In this document: piece after piece, positions 1 through 64,000 of the stretch
Position numbering within the stretch: position 1 is the first letter of the stretch
How the letters are laid out: each line of letters opens with the position of its first letter
Source: Leucoraja erinacea
Taxonomy: Eukaryota
Assembly (NCBI RefSeq): GCF_028641065.1
Contig: NC_073391.1
Span: 45,942,001-46,006,000, forward strand
Reading direction: 5' to 3'
Length of the DNA stretch: 64,000 nucleotides
Translations under genes and position numbers: made by a program
The notes under the pieces: model-generated
What the model was told of the DNA's origin: nothing
Seen by the model: the letters and a program-made list of their open reading frames with translations, nothing else
The model's database searches: none

Positions 1-190
1 CTCCGGAGTCTTTTGTCCACGGACCGCATGCGCGACTTGGCCGCACCCACTTCCGGGCTCTCCGCGCCTGCGCGCTTGGTATGGCCTGCAACATAGGGCG
101 AGTTCTGGGGCGCGGGGCTTTCTGGGTAAAAAGGGCGCCATGGACATGACCTGAAATCACCGGCTCAGCGTTCCCCAATGGACAACAGCC
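1..190 (-). promoter_or_regulatory. ZNF-unit promoter/exon-1 cassette (its gene lies left of the window)
   Basis: Same CpG-rich sequence as the cassettes upstream of the other ZNF exons; contains ACTTCCGG (ETS-like), CGCATGCGC (NRF1-like) and TTCTGGGTAAA (ZNF143-like). Confidence 0.6.
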
Positions 191-197
191 ACGAGGT

Positions 198-534
198 CAG
201 GGGTTCCCAACCGTTTTCTTCCCGTTTAACCCTGGTGACGTTAATAGCACGTGTTAATAGCACTAGCAATGTTAGTTCACTTATTTATGAACATCTAATG
301 ATGAACAGAAGGTACACAAAATTGCTGGAGAAGCAGCAGCATCTATGGAGCGAAGGAAATAGGCAACGTTTCGGGCCGAAACCCTTCTTCAGATGAACAG
401 ATACCAGAACCAGAACCAACACAGTCGGTCAATGAGAGAAAATATGCACAAATCCAGAATCACCAAATTTACCTCCTGGGTGGGCGAAATTTCCCCCCAT
501 GTGGGGTAAATTTACCCCAGGTTGGGAATCCTTG
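198..534. mobile_element. hAT(Charlie)-like MITE with a nested Penelope-derived fragment (about 311-392)
   Basis: TIRs CAGGGGTTCCCAACC / GGTTGGGAATCCTTG; 8-bp TSD degraded; inner insert flanked by the direct repeat GATGAACAGA. Confidence 0.55.
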
Positions 535-1046
535 CACTATGGAGAGCATAATCCTTGTATATGGAGAGCAACAGTGACATCTCGCAACCGATGTAATCGA
601 TGAAGCCAGGTGTCAAAGGTGATGGGGAGAAGGTAGAAGCATGGGGTTAGGAGAACGGGCTAGATCCGCCATGAGGGAATGGCGGAGTAGACTTGATGCA
701 TTTATTGTCACATGCTCCAGTGGCAGGGAGCAGCTGGGCCGAATGGCCTCTCCCCCTACATCGAGTGTGTTGCAGAGACAGAGGCTAGGACCTGAGACAT
801 CGGGTTTACAACAGAACTCATTTGTTTATCTTAAACGCGGAAAATTAAATCCCAGCTTGGAAATAGCAATTACAATAACAATTGTAATCATGTATTGTCT
901 TTCTGTTGGCTGGTTAGCACAAAACAAAAGATTTTCACTGCACCTCGACACAAGTGACACTAAACAAAACGCACAGAACATGTGAGCAGCCTCTACCCAG
1001 TGTGAATTCTCTGCTGGGCCACCAGGCTACTAGTATCAGTGAAGCC

Positions 1047-1533
1047 TCACGCACAGTTGGGAGAGGCCAGTGGCTTCTCCACAGCGTGAACTTGCTGGTG
1101 GGTCTTCAGGTTGGATAATCGTGTGAATCCCTTCCTGCACTCAGAGCAGGTGAGGGGTTTCTCCCCGGTGTGAAGCTGATAGTGTGCCCTGAGATTCGAC
1201 AATTGAACACACCCTTCTCCACACACAGAGCAGGTGAACGTCTCTCCCCGGAGTGAATTCGCTGGTGTCTCTTCAGGGATAGACAATAGACAATAGGTAC
1301 AGGAGTAGACCATTCAGCCCTTCGAGCCAGCACCGCCATTCAATGTGAGCATGGCTGATCATCCACAATCAGTACCCCGTCTCTGCCATCTCCCCATATC
1401 CCCTGACTCCGCTATCTTTAAGATTTGATCGAATACCTTCCCACAATCCGGACAGGCAAATGGTTTCTCCTTGCTGGCGAGGAGATTGAGCGAGCCCCTG
1501 CCCACACTCAGAGCTGGTGGATGATTTCTCCAT
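1047..1533 (-). pseudogene. C2H2 ZNF pseudogene (3 fingers), paralogue of 4826-6019
   Basis: MEKSSTSSECGQG start and AVEKPLASPNCA end; first finger split by a CR1 3' fragment (about 1278-1422) and a frameshift. Confidence 0.8.
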
Positions 1534-1711
1534 AGCTGCAAGCTCTCTGGTGTCTTGGCGGCTCAGCTGACACAGTGAATCCCTCCCGCGCACTTCATGT
1601 GCTGGTGAACTGAAGGAGTTTTAGATTCCTGGAAGTCAATACTCTGCCTGTTCTATGCTGTAAAAAGTGTTTACAATAAATTAACAGTTTATAGGAATAT
1701 CTATAATATCT

Positions 1712-2222
1712 TATAGGAAAGATATTGTCAAGCTTGAAAGGGTTCAGAAAAGATTTACGAGGATGTTGCCAGGACTAGAGGGTGTGAGCTACAGGGAAAG
1801 GTTGAGCAGGGCTGGGTCTCTATTCCATGGAGTGCAGGAGGATGAGGGGGAGATCTTATGATCTTATAGAGGTGCACAAACTCATGAGAGGAATAGATCG
1901 GGTCTGCATGGAGTCTTTTACCCAGAGATGGGGAATCGAGGACCAGAGGATACAGGTTCAAGGTGAAGGGGGAAAAGATTTAATAGGAATCTGAGGGGTA
2001 GCTTTTTCATACAAAGGGTGGTAGGTGTATGGAACGAGCTGCCAGAGGAGGTAGTTGAGGCTGGGATTATCCTATCGTTCAATAAACAGCTGGACAGGTA
2101 CATGGATGGGACGGGTTTGGAGTGATATGGACCAAGTGCAGGCAAGTGGAACTAGTGTAGTTGGGACATGTTGGTCGGTGTGGGCCAAAGGGCCTGTTTC
2201 CACACTGTATCACTCTATGACT
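1712..2222 (+). mobile_element. CR1 LINE 3' fragment
   Basis: KLERVQKRFTRMLPGL-type RT C-terminus, GGGCC..GGCCT 3' hairpin, CTATGACT tail. Confidence 0.75.
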
Positions 2223-3618
2223 CGAGGTAAAGATCAGTGTTTTAGTCTCCGTGATGAGACATCTCGCTGTGACAGAGAGGCCAATAGTGAGCTGGGGGAA
2301 CAAGCCCTTGTCTTCTGTTTGGGCTCAACATCAGATTCGCCAACGGTCTGTCTGTCTGTCTTTTTGTTTGGTATTTTTAGGGTGTTTTAAAAAGTTTGTG
2401 TTAAATTTCTCTGGTTTGTTTTATGTGGGGGGGTCGGGGGGAAACCGTTTTTCAGTCTCTTACCTTGCCAGAGATGCGTTTTTTTTTCCGGGTTGTATAT
2501 CCGGACGCTCTGCGGCCCAACATCGTGGAGCTGGCGGCCTTGCTCGAGACTTTAGGCCCCACCGTGGGGCCGTGGACTTACCATCGGGCCTGCAATCGCC
2601 TGGGATCAACGCTCTAACCAGGGGCAACATCGAGGAGCTCGCAGTCTCGGGTAGAAACTGATGTCGGGAAGCTCCAAAGTCGCAGATGGTTCGACTATCC
2701 CCGCCCCGGGGTCTGATCGCCCTGCGCGGGGGAGCTGAGATTCCCCTCCCCTGATGCAGAGGGCCCCGACCGCCGGCTATGGGAGCCAAGATCGTCCCGT
2801 CAACGGAAGGCTCGAGACACCCCCTAGATTGAACTTTTTCCTTCGCCTTCCATCACAGTGGGGAATGTGGAGTAATCGCTGTGGTGGATGTTTATGTTAA
2901 AATGTGTTTTCTGTGTCTTGTTGCTTTTTTGTCGGTATGGACTATATGACAAATCAAATTCCTCGTCTGTTGCGAAATATACTTGGCTAATAAAGTATGA
3001 TTATGATTTATTTCATGTCTGCAAAGGATTGGTTCCGGGGCCATTTGTGCCATTCCTCTCTCGCGCTGTGTCTTGGCCCAGGTTTTCACTCCATTAATGA
3101 AGGAGGCCTCACCTGCTGGGCAAGTCCCACATCCCCACAATGAGCCACACACGGTATTTTTGTGGCTGATTCAGTGGACGTTCTGGCCCCGGGTGACCCC
3201 ACCCCCACGGTGAACATCGCCGATGGTAATGCCATGTGTAGATGATCAGAAGGTCAGAAGGAATAAGGGTTAGTATTAGGCCGTTTGGCCCATCAAGTCT
3301 AGCCCGCCTTTCAATCGGAGCTTCTGTATCTCATGAACTCAGAAGAACGTGGACCTCGTGGCTCATCCAAGGAAGAACAGCAACGTTGGCAGGGAGCAGC
3401 TGGGCCGAATGGCCTCTCCACGTTAATAGAGTGTGTTGCAGAGACGGAGGCAAGGACCTGAGACACTGGGTTTACAACAAAACACATTTATTTATCTTAA
3501 ACACTGAAAATTAAATCCCAGCTCAGAAATAGCAATTACAGGTACAACAATTGTAATCATGTATTGTCTTTCTGTTGACTGGTTAGCACACCATATAACC
3601 ATCTAACAATTACAGCAC

Positions 3619-4447
3619 GGAAACATAGAAACATAGAAAATAGGTGCAGGAGTAGGCCATTCGGCCCTTCGAGCCTGCACCGCCATTCAATATGATCATG
3701 GCTGATCATCCAACTAAGTATCCTGTACCTGCCTTCTCTCCATACCCCCTGCTCCCTTTAGCCACAAGGGCCACATCTAACTCCCTCTTAAATATAGCCA
3801 ATTAACTGGCCACAACTACCTTCTGCGGCAGAGAATTCCAGAGATTCACCACTCTCTGTGTGAAAAATGTTTTCCTCATCTCGGTCCTAAAAGATTTCCC
3901 CCTTATCCTTAAACTGTGACCCCTTGTTCTGGACTTCCCCAAGATCGGGTACAATCTTCCTGCATCTAGCCTGTCCGACCCTTTAAGAATTCTGTAAGTT
4001 TCTATAAGATCCCCCCTCAATCTTCAAAATTCTAGCGAGTACAAGCCGAGTCTATCCAGTCTTACTTTATATGAAAGTCCTGACATCCCAGGAATCAGTC
4101 TGGTAAACCTTCTCTGTACTCCCTCTATGGCAAGAATGTCTTTCCTCAGATTAGGAGACCAAAACTGTACGTAATACAGCAGGTGTGGTATCACCAAGAC
4201 CCTGTACAACTGCAGTAGAACCTCCCTGCTCTTATACTCAAATCCTTTTGCTATGAATGCTAACATACCATTTGCTTTCTTCACTGCCTGCTGCAACTGC
4301 ATTCCTACTTTCAATGACTGGTGTACCATGACACCCAGGTCTCGTTGCATCTCCCCTTTTCCTAATCGGCCACCATTCACATAATAGTCTACTTTCCTGT
4401 TTTTGCCACCAAAGTGGATAACCTCACATTTATCCACATTATGCTGC
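3619..4447 (-). mobile_element. CR1 (HER1-like) LINE, 5'-truncated, nested in another CR1 family (about 3590-4707)
   Basis: ORFs 4024-4449 and 3802-4020 (VQRRFTRLIPG, RTRGHSLRI, FFTQRVVNLWNSLP); (TTTCTATG)n tail. Confidence 0.85.
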
Positions 4448-4825
4448 AAGCACTCAGACCATAACCCTCCATTCCTTTCCCGTCCATATACCTATCCAAT
4501 TTATTTTTAAATGATAAAAACGAACCTGCCTCCACCACTTCCACTGGAAGCTCATTCCACACAGCTACCACTCTCTGAGTAAAGAAGTTCCCCCTCATGT
4601 TGCCCCTAAACTTTTGTCCCTTAATTCTCAAATCATGTCCTCTTGTTTGAATCTTCCCTACTCTCAATGGGAAAAGCTTATCCACGTCAACTCTGTCTAT
4701 CCCTCTCAACACGACAATAGCTTTTCACTGTACCTCGACACAAGTGACAATAAACAGACATGCACAGACATGTGAGCAGCCCCTCCCCAGTGCGAGTTCC
4801 CTGCTGGGCCACCAGGTTACTAGTA

Positions 4826-6019
4826 TCAGTTGGGAGAGGCCAGTGGCTTCTCCACGGCGTGAACTTGCTGGTGGGTCTTCAGGTTGGAAAACCGCGTGAA
4901 TCCCTTCCCGCACTCAGAGCAGATGAACAGTCTCTCCCCGGTGTGAACTTGCTCATGTCTCTTCAGGTAGATCAACCTAGTGAACCCCTTCCCGCACTCA
5001 GAACAGATGAACGGCCTCTCCCCGGTGTGAGTTCGCTGGTGCAATTGCAGCCGAGACACATCGAGAAATACTTTCCCGCACACGGAACAAGTGAACGGTC
5101 TCTCCGTGGTGTGAAGCCGCTCGTGTTTTTTCAAATAGTTCAACCCAGTGAATCCCTTCCCACACACGGAACAGGCGAACGGCCTCTCGCCGGTGTGAAT
5201 CCGCTGGTGTGATCGTAGCCGGTATAAATGTATAAATCCCTTCCCACACTCAGAACAAGTGAACGGCCTCTCCCCGGTGTGAATAGGCTGGTGTGTCTGC
5301 AGCTGCGATAATTGTACAAATCCCATCCCACACACGGAACAAGTGAACGGCCTCTCCCCAGTGTGAATTCGCCGGTGGGTCAGCAAGCTGGAAGAGTCAG
5401 TGAATCCCTTTCCACACTCGGAGCAGATGAACGGCTTGTCCCCGCTGTGAATCTGCTCGTGTCTCTGTAGCCCAGAGAAATCAATGAACCCCTTCCCGCA
5501 CACAGAGCAGGTGAACGGCCTCTCTCCAATGTGTATCCGCTGGTGTGACTGCAGGTGAGAGGACTGTATAAACCCCTTCCCACACTCATAGCAGGTGAAC
5601 GGCCGCTCCCCGCTGTGAATCCGCTGGTGCTTCTGCAGTCCCGACAGCTGAGTAAATCCCTTGCCGCACTCGGAGCAGGTGAAGGGTTTCTCCCCGGTGT
5701 GAAGCTGGTAGTGTGTCCTGAGATTCGACAATTGAACGTACCCTTTCCCACACACGGAGCAGGTGAACGGCCTCTCCCCCGTGTGAATCTGCCGGTGTCT
5801 CTGCAGCCCGGACAGTGCCGTGAACCCCTTCCCGCACTCAGAGCAGGTGAACGGCCTCTCCCCGGAGTGGGTTCGCTGGTGCCTCTTCAGGTAGCAGACC
5901 TGAGCGAATCCCTTCCCACAATCGGGGCAGGCAAACGGTTTCTCCACGGTGTGGTCCTGCTGGCGGGGAGATTGATCGAGTCCCTGCCCGCGCTCAGGGC
6001 TGGTGGACGATTTCTCCAT
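4826..6019 (-). CDS. C2H2 zinc-finger protein, 13 fingers, 397 aa
   Basis: Uninterrupted ORF of CxxC-12-HxxxH repeats with TGERP linkers; acceptor TTTACAG at 6144; cognate promoter cassette at about 9080-9300. Confidence 0.9.
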   Translation of the reverse strand: MEKSSTSPERGQGLDQSPRQQDHTVEKPFACPDCGKGFAQVCYLKRHQRTHSGERPFTCSECGKGFTALSGLQRHRQIHTGERPFTCSVCGKGYVQLSNLRTHYQLHTGEKPFTCSECGKGFTQLSGLQKHQRIHSGERPFTCYECGKGFIQSSHLQSHQRIHIGERPFTCSVCGKGFIDFSGLQRHEQIHSGDKPFICSECGKGFTDSSSLLTHRRIHTGERPFTCSVCGMGFVQLSQLQTHQPIHTGERPFTCSECGKGFIHLYRLRSHQRIHTGERPFACSVCGKGFTGLNYLKKHERLHTTERPFTCSVCGKVFLDVSRLQLHQRTHTGERPFICSECGKGFTRLIYLKRHEQVHTGERLFICSECGKGFTRFSNLKTHQQVHAVEKPLASPN

Positions 6020-6177
6020 CGCTGCAAGCTCTCTGGTGTCTTTGGCGGCTCAGCTGACACAGTGAGTCCGTCCCGCGCGTTCACTTGCTGGTGAACTGAA
6101 GGAGTTTTAGATTCCCGGATGTCGATCCTCTCCCTGTTCTATCCTGTAAAAAGAGTTTACAATAAATGAACAGTTTA

Positions 6178-6450
6178 CGTGGTACTGCACCTGCAACTGC
6201 TCGGACAGGAAGGCTCTGCAGAGGGTAGTGAGGGGAGCAGAGAGGATCATTGGCGTCTCCCTACCCTCGGTACAAGAACTGTTCCAGAGCCGCTGTCTGA
6301 AGAAAGCACAGAGAATTGCCAAGGACAAACTGCACCCCCTCCACGCACACCTGGATCTCCTGCCATCAGGTAAGAGATATCGTAGCATCAAAGCCCGGAC
6401 TACAAGACTGCTAAACAGCTTCCTACCACAGGCTGTGAGGCTGCTAAACA
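6178..6450 (+). mobile_element. Rex1/Babar-like LINE 3' fragment
   Basis: ALQRVVRGAERIIG...HPLH..LLPSGKRYRS...NSFLPQAVRLLN motif. Confidence 0.7.
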
Positions 6451-6807
6451 GTACTCTGCACCCACAGTCACTTACTTGACTCTGCGGCTGGCACGGAAAC
6501 TTTAATACTACTTGGCCACTCAAATCAGCTTGAAAGGATTTTAACATCATTGAACAGATTTACGAGGGATTGTTGCCAGGACTAGAGGGTGTGAGCTACA
6601 GGGAAAGGTTGAGCAGGCTGGGACTCTATTTCATGGGACTCTATTTCATGGAGCGCAGGAGGATGGGAGGAGATCTTATAGAGGTGGACAAAATCGTGAG
6701 AGGAATAGATCGGGTAGACAGACGCACAGTCTTTTATCCAGAGATGGGGAATCGAGGACCAAAGGACATTGGTTCAAGGAGAAGGGGAAAAGATTTAATA
6801 GGAATCG

Positions 6808-8053
6808 TAGAAACATAGAAAATAGGTGCAGGAGTAGGCCATTCAGCCCTTCGAGCCTGCACCGCCATTCATTACGATCATGGCTGATCATCCAACTCAG
6901 TATCCTGTACCTGCCTTCTCTCCATACCCCCTGATCCCTTTAGCCACAAGGGCCACATCTAACTCCCTCTTAAATATAGCCAATGAACTGGCCTCAACTA
7001 CTTTCTGTGGCAGAGAATTCCACATATTCACCACTCTCTGAATTTTTTTTTTTTTTCTCATCTCGGTCCTAAAAGACTTCCCCTTATCCTTAAACTTTGA
7101 CCCCTTATTCTGGACTTCCCCAACATCGGGAACAATCTTCCTGCATCTAGCCTGTCCAACCTCTTAAGAATTTTGTAAGTTTCAATAAGTTCCTCCCACA
7201 ATCTTCTAAATTCTAGCGAGTACAAGCCGAGTCTATCCAGTCTTTCTTCATATGAAAGTCCTGACATCCCAGGAATCAGCCTGGTGAACCTTCTCTGTAC
7301 TCCCTCTATGGCAAGAATGTCCTTCCTCATATTAGGAGACCAAAACTGTACGCAATACTCCAGGTGTGGCCTCACCAAGACCCCATACAACTGCAGTAGA
7401 ACCTCCCTGCTCCTATACTCAAAACATTTTGCTATAATAATAATAATAATAATAATATCTTTTATTGTCATTGCACATAAGCGCAACAAGATTTGGTATG
7501 CAGCTTCCATCTGATGTCATAACTTAAATAACTAATAAAATTTAGATTTAGATACCCCGAGAACATGGTTTGGTATGAATGCTAACATACCATTCGCTTT
7601 CTTCACTGCCTGCTGCACCTGCATACCTACTTTCAATGACTGGTGTACCATGACACCCAGGTCTCGTTGCATCTCCCCTTTACCTAATCGGCCACCATTC
7701 AGATAATAATCTACTTTCCTGTGTTTGCCACCAAAGTGGATGACCTCACATTTATCCACATTATACTGCATATATCTCGGAGGCACTTTCCAAATTCCCT
7801 TTCTTGGGGGTCCTGAACCAACCTGATTTTCCCAGCCTACCTGCATATTGAAATCTCCCATCACCACAGTGGCATTACCTTTGTTACATGCCAATTTTAA
7901 CTCCTTCTGCAACTTACACCCTATATCCAGGCTACTATTTGGGGGTCTGTAGATAACACCAATTAGTATCTTCTTACCGTTGCAATTCCTCAATTCTATT
8001 CACAGCGACTCTACCTCGTCAGTCCCTCTGTCTCCCCTCGCAAGGGACTGAAT
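6808..8053 (-). mobile_element. CR1 LINE fragments (RT C-terminus, 3' UTR and an APE endonuclease piece)
   Basis: ORFs 7058-7510 and 7532-7993 (IGVIYRPPNS...VVMGDFN endonuclease motif); CR1 tail at about 6808. Confidence 0.8.
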
Positions 8054-8132
8054 TTAATAGAAACATAGAAAATAGGTGCAGGAGTAGGCCATTCGGCCCT
8101 TCGAGCCTGCACCGCCATTCAATATGATCATG

Positions 8133-8480
8133 GCAGTTTTGGGGACAGAGCCTTTTCCAGGGCAGCTCCCAGGCTCTGGAACTCCCTCCCCCAACTGATC
8201 CGCAATTCCTTGTCCCTCACCATCTTCCAGTCCCGCCTCAAGACCCATCTCTCCACCTCTGCCTATCCTTAGCCCCACGTCACCCTCCCTTTTCATCTGT
8301 GCTTGAATTGCCTCATATTGTGTTTTGAATTGAATTCTGTCTTTAATTTGTGTACTAGTCATGTCTCTACTATTTATTTCATTCCGCTTACATGTTTTCC
8401 CTCTACTTGCTAAATTTTTGTAAGGTGTCCTTGAGACTCTTGAAAGGCGCCCATAAATAAAATGTATTATTATTACTACT
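8133..8480 (+). mobile_element. L2-like LINE 3' fragment nested in a CR1 tail
   Basis: GDRAFSRAAPRLWNSLP...FQSRLKTHL; AATAAA and (TAT)n tail. Confidence 0.65.
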
Positions 8481-9079
8481 ATGGCTGATCATCCAACTCA
8501 GTATCCTGTACCTGCCTTCTCTCCATACCCCCTGATCCCTTTAGCCACAAGGGCCACATCTAACTCCCTCTATCATCCTACACACACTAGGGACAATTTT
8601 ACATGTCGCGAGCATTGCCACTTTCATTTCACTGCACATCTCGTATGTGTATGTGACAAATAAACTTGACTTGACTCTTAAATATACCCAATGAACTGTG
8701 GCCTCAATACTCTCTGTGGCAGAGAATTCCACAGATTCACCACTCTCTGTGTAAAAAATGATTTTCTCATCTCAGTCCTAAAAGATGCCTCACCAACAGA
8801 GCTACCCCACAGATCTGCCCTCCTGCCTGTCCTTGCTATAGGACATCACAGACGTTCAGGTTTGTAGGTTCATTGGTTTGATGTTACTGGTGTAACTGTG
8901 AATGTACAAATAAATGTCCCTATTGTGTGTGTGTGTGTGTGGGGGGGGTCGTGTTAACGTCCGGGGATTTCTCGAGTCAGGACCTTATTTCCTGGCCGGC
9001 TGCGTTACTCCAGCACTTTGTGTCTTTTTCTTGTGAAGCCGCGCCCGCAGTTCCCTGCATCTAGAACAAGGTCCTTGAT

Positions 9080-9300
9080 CCGCGCTCCTACCTGCAGCCG
9101 ATCCTCCGGAGTCTTTTGTCCACGGACCGCATGCGCGACTTGGCCGCACCCACTTCCGGCTCCGCCGCGCCTGCGCGCCGCTTGGTGTCGCCTGCGACAT
9201 AGGGCGAGTTCTGGGGCGCGGGCGTTTCTGGGTAAATCGGGCGCCATGGAGCATGACCTGAAATCACCGGCTCAGCGTTCGCCAAATGGACAACAACCAC
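9080..9300 (-). promoter_or_regulatory. Promoter/non-coding exon 1 for ZNF 4826-6019
   Basis: Cassette copy; putative donor CAG|GTAGGAG at 9091; TE-filled intron of about 2.9 kb. Confidence 0.6.
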
Positions 9301-9869
9301 TTTGCCCTTGTAGGTGGAGAACTGTTAACCTCTCGCAACCGATGTGGTCGTTTAGTTGTGAACATCATTACATTTACATGTGTCGAAATTCCGACTTATG
9401 CACCAAGAACTGTTTTTTCCCCTAGGTACACAAACATGCTGGGGAAACTCAGCGGGTGCGGCAGCATCTATGGAGCGAAGGAAATACATGTAAAATGTAT
9501 AAATGTAAAATTGTCCCTAGTGTGTGTAAGATGTTAGTGTGCGGAGATCGCTGGTCGGCGTGGACTCGGTGGGCCGAAGGGCCTGTTTCCGCGCTGTATC
9601 TCTAAACTAAACACGTGACAATAAACTAAACTGAACTGAAGAAGGGTTTCGGACCGAAACGTTGCCTATTTCCTTCGATCCATAGATGCTGCTGCACCCG
9701 CTGAGTTTCTCCAGCATTTTTGTCTACCTTCGATTTTCCAGCATCTGCAGTTCCTTCTTAAACACTTGTATGTGGAGAAAAACAGTGACATCTCGCAACC
9801 GGTGTGGTCGTTTAGTTGTTGAACATCATTACATTTACAATTCAGACTTATGAACCAATAACATCCAAG

Positions 9870-11690
9870 CGAAAGGAAGTCTCCGGAGATTCACCTTTGC
9901 ACATGAATAATCCCATCATTTCAGCAGCAAAAGATAAAGCCGAAGCTCTTGGTCGTCAGTTTTGCTCAGTTTTTACCAGAGAAAAACAATCTGATTTTCC
10001 TGATCTTGGCCCCAGTAGCGTTCCTAGTAGCGGTGGTGACTTGCTCATCACCAAAGAGGGAGTTGAAAAGGTAGACAAAAACGCTGGAGAAACTCAGCGG
10101 GTGAGGCAGCATCTATGGAGCGAAGGAAATAGGCAACGTTTCGGCTCGAGACCGTTCTTCAATCCAGCATCTGCAGTTCCTTCTTAAACAGTGAGTTGAA
10201 AAGCTTTTGTCTGAATTGAATCCTCTTAATGCCTGTGGCCCAGAGGGCATGAATTTGTGAAATTTGAGCAATGTATGTAGACTGTATTGAATGATTTGTA
10301 CAGACTCCGAAAATGTTGGATGAATTTTTGCACAGTTCGTGTATTGTATATATTTGCACGGCGATCGTAGAGTCTGTTCTCACCTTCTCCATCATGGTCT
10401 GGTTTGGCTGAGCCACCAAGCACGACACCTGGAGGCTGCAGCGAATCGTCCGATCGGCTGAGAAGGTTATTGGCTGCAACCTTCCCTCCATTGATGAACT
10501 GTACACTGCAAGGGCCAGGAAGCGAGCGGGCAAGATCATCTCTGACCCCCTCTCACCCGGGCCACAAACTCTTTGAATCACTTCCCTCTGGAAGGTGACT
10601 CCGGACTGGCAAAGCTGCCACAGCCGGACATAAAAACAGTTTTTATCCACGAGTAGTTGCTCTACTCAACAGCCAAAAATCTGTAGCCTCCCTTTGATCT
10701 GGTGTTTTGTTGGTTCACATGCTTGATCAATGGTGTTTTATTTTTAATGTCTTAATATTATGAATGTTTAGTGTTTTCTGAGTCATTCGTAATTGTCACT
10801 GTATGTCATGTTGTTACTTGTGGGTGGAGCACCAAGGCAAATTCCTTGTATGTGAATACTTGGCCAATAAACGTACTTACTTACTTACTTTATTACCTGA
10901 TCTATTTTGAAATTAAAAAAAAATATTCTTCTAGCATTGCTCCAATCCTCCAGATATTATTCCAGAAATCAATTTCTACCAGAGAACTGCAGTGACTGGT
11001 GTAATGCAAACATCTCCCCAATTTACAAAAAGAGCGGCCACTCAAATCCAGCCAACTATCGTCAGGTATCCTTGACTTCAATTGTCTGCAAACTTCTTGA
11101 GCATATTATTCATGGCCATGTTATGAGGCATTTTGAAATACACAACATACTAGTTGAGCAGCAGCTTGGATTCCGCAAAGGCAGGTCATGCGAGACCCTG
11201 GTTAATCAATAGTCAATAGTCAATTTAATTGTCATTTGGACCCCTTGAGGTCCAAACGAAATGCCGTTTCTGCAGCCATACATTACAAATAGACCCCAGA
11301 CACAACATAATTTACATTTTACATAAACATCCATCACATTGCTGTGATGGAAGGCCAAAAAAAAACTTATCTCTCCACTGCACTCTCCCCCCCCCGATAT
11401 TGTAATGATCTGTAAACCATCCTGGATAACAGAGGGCAGGCCAATCTTATTACAATGGACTTTAGCAAGGCCTTTGACACCGTTGCCCACCGTAGTGGGG
11501 TTGATGGGCAAGGTTCACTACATTGGCATCTGTAATAACATCTACTCCTGGATTGATTCATTACTCACCAAACGTCATCAAAAGGTTGGTGTAGACGGTG
11601 AGTCTTCACAACAACATCCAGTCGAGTCCGGCGAGCCACAGGGACCGGTGTTGGGGCCCTTGCTGTTTCTGATTTACATCAACGATCTCC
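9870..11690 (+). mobile_element. Degenerate CR1-like RT (divergent family), interrupted by Penelope- and Rex1-like fragments
   Basis: DWCNANISPIYKK...ANYRQVSLTSIVCKLLEHII, GFRKGRSCET, DFSKAFD, PQGPVLGPLLFLIYINDL across frameshifts. Confidence 0.7.
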
Positions 11691-11870
11691 ATGCTGTGAC
11701 GTCTCGTCAGCTCAGTTGACACAGTGAAAGGCCCCTACCACTCGTTCAGGTACTGGTGAACTGAACGACGCGGCATATCCGACGGTCGACTTTGAGCTTC
11801 CCGTACACAAATCTAATGCTTGTACTACCCTGAATACGAGAGTTCACAAAACAAACATTAACAGGTAAGT
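11683..11870 (-). pseudogene. Remnant of a ZNF exon-2 head (acceptor, leader and ATG; fingers lost)
   Basis: Aligns by eye with the leaders at 25960-26120 and 36795-36950. Confidence 0.55.
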
Positions 11871-12043
11871 GTTCCAAACGTGGTCATTTTAGTCTCTACT
11901 AGACCAAGTGGGACCCGTTGGGCCCTGTTCCCCCAACGCAATATTCCTCCACTCACCCATAGCCCTCAACTGTGCAGGTGCGGCTGATGTTTTCAAAGTT
12001 TAAAATGGTAATAATGTAAAATATATCAATGTGAACGCATCTC

Positions 12044-12406
12044 ATAGAAACATAGAAATTAGGTGCAGGAGTAGGCCATTCGGCCCTTCGAGCCTGCACC
12101 GCCATTCAATATGATCATGGCTGATCATCCAACTCAGTATCTCGTACCTGCCTTCTCTCCATACCCCCTGATCCCCTTAGCCACAAGGGCCACATCTAAC
12201 TCCCTCTTAAATATAGCCAATGAACTGGCCTCGACTACCCTCTGCGGCAGAGATTTCCAGAGATTCACCACTCTCTGTGTGAAAAAAGTTCTTCTCATCT
12301 CGGTTTTAAAGGATTTCCCCCTTATCCTTAAGCTGTGACCCCTTGTTCTGGACTTCCCCAACATCGGGAGGAATCTTCCTGCATCTAGCCTGTCCAACCC
12401 CTTAAC
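12044..12406 (-). mobile_element. CR1 3' fragment
   Basis: GLDRLDAGR...FFTQRVVNLW, (TTTCTATG)n tail. Confidence 0.8.
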
Positions 12407-12770
12407 CCCTCTCAATCTCACCCGCCCTCTGCTTCCTCCGCTCACCCCCTCCCTCCCTTCCTCTCTCTTTCCCCTCCCTCCCCTCTTACCCCTCCCTCCT
12501 CCCCTCCTCCATTCTTTCCCCTTTCTTCCTCCCCTCTCCCACTCCCTCCATTTCCTTTCCCCCACACCCCCAGTCACCCCCTCTCCTTCCCTCCCTCCAT
12601 AACCCCTCTCCTCTCCCTCTATCCCCCACTCCCACCTTTCCCACCCCCCACTGCCACCCTCTCTCTCTTTATCCCCTTTCCTCCCCCACTCTCCCGTCCC
12701 CCACTTTCCCTCCCTCTCCCTCCCTACCCCCTCCTCTCCCACAACCCCCCACCCTCCCTCCTCACCTCCC
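12407..12770. repeat. Pyrimidine-rich (C/T) low-complexity tract
   Basis: Almost entirely C and T on the + strand. Confidence 0.85.
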
Positions 12771-13869
12771 CAGGATCTCGATGTAAACCACGTCGGCGAT
12801 GAAGTTGTACTCGATGCGGGGGCTGTCAGGAGGTGGGGGTGGGGGAGGGAGATGCCGAGGCTGCGGCCTAGTCCTCGCCCCGGGTCCCGCTCCTCCCCAT
12901 CCCCACAGCAGGGCCCGGAGCAGGGGGCTATGGTGGAGTGGTGGAATATAGTGTTGGGGAATGGGTTGCGTTGGGGGACCAGGCATCTCATGTGATTGGA
13001 CCCAACAGGTCCCACGTTGTCTAGTACATAGATACAGATAGATGGCGAGTTGAAGCATCCACTCTGTGACAGCGAGGCTGACAGGAAGCTGGGGGGACAA
13101 ACTGGCTGGCGGCAATCAACGTCAACTTTCTATTCGCTGACTTGCTATTTGTCTGCGCCACAGTGGGCCGTCTCTGCCAGTCATCCACCTGTGATTTGGC
13201 CCGTTCTTTTTAACTCCATCAGCGAGGGTAGCCTCGCCTGTTGGGCAAGTCCCACGTCCCCACTATGAGTATTTCCGTGGCCATGTCCCGTGGATATTCT
13301 GCTTTATGGTGACCCACCCCCAGGGGATTGATGGTGATGAACTGGACGATGGCAATGCCATTGAGTGCCAGTTAGATGACCGTGCTCCTGTAAACATAGA
13401 AAATATGTTTTCTGCGCAGAGGGAGCAGAGGGAGAGACTGCAACCCTAAGATTTTTGCCTCCACCACAGTGAGGAGGTGTTTGGAGGACTCATTGTGGTG
13501 GAAGTTAATTTGTGTTTATTGTTGTTATTATTGTATCACCGCCACAAAATTTCAATATGATCAATGGCTGATCATCAATTCAACTCGGAGTAGGCCATCC
13601 CCTGAGCTTGCACCGCCATTCGATATGATCATGGCTGATCATCCAACTCAGTATCCAATCCCTGCCTGATCCCTTTAGTCACAAGGGCCACATCTAACTC
13701 CCTCTAAATATAGCCAATGAACTGTGGCCTCAACTACCTTCTGTGGCAGAGAATTCCACAAATTCACCACTCTCCGTGTAATTGCTTGTATCATCTGATC
13801 ACACTCTCTTGAGGCAGGAAATCCATGCTTGTAGTCACAAACACGCTCTGCGGTTCTGCAACACATCGC

Positions 13870-14040
13870 GGGTGGTTTTGGCAATGGCCGCCTCCTTACC
13901 CACAACGCCCCGCGACGCAGAAAGCGGTCTATGCGTCGCCGTGCAGTCGATGCGCATGCGCCGCTTGGACCGGCTGCACCGGGCAACGTCACTGACGGGC
14001 GGGGAATCCCCGGGGTGAGGGGGAAGGGGAAGGTCCAGCA
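13870..14040. promoter_or_regulatory. Variant (type B) CpG promoter-like cassette
   Basis: TTACCCACAA, GCGCATGCGC, CGTCACTGACG, GGGCGGG; homologous to 22100-22260. Confidence 0.45.
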
Positions 14041-14196
14041 TCGTCCCCCTGGGTCCATCGAAGGAGCAGAAACGTTGGCATGGACCAGCAGGGCCGAATG
14101 GCCTCTCCACCTGCATCGAGTGTGTTGCAGAGACAGAGACAAGGACCTGAGACACTGGGTTTACAATCAAACTCATTTATTTATCACAGACCCACA

Positions 14197-14783
14197 GGGT
14201 CTTGCTGAGACCACACCTGGAGTATTGCGTACAGTTTTTTGGTCTCCAAATCTGTGGAAGGACATTATTGCCATAGAGGGAGTGCAGAGAAGGTTCACCA
14301 GACTGATTCCTGGGATGTCAGGACTGTCTTATGAAGAAAGACTGGATAGACTTGGTTTATACTCTCTAGAATTTAGGAGATTGAGAGGGGATCTTATAGA
14401 AACTTACAACATTCTTAAGGGGTTGGACAGGCTAGATGCAGGAAGATTGTTCCCGATGGTGGGGAAGTCCAGGACAAGGGGTCACAGCTTAAGGATAAGG
14501 GGGGAAATCCTTTAAAACCGAGATGAGAAGAACTTTTTTCACACAGAGAGTGGTGAATCTCTGGAACTCTCTGCCACAGAGGGTAGTTGAGGCCAGTTCA
14601 TTGGCTATATTTAAGAGGGAGTTAGATGTGGCCCTTGTGGCTAAGGGGATCGGGGGGTGTGGAGAGAAGGCGGGTACGGGATACTGAGTTGGATGATCAG
14701 CCATGATCATATTGAATGGCGGTGCAGGCTCGAAGGGCCGAATGGCCTACTCCTGCACCTAATTTCTATGTTTCTATGTTTCT
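14197..14783 (+). mobile_element. CR1 3' fragment
   Basis: RT C-terminus and (TTTCTATG)n tail. Confidence 0.85.
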
Positions 14784-14930
14784 AATATTAAATCCCAGTG
14801 TTTAAGAAGGAACTGCAGATGCTGGAAAATTGAAGGTAGACAAAAAATGCTGGAGAAACTCAGCGGGTGCAGCAGCATCTATGGAGCGAAGGAGATAGGC
14901 AACGTTTCGGGCCGAAACCCTTCTTCAGAC

Positions 14931-15840
14931 TAAAGATCTTATAGCTTATAGCTATAGGGAGGTTTCACGGCAGTCGGGTCACGACCCATGACCTGTACTG
15001 TTGCTACTCTACTCCAAATGGATTACACGCGATGAACTGCAGGTAGGCACTTACCATTGTTTCCAGCGTTGCGGGCCCGTTAAAACCCGCCGAAAATGTC
15101 AATTTTTGCGCTGTAAATAATTATGGAAATCGGGATAAGCGCGAGAGACATTTAGCCTACTTCAGAATTCCAAAAGTGAGGAGAAATGACGGTAGATAGA
15201 AACGAGAGCTGAAGGGACAACAACAGCCAGAGTGCTTAGCGAACATTGGCCGTTTGCTCACTGCATTTCATCAACAGTAAGGCATTATTTGTGTTTTTCT
15301 TGATTCCTTTGGCATCTAAAAAGTTTCAGAAGTGATAAATCTGGCTGTAATTTTTTTAAATCGCCCATGGTTCTCGTGGGTTTTTACATACAAAATGAAA
15401 ACGCATCTGAAGAAAAATTTACAGCCAGATTTATCACTTCTGAGACTTTTTAGATACCAAAGGAATCAAGAAAAAACACAAATAATGCCTTACTGTTGAT
15501 GAAATGCAGTGAGCAAACGCGATAATTCCCAATATTTTCAATGTTTACCCAGCACTTTAGCTGCTATAGTCCCTTCAGTTCTCGCTTCTCTTTACCTTCA
15601 TTTCGCTTCACGTTTGGAATTCTAAAGTTGGGTACATGTCTCTCACACTTACCCCGACTCCCACAATTTGTTTCAGCGCAAAAATTCAAAATTTTAGCGG
15701 TTTTTAACAGGTAGGAAAGTACGCGTTTCTAGCATTAATAACATGTACCGGAAGTGATGGATGTCTTCCAGTTGGATTTAGCGGCTCCGTGCGTCGAGCC
15801 CTATGACCCAGTGACCTTTCGTGCAACCATAAGATCTTTG
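14931..15840. mobile_element. Non-autonomous DNA transposon (P-element-like fold-back MITE), 910 bp
   Basis: 8-bp TSD CTTCAGAC (14923-14930 / 15841-15848); termini TAAAGATCTTAT...ATAAGATCTTTG; long internal inverted repeat; splits a Penelope-derived repeat. Confidence 0.8.
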
Positions 15841-16756
15841 CTTCAGACTGATAGGGGGTGGGGGGGGGCGGGGAGAAGAAAGGAAAAAAGGAGGAGGAGC
15901 CCGAGGGCCGAGGGGAGAGATAGGAAGGGGAGGAGACACAAAGGGTTAACAGAATTGTGAGAATTCAATGTTCATGCCACCAGGATGCAGACTCCCCAAG
16001 CGGAATATGAGGTGCTGTTCCTCCAATATGAGGTGTAATCCCAGCTCAGATACAGCAATGACAATAGCAATTGTAATCATGTATTGTCTTTCCTTAAAAT
16101 GAATGAGTGAATACTTTATTGCCACATGTGGCAAGTTAAACACTTTGCTTGCCCCACCCTCACTTATTCTCTCCCCCCACCCCTCATGGCGGGTCCCCCC
16201 CCCCCACCTGGTCCCCCTTTGTTGTTCATCCCCCCCCCACTCTGGTTCCTTTTTGTTCCCACCAGCACATCCTCCGGCCCCATACGACGAGAATAATCTC
16301 CCCCCCCCCCCCCCCCCCCCCACTGATCGTGCCCAGTGAACAGTACTCAGTCCTGGATGTGATGAGAGCAGACACCACAGACTCCAACACTAGCAGACAC
16401 TTGTGGACTTAAGCTTGAACAGAGCTTTGTTGAACAGCAGGTGGACGCAAAATGCTGGAGTAACTCAGCGGCACAGACAGAAGACAGAAATAGGTGACGC
16501 CTCGACCCGAAACGTCACCTATTCCTTCTCTCCAGAGATGCTGCCTGCCCCGCTGAGTTACTCCAGCATTTTGCGTCAGCCTTCAATTTAAACCAGCATC
16601 TGCAGTTCTTCTCCGCACATTAGATCAACAGCGAAAGTATTCAGCAACTGCGATTGTTAACCCTGACCTCCCTCCCCCAGTGTGAACTCTCTCATGGGTT
16701 ACCAGGTTGGGAGACGGAGTGAATCTCTTCCCACACACGGAACAGGCGAACGGCCT

Positions 16757-17188
16757 CTACTCAGTGTGAATTTTCCGGTGTTTCTTCAGGTTGCAGGCTT
16801 GAGAGAACCCCTTCCCACAACCAGAGCAGGTGAAGGGCTTCTCCCCGGTATGAATCAGCTGATGTGTCAGTAGCCTCGATGATGAGGTCAATCCCTTCCC
16901 GCAAACAGAACAGGTGAAGGGCTTCTCCCCCGCGAGAATTCTCTGGTGTGTCCTCAGGTTGCCGGCCTGAGAGAATCCCTTCCCACAATCGGGACAGGGA
17001 ATTGTTTTCTGGGCAATCTGGACAAGTTCAGCGTGAACTTGCTTTTGGTGACTCTTCAGGTTGTTTGCTTGAGTGAATCCCTTCCCACAATCGGGACAGG
17101 GAAATGGTTTCTCCACAGCGTGGTCTTGCCGGTGGGAAGATGGAGTGAATCCCAGCTCACTCTCAGAGCTAGTGAATAATGTCTCCAT
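16757..17188 (-). pseudogene. Short or truncated C2H2 ZNF (4 fingers before a premature TAG)
   Basis: ATG at 17188; linker reads HTE*RPF and a fifth finger follows the stop; finger 2 lacks the last His. Confidence 0.7.
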
Positions 17189-17402
17189 GCTGCGGAATTT
17201 ATGGTGCCTCGTCGGCTCAGCTGACACAGTGAATCCCTCCCACGCGTTCAGGTGCAGGTTTGAGATTCCCGAGCATCAATATCCTCTACTTGTTCTATCC
17301 TGTAAGAAAAGGTTTACACTAAATTAACAGGCAAAGATCGGTATTTCAGACGAGGTGATTTTAGTCTCCATGGTTTGCTGTTTTCGATAAATAACTGGAT
17401 TC

Positions 17403-18093
17403 ATAGAAACATAGAAAACAGGTGCAGGGGTAGGCCATTCAGCCCTTCGAGCCTGCACCGCCATTCAATATGATCATGGCTGAACAGCCAACTCAGTATC
17501 CCATCCCTGCCTTCACTCCATACCCCCTGATCCCTTTAGCCACAAGGGCCACATCTAACTCTCTCTTAAATATAGCCAATGAACTGGCCTCAACTACCTT
17601 CTGTGACAGAGAATTCCACAGATTCACCACTCTCTGTGTGAAAAATGTTTTTCTCATCTCCGTCCTAAAAGATTTCCCCCTTATCCTTAAACTGTGACCC
17701 CTTGTTCTGGACTTCCCCAACATCGGGAACAATCTTCCTGCATCTAGCCTGTCCAACCCCTCAAGAATTTTGTAAGTTTCTATAAGATCCCCCCTCAATC
17801 TTCTAAATTCCAGCGTGTACAAACCGAGTCTATCCAGTCTTTCTTCATATGAAAGTCCCGACATCCCAGGAATCAGTCTGGTGAACCTTCTCTGTACTCC
17901 CTCTATGGCAAGAATGTCCTTCCTCAGATTAGGAGAACAAAACTGTACGCAATACTCCAGGTGTGGTCTCACCAAGACCCTGTACAACTGCAGTAGAACC
18001 TCCCTGCTCCTATGCTCAAATCCTTTTGCTATGAATGCTAACATACCATTCGCTTTCTTCACTGCCTGCTGCACCTGGATGCCTACCTTCAAT
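17403..18093 (-). mobile_element. CR1 3' fragment
   Basis: C-terminal part of ORF 17493-18275 is CR1 RT C-terminus; tail at 17403. Confidence 0.85.
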
Positions 18094-18719
18094 AACAGTT
18101 TCGATTCACTCAGTAATTTATGACACTGTGCTAAATAAGGCACAGACACGCACGTATCCCCGAACGCACCCGCAAACCGTACACTCGTACACGGCAGAGC
18201 ATGCCGCAGGATGTTATGCTCAAGATCACCAGACACCGTTCGCGACACGGTCCAAGGCTGAGGTCCACGGTCCAACCCAAAGGGCTCCCAACGCCAATCT
18301 TTATGGCATTTCTTATCAGAGCAGATACTGCCCCAATCATAAGCCCCACCTTGTCTGCAAGGTTTCTACGCTACTAGCGGCAGGGGGAGGGGGAGCGGGT
18401 GGTCGACCCCACCGTTGCCGTCGTGTTTTGTCCACCAACGCAACCTTTCCCCCAGAGAATGTCCTGGGAAAGGCTGCATTGCCAGGCAACGGTCACAGGC
18501 ATGAGGAGATAACGTGTCTGGAAACTTGTTTTGGGGAGGGGCTATGGAATGTCTGGCTGCTGACGGAGCTGAGAACTCCATTTCACGTTTTAGCTCAAAT
18601 TGTCAGTTTAACCCTTACACTACACCCCTTGGAGTCATGAGTCTACATTAACCCCCCCCCCCCCCCCCATCTAACTACATGTTACCGAGTATACAAACAA
18701 TAATAATCAAAAGTACTTC

Positions 18720-19103
18720 TTTGGAGCGCAGAAGGTTAAAGGGGGACTTGATAGAGAGGGATAGACAGAGTTGACGTGGATAAGCTTTTCCCATCGAGAG
18801 CAGGGAAGATTCAAACAAGAGGACACGATTTGAGAATTAAGGGACAAACCTTTATGGGTAACATGAGGGGGGAACTTCTTTACTCAGAGGGAGCTAGCGG
18901 TGTGGAATGAGCTTCCAGTGGAAGTGGGGGAGGCAGGTTCGATTTCATCATTTAAAAATAAATTGGATAGGTATATGGACGGGAAAGGAATGGAGGGTTA
19001 TGGCCTGAGTGCAGGTAGAGGGGACTAGGTGAGAGTAAGTGTTCGGCACGGACTAGAAGGGCCGAGATGGCCTGTTTCCGTGCTGTAATTGTTATATGGT
19101 TAT
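18720..19103 (+). mobile_element. CR1 3' fragment (TTATATGG-tail family)
   Basis: Same family as 4448-4707 and 62895-63273. Confidence 0.75.
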
Positions 19104-19932
19104 ATACTGTATAATAATTATATCTGAATAATGTGAGGTGATTATGTGTTAAATTAACTATCCGTTCCATAATGGCGTGAGTTATGGGTTCGATCAGACA
19201 CTGAGCTAGTTTCGCTTAGTTAAGCTTATCTTAACCACTGTGCAGGCATCCTCGTGATTTAATCAGCCCAAGCATGCAGAGTGGTGTTTTGAACACAATT
19301 TCACCTCATATTAACCCCATACACCCCAAATTCCGGTTACATCCGGCCCTCGGGTTCAATGCCACCCCTCCACCCTCCTGGCAGTCCTCACAGGGCAGTA
19401 GGGAAGCACACACGGCACAATATGATGCCGACCACCACCAAAACAAGCCAACTCACCAGCCATTGCATAATATTATGCCCCCAGAAATTCACACCTGGAA
19501 CAGTGGATTCAGTAGCTCATGAACCCCGTACCGTTTTCGTCTGAAGATGGGTCTCGAGCCAAGACGTCCCCCATTCCCTCTCTCCAGAGATGCTGCCTCT
19601 GTCCCGCTGAGTTACTCCAGCATTTTGTGTCTACCCTTTTCACCTTCCCAAAGTAAACAGTGAAACAAACATTCAATGATTCACCAGGGGAGAAAGAGTG
19701 CAAGAGTCCAGATGGGCTGAGTGGCTCTGGGTATATTGCGTGCAGCGACACAGGCATGGTTTATAGCAGATCTCCTTTATTTTAGATATTAAATTCCAGG
19801 CCAGTTATAACAGCAGAACAAACCCCAACTGTTGCCAAATGACCAGGGTCTTGTCCAGGGTGTGATGAGCAGCAGCAGCAGCAGTAACTGCAGAGTCCAA
19901 CACCAGGAGCCACCACTGGACTTAACAACTGG

Positions 19933-20643
19933 TCAAAGAGTGAAGAAACATCTTGTTGAAACGTCCACTCCAGTGTGAACTCGCTGATGAGCCATCAGGT
20001 TGGAAGACTGGGTGAATCTTTTCCCACACACAGAGCAGGGGTACGGCTTCTCCCCGGTGTGAACCCGCTGGTGTGACCTGAGGTGCGATAATTGGATGAA
20101 TCCCTTCCCACACACAGAGCAAGTGAACGGCCTCTCCCCGGTGTGAATCCGTTGGTGCGATTGAAGCTGAGACAATTGAATGAATCTCTTCCCACACACA
20201 GAGCAGGGGAACGGCCTCTCCCCAGTGTGAATCCGCTGGTGTGACCCGAGATGCGATAATTGAATGAATCCCTTCCCACACTCAAAACAGACGAACGGCC
20301 TCTCCCCGGTGTGAATCCGCCAATGTGACTGTAGCTGAGATAACTGAATGAATCCCTTTCCACACTCAAAACAGACGAACGGCCTCTCGCCAGTGTGGAT
20401 CCGCCAGTGTGATTGCAGCTGAGATAACTGAGTGAATCCCTTCCCGCACTCAGAACAGACGAACGGCCTCTCGCCAGTGTGAACTCGCTGGTGTGTCTGC
20501 AGCTGAGACAGCTGAATGAATCTTTTCCGGCACACGGAACAGGCGAACGGTCTCTCCCCGGTGTGAATCCGCTCGTGTACTAGCAGCCGGGAAGTTTGAG
20601 CAAATCCCTTCCCACACTCAGAGCAGGTGAATAATGTTTCCAT
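19933..20643 (-). CDS. C2H2 zinc-finger protein, 8 fingers, 236 aa
   Basis: ATG ([11 protein letters not shown]) at 20643; eight intact fingers; acceptor at about 21169; promoter cassette at 22262-22560. Confidence 0.85.
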
Positions 20644-21622
20644 GCCGTGACCCCCCCCTGGCACTTCGTCGGTCAGTATGTCACAGTGACTCCTTCCTGC
20701 ACTTGGAGAGTTGAACAACCAACCTCCAGAGGGGATGCAGCTGTTGTGTTCTCAGGGAACTGGATCGAGAGCATGATCCATATTTGTACTGCAGATGAAA
20801 TATATGTTCACTTTTTGATCAATGACCTGAAGCAGCCGACAAGGTGGCATCCAATCTCACTCCAACATTGTACGCGTGCTTAGTTCCTCTGCATCGTGAC
20901 CAGTTTGTTACCTTCAGCTGTGTCAAGGGTCGAAGCTCCCTCCACGGTCGGTTGTCTCGACTCACTCACTCAAGGGTGGGAGAATCACTGCCCGCGAGGT
21001 TACTGTATGGTATGTCATCCCTTTACGGAAATAAAGGAAACACGCATCCCCTTTTCCATAATACAAGGATCGATGACATTCAGGACCGGAGAACTGAACA
21101 ACGCCACTGCAGATCAAATGTGTCGTTGAGCTTGCGATTGGCAGCTGCAAATTCTCCGCTTTCCCCCCCTGCAAAATGAGTTACAAAAAGGACATTAATT
21201 GGTTAAGTATAGTGTTTCAGATTAGATCATTTTAGTCTCTGCGGTGTGTTTACCAAAGTTAGATACAAAGTGCTTGAGTAACTCGGCGGATCAGACATCA
21301 ACTCTGGAGGAAAAGGACTGGTGGTGTTTCAGGGTGACACCCATCTTGAGAATGAAAGCTAGTGGAATCAAGGGATAGGGGGAGAAGGCAGGCATGGATT
21401 ATTGATTGGGGACGATCAGTCATGATCACAATGAATGGCGGTGCTGGCTCGAAGGGCCGAATGGCCTCCTGCACCTATTTTCTATGTTTAAGCATGGGGT
21501 GGGTGGTGGGTGGTGTGAAGAGCTGGAGGTGGGAAAAGTCCAGGATCAATGGCCACAGAGGACCTCAGGTAGGGAGGTGCCTGGTAGACCCACTGTTGGC
21601 AGGGGGACGTATGATCTCGAGA

Positions 21623-21912
21623 GTTAAGGATAAGGGGGAAATCCTTTAAAACCGAGATGAGAAGAACTTTTTTCACGCAGAGAGTGGTGAATCTCTGGAA
21701 CTCTCTGCCACAGAGGGAAGTTGAGGCCAGTTCATTGGCTATAGTTAAGAGGGAGTTAGATGTGGCCCTTGTGGCTAAGGGGATCAGGGGGTATGGAGAG
21801 AAGGCAGGTACGGGATACTGAGTTGGATGATCAGCCATGATCATATTGAATGGCGGTGCAGGCTCGAAGGGCCGAATGGCCTACTCCTGCACCTAATTTC
21901 TATGTTTCTATG
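21623..21912 (+). mobile_element. CR1 3' fragment
   Basis: CR1 3' end and (TTTCTATG)n tail. Confidence 0.8.
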
Positions 21913-22099
21913 AGAGGGGAACAATGTGGAGAACTGTAAAACGCCTGGGGTGGAAGTTATTTAAAATGAGAGAATTCAATGCTCACACCGCTAGGTTGTA
22001 CAAATCAGATGCAGTTTCAGCAATGTGCGTGCAGCCTCACTCAAGCAATGGAATGTGATAATACACTCGGAGAAAAAGACACGAGGCGCCTGTGTGTGT

Positions 22100-22560
22100 T
22101 TGGCCATGGCCGCCTCTTTACCCACAACCACCCGCGAGACAGAAACCGGTCTATCCGTCACCGTGCTGTCGATGCGCATGCGCCGTCACTGACGGGCGGG
22201 AAACTCCCCGGGGCCCGGGTGTGGAGGGAGGGGGAGGGGGGGAGGACCAGCACGTGACGGGCCACCGTGTCCCCGAGGGCCGCACCGATTCTCCCCGCAG
22301 CCGGGGGCCGCTCCTCAGGCCGGGGCCTCGGTGCTGACTGATCCCGCGCCCGGATCCCCGCTCCTACCCGCCGCCGATCCTCCGGAGTCTTTTGTCCACG
22401 GACCGCATGCGCGCCAGGGTCGCGCCACTTCCGGGGCTCTCCGCGCCTGCGCAGTTCATATCGTCTGCAACATAGGGCGAGTTCTGGGGCGCGGGGATTT
22501 CTGGGTAAGGACGGCGCCATGGAAATGACCTGAAATCACCGGCTCAACGTTCCCGAATGG
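22100..22560 (-). promoter_or_regulatory. Promoter/exon-1 cassette (22262-22560) abutting a type B cassette (22100-22260)
   Basis: Cassette homology; ETS-, NRF1- and ZNF143-like motifs; GG|GTAGGAG donor. Confidence 0.6.
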
Positions 22561-23074
22561 AGTGAATATTCACTTGGTCCTTTTGTGTGCCCCCAGACGT
22601 TGAAACCTGGAACAGTGGATACAGTAGATATAGTAAATCATGAACCAAGTACCGTTTTTGTCTGAAGAAAGGTCTCAAGCCGAAACGTCTCCCATTCCTT
22701 GAATTGAATTGAATAACCTTCAATAATCCTTTACAGGAAATTACAGTGCCACAACAGCTTCAAGACAGACATAACACCACACATTTTCACAGATAGCTTC
22801 AATACTTAATAAGTTAAAATATAATGAATGAATACTAAAAAAAATCCAAAATTATTTTTGTGCATTATAAAACCTTATAGCAGCTGGTATACAAGACTTC
22901 CTATATCTCTCCGTTTTGCACATTGGTGCAATCAGTCTCTGACTGAAGATGCTGCACTTGATCATCTTCAGGGCGTGGAGTGGGTGAGTGGGGTTGGTCA
23001 TTATTGAACCTAGTTTGTTTAGAGATGAATCCTTCTCTCCAGAGATGCTGCCTGTCCCGCTGCGTCACTCCAGC

Positions 23075-24481
<1,407 letters not shown>

Positions 24482-24499
24482 TAGGACCGACACGTTCCC

Positions 24500-24730
24500 C
24501 AGTGGCGGGCCACCTTGTCCCCGCTCCTGCCTGCCGCCGATCCTCCCGGAGTCTTTTGCTCACGGTCCGCATGCGCGGCTTGTTCGCACCCACTTCCGGG
24601 CTCTCCGCACCTGGTATCGCCTGCAACATAGAGCGAGTTCTCGGGCGTGGGGGTTTCTGGGTAAAGAGGGCGCCATGGAAGTTACCTAAAATCACCGGCT
24701 CAGCATTCCCCAATGGACAACAGTCACTTG
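24500..24730 (-). promoter_or_regulatory. Promoter/exon-1 cassette
   Basis: Cassette homology; donor altered to GCAGGAG. Confidence 0.5.
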
Positions 24731-25392
24731 GGCCTTGTATGTGGAGGGTGTGCAATCAATTTAACCACCGCGACCTCTCACTAACGATGTGATCGATTAC
24801 TTGTGAAACCCATCGCACATGCAAGTGCCGGAAATTCCAACTATGTCACTCATGAACCAATGGCAGTTTTCACCCTCCCTCCCCAGAGTAAACAGAGGAG
24901 GAAGAAATACAAGAACATTCCAGAGGAGTCAGCAGAAGAGAAAGACTGGCAGTGACCAGATGGGCCGAATGGCCGCTCAATGTACATTGCATGCAGAGAG
25001 ACACAGGGTTTACAACAGAACTTATTTATTTGTCACTGATCCAAGACATTAAACTCCCGACCACTTATAGGAATTACTAACAACATCGGAACAAACCCCA
25101 ACTGTGTCCAGCGACCAAGGTTCAGTCCTGGGTGTGATGAACATCAGCAGTACCCGCACAGTCCAACACCAGCAGTCGCTTGTGGACTTGCAACTGGACT
25201 CAGCAACCGTGATGGTTAAACAGCGAACCAAAAACTCACTTCAAATGCCCGCGCCCCCACCCAGCGTGAACGAGCTGGTGTCAACAGCTCAGATAATCAA
25301 GTGAATCCCTTCCCACACACTAAACAGGTGAGTGGCCTCTCCCCCAGTGTGAATTCTCTGCTGGGTCACCAGGTTAGATTTACCAGTGAAAC

Positions 25393-25962
25393 TCTACCCA
25401 CAGTTGGGAGAGGCAACTGGTTTCTCCACGGCGTGAACTCGCTGGTGGGTCATCAGGTGGGAATATTGTGCGAATCCCTTCCCACACTCGGAGCAGATGA
25501 ACGGCCTCTCCCCGGTGGTGTGAACTCTCTGATTGTCGCTTCCCACACCCGGAGCAGATAACGTGGACTCTCGGCCTCATGAGTGAATCGCTTCCCACAC
25601 TCGGGACAGTTGAAGGGCTTCTCCCCGGTGTGAATGCGCTGATGTGTCTTCAAGCTGCTCACATGAGCGAATCCCTTGCCACAATCAGAGCAGATGAACG
25701 GCCTGTCCCCAGTGTGAGTTCTCTGGTGTGCCTGCAATACAGTCGAGTCAATGAACCCCTTCCCACACTCGGAGCAGGAGAACGGCCTCTCCCCGGTGTG
25801 AATTCTCTGGTGCCTCTTCAACTGGTTTGCATGAGTGAATCCCTTCCCACAATCGGGACAGACAAATGCTTTCCCCAGAGCGTGATCTTGCTGGTGGGTC
25901 ACCGGGTGGGGAGATTGAGTGGACCCCTGCTCACACTCAGAGCTGGTGGATAATGTCTCCAT
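25393..25962 (-). pseudogene. C2H2 ZNF pseudogene, paralogue of 35680-36795
   Basis: Near-identical N-terminus [13 protein letters not shown]; 3 intact fingers, then a scrambled, frameshifted stretch at about 25510-25585, then the terminal finger. Confidence 0.75.
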
Positions 25963-26317
25963 GCTGTCAACTCCCCGGCGTCTCGTCAGCTCAGTGAAGC
26001 CCTCGCAAGGTGCTGGTGAACTGAACGACACTGCGGATCTGATGGGTTGAGTTTGAGATTCCCCAACACAAATCTTCTGCTTGTTCCACCTTGAATAAAA
26101 GAGTTCACAATAAACATTAATAGATTAAGAAGAGTGCGTCAGAAGAAGTGATTTTAGTGTCAACGGTGAGCCTTGTCACAAAGCGGTGGGTTACGCATGT
26201 CTTGCTCTTTACACCTGGAACACCTTGCGGTGAAGTGCCGTCCCTTCCACTTCACCTCCATCATCATGGACACGGTCTGCATCCAACCCAGGAAGATGCA
26301 CAGAGTCTTTTACCCAG

Positions 26318-26952
26318 AGTTTGATGACCTGGAAAAGATCATCCACACATTCATCTCCTCCCGCCTAGATTTCTGCAACTCCCTTTACACTGGCATCAGC
26401 CAATCTTCCCTGTCCCGCCTGCAACTGGTCCAAAACGCCGCAGCGGGACGGACTCCTGACGGGCACCCGAAAAAGGGACCACATCACCCCGATCCTGGCC
26501 TCTCTCCACTGGCTCCCTGTGCGGTTCCGTATAAACTTCAAGATTCTCCTCCATGTCTACAAAGCCCTCAATGGGCTTTCCCCCACCTACATAAAAAGTC
26601 TTCTCACCCACCACTACACCTCCAGGTCCCTCAGATCGGCCGACTTGGGGTTGTTGAATACCCCACGGCATAAGCTCGGGGGCGACCGCGCCTTTGCGGT
26701 TGCAGCCCCTAGACTGTGGAACAGCATCCCCTTTCCCATCAGAACTGCCCCCTCCATCGACTCTTTTAAGACTATAAAGACTTATCTATACTCCCAAGCC
26801 ATTCCTGACGTCCTCTGAGTGAGGGCTACATGTATATATGTATGTAGCTTGTTTTGTTGTGCTATTCTTATAACAAATGTAACGCACTTTGGCCAACGAG
26901 AGTTGTTTTTTTAAATGTGCTATAGAAATAAATGTGACTTGACTTGACTTGA
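26318..26952 (+). mobile_element. L2 LINE 3' fragment
   Basis: LEKIIHTFISSRLDFCNSL, HITPILASLHWLP, GDRAFAVAAPRLWN; (GACTT)n tail. Confidence 0.8.
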
Positions 26953-28094
26953 CAGCGTAGGGGCATCGAGGACCAAAGGACATAGGTTCAAGGTGAAGGG
27001 GAAAAGGTTTATTAGGAATCCGAGAGCTAACTTTTTCTCACAGAGGGTGGTGGGTGTATGGGACAAGCTGCCAGAGGAGGTAGTTGAGGCAGGGACTATT
27101 CCACATTTAAGAAACAGTTGCACAGGTACATGGATAGGGCAGGTTTGGATGTTATGAACCAGGCGCAGGCAGGTGGGACTAGTCTTGCTGGCCAGTGTAA
27201 AGGGAGTTGGGCCGAAGGGCCTGTTTCCACACTGTATTAATCTATGACTCTATAATCTGTCTAGCACTAGAGGAACTGGACGCCATGGCATACAAACACC
27301 AGTTGGCGCTGTCAGACGCCTTAGCCCATCTTGTGCAAAGTCAGCCTGAAGAAATCACTCCCTGCCCACCACCCACAGCTAACAATGGCCCTTTTCCCCT
27401 AACCATTGATACGTTTTTTGCATACCATTCATTCATGTGGTGTTCTCTTGTTCCCCTGACTCTCAGTCTGAAGAAGAGTCTGACTCTCACTCACCTATTC
27501 CTTTTCTCCACATATGCTATCTGACTGAATTACTCCAGCCATTTGAGACTCCGTTGAGTACTTTTGTAACTTTGTCTGCTCCCTATACGTGGCAAGCTGG
27601 CCTATTGTACGCAAAACAAAGAATGTCACTATACCTAGTATCAATCAATCAATCAGGGACACACACCACCCTGGCCACACTCTCATTTCACTCCCGACAT
27701 CGAGAAGACATTGTACAGGAGCCTGAAAACTGCAATGTACTGGTTCAGGAGCGGCTTCTTCCCGACAACACAACACAACAACCTCCGAACAAATAACCTC
27801 CGAACTACATAGACTTGGGGACATTGGTTTTGTCCTTACACTATTATAGTTTGTTTTTATATTGATATACTAGACAAAGTTGGGTCCCTGTCACACGGGA
27901 GGCCTGATCCCTCGATGCAATATGCCACCACTCCAATAGCCCCCACGGGAGGCCTGGTCCACCAACGCAACCCGTTCCCCCAACGCAATATTCCACCACT
28001 CACCAATTACGCAAGCGCGGCTCATTTCCCCTTAAAAATTCCTTGCTGCCGGAAATATATTTAAAAAAACCGCACACTCAACATTAAAAAAAAA

Positions 28095-28257
28095 TCAGCG
28101 GGTGCAGCAGCATCTATGGAGCGAAGGAAATAGGCAACGTTTCGGCCCGAAACGTTGCCTATTTCCTTCGCTCCATAGATGCTGCTGCACCCGCTGAGTT
28201 TCTCCAGATTTTTTGTGTAACCTTCGATTCTCCAGCATCTGCAGTTCCTTCTTAAAC
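28095..28257. mobile_element. Penelope-derived terminal repeat fragment forming a fold-back
   Basis: 51-bp perfect inverted arms at 28095-28197. Confidence 0.7.
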
Positions 28258-29223
28258 ATTTTTTAAAAATCCTTGCTGCCAGGAATATAAAGTAAACGAT
28301 TGCAACATTGTAGATTGCAATTGCACTGGCTGGTGCTGGTGCTGGTGCGACTGAATGTCCTGGGATTACAACATTGTAGCTGGTAGAGTTACAATCCCAT
28401 TGCGAAACACAGCTGCCAAGTTTTGTCAGAGCATTTCAGTATTCTAGTACCTGAAAATCAGTATTTTTACACGGTGCCATTTTGCTGAATTAAAACAAAA
28501 TATGTGTGGTCATACCCATGTAAGAGTACAAGAATGCAGAACTTGTTTATTGTGTATTTGTAATACAGTTTATTGTGTATCATATGTCATAGCTGCTTTC
28601 TTGCATTTGGCCCGAAGTTTATCATTTCAAGTCATTTGGTAGCAATGTTTCCCCATGGCCTGGGGAAACGTTAAGAGGCTGGAATCTCTCTATCTCGTTC
28701 TCTCTCTCTCTCTCACTCTCTCGTTTTCTCTGTCTCTCTCTCTCTCGTTCTCCCCCTCGCACGCTCTCTCTCCTACTCCCTCTCATCTCTCTCACCTCGG
28801 CATTCCCTAGGCGATCGTTCACTGAACACCCTCGCTCTGGGCCTACCAGATCTCCCGGATACCAAACACTTTACCACGCCCCCCTTCCCATTCCCACACT
28901 GACCTGGGCATCCTCCGTGATCACAGTGAGGCTAAATTCAAATTGGAGGAACAACACCTCATCTTTCGCTTGGGCAGCTGACAACCCAGAGGTATGAACG
29001 TTGATTCTCCAATGTCAAGTAACCTTTGCATCCCCTCTCTCTCTCCGTCCCTCCCCCAGCCTGGTCATTGTACTAGTTTCACTGTCGTCCTCGTGAGTTC
29101 CATACTCTGCAACTCTTTTTCATCCAACTTTTTCACTAACCATTGCTACTTTTTTTGCATACCATTCATTCATGTGTTGTTCTCTTGTTCCCTTTTCCCC
29201 TGACTCTCAGTCTGAAGAAGAGA

Positions 29224-29605
29224 TAGAAACATAGAAAATAGGTGCAGGAGTAGGCCATTTGGTCCTTCGAGCCTGCACCGCCATTCGATATGATCACAGC
29301 TGATCATCCAACTCAGTATCCCACCCCTGCCTTCTCTCCATACCCCCTGATCCCTTTAGCCACAAGGCCCACATCTAACTCCCTCTTAAATATAGCCAAT
29401 GAACTGACCTCAACTACCTTCTGTGGCAGAGAATTCCACAGATTCACCGCTCTCTGTGTAAAAAATGATTTTCTCATCCCGGTCGTAAAAGACTTCCCTC
29501 TTATCCTTAAAACTGTGACCCCCTAGTTCTGGACATCCCCAACATCGGGAATAATCTTCCTGCATCTAGCCTGTCCAACCCCTTAAGAATCTTGTAAGTT
29601 TCTAA
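29224..29605 (-). mobile_element. CR1 3' fragment
   Basis: CR1 3' end and tail. Confidence 0.8.
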
Positions 29606-29994
29606 GATGCTGACTCCCACTCACCTATTCCTTTTCTCCACAGATGCTATCTGACTGAGTTACACCAGCCATTTGAGACTCTATTGAATACTTTTGTAAC
29701 TTTGTCGGCTCCCTATACATGGCAAGCTGCCCTATTGTACGCAAAACAAAGAATGTCACTATACCTAGTATCAATTAATCAGGGACACCCACCACCCGGG
29801 CCACACTCTCATTTCACTCCTGCCATCGGGAAGACATTGTACAGGAGCCTGAAAACTGTAACATCCTGGTTCAGGAGCGGCTTCTTCCCGACAACCATCA
29901 GGCTATTAATAATAACAATATATATTTTATTGACATTGCACATATGTGCAACGAGGGTTGGTATGCAGCTTCCATCCGATGTCATAACTTACAC

Positions 29995-30613
29995 TATAGG
30001 AGCAGGGAGGTTCTACTGCAGTTGTACAGGGTCTTGGTGAGACCACACCTGGAGTATTGCGTACAGTTTTGGTCTCCAAATCTGAGGAAGGACATCATTG
30101 CCATAGAGGGAGTGCAGAGACGGTTCACCAGACTGATTCCTGGGATGTCAGGACTGTCTTATGAAGAAAGACTGGATAGACTTGGTTTATACTCTCTAGA
30201 ATTTAGAAGATTGAGAGGGGATCTTATAGAAACTTACAAAATTCTTAAGGGGTTGGACAGGCTAGATGCAGGAAGATTGTTCCCGATGTTAGGGAAGTCC
30301 AGGACAAGGGGTCACAGCTTAAGGATAAGGGGGAAATCCTTTAAAACCGAGATGAGAAGAACTTTTTTCACACAGAGAGTGGTGAATCTCTGGAACTCTC
30401 TGCCACAGAGGGTAGTTGAGGCCACAGTTCATTGGCTATATTTAAGAGGGAGTTAGATGTGGACCTTGTGGCTAAGGGGGATCAGGGGGTATGGAGAGAA
30501 GGCAGGTACGGGATACTGAGTTGGATGATCAGCCATGATCATATTGAATGGCGGTGCAGGCTCGAAGGGCCGAATGGCCTACTCCTGCACCTAATTTCTA
30601 TGTTTCTGTTTCT
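29995..30613 (+). mobile_element. CR1 3' fragment
   Basis: ORF 29944-30456 is CR1 RT C-terminus. Confidence 0.85.
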
Positions 30614-30764
30614 AAACTTTAAAATTTAGATTTAGATACCCCGGGAAACATGATTTATAAAAAGAACAGTAAAACAGCCAAAACACAACAACCTCCAAAC
30701 TACATAGACTTGGGGGCATTGGTTTTGTCTTTACACTATTATTTTGTTTATATATTTATATAGG

Positions 30765-31090
30765 ACCGGCACCGTCCCCAGGTGACGGGCCACCGTGTCC
30801 CCGGGGGCCGCACCGATTCTCCCCGCAGCCGGGGGCCGCTCCTCAGGCCGGGCCTCGGTGTTGCCTGATCCCGCGCCCGGATCCCCGCTCCTACCCGCCG
30901 CCGATCCTCCGGAGTCTTTTGTCCCGGACCCGCGGCACCACTTCGGGCTCTCCGCGCCTGCGCAGTTGTTATCGTCTGCAACATAGGGCGGGTTCTAGGG
31001 CGCGGGGGCTTCTGGGTAAAGACGGCACCATGAAAGTGACCTGAAATCACCGGCTCAGCGTTCCCCAAAGGACAACAGCTACTTGGTCCT
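30765..31090 (-). promoter_or_regulatory. Promoter/exon-1 cassette for ZNF pseudogene 25393-25962
   Basis: Cassette homology, with a deletion removing the GCGCATGCG motif. Confidence 0.55.
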
Positions 31091-31209
31091 TGTCCGTAGA
31101 GGGTGTGCAGTCAATTTAATCACAGCGACCTCTCACAAACAATGTGATCGATTACTTGTGAAAACCATTGCACATACAAGTGCCGGAAATTCCAACCATA
31201 TAACTCATA

Positions 31210-31671
31210 GACTGATTCCTGGGATGTCAGGACTGTCTTATGAAGAAAGACTGGATAGACTTGGTTTATACTCTCTAGAATTTACAAGATTGAGAGGGGA
31301 TCTTATAGAAACTTACAAAATTCTTAAGGGGTTGGACAGGCTAGATGCAGGAAGATTGTTCCCGATGTTAGGGAAGTCCAGGACAAGGGGGTCACAGCTT
31401 AAGGATAAAGGGAGGATGAGAAGAACTTTTTTTCACGCAGAGCCTTCTCTGGAACTCTCTGCCACAGAGGGTAAGGCCACACAGTTCATTGGCTATATTT
31501 AAGAGGGAGTTAGATGTGGCAGGTGGCTAAGGGGATCAGGGGGTATGGAGAGAAGGCAGGTACGGGATACTGAGTTGGATGATCAGCCATGATCATATTG
31601 AATGGCGGTGCAGGCTCGAAGGGCCGAATGGCCTACTCCTGCACCTAATTTCTATGTTTCTATGTTTCTAT
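31210..31671 (+). mobile_element. CR1 3' fragment
   Basis: RT C-terminus and tail, with several small deletions. Confidence 0.75.
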
Positions 31672-31715
31672 GAACCAGAGGCAGTTTTCACCCTGCCTTC
31701 CCAAAGTAAACAGAC

Positions 31716-32855
31716 AATAGACAATAGGTGCAGGAGTCGGCCTTTCGGCCGTTCAAGCCAGCACCGCCATTCAATGTGATCATGGCTGATCATCCAAAAT
31801 CAGTAAACCGCTCCTGCCTTCTCCCCATATCCCTTGACTCCGCTATCTTCAAGAGCCCTATCCAGCTCCCTCTTGAAAATATCCAAAGAACCGGCCTCCA
31901 TCGCCCTCCGAGGCAGAGAATTCCACAGACTCCCAGCTCTGTGGGAAAAAGTGTTTCCTCATCTCCGTTCTAAATGGCTTACCCCTTATTCTTAAACTGT
32001 GGCCCCTGGTTCTGGACTCCCCCAACATCGGAAACACGTTTCCCGCCTCTAGGGTAGACAAAATTGCTAGAGATACTCAGCAGGTGCGGCAGCATCTATG
32101 GAGCGAAGGAAATTGCCTCTAGCGTGTCCAAACCCTTAATAATCATGTTTCAATAAGATCCCCTCTGATCTTTCTAAACTCCAGAGTATACAAGCCCAGC
32201 CGCTCCATTCTCTCAGCATATGACAGTCCCGCCGTCCCGAGAATTAACCTTGTAAACCTACACTGCACTCCCTCAATATCAAGAATGTCCTTCCTCAAAC
32301 TAGGAGAACAAAACTGCACACAATACTCCAGGTGTGGTCTTACTAGGGCCCTATACAACTGCAGGACCTCTTTGCTTCTATACTCAACTCCTCTTGTTAT
32401 GAAGGCCAACATGCCATTCGCTTTCTTCAATGCCTGCTGTACCTGCATGCTTACTTTCATTGACTGATGAACAAGGACCCCCAGATCCCGTTGTACTTGC
32501 CCTTTTCCCAACTTGACACCATTTAATTAATAATCTGCCTTCCCATTTTTGATACCAAAGTGGATAACCTCACATTTATCCACATTTAAATCTGCCCACT
32601 CGCCCAACCTGTCCAAGTCACCCTGCATTCTCATACCATCTTCCTCACAGTTCACACTGCCACCCAGCTTTGTGTAATCTGTAAATTTGCTAATGTTACT
32701 TTGGATGCGTTCATCTAAATAATTGATGTATATTGTAAATAGCTGCGGTCCCAGCACCGAGCCTTGCGGTACTCCACTAGTCACTGCCTGCCATTCTGAA
32801 AGGGACCCGTTAATCCCTACTCTTTGTTTCCGGTCTGCCAACCAATTTTCTAACA
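31716..32855 (-). mobile_element. CR1 LINE, 5'-truncated (ATTGTCT-tail family)
   Basis: ORFs 32527-32877, 32143-32511 and 31858-32061 are consecutive RT pieces. Confidence 0.85.
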
Positions 32856-33689
32856 GCCAACAGATAGATACAAACAAGATGAGAGTTTAAATAAAATGCC
32901 CGCAGGCAGATTTTTTTTCCTTTAATCATCCGGCCCGCTGAGCGCCGAGCTCTGGTTTGTACCGTATCCTGCGCTAAGCCGCCGACATGGCCGCGCACCT
33001 TCTGTGAACACGTTTACGAAAGAACTGCAGATGCTGGAAAAATCGAAGGTGGACAAAATTGCTGGAGAAACCGAGCCGGTGAGACATGCAAGGATTGCGT
33101 GAGGCTGCCTCGCTCTCTGCGTTTCTCCAGCATTTTTGTCTCCCTTCTGTGAACACGTGATTTGATGCCTGCCATCCGGGGCGGGATCCATGTGTACACG
33201 TAGAAAATAGAAAACATAGAAAATGGGTGCAGGAGGAGGCCATTCGGCCCTTCGAGCCAGCACCGCCATTCATTGTGATCATGGCTGACTGGCCCCAATC
33301 AAATAGAAACATAGGAAACATGATAGACGTGGCCCGCCATCAGCTCACAGACATGCATCCTGCCCCTCTACAGAACAAGCTTGCCGACCCTGTACTAGAC
33401 CATTCCCGGAAACAATGAATGGACTCGACTTTTGGGTCAGCATCGGCGCTCCCTTGAGCCAATCAATCCTTCCCACGTGGTGGGGGGGTACAAAAATCTC
33501 TCTCTCCTTACTCCCCTTGAAGCTGCTGATCCCTTAGCCTCTCCCTCCCTTTCTATTTTCCCTAACCTCAGTCACTTCCTCCCTCACCGCTCTTCGCACT
33601 CCCCCACTAAAGGCAATGTTTAAATAACATTTCTTCTCCTCCCATCTCCCACTCCGTCAACTCTCATCGCTTGTGTATTGGCAGCAGAG

Positions 33690-34712
33690 GTCACGTTGTG
33701 ATGTCATTAGCGGTTGTCGGAATCTTCACGGCAGCGTATGTAAATGAGATCCCATTGTGACATCATCACTGGAAGCTTCCAGAAGTCTCCCACTCACAGG
33801 CAGATATTATTCTCAAAGTTGGCTTTTTTTAAACTTTAGATATCAATAACGTGAAATAAAAAACATCAAATTTGAAAAAAACTTGATACTATCGACCACG
33901 GGAAAAAGCCGAGTAAGATTCCGCAAAAATGTTTTCCGCTATTGTGTACAGTTTTGGCGTAGTTCCTTGATCTCACAGACAGACAGTCAAACAAGATGAG
34001 ACTTTTACTAGTATATAGATACTAGACCAAGTGGGACCTGTTGGGTCCCTGTCACACGGGAGGTCTGGTCCCCCCCCATCATAACCCGTTCCCCCAACGT
34101 AATATTCGACCACTGACCCATAGCCCCCACGGGAGGCTTGGTCCACAAACGCAACCCGTTCCACATCGTAAGATTCCACCACTTGGCCGTCCCCCAATGG
34201 GTCCCTGTCACATGGGAGGTCAGGTTCCCCCAACACTATATTCCACCACTCACCCATTTCCCCCAATGCAATTTTCCACCACTCGCCCATAGCCCTATCA
34301 TCCTCCCTCTTTTTAAACGTTAAAAAATGTAAGCACCTGGTGCCAGGACTTAAATCAAATACAATTCCTCTTCCCCCCCCCCCCCCCCCCCCCCGCCGTT
34401 CAGCCTCACTCTGCCAGGACTAAGTGTTCTATGATTGGAACATGTTGCAAATGAGATTCCACTGTGACATCACAGCTGTAACCGCCAGCAGTGAAGTGAT
34501 TTTCTCTCAAAGTGGGGTTTTGTAAACCTTTAAATGTCAATAACTTGTGAAATATAACATTCATCTGAACGAAACTTGACACAAACAACCACAGGACAAC
34601 GGTGTGTAAGGCGGCGCAAAAGTTTAGCGCTATCCCCCACCGTTTTGGCGTGGTTCCACGATCTCCTGGGCATAGATACAATCAAGATGAGAGTTAGAGG
34701 TAGAGGTAGAGA
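33690..34712 (-). mobile_element. Two head-to-tail non-autonomous Helitron-like elements
   Basis: On the - strand a GGGACC..GGTCCC hairpin plus CTAG 3' end (34022-34025) is directly followed by TA and a new TCTATATACTAG... 5' end (34019) with a (TCTG)n microsatellite. Confidence 0.55.
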
Positions 34713-34714
34713 GA

Positions 34715-35035
34715 GGACCGGCACCGTCCCCACGTGACCCCGAGGACCGGACCGATTCTACCCGCAGCCGGGGGCCGCTCCTCAGGCGGTGCCGACTGAT
34801 CCCGTGCCCGGATCCCCGCTCCTACCTGCAGCCGATCCTCCGGAGTCTTTTGTCCACGGACCGCATCCTCATCTTGGCCGCACCACGTCCGGGCTCTCCG
34901 CGCCTGTGCACTTGTTATCGCCTGCAACATAGGGTGAGTTCTGGGGCGCGGGGGCTTCTGGGTAAAGAAGGCATCATGGAAGTAACATGAAATCACCGGT
35001 TCAGCGTTCCCCAATGGACAACATCCACTTGGTCC
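34715..35035 (-). promoter_or_regulatory. Orphan promoter/exon-1 cassette
   Basis: Cassette homology; no ZNF exon before the next cassette. Confidence 0.5.
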
Positions 35036-35679
35036 TTGTTTGTGGAGGGTGTGCAGTCAATTTAACCCCCGCGACCTCTCACAATCCACGTGATCGATTA
35101 CTTGTGAAACCCATCGCACATACAAGTGCCGGAAATTCCAACTATGTCACTCATGAACCAATGGCAGTTTTCACCCTCCCTCTCCCCAGAGTAAACAGAG
35201 CAGGAAGAAATACAAGAATAGAGGAGAAAGACTGGCAGTGATCAGATGGGCCGAATGGCCGCTCAATGTACATTGCATGCAGAGAGACACAGGGTTTACA
35301 ACAGCACTTATTTATTTGTCACTGATCCAAGACATTAAATTCCCGACCACTTATAGGAGTTAGTAACAACATCGGAACAAACCCCAACTGTGTCCAGCGA
35401 CCAAGGTTCAGTCCTGGGTGTGATGAACATCAGCAGTACCCGCACAGTCCAACACCAGCAGTCGCTTGTGGACTTGCAACTGGACTCAGCAACCGCGATG
35501 GTGAAACAGTGAACCGAAAACTTACTTCAAATGCCCGCGCCCCCACCCAACGTAAACGAGCTGGTGTCAACAGCTCAGATAATCAAGTGAATCCCTTCCC
35601 ACACACTAAACAGGTGAGTGGCCTCTCCCCCAGTGTGAATTCTCTGGTGGGTCACCAGATTAGATTTACCAGTGAATCT

Positions 35680-36795
35680 CTACCCACAGTTTGGAGAGGC
35701 AACTGGTTTCTCCACAGCGTGAACTCGCTGGTGGGTCACCAGGTGGGAATATTGTGTGAATCCCAACCCACACCCGGAGCAGATGAACGTCCTCTCCTCG
35801 GCGTGAATTTGCTGATGTGTCAACATGCTGGTCAAATGAGTAAACCCCATTCCACAATCAGAGCAGGTGTACGGACTCCCCCCAGTGTGAATTCTGCTGT
35901 GTCTCAGCAACGCAGATGAACGAGGGTATCCCTTCCCACACACAGTGCAGGTGAACGGCTTGTCCCCACTGTGAATTCTCTGGTGTGTCTGCAATGCGTC
36001 CGAGTCAATGAATCCTTTCCCGCAGTCGGGGCAGGTGAACGGCCTCTCCACCATGTGAACTCTGCGGTGTCTCAGTAACGCAGACGAGCGAGTGTATGCT
36101 TTCCCACACTCGGTGCAGGTGAATCGCTTCTCCCCGCTGTGAATTCTCTGGTGCGTCAGCAATGCGTCTGCGTCGACGAACCTCTTCCGGCACTCGGAGC
36201 AGATGAACGGCCGCTTGTGAATTCTCTGGTGCACCACTAACGCAAAGGAATGAACAAATCCCCTCCCACACTCAGAGCAGATGAACGGCCTCTCCCCGCT
36301 GTGAATTTTCTGGTGTCTCGCTAACGAACACGACTGAGTGAATCCCTTCCCGCACTCGGGGCAGACGAACGGCCGCTTGTGAATTCTCTGGTGCGCCACT
36401 AACGCAAAGGAATGAACAAATCCCTTCCCGCACTCAGAGCAGGTGAACGGCCTCTCCCCGGTGTGAATTTTCTGATGCCTCACTAGCGTATACGATTGGG
36501 TGAATCCCTTCCCACACATGGAGCAGGTGAACGGCCTCTTCCCGGTGTGAATCCTCTCGTGCGCCACTAACGCAAAGGATTGAACGAATCCCTTCCCGCA
36601 CTCAGAGCAGATGAATGGCCTCTCCCCGGTGTGAATTCTCCGGTGCCTCGTCAAGTGGCCTGCTTGAGTGAATCCCTTCCCACAATCGGGACAGACAAAT
36701 GGTTTCCCCAGAGCGTGATCTTGCTGGTGGGTCACCAGGTGGGGAGATTGAGTGGACCCCTGCTCACACTCAGAGCTGGTGGATAATGTCTCCAT
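35680..36795 (-). CDS. C2H2 zinc-finger protein, 12 fingers, 371 aa
   Basis: ATG at 36795; intact ORF; two shortened HKRPF linkers; promoter cassette at 39107-39410. Confidence 0.9.
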   Translation of the reverse strand: METLSTSSECEQGSTQSPHLVTHQQDHALGKPFVCPDCGKGFTQAGHLTRHRRIHTGERPFICSECGKGFVQSFALVAHERIHTGKRPFTCSMCGKGFTQSYTLVRHQKIHTGERPFTCSECGKGFVHSFALVAHQRIHKRPFVCPECGKGFTQSCSLARHQKIHSGERPFICSECGRGFVHSFALVVHQRIHKRPFICSECRKRFVDADALLTHQRIHSGEKRFTCTECGKAYTRSSALLRHRRVHMVERPFTCPDCGKGFIDSDALQTHQRIHSGDKPFTCTVCGKGYPRSSALLRHSRIHTGGSPYTCSDCGMGFTHLTSMLTHQQIHAEERTFICSGCGLGFTQYSHLVTHQRVHAVEKPVASPNCG

Positions 36796-37214
36796 GCTGT
36801 CAACTCCCCGGCGTCTCGTCAGCTCAGTGAATGCCTCGCAAGGTGCTGGCGAACCCAACGACACTGCGGATCTGATGGGTTGAGTTTGAGATTCCCCAAC
36901 ACAAATCTTCTGCTTGTTCTACCTTGAATAAAAGAGTTCACAATAAACATTAACAGATTAAGACGAGTGTGTCAGAAGAGGTGGTTTTAGTGTCAACGGT
37001 GAGCCTTGTCACAAAGCGGTGGGTTACGCACTTTACACCACGAACACCTTGCGGTGAAGTGCCGTCCCTTCCACTTCCTGAGGAAATTCACATCCATCAT
37101 CAAGGACACGGTCTACATCCAACCCAGGAAGACATCTGCCTAGCACTGGCCAACGGACACCAGTCAGCGTAGTAGATGAGTAGAGGGACATGTGGCACTA
37201 TATTAGGACATCCA

Positions 37215-37960
37215 AATTCTTTAGGGAACGGGGGTTCCCCTCACCCATCATAGATGATATGATGCTCCCACAGCTCCACCCTTGCTCCCTCTCCCCCCAG
37301 TCACAACAAGGGCCCTAGTCCTCCCTTCCTAGATCTCACCTTCCACCCCATCAGTCGTCGCATACAACACATAATCCACTGATGTTTTTCGCCACCTCCA
37401 GCGGGATCGAACACCACGAGTCACATCATCCCATCCCCACCCCCTTTCCGCAGAGAGCGTTCCCTCCTCAACCCCCGTGGTTAACTCATCCCCTCCAACC
37501 CCCTCCCCAGGTTCCCCTCTACCGCAGGAGATGCAACACCTGTCCCTATATCTCTTCCCTTGATTGTGTCCCGGGCCCGACAGGCGTTTCAGCTACGGCA
37601 GAGATTCACTTGCACCTCCACCAACCTCATCTACTGTATCCATTGTTCCAGGTGCGGAATCTTACACATCAGTGAGACGAAACGTAGACCAGGAGATCGT
37701 TGGCTGAACACCTTCGCTCCGTCCGTCTGGGCCTACCCAATCTCCCAGTTGCCAAACACTTTTACTCCCCCCTCACAATCCCACACTAATCTTTCTGTCC
37801 TGGGCCTCCTCCGTGATCAGAGAGAGGCCAAATGGAAATTGGAGGAACAGCACCTCATATTTCGCTAGGGCAGCTCACAACCCAGCGGTATGAACATTGA
37901 TTTCTCCAATGTCAAGTAACCTTTGCATCCCCTCTCTCTCCGTCCCTCCCCCAGCCTGGT
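37215..37960 (+). mobile_element. Degenerate Penelope-like element (GIY-YIG region)
   Basis: FQLRQRFTCTSTNLIYCIHCSRCGILHISETKRR...KLEEQHLIFR. Confidence 0.75.
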
Positions 37961-39106
37961 CAATGTACTAATTTCACTGTCGTCCTCGTGAGTTCCATAC
38001 TCGTCGTTTTCATCCAACCCACAGCTAACAATGGCTTTTTTCCTTAACCATTGATACTTTTGTTGCATACCATTCATTCATTTGTTGTTCTCTTGTTCCC
38101 CTTTCTCCTGACTCTCCTTAAAGAGAGTCTGACCCTCACTCACCTTGAAACATAGAAATTTGCAGGAGTAGGCCATTCGCAGCCTACAATTCAATCATTT
38201 GCTTTGTGCTGATCATCCAACTCTCTCCCGTACCTGCCTTCTCTTCCCCTTAGCTCCAAGGGCCACATCTAACTCCCTCTTAAATCCAATGAAGAACTAC
38301 CCTCTGTGGCAGAGAGTTCCAGAGATTCACCACTCTCTGCATGACCTATCATCCGGTTTCTTTCCCCCTTTATCCTTAAGCTGTGACTATCTGACTTCCC
38401 TAACATTGGGAACAATCTTCCTGCATCTAGCCTGTCCAACCCCTTAAGAATTTTGTAAGTTTTCTTCACAGATGCTATCTGACTGAGTTACTCCAGCCAT
38501 TTGAGACTACATTGAATACTTTTGTAACTTTGTCGGCTCCCTATACATGGCATGCTGGAGCATTGTACGCAAAACAAAGAATTTCTCAGTGCCTAGTATC
38601 AATCAATCAATCTGGGGCACACACCACCCTGGCCACACTCTCATTTCACTCCTGCCATCGAGAAGACGGTATAGGAGCCTGAAAACTGTAAAGTCCTGGT
38701 TCATGAGCAGCCTCTTCCCGACAACCATCAGGGTATTAAACACAACAACCTCCAAATGAACTCCGAACTGCATAGACTGGGGAACACCTCCGCTCAGAAC
38801 GTCGTAACCTACCTGATCTTCCGGTGGCTCAGCACTTCAAATGCCTCTCCCAATTTCAATCTAACCTTTCTCCCTCCATCCATCCCCCTCCCCTTCCCCT
38901 TCCCAGTTTATCCACTAGTCTTACTGTTACCGCCTACTTTCTATCTTTGTTCCGCCCGACATCACTCAAGAAGGGTCTCGACCCGAAACGTCACCCATCC
39001 CGCCTCTCCATAGATGCTGCCTCACCCGCTGAGTTACTCCAGCATTTTGTGTCCAGACTGTGTCTCGTACACTATTATTGCTTCTTTATATATTTATATA
39101 CGATCG

Positions 39107-39410
39107 TGTCCCCGGGGACCGCACCGATTCTCCCCGCAGCCGGGGGCCGCTCCTCAGGCCGGGCCTCGGTGCTGACTGATCCCGCGCCCGGATCCCCGCT
39201 CCTACCCGCCGCCGATCCTCGGGTGTTTTTTGCCCACGGACCGAATGCGCGACTGGGCCGCACCACTTCCGGGTCTCTCCGCGCCTGCGCGCTTGGTATC
39301 GCTTGCAACATAGGGCGAGTTCTGGGGCGCGGGCGTTTCTGGGTAAAGAGGGCGCCATGGACATGACCTGAAATCACCGGCTCAACGTTCCCCAATGGGC
39401 AGCAGACACT
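39107..39410 (-). promoter_or_regulatory. Promoter/exon-1 cassette for ZNF 35680-36795
   Basis: Cassette homology; ACTTCCGG, GCGCCTGCGC, TTCTGGGTAAA. Confidence 0.6.
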
Positions 39411-39939
39411 TGGTCCTCGTATGTGGAGGGTGTGCAGTCAATTTAACCACAGCGACCTCTCCCAAACGACGTGATCGGTTACTTGCAAAACCATCGCACT
39501 TACAAGTGCCGGAAATTCCAACTATTACACATGAACCAATGGCAGTTTTCACCCTCCCTCCGCAGAGTAAACGGAGGAGGAAGAAATACAAGAACATTCA
39601 TACTGAGTTGGATGATCAGCCATGATCATATTGAATGGCGGTGCAGGCTCAAAGGGCCGAATGGCCTACTCCTGCACCTATTTTCTATGTTTCTATTCCG
39701 GAGAAGTCATCAGAAGAGAAAGACTGTCAGTGAGTGACCAGATGGGCCGAGTGGCCTACATTGTATGCGTAGACAACAGAACTCATTTATTTGTAGACCG
39801 TGGGCCGAGGTGCTTTTTCTTTTCATTTCATGCCCCAAATCACGTATCTACCTGTATTTATGCATTTCGTTGTCTCTGTACTGTACACTGACAATGACAA
39901 TTAAAATTGAATCTGAATCTGAATCGGATTTATAACATA

Positions 39940-40817
39940 CTAGACTAAGTGGGGCCCGTTGGGTCCCAGTCACCATGGGGAGGGTGTGTGGTGGTGGGGG
40001 GGTGTGGGGTAGGAGGGAAGTGTGTATGTGGGGGGAGGGAGGGGTCTGCGAGGGGGGGGAAGGAGGGCTGTGGGAGCGGGTGTGTGTTGGCGGGGTGAAA
40101 GATATAGGAGGAGGTGGTTTGGGGGAAGGGGTGTGTGTGGCCGGGGTTTGTGGAGGGGGGTGTGTGTGTGGGCGCGGGGGTATGTGTGGGCGGGGGGGGG
40201 GGGGGGGGGGGAGGGGTTTTGGGCAGGGTGTGTTGTGGAGGAAGGGTTTGTGGGTGGGGGAGGATATGTGGGAGGGATGGGTGAGTGGGAGGGAGGGGTA
40301 TGTGGGGGGGGGGGGGGGGGAGGGAGGAGTGTGGGGGCAGAGACATAAGCAAATGGCTTTCAGTATCACGGGAGAGGGGGGCAGGAGCCAGTGAGGGGGA
40401 CCAGAGGGGGTTGGGGGTGCAATGGGGACTCACAGCGGTCGCAGGTCGCTTCGTTGGTCGTTCTCCTCCACCGGGATCAGAATCTCCGCTTTCCGATTGG
40501 TGACATCAATGCCACCTCTGACTCCGCACTGGCTGCGTCGGGCCATTTCCGGTCCCTCCATCTAAAAATTGTGTCCAGATGGAGATCTCCGCCGGCCATC
40601 CAGAACCTTCCGCAGCTGCAGTAAAGACGCGATGGCGCCGGTAGGGGAGGGGCCATCCCGCGGAGTGACAGTAGAAGGGACCACTCCGCGCGGCGCTGAA
40701 TGGCAGGAGAGGAAATCGATCTGCGCACGAGCGGTTTTTAAGATTTTGAAACCTCGATAACACTTACCAGCTTCCAGCTATCAGAACGAAACTTGGTACA
40801 ATCGCAGCATAGGAGAG
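39940..40817 (-). mobile_element. Helitron-like element with a G-rich low-complexity interior
   Basis: Hairpin plus CTAG at 39940-39970; 40735-40800 resembles the other Helitron-like bodies; G/GT tract at 39975-40420. Confidence 0.5.
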
Positions 40818-41772
40818 CTATGGGAGTGCTGAAGGCGGCCAAGCTGATGAGCCGGGGGTAAGATGGGGGGGGTCAATCAGTCTGTTGGCCTGCCGGTGGG
40901 TGCTGTGAGGCTGGCGGACGTTGGGCTGATGGCCGGCCGGTGTTGCAGTGAGCGGGTGGACGGGCGGAGCCAGCGCAATGCGGGTGCTGAAGGCGGCCAG
41001 GGCAGCGTGCAGGACAGTGCTGCTCTCCACCATGTTGACATTCAGTGTAATCGTGGCATTGGGTAGGCTGCTGCTGATGGTTCTGAAGGGCATGCTGGAC
41101 GAGGTGGACACGCTGAGCGGCCACACATAAGGAGCCCACAGCCGACCCCAAAGCGGCTCCAGTTCCAGCCGTGGGCAGTTCTGGAAGGGGAGCAAGTTAG
41201 GGTTGGGCATTTTCCTCTCAGTGGAAGATGCCTAAGCCTTCCCCCAGCCTGGCACTGCCCCAGTCCCACTATGGTCGTGACCCCCACTCTGCACACTGGT
41301 AGTCAGTGGGGTTCAGTAAACTGGGGAACACACAGGATCTGCCCTCAAACATTAATTACGCGAGTTCAGGAGCCAGTGAAACCCGTATTCAATGTTCCCA
41401 TATACAGCTAAACATTATTGAGGAGAAGAGTGAGTGCACTGTTACTCTTTCTAATTAGCTTAATTAATTAATCAATCAACTATTTGCACTGACGAATTAT
41501 GAATTCTTTATTGATGATGTTTTATCCAAATCTGTGCCAAATTTCAAGTAGATACCAGACAGGGTCACGAAAGTTGAACTAAAGCCCTTTTGACACCTTG
41601 GCCCACGGCCTATTGTCACATATCCAAGATATGTGTCGTAATATATCAGCAGTAACCATAGAGTCCAACACCAACAGTCACTTGTGGACGCAACAGGATT
41701 TAACAACTGAGGCAAATTCCTTGCATGTACACATACTTGGCTAAATAAATGTATTCAATTCAATTCAATTAA

Positions 41773-41985
41773 TGACAGTGGCGCAGCAGTAGAATTGCTG
41801 CCTTACAGCGAATGCAGCGCTGGTGACCCAAGTTTGATCCTGACTACAGATGATCTATGTACGGAGTTTGTACGTTCTCCCCATGATCTGCTTTGGTTTT
41901 CTCCGAGATCTTCGATTTCTTCGCACACTCTAAAGACGTACAAGTTTGTAGGTTAATTGGCTTGTGTAAAAATTGTCCCTTGTGG
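41773..41985 (+). mobile_element. tRNA-derived V-domain SINE (HE1-like)
   Basis: A-box GTGGCGCAGCAG, B-box-like GTTTGATCC, V-domain GGAGTTTGTACGTTCTCCCC. Confidence 0.7.
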
Positions 41986-42645
41986 GTGCGGGATAATACG
42001 GTTCACATCTTAATAAACAGACAACTCACAAAAACGTTAGTTAGACCAACTCAAGCTTTACTGAACATCGACTGGGAAGTGATGGGGATACACCAGTCAA
42101 GTAAGCAACACAGACACTTGACTTCCTCCGTGCCACCACTTCAATGAACAAAGAGTTTCATGGTGTTTTATACTTTGTATGATTGTCACTTAGTTACATT
42201 CCAAAGGCATCGGTCATTGTCTCAGAATACATCACTGAGACAAGTATGGGCTTGTCTCTCTCATCAATTGGTAGACACATTTCCACAACACCGCTCATTG
42301 TCGCAATACACAGCAATCTGAGGCAAGCCCGGGCTTGTCTCTCTCTCTTATCAAGCCACCGGTGAAAGCCTGCTTGAGACGAAATATAAGCTACTACCTA
42401 GTCAAGTATTCCACTGTGTCTTTTATATATTTAAAAGCATTTAACCTTTTCATTGATAGTGTTAATATGCGGGAATTGCTGGTCGGTGTATCTCTAAACA
42501 AACCAGAAACTTAATTAAACTTTCTCCCCCAATGTGAACGAGCTGGTGTGTCAATTGTTCAGATATTCGAGTAAATCCCAGCCCACACACTCTTCCAGCA
42601 TGAATTCTCTGGGAAGGTCACCCAGTTAGACTTACTGGCAAACCC

Positions 42646-44613
42646 CTACCCATAGTTGGGAGAGGCAAATGGTTTCTCCACAGCGTGAATTCGCTGGTGT
42701 GTCTTCAGGTTTGAAGATTGAGTGAATTTCTTCCCACACTCAGAGCAGGTGAACGGCCTCTCCCCTGAATGAATTCTCTGGTGTACCATTAACACAGATG
42801 ACCGAGAGAATCCCTTCCCACACTCAGAGCAGGTGAACGGACGTTCTCCAGAGTGAATTCTCTGATGTTTCAGTAACACAGACGACTGAGTGAACCCCTT
42901 CCCACACTCAGAGCAGGTGAACGGCCGTTCTCCAGAGTGCATTCTCTGGTGTGTCAGGAACACAGACGCCTGAGTGAATCCCTTCCCACACTCAGAGCAG
43001 GTGAACGGTCTCTTCCCAGGGTGAAGGTTGAGATGTTTTCGTAAAGTCGATGAATGTGCGAATCCCTTCCCACAATCAGGACAGACAAATGGTTTCTCCC
43101 CAGTGTGAATTCGCTGGTGGGATACCAGGTTGCAAGATTGGTTGAATCCCATCCCGCACTCGGAGCAGGTGAACGGCCTCTCCCCCGTGTGAATTCTCTG
43201 ATGAATCTTTAGGTTGTTTGCTACAGTGAATCGCTTCCCACAATCGGGACAGGCAAATGGTTTCTCCTCCGTGTGAACTCGCTGGTGGGATAGCAGTTGG
43301 GAAGATTGGCTGAATGCCTTCCTGCACTCAGAGCAGGTGAATGGCCTCTCCTCCGTGTGAATTCGCTGGTGTCTCAGTAACTGAGATGAACGAGTAAATC
43401 CCATCCCACATTCAGAGCAGGTGAACGGCCTCTCTCCAGTGTGAATTCGCTGGTGTGTCTTCAGGTTTGAAGATTGAGTGAATTTCTTCCCACACTCAGA
43501 GCAGGTGAACGGCCTCTCCCCTGAATGAATTCTCTGGTGTACCACTAACACAGATGACCGAGAGAATCCCTTCCCACACTCAGAGCAGGTGAACGGACGT
43601 TCTCCAGAGTGAATTCTCTGGTGTTTCAGTAACACAGACGACTGAGTGAATCCCTTCCCACACTCAGAGCAGGTGAACGGCCGTTCTCCAGAGTGCATTC
43701 TCTGGTGTGTCAGGAACACAGACGCCTGAGTGAATCCCTTCCCACACTCAGAGCAGGTGAACGGTCTCTTCCCAGGGTGAAGGTTGAGATGTTTTCGTAA
43801 AGTCGATGAATGTGCGAATCCCTTCCCACAATCAGGACAGACAAATGGTTTCTCCCCAGTGTGAATTCGCTGGTGGGATACCAGGTTGCAAGATTGGTTG
43901 AATCCCATCCCGCACTCGGAGCAGGTGAACGGCCTCTCCCCCGTGTGAATTCTCTGGTGAATCTTTAGGTTGTTTGCTACAGTGAATCGCTTCCCACAAT
44001 CGGGACAGGCAAATGGTTTCTCCTCCGTGTGAACTCGCTGGTGGGATAGCAGCTGGGAAGATTGGCTGAATGCCTTCCCGCACTCAGAGCAGGTGAATGG
44101 CCTCTCCTCCGTGTGAATTCGCTGGTGTCTCAGTAACTGAGATGAACGAGTAAATCCCATCCCACATTCAGAGCAGGTGAATGGCCTCTCTCCAGTGTGA
44201 ATTCGCTGGTGATTCTGTAACGCATATGATTCAATGAATCCCTTCCCACACTCAGAGCAGACAAACGGCTTCTCCCCTGTATGAATTCTCTGGTGCAGCA
44301 GCAACTTATATGATCCAATGAATCCCTTCCCACATTCAGAGCAGGTGAACGGCCTCTCTCCAGTGTGAATTCGCTGGTGATTCTGTAACGCATATGATTC
44401 AATGAATCCCTTCCCACACTCAGAGCAGGTGAACGGCCTCTCCCCTGTGTGAATACGCTGATGCCTCTTCAGTAGGTACGATTGAGTGAATCCCTTCCCA
44501 CAATCGGGACAGGTAAACGGTTTCTCCACAGTGTGAACTTGCTGTCGGGTCAACAGGTGGGAAGATTGGTTTAATCCCTGCCCACACTCAGAGCTGGCCA
44601 GTAATTTCTCCAT
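42646..44613 (-). CDS. C2H2 zinc-finger protein, 22 fingers, 655 aa
   Basis: ATG ([11 protein letters not shown]) at 44613; intact ORF; putative intron 44735-44927; includes a 756-bp internal tandem duplication. Confidence 0.92.
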   Translation of the reverse strand: MEKLLASSECGQGLNQSSHLLTRQQVHTVEKPFTCPDCGKGFTQSYLLKRHQRIHTGERPFTCSECGKGFIESYALQNHQRIHTGERPFTCSECGKGFIGSYKLLLHQRIHTGEKPFVCSECGKGFIESYALQNHQRIHTGERPFTCSECGMGFTRSSQLLRHQRIHTEERPFTCSECGKAFSQSSQLLSHQRVHTEEKPFACPDCGKRFTVANNLKIHQRIHTGERPFTCSECGMGFNQSCNLVSHQRIHTGEKPFVCPDCGKGFAHSSTLRKHLNLHPGKRPFTCSECGKGFTQASVFLTHQRMHSGERPFTCSECGKGFTQSSVLLKHQRIHSGERPFTCSECGKGFSRSSVLVVHQRIHSGERPFTCSECGKKFTQSSNLKTHQRIHTGERPFTCSECGMGFTRSSQLLRHQRIHTEERPFTCSECRKAFSQSSQLLSHQRVHTEEKPFACPDCGKRFTVANNLKIHQRIHTGERPFTCSECGMGFNQSCNLVSHQRIHTGEKPFVCPDCGKGFAHSSTLRKHLNLHPGKRPFTCSECGKGFTQASVFLTHQRMHSGERPFTCSECGKGFTQSSVLLKHQRIHSGERPFTCSECGKGFSRSSVLMVHQRIHSGERPFTCSECGKKFTQSSNLKTHQRIHAVEKPFASPNYG

Positions 44614-44799
44614 GCTGTGACCTGTCTGGCGTCCGGGCGGATCAGCTGACGCAGTGAATCCTCCCACACGTTCAGGCGCCGGTGAAATAAACGAGTTGGA
44701 GATTCCTGAACATCAATCCTCTGCTTCTTCTACCCTGTAAAAAGAGTTGACCATAAATTAACAGGTAAAGATCTGTCCGGGTCGGGACCCTTCCTCTCA

Positions 44800-45135
44800 C
44801 CGGTCAATCCGTGCATTCGATGCGCTCACGCCGCCGGGGACCGCACCGATTCTCCCCGCAGCCGGGGGCCGCTCCTCAGGCCGGGCCTCGGTGCTGACTG
44901 ATCCCGCGCCCGGATCCCCGCTCCTACCCGCCGCCGATCCTCCGGAGTCTTTTGTCCACGGACCGCATGCGCGCCTTGGCCGCACCACTTGCGGGGTTCT
45001 CCGCGCCTGCGCGCTTGGTATCGTCTGCAACATAGGGCGGGTTCTAGGGCGCGGGTGTTTCTGGGTGAAGACGGCGCCATGGACACGATCTGAAATCACC
45101 GGCTCAACGGTCCCCAATGAACAACAGCCACTTTG
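44800..45135 (-). promoter_or_regulatory. Promoter/exon-1 cassette for ZNF 42646-44613
   Basis: Cassette homology; donor GG|GTAGGAG at 44927. Confidence 0.65.
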
Positions 45136-45346
45136 TTCTTGTATGTGGAGAGTCTGCAGTCAATGTAACACAGCGACCTCTCTCGTCGATGACTTGTAAA
45201 ATCATTCCACTTACAAGTGCCGAATGTCGAAACTATCAGACTCACGAACCAATGAAGTTTGTGTTTGAATTAGTTTAGAAACATAGAAAATAGCTGCAAG
45301 GAGGAGGCCATTCGGCCCTTCGAGCCAGCACCGCCATTCATTGTGA

Positions 45347-46115
45347 TAGAAACATAGAAACATAGAAATTAGGTGCAGGAGTAGGTCATTCGGCCCTTCG
45401 AGCCTGCACCGCCATTTAATATGATCATGGCTGATCATCCAACTCAGTATCCCGTATCTGCCTTCTCTCCATACCCTCTGATCCCCTTGGCCACAAGGGC
45501 CACATCTAACTCCCTCTTAAATATAGCCAATGAACTGGCCTCAACTACCCTCTGTGGCAGAGAGTTCCAGAGATTCACCACTCTCTGTGTGAAAAAAGTT
45601 CTCCTCATCTCGGTTTTAAAGGATTTCCCCCTTATCCTTAAGCTGTGACCCCTTGTCCTGGACTTCCCCAACATCGGGAACAATCTTCCTGCATCTAGCC
45701 TGTCCAACCCCTTAAGAATTTTGTAAGTTTCTATAAGATCCCCTCTCAATCTCCTAAATTCTAGAGAGTATAAACCAAGTCTATCCAGTCTTTCTTCATA
45801 AGACAGTCCTGACATCCCAGGAATCAGTCTGGTGAACCTTCTCTGCACTCCCTCTATGGCTATAATGTCCTTCCTCAGATTTGGAGACCAAAACTGCACG
45901 CAATACTCCAGGTATGGTCTCACCAAGACCCTATACAACTGCAGTAGAACCTCCCTGCTCCTATACTCAAATCCTCTTGCTATGAAAGCCAACATGCCAT
46001 TCGCTTTCTTTACTGCCTGCTGCACCTGCATGCCTACCTTCAATGACTGGTGTACCATGACACCCAGGTCTCGCTGCATCTCCCCCTTTCCCAATCGGCC
46101 ACCGTTTAGATAATA
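45347..46115 (-). mobile_element. CR1 (HER1-like) 3' fragment
   Basis: ORF 45444-46199 is an uninterrupted RT C-terminus; (TTTCTATG)n tail. Confidence 0.88.
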
Positions 46116-46674
46116 AATTTCTATGTTTCTATGTAATAATAAATGATCGTCCCCTATCAATAACCCGTGCCTGCCTTTCCTCATATCCCTTGACTCCACT
46201 AGCCCCTAGAGCTCTATCTAACTCTCTCTTAAATCCAGAACTTGAGAGATCGAGTGACAGAGAGAGAGGGAGCAAGATAGGGAAGGGGAGGGGTAGAGTA
46301 GTAGAGAGAGAGGAGGAGAGGGAGGAGGAGGGGGCGGGTGAGTGGTAGAGAGAGCTAATGCAAGTGAGAGCTAGTTAAAGCAAGTTGTTGAAAGTTTTGG
46401 GAGAGGAGGGAGGGATGGGGGAAAGCAAGTGGGGCAGAGAGAGGGAAATGGAGAGAGACGGGTTGGGTAAGTGTTGGCAAGTGTTGAGTAAGTTTTGGGT
46501 AAGTTTAGAGATTGAATTGGAATGCTTTGGAAAGGTTGTGGGAGGCAGAGAGTGAGGGAGAGAGAGAGAGGGAGCCGTGTCTATGTAAACGTCATTTGTA
46601 ATCAACAAGTTGCCATAAGTTCGCCGACTTTGAATCTGTTAATAGGCCAACACAGTACTATTAGTACAAACGGG

Positions 46675-47530
46675 GAATTACAGACCAGTTAGCCTGACCT
46701 CAGTGGTGGGAAAGATGCTGGAGTCAATTATTAAACAGGTAATAATGGGGCATTTGGATAGCAGTAAAAGGATTCATCCAAGTCCATGGAATTCTCTGCC
46801 ACAGAAGATAGTTGAGGCCAGTTCATTGGCTGTATTTAAGAGGGAGTTAGATGTGGCCCCATTGGCTAAAGGGATCAGGGGGTATGGAGAGAAGCAGTAA
46901 CAGGATACTGAGATGGATGATCAGCCATGATCATATTGAATGGCGGTGCAGGCTCAAAGGGCCGAATGGCCTACTCCTGCACCTATTTTCTATGTTTCTA
47001 AGTCAAATGGATTTATGAAAGGGAAATCATGCTTGACTAATCTTCTGGAATTTTTTGAGGATGTGACAAGTAAAATGGATGAAGGGGTGCCAGTGGATGT
47101 AGTGTATCTAAACTTTCAGAAAGCCTTTGATAAGGTCCCGCACGGGAGACTGGTGACTAAAATTAGAGCACATGGTATTGGGGTTGACATGAATAGAAAA
47201 TTGGTTGGCAGACCAGAAGCAAAGAGTAGGAGTGAACGGGTCCTTTTCAGAATGGCAGGCAGTGGCGCCTGGAATGCCGCAAGGCTCGGTGTTGGGCCCG
47301 CAACTGTTTACCATATATATTAATATTTGGAAGAGGGAATTAGGAGCAACACTAGCAAGTTTGCGAATGACACAAAGCTGGGTGGCAGTGTGAACTGTGA
47401 AGAGGATGTTAGGAGGTTGCAGGGTGACCTGGACAGATTGAGTGGGCAGATGCGTGGCAGATGCAGTATAGTATAGATAAATATGAGGTTATCCACTTTG
47501 GCGGCAAAAACAAGGGGGCAGATTATTATC
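46675..47530 (+). mobile_element. CR1 RT fragment with a nested CR1 3' tail (about 46785-46999)
   Basis: [50 protein letters not shown]. Confidence 0.8.
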
Positions 47531-47537
47531 TCCATGG

Positions 47538-48930
47538 GAGGTACACAAAAATGCTGGAGAAACTAAGCGGGTGCAGCAGCATCTATGGAGCAATGGGGAT
47601 AGGCAAAGTTTCAGGCCGAAACCCTTCTTCAGACTGATAGGGGGTAGGGGGAAGCGGGGAGAAGAAAGGAAAAAGGAGGAGGAGGAGCTCGAGGGCTGAG
47701 GGAGAGGTGGGAAGGGGAGGATACAGCAAGGGTTAACTGAATTGTGAGAATTCAATGTTCATGCCACCAGGATGCAGACTACCCAAGAGGTATGAGGCGA
47801 GTATGAGCACCATATGAGGGGCTGTTCCTCCAAATTACGGTGTTGCACACTCTGGCCGTGGAGGAGGCCCAGAACAGAGAGGTCGGATATGGAATGGGAG
47901 GGGGAGTTGAAGTGCTGAGCCACCGGGAGGTCAGGATGGTTAGTGTGGACCGAGCGGAGGTGTTCGGCGAAACGATCACCAAGCCTGCGCTTGGTCTCAC
48001 CGATATAGATCAGCTGACATCTAGAGCAGCGGATGCAATAGATGAGGTTGGAGGAGGTGCAGGTGAACCTCTGTCGCACCTGGAACGACAGCTTGGGGCC
48101 TTGAATGGAGTTGAGGGGGGAGGTAAAGCTACAAGTAAGGGAAAGTGCCCGGGGAAGGGGTGGAGCAGGAGGGAAGGGAAGAATTGACAAGGGAGTTACG
48201 GAGGGAGCGGTCTTTGTGGAAGGCAGACGGAGGGAAATGGGAAGATGTGGCGAGTGGTGGGGTCACGTTGGAGGTGGCAAAACTGACAGAGGACTATTTG
48301 TTGTATGTGCCGGCTAGTGGGGTGAAAGGTGAGGACCAGGGGGACTTGTTGCGAGTGGGGGGGATGGGGAGAGAGCGGTGTTGCAGGGTATGGAGGAGAC
48401 CCTGGTGCGAGCCTCAACTATAGTGGGGGAGGGGAAACCCCGTTCCCTGAAGATTGAGGACATTTGCGATGCCTTGGTGTGGAACACCTCATCCTGGGAG
48501 CAGATGCGGCGTAGAGGGAGGAATTGGGAATAGCGGATGGAGTACTTACAGGAAGCAGGGTAGCAGGACGAATAGTCAAGATAGCCATGGGAGTCAGTGC
48601 GTTTGTAGTGGATGTCGGTCAGAAGTCTATCACCTGCGATGGAGATAGTGAGGTCAAGGAATGGTAGGGAAGTGTCGGTAATGGTCCAGGTATATTTGAG
48701 TGCCGGTTGGAAGTTGGTGGTGAAGCGGATGAAGTCAGTCAGTTATGTGTGGGTGCAGGAGATGGCACCAAAGCAGTCGTCGATGTAATGGAGGTAGAGG
48801 TTGGGGATGGGGCCATGGTACGCCTCGAACAAGGATTGTTCGACGTAACCGACAAAGAGGCAGGCGTAGCTGGGGCCCATGTGCGTGCCCATAGCTACGC
48901 CTTGTATTTGGAGGAAATGGGAGGAGTCAA
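47538..48930 (-). mobile_element. Penelope-like retroelement, 5'-truncated (RT C-half, GIY-YIG endonuclease, terminal repeat)
   Basis: QGVAMGTHMGPSYACLF and YIDD on the - strand; LIYCIRCSRCQLIYIGETKRRLGDRFAEH; CTGAAGAAGGG terminal motif. Confidence 0.85.
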
Positions 48931-48934
48931 ACTA

Positions 48935-49892
48935 GAAGGGGTTAGGTTAGGTAAGGGGGAGGTGCTGCGAGACCTGGGCGTCCTTGTACACCGGTCACTG
49001 AAAGTTGGCTTACAGGTAAAACATAGAAAATAGGTGCAGGAGTAGGCCATTCGGCCCTTCGAGCCTGCACCGCCATTCAATATGATCATGGCTGATCATC
49101 CAACTCGGTATCCTATACCTGCCTTCTCTCCATACCCCCTGATCCCTTTAGCCACAAGGGCCACATCTAACTCCCTCTTAAATATAGCCAATGAACTGGC
49201 CTCAACTATCTTCTGTGGCAGAGAATTCCCGAGATTCACCACTCTCTGTGTGAAAAATGTTTTCCTCATCAGCAGGCAGTGAAGAAAGGTAATGGATTGT
49301 TGGCCTTCATAACAAGAGGACTTCAGTATAGGAGTAAAGAGGTTCTTCTGCAGTTGTATAGGGTTCTGGTGAGACCACATCTTGGAGTGTTGTGTACAGT
49401 TTTGGTATCCTAATTTGAGGAAGGACATCCTTATGAATGAGGCGGTGCAGCGTAGGTTCACGTGATTGATCCCTGGGATGGCGGGATTGTCATATGAGGA
49501 AAGATTGAAAAGACTAGGCTTGTATTCACTGGAGTTTAGAAGGATGAGGGGTAATCTTATAGAAACATATAAAATTATAAAAGGACTGGACAAGCTAGAT
49601 GCAGGAAAAAAGTTCACAATGTTGGGCGAGTCCAGAACCAGGGGCCACACACAGTCTTAGAATAAAGGGGAGGTCATTTAAGACTGAGGTGAGAAAAAAC
49701 ATTTTCACCCAGAGAGTTGGTAATTAATGGAATTCCTTGGCACAGAGGGCAGTGGAGGCCAAGGCACTGGATGGATTTAAGAGGGAGTTAGATAGAGCTC
49801 TAGGGGCTAGTGTAGTCAAGGGATTATGGGGAGAAGGCAGGCACGGGTTATTGATAGGGGACGATCAGCCATGATCATATTTTCTATGTTTC
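48935..49892 (+). mobile_element. CR1 3' fragment with an inverted CR1 tail inserted (about 49019-49270)
   Basis: The + strand RT C-terminus resumes after the inverted insert. Confidence 0.8.
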
Positions 49893-50332
49893 AATTGATA
49901 GACACATTTCAACAGCACAGGTCATTGTCTCAATACACAACAATCTGAGACAATCCCGGGCTTGTCTCTTTCTCTTATTAATCCACCGGAGGAAGCCTGC
50001 TTGAGATGAAAATATAAGCTACAACCTAGTCAAGTATTCTACTATGTATCTTTTATATATTTAAAAGCATTTAATAATTTTCACTGATAGTGTTAATATG
50101 CGAGAATTGCTGGTCGGCGCAGACCCGGTTGTCCGAAGGGCCTGTTTCCGCACTGTACCTCTAAATGAACCAGAAACGTATTTAAATTTTCTCCCCCAGT
50201 GTGAACAAGCTGGTGTATCAATCGTTCAGATATTCGATTAAATCCCAGCCCACACACTAGACAGGTGAATGCTCTCTCCCCAGCATGAATTCTCTGGTGG
50301 GGGGTTACCCGGTTAGGCTTACTGGTGAAACC

Positions 50333-51832
50333 CTACCCATGGTTTGGAGAGGCAAATGGTTTCTCCACAGCGTGAAGTCGCTGGTGGGTCTTCAGGTTAG
50401 AAGATTGAGTGAATTTCTTCCCACACTCAGAGCAGGTGAACGGCCTCTCCCCTGAGTGAATTCTCTGGTGTCCCAGTAACGCAGATGACTGGGAGAATCC
50501 CTTCCCACACTCAGAGCAGGTGAACGGACGCTCTCCAGAGTGAATTCTCTGGTGTATCAGTAACACAGACGACTGAGTGAACCCCTTCCCACACTCGGAG
50601 CAGGTGAACGGCCGTTCTCCAGAGTGAATTCTCTGGTGTGTCAGGAACACAGATGCCTGAGTGAATCCCTTCCCACACTCAGAGCAGGTGAACGGTCTCT
50701 TCCCAGGGTGAACGTTGAGATGTTTTCGTAAAGTTGATGATTGAGCGAATTCCTTCCCACAATCGGGACAGACAAATGGTTTCTCCGCAGTGTGAACTCG
50801 CTGGTGGGATACCAGGTTGCAAGATTGGGTGAATCCCATCCCGCACTCGGAGCAGGTGAACGGCCTCTCCCCCGTGTGAATTCTCTCATGCACCACCAAC
50901 GCAAAGGAGTGAGCAAATCCCTGCCCACACTCGGAGCAGGTGAACGGCCTCTCCCCGGTGTGAATTCGCTGGTGGGTCTTCAGGTTACTTGCTACAGTGA
51001 ATCCCTTCCCACAATCGGGACAGGCAAATGGTTTCTCCGCAGTGTGAACTCGCTGGTGGGACACCAGTTTGGAAGATTGGCTGAATCCCTTCCCGCACTC
51101 GGAGCAGGTGAACGGCCTCTCCTCTATGTGAATTCTCTGGTGTCTCAGTAACTCAGATGAACGAGTAAATCCCTTCCCACAATCAGAGCAGGTGAACGGC
51201 CTCTCTCCAGTGTGAATGCGCTGGTGTATCTGTAACGCATACGAATCAATGAATCTCTTCCCACACTCAGAGCAGAAAAACGGCCTCTCCCCCGTGTGAA
51301 TTCTCTGGTGTAGCAGCAACTGAGATGAACAAGTAAATCCCTTCCCACATTCAGAGCAGGTGAATGGCCTCTCTCCAGTGTGAATCCGCTGATGTATCTG
51401 TAACGCATATGATTCAATGAATCCCTTCCCACACTCAGAGCAAGTGAACGGCCTCTCTCCTGTGTGAATTTTCTGGTGTCTCTTCAGTAGGTACGATTGA
51501 GTGAACCCCTTCCCACAATCTGGACATGTAAGCGGCTTCTCTGCAGCGTGAACCTGCTCGTGATTCCTCAGGTTGCGAGAATGTGTGAATGCCTTCCCAC
51601 ACTCGGAGCAGTTAAATGGCCTCTCACCGGTTTGAACTCGCGGACGTGTTGGCAGCCTCTGCCCGGTGTGAATCTGCTGGTGCCACTTTAGCTCGCTAGC
51701 TTGAGAGAATCCCTTCCCACAATCGGGACAAGTAAACGGTTTCTCCACAGTGTGAACTTGCTGTCGGGTCAACAGGTGGGAAGATTGGTTTAATCCCTGC
51801 CCACACTCAGAGCTGGCCAGTAATTTCTCCAT
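50333..51832 (-). CDS. C2H2 zinc-finger protein, 16 fingers, 499 aa
   Basis: ATG at 51832; intact ORF; N-terminus identical to the 42.6-kb and 60.5-kb genes. Confidence 0.92.
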
Positions 51833-52014
51833 GCTGTGACCTGTCTGGCGTCCGGGCGGATCAGCTGACGCAGTGAATCCTCCCACACGTTCAGGCGCAG
51901 GTGAAATAAACTAGTTTGAGATTCCTGAACATCAATCCTCTACTTTTTCTATCCTGTAAAAAGAGTTGACCATAAAAACAGGTAAAGGTCTGTCCGGATC
52001 GGGACCCTTCCTCT

Positions 52015-52480
52015 CACCGGTCAATCCGTGCATTCGATGTGCTCACGCCGCCGGGGACCGCACCGATTCTCCCCGCAGCCGGGGGCCGCTCCTCAGGCCG
52101 GGCCTCGGTGCTGACTGATCCCGCGCCCGGATCCCCGCTCCTACCCGCCGCCGATTCTCCGGAGGTACACAAAAATGCAGGAGAAACTCAGCGGGTGCAG
52201 CAGCATCTATGGCGTGAAGGAAATAGGTGACGTTTCGGGCCGAAACCCTTCTTCAGGCCCTGTTTTCCAGCATCTGCAGTTCCTTCTTAAACGCCGATTC
52301 TCCGGAGTCTTTTGTCCACGGACCGCATGCGCACCTTGGCAGCACCACTTCCGGGGCTCTCCGCGCCCTGCAACATAGGGCGAGTTCTGGGGCGCGGAGG
52401 TTTCTGGGTAAACAGGGCGCCATGGACATGATCTGAAATCACCCGCTCAGCGTTCCCCAATGGACATCAGCAACTTTGTC
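52015..52480 (-). promoter_or_regulatory. Promoter/exon-1 cassette for ZNF 50333-51832, interrupted by a 127-bp insertion
   Basis: Cassette homology; insert 52165-52291 flanked by a 16-bp TSD. Confidence 0.65.
52165..52291. mobile_element. Short Penelope-derived insertion with a hammerhead-like core
   Basis: TSD CGCCGATTCTCCGGAG (52149-52164 / 52292-52307). Confidence 0.7.
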
Positions 52481-53498
52481 CTTGTATGTGGAGAGTCTGC
52501 AATCAATGTAACACAGCGGAAATTCCAACTATGTTACGAATGAACCAATGGCAGTTTTCTCCCTCCCTCCCTCCCCAGAGTAAACAGAGGAGGAAGAAAT
52601 ACAAGAACATTCCAGAGAAGTCAACAGAAGAGAAAGACTGGCAGAGTGACCAGATGGGCCGAGTGGCCTACATTGCATGCGGAGACAAGGGGTTCTCAAC
52701 AGAATTCATTTATTTGTAGACCATGGGCCGCGGTGCTTTTACATTTCATTTTGTGACCAAAATCATGTATCTACCTGTATTTATAACATATTGTGTAAAA
52801 ATATTATAGAAATCATACCTGAAACTCGTCAGCGGACGGTGGAGGCTTTCAAGAGAGTTAGATAAAACTCTTAGGGATAGCGGATTTAAGGGCTATGGAG
52901 AAAAATAATTGTCCAACCAAAGCACATTTGACCAATCACGCGCTTTGTTTCATGCTAGCTAGGCAGCGAGCACACTGGGATCATATCTGCCTCCTAATAA
53001 CATCACAACAATAGCAAGGTTTTGAAGGAAGAAAGGTAATGCTAACCTCTGGCAGATAATTTTGTTTTACAATTGATTGATCTTTGTAAAGTTATGATAT
53101 TCTGAACTGTGAAATAAAAATGATCAATAAAAATGTCGAGCTTGGGTCAGAGTCAGGGTTAGTGTCAGAGTTAGGGTTAGACATTTTCCTCTCAGTGGAA
53201 GATGCCTTAGCAGGGCTCTCAGTTTACTTTTTTTCTCTATTGCTAGCTGGGCAACCTGAGCAGCTTTTTATGAATGAATGAACGAATGAATGAATACGTT
53301 TATTGTCATTGTACAATACTGTGCAACGAAATTCCATTGCATCTCCTCCGGTTAAAAAATACAAAACACGACAACCATTGACACATATGTACACTTATTA
53401 GTAAAAATAATAAATCAGTATTTAAAAATAATTTTAAAAGAATGTTGCAATTCTTGGAATTAGATTTTGCTTCCCCAGTGTTCTCTGTTGGAATTAAG

Positions 53499-53815
53499 TT
53501 ATTTTATCGCACATGGGTAGAAACTATTTTTTAGTCTACCGGTGCGAGCCTTCAGAGACCTGAATCGCCTCCCAGAGGGTAGCAGAGTGAAAAGGTGGTT
53601 GGCAGGGTGGGATGTGTCCTGCTTGATGTTTGTGGCCCGGCGCAAGCATCGGGCCCTATATATATCATCCAAAGAGGGCAGTTGAGGGTTTGTAATGCTC
53701 TGTGCAGTTTTTATAACTCTCTGCAGCGCCCTCCTCTCAGCCACAGTGCAGCCAGCAAACCACACCAGGATGCCATAGGAGAGGATACTTTCCACGGCAC
53801 ATCGGTAGAAGGACA
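53499..53815 (-). mobile_element. Rex1/Babar-like LINE 3' fragment
   Basis: ESILSYGILVWF...ALQRVIKTAQSI...HPANHLFTLLPSGRRFRS. Confidence 0.75.
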
Positions 53816-53856
53816 GCAGCAGCCAAATGACAGTTTAGGTGGTCATCTCAGATGGC

Positions 53857-54295
53857 TGCTCTGCATTGGTGAGACCAAGCGTAGGCTTGGCGATCGCTTC
53901 GGCCAACACCTCCGCTCGGTTCGCAATAACCAACCCGATCTCCCAGTGGCTCGGCATTTCCACTCCCCCTCCCATTCCCATGCGACCCTTATGTCCTGGG
54001 CCTCCTCCATGGCCAGAGTGAGGCCCACCGTGAATTGGAGGAGCAGCACCTCATATTTCGCTTCGAAAGTTTACACCCCAGCGGTATGAACATTGATTTC
54101 TCCAATTTCAGGTAGTCTCTGCCATATCCTGCCTTTCCCAGCCCACAGTTTCTGCCTCTTCCTTTCTTCTTCCTGCCCCCCCCCCCCCACCCTCACATCA
54201 ATCTGAAGAAGGGTCTCGACCAAAACGTCACCTATTTCTTTCGCTCCATAGATGCTGCCTCAGCTGCTGAGTTTCTTCAGCATTTTTGTCCACCC
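53857..54295 (+). mobile_element. Penelope-like 3' fragment
   Basis: IGETKRRLGDRFGQHLRSV...PVARHF; terminal CTGAAGAAGGGTCTCGACC motif. Confidence 0.75.
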
Positions 54296-54334
54296 ATTCA
54301 CACAAGTTCTGTTATCCCACTTTCTTCACCCACT

Positions 54335-54520
54335 CCCTACACATTAGGGGCAATTTTACAGATACAAGTTAACTTACAAAGCCAATGCATCTTTGGAATG
54401 TGGGAGGAAACCCACATACTTGCAGGGACAATGTGCAAATTCAACACAGACAGTGCCCGAGGACAGGATCGAACACAGATCCCTGGTGTGTGAGGCAGCA
54501 AGTCCGCCAGCTGTGCCACT
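54335..54520 (-). mobile_element. tRNA-derived V-domain SINE
   Basis: GTGGCACAGCTGG...GTTCGATCC head and V-domain-like core on the - strand. Confidence 0.6.
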
Positions 54521-56220
54521 ATTTTGTTTTCCAACACACGAAAAATGATACGTTGATCACTTTGGTTACTAAAAAAAAGAATGTTTTCCTTTTGTCCAGA
54601 GATTCTGTCTGACCTGTTGAGTTACTCCAGCTTTGTGTGTCAATCTTCAGTTTAAACCAGCATTTGTACTTCCTACACACACACTACTACCGCAGGGGGG
54701 GTGGTGTGTACTGTGGGGGAGGAGGGTGGGAGGAGGGTGTCCCCACTCCCATTGGTACAGGGCTTTGGCATTTTTCAGCTTGAAATTGTGCAATATGGTG
54801 TATACTGTAGCGGGTCTTTTAACTTATGCTTGAATGCAATATATATGCTTTAAATTGCATTAGCTATGAATGTTAGACTAAATTACATTCCTAATTACAT
54901 TCCACAGTAGACCCCATGCTCTGGTCAACACGTGCAGCACATGAATGATCTTAGTATATTCATGTATGGAAATCAGATTATTATCAGACACTTGGCCCAA
55001 GTTGACCAACCTGGGTCTCACTGGGCCCCCTATTCTACTCTGATCATAGCTGCTTACCTGCTTAGGTACCCAGCGCTGAACACTCCCCTGGTCCCAGCTT
55101 TGACTGCCCATCTAGTACTATTCCAGACTTTGACACTGGATGCACACTTGGCCTTGCTCCTAGCCCCTCTGTACTGACAATATATCTGGCCCACACATAA
55201 AGCCCCATATCTGACCCCCTTGACTTAACCTATTATGTTCAAGTCCACAGGTGCTTATCTAATGCAGTAATCTTTCATGGGGCACTTCATAGACCAAATT
55301 ATGTACAACAAAATTTGCTACACTCATTGGCTTCCTTGTTATCTAACATGCTAGTTACTTTGTCAAAGAAGTCATCGATTGGTTGAACACAATTTCTCAT
55401 CCATAAAATTATACTCACGCAGCTGTATAAGTATTCTGTTATCATTTCTTTCATTTTCCTAACAAACTATAGTGGTGTCATTTTCAACCCCAATATTTTC
55501 AGTATTTTGCTGTCTTCCTCTCAGCTGGAGTTTTCCGAAATGCAAAGTCCAATAACCACATATTTAAGCAATATTATTCTATTAAATGTGATCTTGAGAG
55601 ACAAAATATTTTCTGTGGTATTCATAACACAACAATGATAAAATGATTTTTGTTTTGATTGCACCTACCAACATGCATACATTATTGTATTACAGTTAAT
55701 ATGTACCGAGGACAAATTTTTGTTCCAATGCTCCTCATTCCCAATTACTTTTACATTGAAGTGATTGAAATCCAAGTGAAGTTTAAATGGCATCATAAAA
55801 ATAAAACCTTCGGAATGGATGATATTCATTGGTTGGGGTCAGTATCAGCACAATTACTATATTAAATTTTGAATCTTCAGATGTCCTGGTTCAAGCTAAA
55901 ACTAAAGACAAATAATAATCTCCTCACACATTCCTCTGCAAGTATCTGTGTCACTCCTTTAAAATATGCCCCTTCTTTGAACAAGCTGAATCAGTTTCCA
56001 TCTGGTTATACTCCTTGAGGATGTTCATCTACATGTTCAATTAATAAAACAACGAGATTGGGGACATTTCTACTCAACCTGTCAAAGGAATTGTGGGGGG
56101 GGGGTGGGTTAGAAATAGTCAGTGAGGTAAATAAATGTAATAGTTGAGTGGCAAATAACAATAGTGCTACCTTCCCAATGTTTAACTGAAGGAAATAATG
56201 GGTTATCGGGGTTGTATGTA

Positions 56221-56635
56221 TCTCTCCCCCTCTCCCCTCTCTCTCTCTGCCCCTCTCTTTTCCCTAACTCTCCCTCCCCCTCTTTCTTCTCTCTCCCTTT
56301 CCTCTCTTCCCTTTTCCCCCTCACCCTTTCTCTCTTCCCCTCTTTCTCCCTCCCTATCCCTCTCTCTCCCCCCTCTCTCTCTCTCCACTCTCTCCCTCCT
56401 CTCTCTCTTCTGTCCCCTCTCCTCTCTCTCTCCCCCTCTCCTCTCCCCCTCCCACCCCCCCCTCCCCCTCTCCCTCCACCGCACCCTTCACCCTCTCTCT
56501 CTACCCTTCACCCCTCTCTCCCCCCTCCTCTCTCCACCCCTCCTTTTCCCTAACTCTCTCTCTCCCCCCCCCCTCTTTCCCCTAACTCTCCCTCCCCCAC
56601 TTTCCTCTTTCTTCTCTCTCTCCTCCTCTCCCTCG
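56221..56635. repeat. (CT)-rich polypyrimidine tract
   Basis: Low-complexity C/T sequence. Confidence 0.85.
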
Positions 56636-56924
56636 AATGCGCCACGGGGGGCCTGACTCGCCCACAGGCCTCCCAGGGAACTGCGGAGAAGCCGGGCGGC
56701 GAGGCCTGTCTGGGCTGAAGGAGCCACAGCGGCAATGGGAGCCTCGGCAGAGGTGGAGCGTGACAGGGGGCGGGGGAATTGGCGCGGGGAATACGCCGTG
56801 AAGATCAATGGAGGATCTGGCGTGGGGGAGCGGTGGGGACACTTTCATGTATGAGTATATGGCAATAAAACTTGATCACTTGATTTTGAAGCATCATGCA
56901 TGGTGGAGGTATAATGTAGTCACA

Positions 56925-57407
56925 GAGTTCACCAGACTGATTCCTGGGATGTCAGGACTTTCATATGAAGAAAGACTGGATAGACTCGGCTTGTACTCGC
57001 TAGAATTTAGAAGATTGAGGGGGGATCTTATAGAAACGTACAAAATTCTTAAGGGGTTGGACAGGCTAGATGCATGAAGGCTGTTCCCGATGTTGGGGAA
57101 GTCCAGAACAAGGGTTTACAGTTTAAGGATAAGGGGGAAATATTTTAGGACCGAGATGAGAAAAACATTTTTCACACAGAGAGTGGTGAATCTCTGGAAC
57201 TCTCTGCCACAGAAGGTAGTTGAGGCCAGTCCATTGGCTATATTTAAGAGGGAGTTAGATGTGGCCCTTGTGGCTAAAGGGATCAGGGGGTATGGAGAGA
57301 AGGCAGGTACAGGATACTGAGTTGGATGATCAGCCATGATCATATTGAATGGCGGTGCAGGCTCGAAGGGCCGAATGGCCTCTACTCCTGCACCTATTGT
57401 CTATGTT
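56925..57407 (+). mobile_element. CR1 3' fragment
   Basis: ORFs 56808-57077 and 57090-57320. Confidence 0.85.
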
Positions 57408-57849
57408 TAGTTTTAGAATCCTGTCTGCCCAGGGGATAAGTCTGTGTTTGTTTGTTTGTTCTGGTTTAGGCGCCAGCCAACATTCGCTTGTCCTTTTCTT
57501 TTTTTTTTTCATTTTGAATTTCAAGTTTATCTTTATTTTTTCACTTTTAATTTCAGGTTTTTGCCTACCTTGTCGCGTGTTGTGACTGATGGCAGACCAG
57601 TTTCCTTGCCGGGATGAATGAAGGTTTATACGTATAGATCGGCCATGACTGACTGGTGGAGTAGACAAGATGGGCCGAATGGTCTAAATCTGCTCCTATG
57701 ACATGAACTTATGAACTTTATACAGTGTCGAGGGCCGTCCAGGTGGGTTCTCACGTTCAAGGTCGTCAACTTTACCTCAGGGCTTCTTCACCAACCGCAG
57801 TGGGGAATCATCTCAATTGTTGAGAGCGAACTGAAGGGACAGCGCCAGT

Positions 57850-58110
57850 GACACGATGTGTGTGTGGAGTGGGCTCCACGTGTGTGTGTTGTGTGGAGTT
57901 GGGCTCCATTGCCGCCGGTAACACGGTGTGTGTGTGTGTGGTGGAGTTGGGCTCCATTGCCGCCGGTAACAAGGTGTGTGTGTGTGGGGTTGGGCTCCAT
58001 TGCCGCCGGTAACACGGTGTGTGTGTGTGTGGGGTTGGGCTCCATTGCCGCCGGTAACACGGTGTGTGTGTGTGGGGTTGGGCTCCATTGCCGCCGGTAA
58101 CACGGTGTGC
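57850..58110. repeat. Minisatellite, unit of about 40 bp: GTTGGGCTCCATTGCCGCCGGTAACACG(GT)n
   Basis: Five near-perfect units plus one degenerate unit, differing in (GT)n length. Confidence 0.9.
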
Positions 58111-58282
58111 GGGGGATTTGGGCGCCGACGGCCCCGGGCTGTGAACGAGCGGCGGCCGCGCGCCACAAGCAGCCGTTGGCCCCGGGCGTTTGAATCCCAA
58201 CGGCTGCAGCGCGAGCTAAGGGGGGGGGGGGGGGATTGGAGGAGCGGTTCAGCCGGCCACGTGGGTCCCACTTAGTCTAGTA

Positions 58283-58302
58283 CAAAGATCCTAGGATCTT
58301 TG
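58283..58302. mobile_element. Putative P-like transposon excision footprint
   Basis: Palindrome CAAAGATCCTAGGATCTTTG between 8-bp direct repeats GTCTAGTA. Confidence 0.7.
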
Positions 58303-58427
58303 GTCTAGTATGTTATAAGTACAGGTAGACACGTGGTTTGGGTCACAAAATGAAACGAAAAAGCACCTCTGCCCATGGGCTACAAATAAATGAGTTCTGT
58401 TGTAAACCCCTTGTCTTACAAACTTAA

Positions 58428-59584
58428 AGCACACGGCATTGGGGGTTCAGTATTGATGTGGATAGAGAACTGGCTGGCAAACAGGAAGCAAAGAGTAGGA
58501 GTAAACGGGTCCTTTTCACCAAAGATCTTTGCTTTTCACAATGGCAGGCAGTGACTAGTGGGGTACCGCAAGGCTCAGTGCTGGGACCCCAGCTATTTAC
58601 AATATATATTAACGATCTGGACGAGGGAATTGAAGGCAATATTTCCAAGTTTGCGGATGACACTAAGCTGGGGGGCAGTGTTAGGTGTGAGGAGGATGCT
58701 AGGAGACTGCAAGGTGACTTGGATAGGCTGGGTGAGTGGGCAAATGTTTGGCAGATGCAGTATAATGTGGATAAATGTGAGGTTATCCATTTTGGTGGCA
58801 AAAACGGGAAAGCAGACTATTATCTAAATGGTGGCCGATTGGGAAAGGGGGGAGATGCAGCGAGACCTGGGTGTCATGGTACACCAGTCATTGAAGGTAG
58901 GCATGCAGGTGCAGCAGGCAGTAAAGAAAGCAAATGGTATGTTGGCTTTCATTGCAAAAGGATTTGAGTATAGGAGCAGGGAGGCTCTACTGCAGTTGTA
59001 CAGGGTCTTGGCGAGACCACACCTGGAGTATTGCGTACAGTTTTGGTCTCCAAATCTGAGGAAGGACATTATTGCCATAGAGGGAGTGCAGAGACGGTTC
59101 ACCAGACTGATTCCTGGGATGTCAGGACTGTCTTATGAAGAAAGACTGGATAGACTTGGTTTATACTCTCTAGAATTTAGGAGATTGAGAGGGGATCTTA
59201 TAGAAACGTACAAAATTCTTAAGGGGTTGGACAGGCTAGATGCAGGAAGATTGTTCCCGATGTTAGGGAAGTCCAGGACAAGGGGTCACAGCTTAAGGAT
59301 AAGGGGGAAATCCTTTAAAACCGAGATGAGAAGAACCTTTTTTTTCACACAGAGAGTGGTGAATCTCTGAAACTCTCTGCCACAGAGGGTAGTTGAGGCC
59401 AGTTCATTGGCTATATTTAAGAGGGAGTTAGATGTGGCCCTTGTGGCTAAGGGGATTAGGGGGTATGGAGAGAAGGCAGGTATGGGATACTGAGTTGGAT
59501 GATCAGCCATGATCATATTGAATGGCGGTGCAGGCTCAAAGGGCCGAATGGCCTACTCCTGCACCTAATTTCTATGTTTCTATG
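58428..59584 (+). mobile_element. CR1 (HER1-like) LINE, 5'-truncated
   Basis: ORFs 58458-58967 and 58828-59370 ([18 protein letters not shown]-terminus) and tail. Confidence 0.88.
58520..58531. mobile_element. Putative P-like transposon excision footprint
   Basis: Palindrome CAAAGATCTTTG between 8-bp direct repeats CTTTTCAC; absent from the homologous CR1 site at about 47240. Confidence 0.7.
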
Positions 59585-60034
59585 TCTCCGCATGCAATGT
59601 AGGCCACTCGGCCCATCTGGTCACTCACTGTCAGTTTTGTCTTCTGTTGACTTTTTGGAATGTTCTTGTATTTCTTCCTGTTTAAGAAGGTACTGCAGAT
59701 ACTGCAAAACCAAAGGTAGACAAAATGCTGGAGAAACTCAGCGGGTGGAGCAGCATCTATGGAGCGAAGGAAATAGGTGGCATTTTGTGTCGAGACCCTT
59801 TTTCAGACGGCAAGTGACAACATATGTCATGCTGTCATTTGAGGTCGGAGCACCAAGGCAAATTCCTTGTATGTGATTAGGTGGTCAATAAACGTATTCA
59901 AACTCAAACTTAATTGGTTCGTGAGTCTGATAGTTCCAACATTCGGCACTTGTGAGTGTAATGATTTTTAATGGTATCGACGAGAGAGGTCGCTGTGTTA
60001 AATTGACTGCACACTCTCCACATACAAGGACCAA

Positions 60035-60370
60035 GTGACTGTTGTCCATTGGGGAACGCTGAGCTGGTGATTACAGATCATGTCCATGGCGCCGACTTTA
60101 CCCAGAAATCTCCGCGCCCCAGAACTCACCCTATGTTGCAGGCGATACCTAGCGCGCAGGCGCGGAGAACCCGGAAATGGTGCTGCCAAGGCGCGCATGC
60201 GGTCCGTGGACCAAAAGACTCCGGAGGATCGGCGGCGGGTAGGAGCGGGGATCCGGGCGCGGGATCAGTCAGCACCGAGGCCCCGGCCTGAGGAGCGGCC
60301 CCCGGCTGCGGGGAGAATCGGTGCGGTCCCCGGCGGCGTGAGCGCATCGAATGCACGGATTGACCGGTGA
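60035..60370 (+). promoter_or_regulatory. Promoter/exon-1 cassette for ZNF 60554-62545 (inverted copy)
   Basis: TTTACCCAGAA 60097, GCGCAGGCGC 60154, CCGGAAAT 60171, GCGCATGCG 60193; donor GT 60239, acceptor AG 60432. Confidence 0.65.
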
Positions 60371-60553
60371 GAGGAAGGGTCCCGACCCGGACAGATCTTT
60401 ACCTGTTAATTTATGGTCAACTCTTTTTACAGGGTAGAAGAAGCAGAGGATTGATGTTCAGGAATCTCTAACTCGTTTATTTCACCGGCGCCTGAACGTG
60501 TGGGAGGATTCACTGCGTCAGCTGATCCGCCCGGACGCCAGACAGGTCACAGC

Positions 60554-62545
60554 ATGGAGAAATTACTGGCCAGCTCTGAGTGTGGGCAGGGATTAAACCA
60601 ATCTTCCCACCTGTTGACCCGACAGCAAGTTCACACTGTGGAGAAACCGTTTACCTGTCCCGATTGTGGGAAGGGATTCACTCAATCGTACCAACTGAAG
60701 AGGCACCAGCGAATTCACACCGGGGTGAGGCCGCTCACTTGCTCTGAGTGTGGGAAGGGATTCTTTCGTTTATCGGCGTTGCAGGTACATCGGAGAATTC
60801 ACACGGGGGAGAGGCCATTCGTCTGCTCGGAGTGCGGGAAGGGATTCACTCGTTCATTCTCATTGCTGAAACACCAGAGAATTCACACCAGGGAGAGGCC
60901 GTATGTCTGCTCGGAGTGCGGGAAGGGATTCAGCCAAGCTTCCCTGCTGGTGTCCCACCGGCAAGTTCACGCTGTGCAGAAACCATTTCCCTGTCCCGAT
61001 TGTGGGAAGGGATTTGCTGAAGCAGACGGCCTGAGGAGGCACCAGCAAATCCACACCGGGGAGAGGCCGTTTGTCTGCTTTGTGTGTGGAAAGGGATTCG
61101 CTCGTTCGTTTTCATTGTTGATGCACCAGCGGATTCACACTGGCGAGAGGCCGTTCATCTGCTCCGAGTGTGGGAAGGGGTTCAACCAAGCTTCCCACCT
61201 GGTGACTCACCAGCAACTTCACGCTGCAAAGAAACCATTTCCCTGTCCCGATTGTGGGAAGGGATTCACACAGGCAGACAGCCTGAAGAAGCACCAGCTT
61301 ATTCACACCAAGGAGAGGCCGCTCACCTGCTCCGAGTGTGGGAAGGGTTTTTTTCGTTCATCTGCGTTACGGATACACCGGAGGATTCACACCGGGGAGA
61401 GGCCCTTTGTCTGCTCCCAGTGTGGGAAGGGATTCAGCCAATCTTCCCACCTGAAGAGACACCAGCAAGTTCACGCTGTGGTGAAACCATTTACCTGTCC
61501 CGATTGTGGGAAGGGATTCTCTCGAGCGAGCCAGCTAAAGTGGCACCAGCAGATTCACACCGGGCAGAGGCTGCCAACATGTCCGCGAGTTCAGACCGGC
61601 GAGAGGCCGTTTACCTGCTCCGAGTGTGGGAAGACATTCACACATTCTCGCAACCTGAGGAATCACGAGCGGGTTCACGCTGCAGAGAAGCCGCTTGCAT
61701 GTCCAGATTGTGGGAAGGGGTTCACTCAATCGTGCCAACTGAAGAGGCACCAACATATTCACACAGGGGAGAGGCCGTTCACTTGCTCTGAGTGTGGGAA
61801 GGGATTCATTGGATCATCTCAGTTGCTGATACACCAGCGAATTCACACGGGGGAGAAGCCGTTTGTTTGCCCTGAGTGTGGGAAGAGATTCATTGAATCA
61901 TCTGCATTACAGATACACCAGCGAATTCACACCGGAGAGAGGCCGTTCACCTGCTCTGAATGTGGGAAGAGATTTACTCGTTTTTCTGTCATGAGAACAC
62001 ACCAGAGAATTCACACCGGGGAGAGGCCGTTCACCTGTGCTGAGTGTGGGAAGGGATTCAATCAATCGTATCTGTTGGTGACACACCAGAGAATTCACAC
62101 CGGGGAGAGGCCGTTCACTTGCACTGAGTGTGGGAAGGGATTCGCTCATTCATCTACGTTAGCAAGACACCAGAGTATTCACACTGGGCAGAGGCCATTC
62201 AGCTGCTCTGAGTGTGGGAAGGGCTTTGCTCACTTTGATCAGCTGAGAGCCCACCAGCGAGTGCACACTGGGGAGAAACCATTTGCCTGTCCCGAATGTG
62301 GCAAGGGATTCACTCAAGCCGGCAATCTGAAGAAGCACCGGCAAAGACACACCGGGGAGAGGTCGTCAACCGGTTTTGGGTGTGCGGAGGGGCTCAGCGA
62401 GCCGCCCGCGACGGTAGAAATCACGGTGAGGCGTGGCCGAATCCCACGGAACCGGGAACCCGCCTGGAGAGGGAGCTCGCGCCGTGCGCCGCACCAGGGC
62501 TGCGCCACAGCGGACCCGGGCTCTGACGTGGAGACGGTCAAATGA
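60554..62545 (+). CDS. C2H2 zinc-finger protein, 20 fingers plus a non-finger C-terminal tail, 663 aa
   Basis: ATG at 60554 (in-frame stop upstream; the ORF track starts at a GTG); intact ORF. Confidence 0.92.
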   Translation: MEKLLASSECGQGLNQSSHLLTRQQVHTVEKPFTCPDCGKGFTQSYQLKRHQRIHTGVRPLTCSECGKGFFRLSALQVHRRIHTGERPFVCSECGKGFTRSFSLLKHQRIHTRERPYVCSECGKGFSQASLLVSHRQVHAVQKPFPCPDCGKGFAEADGLRRHQQIHTGERPFVCFVCGKGFARSFSLLMHQRIHTGERPFICSECGKGFNQASHLVTHQQLHAAKKPFPCPDCGKGFTQADSLKKHQLIHTKERPLTCSECGKGFFRSSALRIHRRIHTGERPFVCSQCGKGFSQSSHLKRHQQVHAVVKPFTCPDCGKGFSRASQLKWHQQIHTGQRLPTCPRVQTGERPFTCSECGKTFTHSRNLRNHERVHAAEKPLACPDCGKGFTQSCQLKRHQHIHTGERPFTCSECGKGFIGSSQLLIHQRIHTGEKPFVCPECGKRFIESSALQIHQRIHTGERPFTCSECGKRFTRFSVMRTHQRIHTGERPFTCAECGKGFNQSYLLVTHQRIHTGERPFTCTECGKGFAHSSTLARHQSIHTGQRPFSCSECGKGFAHFDQLRAHQRVHTGEKPFACPECGKGFTQAGNLKKHRQRHTGERSSTGFGCAEGLSEPPATVEITVRRGRIPRNREPAWRGSSRRAPHQGCATADPGSDVETVK

Positions 62546-62669
62546 CCACAGAGGAAGAGGATTAAACCTTTTACTGCCTTCCCAGCACAGCGGAAATTGT
62601 TGATTCTGCTGTGGGGGGACGTTCGTGTTAATTTCTCTAGTGTGTTCTGTTTTTCTTTTTTCTTTTGTG

Positions 62670-63273
62670 TGGATAGGGTGGTAAAGAAATCTTTTGGTGT
62701 GCTGGCCTTTATAAATCAGAGCATTGAGTATAGAAGTTGGGATGTAATGTTAAAATTGTACAAGGCCACTTCTGGAGTATGGTGTACAATTTTGGTCGCC
62801 AAATTATAGGAAAGATGTCAACAAAATAGAGAGAGTACAGAGGAGATTTACTAGAATGTTGCCTGGGTTTCAGCAACTAAGTTACAGAGAAAGATTGAGG
62901 GGGGACTTGATAGAAGTCTCTAAATGATGAGAGGGATATGCAGAGTTGACGTGGATGAGCTTTTTCCATTGAGAGTAGGGAAGATTCAAACAAGAGGACA
63001 TGATTTGAGAATTAAGGGACAGAATTTTAGGGGTAACATGAGGGGGAAACTTCTTTACTCAGAGAGTGGTAGCTGTGTGGAATGAGCTTCCAGTGGAAGT
63101 GGTGGAGGCAGGTTCGAATTTATCATTTAAAAATAAATTGGATAGGTATATGGACGGGAAAGGAATGGAGGGTTATGGTCTGAGTGCAGGTAGATGGGAC
63201 TAGGTGAGAGTAAGTGTTCGGCACGGACTAGAAGGGCCGAGATGGCCTGTTTCCGTGCTGTAATTGTTATATG
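62670..63273 (+). mobile_element. CR1 3' fragment (TTATATGG-tail family)
   Basis: IERVQRRFTRMLPG, TRGHDLRIKG; tail at about 63270. Confidence 0.8.
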
Positions 63274-64000
63274 GATGTGTGGAAACCCAAATTCTTCTAT
63301 GTACAGCACTTTTTGGTTTCAACGCGAGTTGATTTAAATGTGCCATATAAATAAAAATTGATTGATTGATTGAAGTCCGGACTCCGTACCAGTTACCACG
63401 AACAAGGATGTGAACAACAGCCGGAAACACCACCCAGGACGAGCACAGCTGCCAAAGAGACCACCTGTCGTTTCTCTCTGGGGTTTCTCTCTGCTGTTCA
63501 TCACACCCAGGACTGAGCATGCATCCTCAGTAAGGATTATATTATTGTCATTTGAAAATTTAGTGTCTACGGTGATTTTATACTATGGTGGCGGATGTGT
63601 TGCCACGGTTTTAGACAATAGTTGCAGGAGTCGGCCATTCGGCCCTTCGAGCTGTGATCATGGCTGATCATCCGCAATCAGTAACCCTTTCCTGCCTTCT
63701 CCCCATATCCCTTGACTCCGCTATCTTTAAGAGCCCTATCTAACTCTCTTGATGAAAGCATGCAGAGAGCCGGCCTCCACTGCCTTCTGAGGCAGAGAAT
63801 TCCACAGATTCACAACTCTCTGGGTGGAAAGGTATTGGCTTCATCTCTGCCCTAAATTCTTAATTTTGTATTGTAACTATTATTTTGTATTGTAATTGAA
63901 TACATTATTTTTGATTTTTTTAAGAAAAGGACTGAACCCTGGTCACCATTGGAGTTTGTTTTGATGTTGTTAGTATCTATAGCATCCTATAACCCCCCCC

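Follow-up and report, generated by a model that had tools for sequence, protein, structure and literature searches.

The 64,000 nucleotides of the window likely form the youngest section of a cluster of tandem, finger-only C2H2 zinc-finger genes, which occupies the end of a 46-Mb contig from a cartilaginous fish. A module that recurs within it is the ancestral CpG promoter of a zinc-finger region of ~2 Mb, together with a predicted non-coding exon 1 and its donor. On balance it is probable that each gene of the cluster carries a copy of this one ancestral promoter and that the core of the module was homogenised, likely by repeated non-reciprocal gene conversion. The features of the window are collected in Table 1.

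When 60035-60434 was used as BLAST query, 11 strong matches (E 1e-58 or lower, 83-100% identity) were obtained in the window; they correspond to 10 modules, since an insertion of ~128 bp interrupts the 52-kb copy. These are the ten places at which an earlier sequence-only reading had noted a module of ~300 bp. Its count of at least 10 copies stands, the true number being larger: 44 matches were found genome-wide, 43 of them on contig C15 at 45.54-46.01 Mb, at one contig end, and in a second genome count of module or core matches 37 of 38 lay on C15 inside the cluster. As had been proposed, the module lies upstream of finger exons and in the same orientation, a co-oriented finger array following 33 of 39 modules, and thus behaves as a gene-linked promoter and first exon. 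Pairing within the window was less complete than claimed: 8 of the 10 modules have their finger exon, but two copies, at 24.5 and at 34.8 kb, are orphans, and the arrays at 1.1 and 16.7 kb possess an acceptor yet lack a module. The tandem fingers of each gene form a single 3' exon, the genes are clustered, and 31 ORFs with 7-22 fingers were counted across the last 220 kb. Older promoters at 45.1-45.8 Mb, which match the module profile weakly and carry the same donor, are distant paralogues. None of ten proteins looked up exactly in a protein collection was present (0/10), and no description of this cluster was found in the open-licence literature.

Table 1. Features of the window
Feature	Position	Strand	Remarks
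Promoter part of the 60-kb module	60035..60211	+	ZNF143-like 60098, NRF1-like 60154 and 60193, ETS-like 60171; start inferred at ~60185-60211
Near-invariant core	60212..60326	+	end of non-coding exon 1, donor GT 60239, first ~90 bp of intron; G-run motif 60237-60263
Predicted 194-nt intron, 60-kb gene	60239..60432	+	RNA shows partial read-through; donor retained in distant paralogues
5' leader in exon 2, 60-kb gene	60433..60553	+	in-frame TGA
Finger-only ORF, 663 aa, degenerate first finger and 20 C2H2 fingers	60554..62545	+	
Module split by ~128-bp insertion	51953..52470	-	donor 52144, core 52058-52164
Finger-only ORF, 499 aa, 16 fingers	50333..51832	-	
Module	44733..45131	-	core 44841-44958, donor 44927, short intron and acceptor
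Finger-only ORF, 655 aa, 22 fingers	42646..44613	-	internal duplication of 9 fingers (756 bp)
Module	39112..39409	-	core 39119-39232, donor 39205
Finger-only ORF, 371 aa, 12 fingers	35680..36795	-	acceptor near 36922
Orphan module, decayed core (87% identity)	34740..35023	-	next downstream feature is another module
Module with two-base variant haplotype	30801..31078	-	core 30808-30921, donor 30894
Frameshifted finger gene, likely pseudogene	25453..25962	-	3 fingers in frame, 1 beyond
Orphan module	24518..24727	-	donor GC instead of GT; core deleted
Module	22273..22561	-	core 22280-22398, donor 22367
Finger-only ORF, 8 fingers, divergent leader	19933..20643	-	
Acceptor, leader and short finger ORF (143 aa)	16757..17337	-	own module absent
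Module, core deleted behind donor 9091	9077..9295	-	
Acceptor, leader and finger-only ORF (397 aa, 13 fingers)	4826..6173	-	
Acceptor and two-finger remnant	1086..1687	-	own module absent
Module promoter part	1..192	-	its donor and 9-finger gene just outside the window

It is extremely improbable that the module is a dispersed non-autonomous transposon lying near finger exons by chance. One copy does reside on another contig, C2, without a finger gene, and 6 of the 39 modules have no co-oriented array behind them; the concentration of all matches but one in a single cluster contradicts dispersal, and homologous promoters precede the older zinc-finger genes. The C2 copy also includes 560 bp of flank of one cluster gene and is therefore a small segmental copy.

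Among the ten copies in the window, the ZNF143-like motif was found in 10/10, and GCGCA[GT]GCGC, GCGCATGCG and CCGGAA[GA]T in 7/10 each; the factor names (ZNF143-like, NRF1-like, ETS-like) are given by resemblance. The motifs read from the sequence earlier were borne out to this extent, but the ETS-like site of the 60-kb copy is CCGGAAAT and not CCGGAAGT. Eight of the ten copies have the GTAGGAG donor, one donor lies just beyond the window and the 24.5-kb copy has GC. Conservation in the module peaks not at the factor motifs but in a stretch of ~115 bp that spans the donor and continues behind it (60212-60326), and the donor itself is kept in distant paralogous promoters. G-runs occur in the core of 32 out of 34 copies; the G-run motif also arose in 319 of 2000 shuffles, and a G-quadruplex motif was for this reason rejected as a special feature. 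A second donor at the core end (GT 60321) was likewise rejected, old paralogues being without that GT. Rfam gave no match in the window and the core RNA folded no better than shuffles (z +1.24), so the structured-RNA reading was dropped. The core pattern had 0 matches in metagenome contigs.

Transcripts of the family begin inside the module. At the 60-kb copy, RNA depth was 0 at 59946-60041, ~1 at 60042-60137 and 19 at 60138-60233, with values of 5-7 at 60150-60184 and 23 at 60211. Coverage thus starts within the module, as the sequence-only reading required. The 60239-60432 junction was not among the RNA joints listed (15 of 150; for loose ends, 24 of 594). One contig of run X15 skips exactly the 194 nt of this intron, contig 1 of run X1 is unspliced there, and read-through of the intron was visible in RNA as a depth of 14 at 60408 vs 41 at 60469. 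The extra base of the assembly at 60211 is missing from 23/23 RNA reads, which points to assembly errors or private alleles at this place, and the indel at 60281 is polymorphic in RNA reads (17/60), as it is in the assembly.

The earlier proposal that a self-contained cassette was amplified as a unit is not supported. Introns range from <0.2 to ~5 kb and are mostly non-homologous between genes, and the cassette was therefore not copied as one intact block. Among the intron segments only core and acceptor are shared by most of 30 genes, and promoter, core, leader and fingers have mutually discordant histories.

Divergence in the core was very low: in 20-bp windows over 60216-60315, p was 0.000-0.039 among 341 distant pairs vs 0.09-0.16 in the promoter, pairs in these comparisons not being independent. 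The promoter was equally divergent in 17 close pairs, differing by ~12% whatever the relatedness of the genes, and promoter distances correlated weakly with gene-body distances (Mantel r 0.24, p 0.04). Three of 34 modules, partial or rearranged, were left out of the core alignment, as were 2 of 31 genes from the segment and tree comparison and one more from the 20-bp window comparison. Of 31 copies, 11 agree with the column majority throughout the core. The 60-kb and 44.7-kb genes show 2 mismatches over the ~500 bp between start site and finger 1; upstream they are 8-16% divergent, and most finger windows differ by 12-28%. A two-base core haplotype occurs in 7 of 29 genes scattered over subfamilies; placed on the downstream tree, it takes 4 changes or more (AU p 0.0006). 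The core of a second subfamily, located at 45.60-45.64 Mb, is a distinct one, with p of 0.03-0.12 from the donor to +200 and 0.3-0.7 upstream. Subfamilies are thus homogeneous within and separated by fixed differences, and trees of adjacent segments are discordant, as in tandem families with interlocus conversion. Unlike in usual concerted evolution, the tract breaks off sharply on its 5' side near the inferred start site, sparing the promoter, and homogeneity peaks in non-coding sequence as the coding array diverges. These patterns argue, with moderate confidence on our part, for start-site-anchored interlocus gene conversion within the finger-only family as the best reading. No account of such conversion in zinc-finger clusters was found in the open-licence literature.

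Purifying selection on a shared control element, with conversion secondary, could instead be the main cause of core constancy, an explanation that we regard as rather unlikely. In its variants, to which we also give limited credence, the selected core would be a binding site for the long finger arrays of the cluster itself, in a feedback, or a pausing or splicing element beside a weak donor. Selection does act on the core too, since parts of it, the donor and a motif near its 3' end, remain recognisable in old paralogues; the most invariant windows flank the donor, the G-runs recur in nearly all copies and core decay is seen in the orphan at 34.8 kb. Selection as the main cause, however, sits badly with another subfamily that has a different but equally uniform core, and with the 13-finger gene at 4.8 kb that keeps its ORF without a core. 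Further, the linked two-base variant requires sequence exchange, ~500 bp of near-identity through intron and leader would be hard to reach by selection, and a stable RNA fold or Rfam match is lacking. A hypermutable promoter was also considered and rejected, because no surplus of changes was seen in the promoter part of the moved C2 copy relative to its source.

Short-read polishing that overwrote similar paralogous segments would make the uniform core an assembly artefact, which is very unlikely. The extra base at 60211 and the position of the cluster at a contig end would fit such an error. In the independent run X15, however, one 338-bp contig (1 difference) had a depth of 311 vs ~16-37 for most other listed contigs, so the copies collapse in X15 too; moreover, the indel at 60281 varies among RNA reads as in the assembly, and polishing would not create a two-base haplotype in 7 copies.

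Under start-site-anchored conversion, tracts would begin at the start site or shortly behind it and extend downstream while homology lasts, reaching the core family-wide and the exon-2 leader with the degenerate finger subfamily-wide. Promoters would be spared and age separately, and finger arrays would be reshuffled unit by unit. R-loops or transcription-linked DNA breaks in the first intron, which is G-skewed, would be the likely trigger. Strict mRNA templating was rejected on two grounds: identity declines by degrees on entering the intron (leader 0.041, last 50 nt 0.077, -150..-51 0.149; 20 non-independent pairs), and genome G000 yielded no exact intron-less junction. A set of DNA-binding proteins alike in expression and varied in specificity would result. 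Start-site-anchored homogenisation in two subfamilies provides a natural case for asking if transcription directs conversion between paralogues, and the homogenised leader also bears on how gene families share expression while binding diversifies.

The ORFs of the cluster consist of C2H2 fingers with other domains absent, and the family is finger-only with no known effector domain. As expected from the sequence-only reading, none of 144 sense-strand frames (at least 36 aa) between modules and finger exons of the window matched KRAB, SCAN or BTB; the KRAB and SCAN positive controls P0131 and P0166 were detected, and sub-threshold Pfam matches in non-coding frames were treated as chance. Genome-wide searches for KRAB, and for KRAB and SSXRD (PRDM9), gave no match, both run without a responding positive control. 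A database search with the N-terminus of the family returned 4 matches, none close. Translation could start at an ATG within the degenerate first finger. The horn shark proteins P0002, P0015 and P0121 start directly at a finger, with the first finger at residue 7, and the family ATG lies at the same place, here in a now degenerate finger. Since finger-only proteins are already annotated in horn shark, this part is not new.

The argument that an in-frame stop keeps upstream domains from being spliced on holds for the 60-kb gene, with a TGA between acceptor 60432 and ATG 60554, but is not general: among the 28 of 48 arrays with recognised acceptor and ATG, 18 leaders are stopped and 10 open. It is nevertheless improbable that a cryptic, FiNZ-like effector resides in an N-terminal peptide (ATG 41 nt before the donor plus open leader), in the degenerate first finger or in a C-terminal tail. 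The leader phase fits the upstream ATG in 20/28 genes, and 4/24 genes could gain ~55 aa via a continuous frame from exon 1, which together with the open leaders would favour such a peptide. The finger frame gives the lowest leader pN/pS (0.70 vs 0.87 and 1.22), the degenerate finger keeps its frame with pN/pS 0.72 (CI 0.58-0.95), and FiNZ, of just 28 aa, was itself long overlooked (PMC10547256). This constraint is, however, far weaker than that on finger frameworks; besides the stops, leaders carry frameshifting indels and 5 stop gains or losses, and internal frames are not the same from one subfamily to another. Most genes have either lost the upstream ATG or carry it out of frame, and RNA depth upstream of it is just 5-7. 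A FiNZ-like coding exon 1, judged by anatomy and without a FiNZ profile, would be supported by a continuous frame in just those four genes, and the first exon shows no coding pattern.

Like tetrapod KRAB zinc-finger clusters, for which short conversions among paralogues are reported, the genes are in tandem, with fingers of variable number in one 3' exon and a conserved framework with variable contact residues (PMC2604467). Unlike there, no KRAB exon was found, exon 1 is predicted to be non-coding and pN/pS at the contacts is not above 1; for KRAB clusters, the open-licence literature yielded no family-wide homogenised segment behind the start site. Cyprinid FiNZ-ZNF genes, one cluster of which is subtelomeric, share the lineage-specific KRAB-free tandem expansion and two-exon layout, but their coding first exon holds a conserved acidic 28-aa domain, whereas the first exon here is without coding pattern; their repression of transposons was demonstrated by knockdown (PMC10547256). 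Poly-ZF genes without annotated N-terminal domain are noted generally in PMC2604467, which left open if they are truly domain-less or incompletely annotated; here, by comparison, promoter, donor and acceptor are mapped.

KRAB-box families are reported as depleted in cartilaginous fishes (PMC8455134). By analogy, the targets of the proteins may be repeats or DNA derived from transposons, and the proteins would act independently of KRAB, which we consider quite possible yet short of probable; they could do so by site occupancy or by cofactor docking on the fingers themselves. Decidedly more speculative, and unlikely as a whole, would be an effector-free zinc-finger transposon defence in cartilaginous fishes, in which transcription-coupled germline conversion from the start site, possibly RNA-guided or RNA-templated, keeps a common leader while fingers recombine into new specificities. 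The cluster is a testable case of a KRAB-free zinc-finger repertoire and supplies a gene model in which promoter, donor, acceptor and ATG are mapped. The near-invariant 115-bp core could serve as a shared handle for silencing some 30 genes together. The question of transposon control thus becomes directly testable in a jawed-vertebrate outgroup.

The finger frameworks are under purifying selection, with pN/pS of 0.25-0.30. Contact residues change ~3x faster, and the description of the system as rapidly evolving is apt for them and for finger order, but their pN/pS of 0.81-0.86 never exceeds 1, the confidence intervals (0.50-1.23 to 0.63-1.02) reaching or including 1 in four of five settings.

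The module, a CpG promoter of about 300 bp with a predicted non-coding exon 1 and a splice donor, recurs in ten copies in the window, as the sequence-only reading had reported. Genome-wide at least 44 matches were found, 43 of them at 45.54-46.01 Mb of contig C15 and one on contig C2, these counts being lower bounds. In the sequence covered around the cluster, the next feature after the module was a co-oriented finger array in 33 of 39 cases; of the 10 window copies, 8 lead to a finger exon and those at 24.5 and 34.8 kb are orphans. A profile search recovered weaker homologues at older zinc-finger genes, many of them retaining the donor GGTAGGAGC. Thus the module is the promoter and first exon inherited across the zinc-finger region; that it is a transposon is hardly credible. 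From resemblance we take further motifs of the module to be putative NRF1, ETS and YY1 sites. The ZNF143-like site resembles the SBS1 probe of PMC3627581 and, in most copies as well as distant paralogues, has the YY1-like CATGGCG ahead of it. The lone C2 copy shares 97.4% identity over 643 bp, including 560 bp of flank, with the C15:45.9227 Mb module; a later intron piece is attached behind this stretch, and no finger exon lies nearby.

Transcript starts were followed at the 60-kb gene in run X24 (organism A), using raw poly(A) reads from about 5% of its data and accepting 88% likeness, so that paralogue reads pile up. Depth was 0 at 59946-60041, about 1 at 60042-60137, 19 at 60138-60233, 57 at 60234-60329, 29 at 60330-60425 and 46 at 60426-60521, with point depths of 5-7 at 60150-60184, 23 at 60211, 60 at 60281, 14 at 60408 and 41 at 60469. 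The rise from 0 across 59946-60233 places the start within the module, as had been supposed. With the core shared by about 33 copies and the short-intron exon 2 by about 6, the estimated per-gene depths are compatible with splicing plus partial read-through. The 60238-60433 junction was absent among 15 of 150 joints listed for RNA, and one contig of run X1 spans the acceptor unspliced. A contig of the genome-sized run X15 omits exactly 194 nt at this intron (60235-60430), possibly a retrocopy or an intron-less copy or allele in organism D; no exact intron-less joined form occurs in the assembly. The assembly base at 60211 appears in none of 23 RNA reads and is also lacking in other copies, indicating an assembly error or a private allele.

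From module to leader, the best conserved part was the core (60212-60326), with a mean pairwise difference (p) of 0.038; for the promoter this value was 0.124 and for the exon-2 leader 0.221. Insertions aside, 11 of 31 copies carried the majority base in every column, 3 of the 34 copies having been left out as partial. In 341 distant pairs p was 0.000-0.039 over 60216-60315, and promoter p was 0.09-0.16 both in these and in 17 close pairs, the pairs not being independent. The 60-kb and 44.7-kb genes show 2 differences in about 500 bases from start site to finger 1; upstream they are 8-16% apart, and most finger windows differ by 12-28%. A two-base core variant in 7 of 29 genes cuts across three well supported subfamilies and requires at least 4 changes, a single clade being rejected (AU p 0.0006). 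That this uniformity is a polishing artefact is very improbable, since the copies also collapse in the independent run X15.

We consider interlocus conversion the probable cause. It would begin at or directly behind the start site and make the core alike family-wide and the leader alike within subfamilies, while finger units would be reshuffled separately, as in the internal duplication of 9 fingers in the 42.6-kb gene. Transcription-linked breaks or R-loops might be the trigger; GC skew is 0.48 at 60226-60265. The cluster holds no near-identical promoter pair (lowest full-length p about 0.05-0.06), which favours overwriting in place over recent whole-gene duplication. Five promoters at 45.60-45.64 Mb show the same pattern with a core sequence of their own (p 0.03-0.12 behind the donor versus 0.3-0.7 upstream), three being identical over the displayed 200 bp that follow the donor; most finger exons there are likewise close, and recent duplication accompanied by promoter turnover therefore plays a part at that site. 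Against a clean conversion story count the weak correlation of promoter and body distances (r 0.24, p 0.04), the gradual decay of identity into introns and the parts of the core retained in old paralogues. The last point speaks for selection on a shared element, which we nevertheless regard as unlikely to explain the uniformity; the core gave no RNA fold and no Rfam match, and a G-run motif like its own often arises by chance. An old subfamily retains a motif of the core's 3' end, which lies there about 60-80 nt past the donor.

The 447 fingers of 41 arrays comprised 260 contact quadruplets. With homologous fingers picked by their neighbours, pN/pS was 0.25-0.28 for the framework versus 0.81-0.82 for contacts (intervals 0.50-1.23, 0.56-1.14 and 0.63-1.02). 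The finger proteins are thus maintained and their contact residues change fast, at a pN/pS not above 1; of the rapid evolution proposed earlier, the fast-changing contacts stand, and the intervals, which include 1, do not establish positive selection. By analogy, the proteins may bind repeats or transposon DNA, to which we give somewhat less than even weight; PMC10547256 ties finger-gene numbers to retroelements, regardless of which accessory domain the genes carry, and does not settle the mechanism.

Pfam returned zinc-finger families only, among the best 25 listed per long ORF, and the 144 frames lying between a module and a finger exon gave no match to KRAB, SCAN or BTB, as the sequence-only reading had expected, while controls were detected. 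Beyond core and acceptor end, no intron segment was common to most of 30 genes. The argument from an in-frame stop ahead of the ATG applies to 18 of 28 genes and fails in 10 with open leaders. In the leader there are frameshifting indels, and stop codons were gained or lost five times; its pN/pS is 0.70, a value of low power. The proteins open with a degenerate finger, for which pN/pS is 0.72, and most of them close with a truncated one. Three horn shark proteins have their first finger at residue 7, and many older neighbour genes have merely short open stretches ahead of finger 1. Altogether, the negative searches, the leader pattern and these starts indicate that the cluster proteins are likely finger-only, a condition that is probably old in this group. 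In 4 of 24 genes about 55 aa could be added from an ATG within the second NRF1-like motif; a cryptic effector seems quite improbable. In the 60-kb gene an unrelated GC-rich 60-aa tail, low in RNA depth, replaces the truncated finger.

The layout is that of KRAB and FiNZ clusters, of which this cluster is not a member. According to PMC11603059, PMC10380595 and PMC8455134, bony fishes have KRAB-like and FiNZ systems, and cartilaginous fishes have lost KRAB-box families. Poly-ZF genes devoid of another domain are already noted in PMC2604467, as are short conversions between paralogues; a search of the open-access literature turned up no description of this cluster or of homogenisation anchored at a start site.

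The window lies within the last 81 kb of the 46.02-Mb C15, presumably subtelomeric; no telomere repeat was seen at the contig end. The final 220 kb contain 31 ORFs with 7-22 fingers, and 923 kb contain 82 with at least 5; a linker pattern is present from 44.0 Mb onward, among the 100 matches listed out of 164. The closest finger matches include horn shark proteins (51-59%). At 45.10-45.80 Mb lie 51 more ORFs with at least 5 fingers, of several subfamilies, several with CpG promoters of their own bearing related motifs; in many the ATG falls within a decayed finger, suggesting repeated N-terminal shortening. In front of one 13-finger ORF stand 186 aa of acidic repeats, 17 residues each, that seem to stem from a finger helix. 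Some acceptor-plus-finger exons without a module of their own stand in tandem behind another gene, possibly as alternative last exons. Many young 3' fragments of a CR1-like LINE (about 91% alike) occupy introns and spacers of the window. Among 8 relatives looked up for a LINE fragment of the window, the two most similar named ones come from whale shark (68% and 57%); with the horn shark matches, this suggests, at the level of class, a likely cartilaginous fish as the lineage. A GIY-YIG fragment suggests a Penelope-like element.

Positions of elements and minor features (window coordinates unless a contig is named)
Feature	Positions
YY1-like CATGGCG	60086-60092
GC-rich tail, 60-kb gene	62350-62545
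Lone module copy	C2:66,952,092-66,952,730
Core 3'-end motif, old subfamily	C15:45,349,587; 45,355,294; 45,372,344
13-finger ORF with acidic repeats	C15:45,762,695
Module-less finger exons	C15:45,821,302-45,825,196; C15:45,915,059; 16757-17337
CR1-like LINE 3' fragments	3618-4448; 17402-18365; 29995-30612; 45349-46205; 58756-59590
GIY-YIG fragment	47759-48262

Follow-up and report, generated by a model that had tools for sequence, protein, structure and literature searches.

The 910-bp insertion described here appears to combine two superfamilies of DNA transposons, ends of the P type being wrapped around a palindromic interior whose coding remnant, judged from its letters, is the first exon of an ISL2EU (PHIS)-type transposase. 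It lies in a 64,000-nucleotide stretch of the genome of the skate Leucoraja erinacea (the window, in what follows). We consider it likely that the element has such a layered anatomy, whether it moved as a unit or was assembled in place. That it moved as a unit, a non-autonomous transposon in which an ISL2EU-derived MITE travels within P-type ends, is the reading that we prefer, although we hold it tentatively and at somewhat less than even confidence. P-type ends around an ISL2EU interior suggest the capture of one transposon by another, here in a cartilaginous fish. The original prediction was that of a P-derived MITE, and this the analysis does not bear out: the coding remnant failed the test of homology with a P transposase, and the element should therefore not be filed under that name.

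The insertion and its target site

The prediction of a real insertion, by a non-coding and non-autonomous DNA transposon of 910 bp, was well founded, since the element is flanked by a target-site duplication (TSD) and two paralogous sites are empty. Paralogues of the host repeat carry a single uninterrupted site at 47539-47785 (exact) and at 54294-54159 (where the 8-mer has one mismatch), and because both cross the junction with the site present once, the 8-bp duplication is a true TSD. The nearest empty paralogue runs on into a GIY-YIG frame. The termini of the element, TAAAGATCTTAT at the start and ATAAGATCTTTG at the finish, are complementary at 11 of 12 positions.

The TSD had been described as exactly 8 bp. 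The duplication is real, as the empty sites attest, but the literal repeat is 9 bp (CTTCAGACT on either side), base 14931 being a T like the next base of the flank, and a length of 8 bp presumes that this T is mutated. From these letters we favour an 8-bp TSD with a change from C to T at 14931, since both footprints described below have a C there and repeats of exactly 8 bp. A strict scan of the window (ends with at most one mismatch from CAAAGATC, an exact 8-bp repeat, a span of up to 6 kb) gave three pairs, against none in 60/60 Markov-simulated windows. The TSD is of 7-8 bp in all three insertions, with empty sites found (the 910-bp element reads 8 or 9), and five of the six ends begin with CAAAG, the sixth with TAAAG. 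As to the motifs GGGTCA and TGACCC, said to be repeated near both ends, the former is indeed near the left end and the latter near the right, but each as one full copy only, adjoined by shorter TGACC copies; both hexamers are common across the window (21 and 20 copies).

A blastn search for a second copy of the element in the window gave only the element itself and short matches. The segment 13439-13458, which agrees with the right end at 18/20 positions, was rejected as a further copy, having no TSD-flanked partner end, and is probably a chance match. Another sequence, CATAGATACAG at 13027-13042, straight after a Helitron-like end, resembles the beginning of a P-type element; within 8 kb it has no second end that would complete an 8-bp repeat.

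Table 1. Coordinates of the features in the window
Feature	Position	Strand	Remarks
Element, 910 bp	14931-15840		Non-coding DNA-transposon insertion
End-motif pair CAAAGATC ... GATCTTTG			8-bp repeats outside
Left TSD CTTCAGAC	14923-14930	+	9 bp with T14931 included; site unoccupied at 47627 and ~54.25 kb
Right TSD CTTCAGAC	15841-15848	+	Same 8-mer on both sides
Left shell	14931-14956	+	15-bp P-type end, 7-nt tandem/templated repeat, ATA (14954-14956, candidate inner duplication)
Inner ISL2EU-derived palindromic element, 872 bp	14957-15828		Putative boundary; GG at both ends under the ATA reading
Right shell	15829-15840	-	12-bp P-type end; opens with ATA, second candidate duplication copy
Left subterminal motif GGTTTCACG...GGGTCA	14961-14981	+	Inverted partner 15804-15828; p ~0.08 alone
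Right subterminal motif	15804-15828	-	TGACCC...CGTGCAACC on the plus strand
Outer arm, left	15076-15248	+	79% complementary to 15539-15711
Left THAP exon-1 remnant	15095-15276	+	Start codon damaged, one stop, ~11 codons gone after 15253
Inner arm, left	15251-15356	+	Against 15413-15519: 102 matches, 3 mismatches; exon end and intron start
Unpaired centre, 55 bp	15357-15411		
Inner arm, right	15413-15519	-	
Right THAP exon-1 remnant	15494-15692	-	More decayed, one stop; RVCSLHFIN then GTAAG
Empty paralogous site	47539-47785	+	Penelope-like (GIY-YIG) copy; 226/245 aligned bases as in host flanks
Penelope-like GIY-YIG frame	47759-48262	-	~20 short terminal-repeat fragments scattered through the window
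Footprint 1	58275-58310		TSD GTCTAGTA, 20-bp perfect palindrome 58283-58302, TSD; at a Helitron-like 3' end
Footprint 2	58512-58539		TSD CTTTTCAC, 12-bp perfect palindrome 58520-58531, TSD
C2H2 clusters	4826-6049, 16757-17275, 19933-20751, 25453-26124, 35680-36918, 42646-44712, 50333-51910, 60455-62545		

The surroundings consist of C2H2 zinc-finger frames, with up to ~22 fingers each and in duplicated units, among CR1, Penelope-like and Helitron-like repeats, class names that follow Pfam matches (RT, GIY-YIG) and characteristic end motifs. What we take to be Helitron-like 3' ends, with a short palindrome and CTAG before T, are found at 11904(-), 13019, 27875(-), 34027(-), 39945(-) and 58275. 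A tandem array of ~45-bp units with GT runs occupies 57900-58110, upstream of a Helitron-like end.

Two short footprints

The two matching footprints announced at 58.3-58.5 kb proved sound, with exact TSDs and empty paralogues (one and three, respectively). In both, two intact 8-bp TSDs enclose what is left of the two ends, 6-10 bases from each, which meet at a microhomology. Footprint 1 is joined at TA, its empty paralogue being at 39945 on the minus strand, and footprint 2 frameshifts a CR1 reverse-transcriptase frame, its insert being absent from three CR1 paralogues. When the annealing of two identical tails is enumerated, the 20-mer is obtained from TA and the 12-mer from GATC, or alternatively from the 8-nt microhomology AAGATCTT given the tail of the 910-bp element. 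Position 9 of both ends is C in the 20-bp footprint and T in the 910-bp element, and the former thus comes from a sister subfamily. Since the 52.7 kb paralogue keeps the state before the Helitron-like insertion, the order of events at footprint 1 is duplication, Helitron-like insertion, footprint. Footprint 2 shifts the reading frame of a CR1 copy that, over its 3' part, shares 96-97% identity with several others, and it therefore postdates this copy. That the family was mobile after the CR1 wave can accordingly be maintained for this one CR1 copy of a young subfamily, but not beyond it.

It is on these footprints, and not on the terminal motif, that we base the P-type call, because their anatomy equals that of P excision junctions in Drosophila. 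There, excision leaves 3' tails of 17 nt (PMC2895639, PMC5466332, PMC7776569), and the repair junctions of Chan 2010 (Tables 1-3, PMC2895639) contain both TSDs and end remnants, with (AT)/(TA) joins or templated insertions. Our analysis of the two footprints supports the view that CAAAGATC ends behave like P ends, with a probable staggered cut inside the ends. A Pfam scan of 71 of the 130 stop-to-stop frames of at least 100 aa in the window gave only zinc fingers, RT, endonuclease and GIY-YIG, with no remnant of a P transposase and no YqaJ in those frames; the THAP exons are absent from this set because they are too short and broken.

The palindromic interior

Most of the interior is a palindrome of 636 bp (15076-15711; fold z = -32, 20 shuffles), each arm of which, in the inward direction, consists of a THAP exon with GTAAG behind it; on the left this splice-donor-like motif stands at 15277, directly after the exon. 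THAP is the sole Pfam match of the right arm (E=0.0033, under the gathering score), and the left arm alone gave no THAP match against Pfam. In a tblastn search of the window with XP_055509316, the arms alone responded (77% over 52 aa on the left, 57% over 75 aa on the right), the matches stopping at GTAAG. Differences between the arms are spread 9/11/12 over the codon positions (third-position excess p=0.37) and mostly damage the right arm, from which it follows that the arms are decayed copies of one exon; an origin from two divergent functional THAP genes was rejected on the same grounds. The near-identical inner block starts from the deletion point of the left arm, which suggests a later template switch. 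The start of THAP is 165 bp away from one end and 149 bp from the other, near-equal distances once the 13-14 nt repeat of the left end is discounted, and the non-coding similarity of the halves near the termini is marginal (p 0.02-0.74).

Two other interpretations of the palindrome were set aside: a structured RNA, since all 19 Rfam matches are under the gathering score and nearly all are generic hairpin matches to the palindrome, and a nested Kolobok or piggyBac at the TTAA near its edges, since THAP starts ~12 bp inside and the similarity passes TTAA. At 15049-15057 on the minus strand, an ATG is followed at once by a GTAAGT donor. It lies 38 bp before the start of the left THAP and points away from it, and the parent may have had a second, divergent gene that began here. 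Neither the palindrome nor the THAP exons figured in the first description of the element.

The source of the THAP exons

A two-sequence profile of the arms retained three proteins among 168 candidates, all of them from skates, two with the order THAP-HTH_Tnp_4-DDE_Tnp_4 and one a gene model in which THAP is fused to CDK2AP; the closest named proteins come from Leucoraja, Amblyraja and Rhinoraja. An exhaustive search of representatives gave 33 weak matches, of which the 17 scanned all have THAP, one together with HTH_Tnp_4 and none with a P family. With a skate THAP as query, four of eight candidates matched, three with DDE_Tnp_4. A profile of 18 THAP sequences found 21 matches among 5,185 proteins; their partners were DDE_Tnp_4 (11), HTH_Tnp_4 only (1), BTB (1) and CDK2AP (1), six proteins having THAP only and one no domain, and a P, hAT or YqaJ family domain occurred in 0/21. 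In a THAP tree of 21 rows (long or named matches from ~60, with no P-type THAP as outgroup) both arms fall within the skate clade, with support 100/99. Of nine proteins tested, seven have their catalytic residues spaced as in PHIS (D-K-D-D-P-R-E). The order THAP-HTH_Tnp_4-DDE_Tnp_4 defines the ISL2EU transposase (PMC4482050, PMC4122938), and it is this order that the parent of the interior has, exon 1 alone being present in the window.

Leucoraja erinacea has at least four loci of ISL2EU-type transposase. Two of the proteins, XP_055492695 (P0005) and XP_055509889 (P0012), encoded on different large contigs (88 and 140 Mb), are identical at 501/502 residues and have their catalytic residues intact; with XP_055488679 (P0011) they make up a young family (copies 99.8% and ~97% identical, DDE intact in two). 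XP_055509316 (P0003) and XP_032895942 (P0008) have lost the catalytic E and kept the full frame, with 95% identity between Leucoraja and Amblyraja, and it is possible that this second skate lineage was domesticated. In Rhinoraja, the gene model XP_078277539 (P0004) joins this THAP to CDK2AP1, by exaptation or as an artefact of annotation. The open literature searched mentions neither these ends nor a skate ISL2EU; the family of the 910-bp element may already be catalogued in Repbase or Dfam.

The candidate inner piece and its shell

When all inner excisions were tried, a single cut among 1,156 restored an outer inverted repeat of at least 15 bp (the first base being set to C). This cut takes out 14957-15828 together with one ATA, leaves 14931-14956 and 15832-15840 (35 bp), and is bounded by AT/ATA; the runner-up among the 71 repeat-bounded cuts reaches 13 bp. 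On this analysis, the 35-bp shell would have the shape of a third P footprint with a 7-nt templated repeat, a reconstruction that is post hoc and in which the tandem repeat of the left end by itself partly yields such a match. Under the ATA reading both inner ends start with GG, offset by 4-5 nt from each other, and the inner flanks have AT/ATA on both sides in a TATA context, against the A-AT-T expected for ISL2EU. The outer ends of the unit have no GG start and no AT duplication in A-AT-T. An inner boundary at AAT-GG (15017-15021) was rejected, its partner end having no AT.

In the families concerned, the AT duplication was found in all 18 of the 25 ISL2EU families that were examined (Han 2015 Table S2, PMC4482050), the target being A-AT-T, the terminal repeats usually beginning with GG and a second ORF carrying a YqaJ exonuclease (PMC4482050). 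Since TSDs in the PHIS groups are of 0-3 bp, never above 3 in the sources consulted (PMC4482050, PMC12730594), and the one here is of 8, it is unlikely that one enzyme accounts for both layers.

Discussion

Under the reading that we prefer, a P-superfamily transposase would recognise the CAAAGATC ends and insert with an 8-bp stagger; its excision would cut deep inside the ends, leaving 3' tails of at least 11 nt, probably at least 15, which would be joined at microhomologies into palindromic footprints. The second layer would be a foldback MITE, derived from a skate ISL2EU-type transposase gene whose 5' part (promoter region, THAP exon 1, start of the intron) it contains twice; a template switch would have fused the two copies and placed the inner 107 bp on both arms. 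The layers would have been joined once, most simply by insertion of the inner MITE at TATA within a footprint, giving P-type ends around the subtermini of a THAP element, and the resulting 910-bp unit would then have been carried by the P-type enzyme into the Penelope-like repeat where it now resides. The element would act, if its sequence is a guide, as a P-ended non-autonomous transposon with a non-P coding remnant; the TSD, the footprints, the palindrome and the identity of the THAP exons are observed, and the P enzyme, the order of assembly and the mobility as a unit are what we infer here. Against this reading stand the single copy in the window, the short P-type sequence, 12-15 bp per end, the lack of a P transposase remnant in the 71 frames scanned, inner flanks unlike A-AT-T, the post hoc reconstruction of the shell and the marginal similarity of the halves near their termini. 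In Drosophila, P requires internal transposase sites beyond the terminal repeat (PMC7776569), and with only 12 bp of P type on the right, such sites would here need ISL2EU sequence as their source.

The layers may instead have been assembled in place, a P insertion and its excision leaving the 35-bp footprint into which an ISL2EU-derived MITE later inserted, duplicating AT/ATA; we regard this as possible but doubtful. The unique AT/ATA-bounded cut speaks for it, as do the two further footprints 42-43 kb away, the GG at both inner ends, usual for ISL2EU, and the regular occurrence, among the products of P repair, of templated insertions with intact tails on either side (PMC2895639). However, a 35-bp target has a low prior (we estimate the chance of insertion into the shell at ~1-2%), the inner ends are shifted by 4-5 nt, their flanks are not A-AT-T and the inner element has no free copy in the window. 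We slightly favour assembly in an ancestor, because few of the 190 TATA sites of the window lie in the 35-bp target and because of this missing free copy; the signature of the shell would persist whether the assembly was local or occurred once in an ancestor. Inner ends that are unequal by 4-5 nt are expected if they are no longer the ends in use.

It is also conceivable, though improbable, that there is one layer only, and that the parent was a member of the ISL2EU clade (DDE_Tnp_4) with CAAAGATC ends and 8-bp TSDs that was cleaved inside these ends, the 910-bp element being a fusion of two 5' ends of this parent. The near-equal distances of THAP from the two ends agree with this, and the skate does have a young and catalytically intact family of such transposases (P0005, P0012); on the other side, the duplication is AT in every ISL2EU family examined, no PHIS group exceeds 3 bp, and the footprints fit P chemistry. 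We would give a small chance, though not a negligible one, to the broader possibility that a skate lineage departs from the superfamily rules, either because a DDE_Tnp_4 (ISL2EU-clade) transposase has adopted 8-bp TSDs and now cuts inside its ends as P does, or because an autonomous ISL2EU within P ends is moved by a P transposase, XP_055492695 and XP_055509889 lying inside CAAAGATC ends.

The termini had been called P-like on the ground that CANRG termini typify the P superfamily. The anatomy of the footprints upholds this attribution, but the start of the element does not, since CAAAG also fits YARNG and cannot separate P from hAT; CANRG as a terminal motif was not found in the literature searched. 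A T at the second target position, present in 3/3 sites, suits the preferences of hAT and those of P as well. YARNG termini have been ascribed both to hAT (PMC3014272) and to P (PMC2820524), and CAAAG/TAAAG starts with an 8-bp TSD are what a hAT element would also have. A hAT shell with captured ISL2EU sequence, the short palindromes being aborted products of gap repair, is nevertheless very improbable in our opinion: hAT excision, like that of MULE, forms hairpins on the flank (PMC5499845) and leaves it free of element sequence, whereas 2/2 footprints are short and symmetric and keep element ends and intact TSDs. With two footprints, aborted gap repair by another family may still be at work. 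Least probable of all is a simple MITE derived from P, in the parent of which a domain swap had given the P transposase an ISL2EU-type THAP exon. In its favour, the ends and footprints are of P type, the non-autonomous Izanagi, assigned to P, likewise has degenerate THAP exons and an 8-bp TSD (PMC2820524), and a closer unannotated skate parent could exist (the best match being only 77%); against it, the P catalytic family accompanies this THAP in 0/21 and 0/4 proteins and the AT/ATA reconstruction of the shell is left unexplained.

P elements of vertebrates are known mainly from zebrafish, medaka and the domesticated THAP9, and in assays zebrafish THAP9 excises but does not integrate (PMC10983969). 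Footprints that arose naturally and kept their TSDs intact would testify, in a cartilaginous fish, to P-type insertion carried to completion and to excision with long tails, and the lengths of footprints genome-wide would measure the tail without the enzyme. A survey of 2022 (PMC9179366) did not detect ISL2EU in any of the four non-teleosts tested (elephant shark, gar, coelacanth and amphioxus) and proposed a transfer at the base of teleosts; the interior described here reveals, in contrast to this absence, an ISL2EU lineage in skates, a young and intact family included. More generally, a THAP exon and an 8-bp TSD do not suffice for assignment to P. Should the 910-bp unit prove to be multi-copy, it would show that new elements crossing superfamilies can be seeded by excision scars.

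Comparison with known systems

The ~500-aa THAP-HTH_Tnp_4-DDE_Tnp_4 transposase of ISL2EU/IS4EU (PHIS; PMC4482050) is the source of both arms, and its skate relatives fit D-K-D-D-P-R-E; under the putative ATA boundary, the inner piece may also begin with GG at both ends and be bordered by a repeat of 2-3 bp. Unlike these elements, the 910-bp unit has CA outer ends, an 8-bp TSD and inner flanks other than A-AT-T, with no YqaJ remnant in the window frames scanned; in the literature examined ISL2EU is unreported from cartilaginous fish. The Drosophila P junctions of Chan 2010 (PMC2895639) have the same succession of TSD, remnant, short microhomology, remnant and TSD, and the same templated insertions, but another end sequence, and we are dealing here with natural germline scars in a vertebrate, with a tail of at least 11 nt (at least 15 if the shell is a footprint). 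Zebrafish Pdre2/THAP9 (PMC10983969, PMC7776569) is likewise a vertebrate P-type system with 13-bp ends starting with CA, an 8-bp TSD and internally deleted copies; its ends are however CATACCTGTCAAC, and its deleted copies come from the P gene, which our interior does not.

Medaka Izanagi (PMC2820524), assigned to P from its termini plus THAP, is similar in being non-autonomous and ~1 kb long, with a CAA start, an 8-bp TSD and degenerate THAP exons. It differs by its 27-bp ends and by one THAP instead of two inverted ones, and its THAP exon, compared by eye from supplement S2, looks like another subtype; THAP alone is no proof of a P origin, as the skate element shows. BuT5 (PMC3698922) is also among the closest cases. 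The P-MITEs of Anopheles, including the hybrid AgaP2-P12MITE (PMC1562414), share P ends and an 8-bp TSD around an unrelated filler, with ends of different sources, but they keep 114-198 bp of P sequence around a filler that is not a second superfamily, whereas the skate element keeps 12-15 bp per end.

What the first reader, a model, noticed from the sequence alone, without database searches (positions are those of the whole stretch)
58275..58310. Footprint 1: 20-bp palindrome of two joined transposon ends inside an 8-bp TSD
Seen: GTCTAGTA-CAAAGATCCTAGGATCTTTG-GTCTAGTA. The insert is essentially just two CAAAGATC ends like those of the 14.9-kb element, and the paralogous site at 39938 has a single TACTAGAC with no insert. 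Known: Drosophila P transposase makes staggered cuts that leave TIR-derived overhangs on the donor, so repair leaves short TIR pieces between intact TSDs; hAT excision does not. Inference: a mechanistic fingerprint of P-type excision.
Basis: partly seen in the sequence, partly recalled or inferred. Interest (0 to 1): 0.75.

Follow-up and report, generated by a model that had tools for sequence, protein, structure and literature searches.

The report
Transposon excision scars in skate-like genome
This 20-base palindrome is most likely the scar left when a jumping gene cut itself out and the cell rejoined the two leftover tips, a pattern known from the fruit-fly P element, though the responsible jumping gene has not been found.

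Summary
The feature is real: an exact 8-bp duplication encloses a perfect 20-bp palindrome (58275-58310), and 4 of 4 sister sites carry one copy and no insert. A second scar with the same CAAAGATC tips lies 202 bases away. The '14.9-kb element' is not 14.9 kb long and is not the parent. It is a 910-bp composite at 14931-15840: an ISL2EU-type MITE nested in a third CAAAGATC scar. In 3 of 3 informative runs the MITE family stops at the inner AT boundary, and depth drops 63-179-fold over the outer tip. Its THAP remnants match THAP-HTH-DDE_Tnp_4 proteins, so they are no evidence for P. The three junction types (8-nt microhomology, 2-nt TA, long tips with filler) match those of experimental P excision (PMC2895639). 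Best reading: deep staggered excision followed by end joining (0.68). P-superfamily membership is untested: no parent transposase, genome or own-species reads were available. The scan noted similar scars on other DNA before.

The parts
58275..58282 (.). Scar 1, left 8-bp target-site duplication (GTCTAGTA)
58283..58302 (.). Scar 1, perfect 20-bp palindrome: two CAAAGATCCT tips joined (10+10 blunt, or 11+11 sharing TA)
58303..58310 (.). Scar 1, right 8-bp duplication
58263..58280 (+). Host of scar 1: Helitron-like 3' end (hairpin, then CTAG, then T; the Helitron label is recalled). Four more such ends in the window carry a single GTCTAGTA
58512..58539 (.). Scar 2: CTTTTCAC duplication around the perfect 12-bp palindrome CAAAGATCTTTG (58520-58531), inside a reverse-transcriptase (CR1/L2-like) repeat
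   Evidence: 2 of 2 paralogs that span the site lack 20 bases
14923..14930 (.). Scar 3, left 8-bp duplication (CTTCAGAC)
14931..14953 (.). Scar 3, left part of the shell: tip (first base T instead of C) and junction filler
14954..14955 (.). AT duplication, left of the nested MITE
   Evidence: loose ends at 14953/14954
14956..15828 (.). Nested high-copy ISL2EU-type MITE with two inverted arms (77% alike over 662 columns); right tip a few bases shorter than the family consensus
15098..15277 (+). Broken THAP exon, left arm of the MITE
   Evidence: 77% over 52 aa to P0004
15492..15692 (-). Broken THAP exon, right arm of the MITE
15829..15830 (.). AT duplication, right of the nested MITE
15831..15840 (.). 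Scar 3, right part of the shell (ends GATCTTTG)
15841..15848 (.). Scar 3, right 8-bp duplication (CTTCAGAC)
39938..39945 (-). Empty paralogous site of scar 1 (single GTCTAGTA)

Best explanation
Scar 1 is the repaired donor site of a cut-and-paste DNA transposon with CAAAGATC ends that duplicates 8 bp. Step 1 (shown): something inserted here and duplicated GTCTAGTA; sister sites have one copy. Step 2 (inferred): on excision the transposase cut one strand at the element end and the other strand at least 11, probably 15-16 or more, bases inside the terminal inverted repeat, so each flank kept a single-stranded tail of tip sequence. Step 3 (inferred; junctions shown): the two identical tails annealed at self-complementary words or were joined with a short filler, as polymerase-theta-type end joining does. 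This gave 12 bp (8-nt word AAGATCTT, scar 2), 20 bp (TA, scar 1) and 35 bp (long tips plus filler, scar 3). Scar 3 later took in an unrelated ISL2EU-type MITE at an AT in a TATA context. The mechanism works like Drosophila P; a P-superfamily transposase is the likeliest author (roughly 0.5 overall) but is not identified.
For: Three independent 8-bp duplications enclose the same tip word, in three different host repeats. Empty sister sites: 4 of 4 Helitron-like ends and 2 of 2 spanning LINE paralogs. Scar 2 equals the product predicted from the strongest self-complementary word in the tip read from scar 3. Contigs of runs X1 and X15 join the same 8-bp site to short tips without the MITE, implying 20, 19 and 26 bp, one with a 4-base filler. 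All remnants are at most 16 bases per side. The P repair table lists the same classes: 8-nt microhomology 14, AT or TA microhomology at the tail tips 19, insertions 18, of 66 listed isolates by my sum (PMC2895639 Table 1). P cuts 17 bases inside its repeat and duplicates 8 bp (PMC7776569 section 7). The three duplications match the P target core at 12 of 24 positions, P = 0.006 against window background (consensus from PMC2577343).
Against: No parent element or transposase: 0 of 113 window ORFs scanned hit a transposase family, and no genome was held. Only 3 scars in the window plus 4 contig joints; the two X1 joints are flagged 'between: not known', and the fourth joint (11 bp, arm of 2) does not fit the tip. 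Any perfect palindrome has a self-complementary centre, so the microhomology of scar 1 is partly circular; 5 of the possible centres in a 16-base tip qualify. The 16-base arms of scar 3 depend on reading the MITE duplication as AT; read as TA the arms are 11 bases. The fly table comes from Rad51-deficient animals; in wild type most products involve partial copying from the sister. The target match does not separate P from hAT (hAT consensus T at 2, A at 7 is recalled; 3 of 3 and 2 of 3 here).
Confidence: 0.68

Rival explanations
1. The scars are extreme internal deletions not caused by tails left on the donor. Either the element was cut out flush and gap repair copied only 6-16 bases of each tip back from the sister before end joining, or the interior was lost by slippage or microhomology deletion between palindromic words present in both inverted repeats. 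The family could then be hAT, Zisupton or any 8-bp-duplicating group.
For: AAGATCTT is a direct repeat shared by both tips, so one deletion gives scar 2 exactly. Partial copying followed by end joining is the commonest outcome in wild-type flies (PMC2895639 passage). Zisupton and most hAT also duplicate 8 bp (PMC12730594 passages).
Against: It predicts a long tail of larger remnants, yet 3 of 3 window cases and 3 of 3 tip-fitting contig joints keep at most 16 bases per side, and the window has no longer deletion derivative. Two-base microhomology and filler bases are not expected from slippage across kilobases (inference).
Confidence: 0.2
2. The palindromes are tiny mobile units that were inserted as they are.
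For: Each has perfect ends and an exact 8-bp duplication.
Against: Lengths differ at every site (12, 20, 35; contigs 19, 20, 26), unlike an amplified master copy. P transposase binds sites internal to the repeats (PMC7776569 section 7), which 12-20 bp cannot hold.
Confidence: 0.05
3. The CAAAGATC shell is the true terminal repeat of an ISL2EU-related THAP-DDE_Tnp_4 lineage that duplicates 8 bp, which would be a new PHIS group.
For: In the window the shell encloses THAP exons closest to skate THAP-HTH_Tnp_4-DDE_Tnp_4 proteins.
Against: In runs X1, X15 and X17 the family's contigs stop at the inner boundary (loose ends before 14953/14954: 14, 43 and 41 contigs; behind 15828: 10 in X1) and depth falls 63-, 179- and 99-fold over the outer tip. 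The inner AT duplication fits published ISL2EU (PMC4482050). None of 6 related transposase loci has an exact CAAAGATC end.
Confidence: 0.04
4. Chance or an assembly artefact.
For: No reads of this locus could be checked. The window is rich in short direct repeats (555 against about 40 in shuffles).
Against: Three sites share one tip word; 0 of 200 shuffles gave two perfect palindromes; the same structure shows in contigs of other runs; 0 cases in 106 control loci of 452 kb chosen for holding the tip word.
Confidence: 0.03

Closest known systems
Drosophila P-element excision junctions after end joining (PMC2895639 Table 1; mechanism PMC7776569)
   Same: Intact 8-bp duplications around two joined tip pieces; collapse at a long self-complementary word, at 2-base AT/TA, or with short filler; pieces no longer than about 17 bases per side; ends begin CA.
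   Different: Different tip sequence; natural germline scars in a cartilaginous-fish-like genome; cut depth only bounded (at least 11, probably 15-16); transposase unknown.
Zebrafish Pdre2 / THAP9 (10.1101/2024.03.22.586318)
   Same: Vertebrate P-like element with CA-starting repeats and 8-bp duplication; its enzyme excises in cells.
   Different: Its 13-bp repeat has another sequence; in the section read, excision by the zebrafish enzyme gave larger flanking deletions, and tip-only scars were not described.
hAT, MULE and Transib footprints (PMC5499845)
   Same: 8-bp duplication is usual for hAT; palindromic bases can occur in the footprint.
   Different: Their hairpin forms on the flank, so added bases mirror flank DNA and not the element's tips; here the inserts share one tip word and do not mirror three different flanks.
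ISL2EU transposons of the PHIS group (PMC4482050, PMC4122938)
   Same: The MITE nested in scar 3 has an AT duplication and THAP exons of THAP-HTH-DDE_Tnp_4 type; a related locus shows the convergent YqaJ gene (L003).
   Different: Explains only the passenger, not the 8-bp-duplicating tips. Its ends read AGGG/CCCT in a T-AT-A context here, against GG ends and A-AT-T in the paper.

Membership tests
P superfamily (author of the CAAAGATC ends) | 8-bp target-site duplication | tested here: met
   3 of 3 sites, exact; shared with hAT and Zisupton, so not specific
P superfamily (author of the CAAAGATC ends) | Terminal inverted repeats beginning CA | tested here: met
   5 of 6 tips begin CA, one begins TA; P and Pdre2 tips begin CA; not specific
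P superfamily (author of the CAAAGATC ends) | Transposase with THAP, RNase H and GTP-binding insertion encoded between these ends | not testable with these tools
   No genome held; no parent in the window. The THAP seen belongs to the nested MITE
P superfamily (author of the CAAAGATC ends) | Deep staggered donor cut (17 bases in Drosophila) leaving tip-derived tails | tested here: inconclusive
   Remnants of 6-16 bases per side and P-like junction classes; too few cases to show an upper edge
P superfamily (author of the CAAAGATC ends) | Target preference like the P consensus | tested here: inconclusive
   12 of 24 core positions, P = 0.006, n = 3; hAT-type preference (recalled) fits as well
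hAT superfamily | Footprint built from flank hairpins, without element tips | tested here: not met
   Inserts share a tip word across three unrelated flanks (mechanism)
hAT superfamily | hAT transposase between the ends | not testable with these tools
   No parent element available
Zisupton / KDZ | 8-bp duplication plus KDZ transposase | tested here: inconclusive
   8 bp fits; transposase not testable; its excision chemistry was not found in the passages read
ISL2EU (as author of the 8-bp scars) | 2-bp AT duplication at the family's own ends | tested here: not met
   The CAAAGATC tips sit in 8-bp duplications and do not travel with the ISL2EU-type family
ISL2EU (nested MITE 14956-15828) | THAP-HTH-DDE transposase relationship | tested here: met
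   THAP exons 56-77% identical to P0004/P0005, which carry PF05485, PF13613 and PF13359
ISL2EU (nested MITE 14956-15828) | AT duplication | tested here: met
   AT on both sides; in X1 and X17, 27 of 55 contigs with loose left ends begin to match only at the A, favouring AT over TA
ISL2EU (nested MITE 14956-15828) | Second, YqaJ exonuclease gene in the autonomous partner | tested here: inconclusive
   Seen in a distant relative (L003, 51% identity), not for this MITE's own parent

The most novel reading that the evidence does not exclude
The CAAAGATC family is not P but another 8-bp-duplicating superfamily (Zisupton/KDZ, a hAT-like offshoot or an unclassified group) that also cuts 15 or more bases inside its ends. 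That would be a second lineage with a deep staggered cut, a trait the review read calls unusual to P. Its scars (10-137 per Mb if this window is typical) would let the cut depth and the germline repair pathway be read straight from a vertebrate genome.
Probability: 0.18. Interest if true: 0.7.

Novelty: new member of a known kind. Interest (0 to 1): 0.4.

Why it matters
If the reading holds, a cartilaginous-fish genome keeps a dense natural record of staggered transposon excision and germline end joining. The upper edge of tip lengths would give the cut depth of a vertebrate P-like enzyme without biochemistry. There is also an annotation trap: a scar re-invaded by an ISL2EU MITE mimics a THAP-bearing, 8-bp-duplicating 'P MITE'. 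The mechanism itself is known from flies, and this scan has noted similar scars in other genomes, so the surprise is moderate.

Tried and rejected
Reading the 910-bp structure as the parent (first as P because of THAP, then as a new 8-bp ISL2EU lineage): rejected. Whole-genome census: no genome held. Raw-read run X24 laid 0 reads on 14900-15854, so it is no test. Related transposase loci: 6 in metagenome contigs, none with exact CAAAGATC ends, none similar to the window at DNA level; none in viral contigs. A 15-letter tip pattern in viral contigs gave 106 single matches, none similar to the window and none paired in a duplication; treated as chance. The 50% protein library returned only 3 weak hits for the THAP fragment. 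Pfam scan of 113 window ORFs of 95 aa or more (zinc-finger, common LINE and low-complexity frames removed first): no transposase family. Two AT-rich candidates (28545, 63879) and one near-palindrome at 7420 were set aside: they lack the tip word, and 7420 has an imperfect 7-bp flank. A Helitron origin of scar 1 (CTAG in both insert and flank): rejected because scars 2 and 3 share the tip in other hosts. Literature: CAAAGATC with transposon terms gave 2 papers whose titles are unrelated (listing only); two searches listed no paper whose title describes such scars in cartilaginous fish; a THAP9 survey had no hit for shark, skate or fish terms; a ray genome preprint names no DNA-transposon superfamily among the terms tried. 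Repbase and Dfam were not searchable, and no supplements were read; either may already hold this family.

Full report
Observation. The window shows GTCTAGTA at 58275-58282, the perfect palindrome CAAAGATCCTAGGATCTTTG at 58283-58302, and GTCTAGTA again at 58303-58310. The paralogous segment near 39.9 kb has the 8-mer once, at 39938-39945. The 8-mer is the tail of a repeat end with a hairpin followed by CTAG and T, which I recall as a Helitron 3' end. Five such ends occur in the window, and the 4 others carry one copy and no insert. A third paralog at 52.7 kb lacks that repeat end altogether. So the insert and one 8-mer copy were added to this site.

Chance. A scan for exact 8-bp direct repeats around 8-40 bp inserts found 2 perfect palindromes; 200 dinucleotide shuffles gave a mean of 0.01, and none gave two. 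The null is lenient, because the real window has 555 such direct repeats against about 40 in shuffles. But the second palindrome, CAAAGATCTTTG inside CTTTTCAC at 58512-58539, has the same tip word and lies 202 bases away. It interrupts a reverse-transcriptase repeat, and 2 of 2 paralogs spanning the site lack exactly 20 bases. The tip word alone is not in excess (7 seen; 7 of 100 shuffles reach 7).

Host. The window is a C2H2 zinc-finger gene cluster rich in LINE pieces. The closest named proteins to its THAP fragment come from the skates Rhinoraja longicauda and Leucoraja erinacea, so a skate or ray is the likely host (inference).

The '14.9-kb element'. No paired CAAAGATC ends lie 14.9 kb apart. 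The only longer structure is 910 bp at 14931-15840, inside a CTTCAGAC duplication. It has two inverted arms, 77% alike, each with a broken THAP exon. These exons are 56-77% identical to skate proteins with THAP, HTH_Tnp_4 and DDE_Tnp_4 domains. That is the ISL2EU architecture, for which the papers give an AT duplication (PMC4482050, parts 1-2 of 4 read; PMC4122938 and PMC9179366, passages). A distant relative in L003 shows the convergent YqaJ gene expected of ISL2EU. So this THAP is not evidence for P.

Nested or single? I laid 4 runs on 14900-15854. X24 laid nothing; X1, X15 and X17 laid 4499, 9717 and 10586 contigs. Among the 18 loose-end rows shown (587 more not shown), copies diverge before 14953/14954 (14, 43 and 41 contigs) and behind 15828 (10 contigs in X1, continuing CCCCTAT). 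Depth in the bin holding the outer right tip is 63, 179 and 99 times lower than in the bin before it. The high-copy family therefore ends at the inner AT boundary, and the CAAAGATC shell is local. Removing the MITE leaves a third scar: 35 bp with 16-base arms if the duplication is AT, 33 bp with 11-base arms if it is TA. AT is favoured, because 27 of 55 left loose ends in X1 and X17 begin to match only at the A. Part of the 35 bp could also come from earlier entries and exits of the MITE family; in that case the scar proper is about 22 bp.

More junctions. The same table lists contigs that join this 8-bp site to short tips without the MITE: 14939 to 15830 and 14938 to 15830 in X1 (20 and 19 bp implied, but flagged 'between: not known'), and 14941 to 15830 with a 4-base filler in X15 (26 bp). 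A fourth joint in X1 implies 11 bp and does not fit the tip. Twenty-seven joints and 24 filler rows were not shown. These runs are coded organisms that need not be the window's species, and the host repeat is very abundant, so the contigs may be other copies. One X1 loose-end row (3 contigs, behind 15057) starts with CAAAGATC inside the MITE, a hint that such tips occur at further sites.

Mechanism. Drosophila P transposase cuts the 3' end flush and the other strand 17 bases inside the repeat, and duplicates 8 bp (PMC7776569, passages and section 7). The donor keeps 17-base 3' tails. In Rad51-deficient flies their repair gave collapse at an 8-base word (14), AT or TA microhomology at the tail tips (19) and insertions (18), of 66 listed isolates by my sum (PMC2895639, passages and section 7). 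The scars here fall in the same classes. Scar 2 is the product of the 8-base self-complementary word AAGATCTT in the tip read independently from scar 3; scar 1 is a join at TA or a blunt 10+10 join; scar 3 keeps long tips with filler. In scar 1 the ninth base is C, which weakens the 8-base word to GATC and may be why it joined further in (inference). hAT, MULE and Transib form hairpins on the flank instead (PMC5499845, passages), which cannot put one shared tip word into three unrelated flanks. Shown: insertion, duplication, shared tips, junction forms, nesting. Inferred: excision, the staggered cut, its depth and the repair pathway.

Against this. The sample is small. A palindrome always has a self-complementary centre, and 5 centres in the 16-base tip qualify. 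In wild-type flies most P repair products involve partial copying from the sister before end joining; after a flush cut this route could also leave short tips, and I give it and slippage 0.2 together. No full allele at a scar site and no reads of this locus were seen.

Membership. The 8-bp duplication and CA start fit P, including zebrafish Pdre2 (10.1101/2024.03.22.586318, passages and section 6) and Anopheles and repleta-group elements for the duplication (PMC1562414, PMC3698922, passages). They also fit hAT and, for the duplication, Zisupton (PMC12730594, passages; PMC4455052 passages gave only the superfamily list). The three duplications match the P target core at 12 of 24 positions (P = 0.006; PMC2577343, passages), but a hAT-type preference, which I recall, fits as well. 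The defining test, the transposase, could not be run: 0 of 113 scanned window ORFs hit a transposase family, and collection scans found no parent. The verdict is 'works like P, membership open'.

Novelty. The mechanism is known from flies. Nine paper searches listed no title describing this family or such scars in cartilaginous fish, but Repbase, Dfam, most subscription papers and supplements were not seen. Earlier notes of this scan report similar tip-only scars in other genomes; they are unchecked leads, not support. Three scars in 64 kb give 47 per Mb (95% interval 10-137) if the window is typical, which is untested. Interest 0.4; 0.7 if the author proves to be a non-P superfamily.

Noticed in passing
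window 14956-15828: The nested MITE is made of two transposase-side (THAP) ends facing each other. The outer parts are diverged while the inner intron parts are nearly identical (43 exact bases), which suggests fusion of two subfamily ends with later homogenisation; the fused form has depth across all 30 bins in three runs.
   Followed up: partly
window 14946-14955: A 7-base tandem duplication beside the MITE's left end could be templated filler of the scar, or small AT-AGCT-AT leftovers of earlier ISL2EU entry and exit; ISL2EU excision products were not found in the passages read.
   Followed up: partly
window 58263, 39957, 34039, 13007, 11916: Five Helitron-like 3' ends (hairpin, then CTAG), all followed by TA; the paralog at 52683-52790 lacks the end and shows an A|T junction.
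   Followed up: partly
window 42646-44712, 50333-51910, 60455-62545: Closely related C2H2 zinc-finger exons; the 60-62 kb copy is inverted relative to the others, with 93% identity over 651 bases to the 44-kb copy.
   Followed up: no
protein P0003: A Rhinoraja gene model named cdk2ap1 joins an ISL2EU-type THAP N-terminus to a CDK2AP domain: a possible exon capture or a mis-joined model.
   Followed up: no
L006:55-2680: A degenerate ISL2EU-like element that appears to have both ends (TATTCTTGG-type inverted tips) in a 3.1-kb contig, read by eye.
   Followed up: no
window 57860-58110: Tandem array of about 45-base units with GT microsatellite cores just upstream of scar 1.
   Followed up: no
window 47762-48262: Frame with a weak GIY-YIG hit (E = 0.00024), probably a Penelope-like remnant (label recalled).
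   Followed up: no
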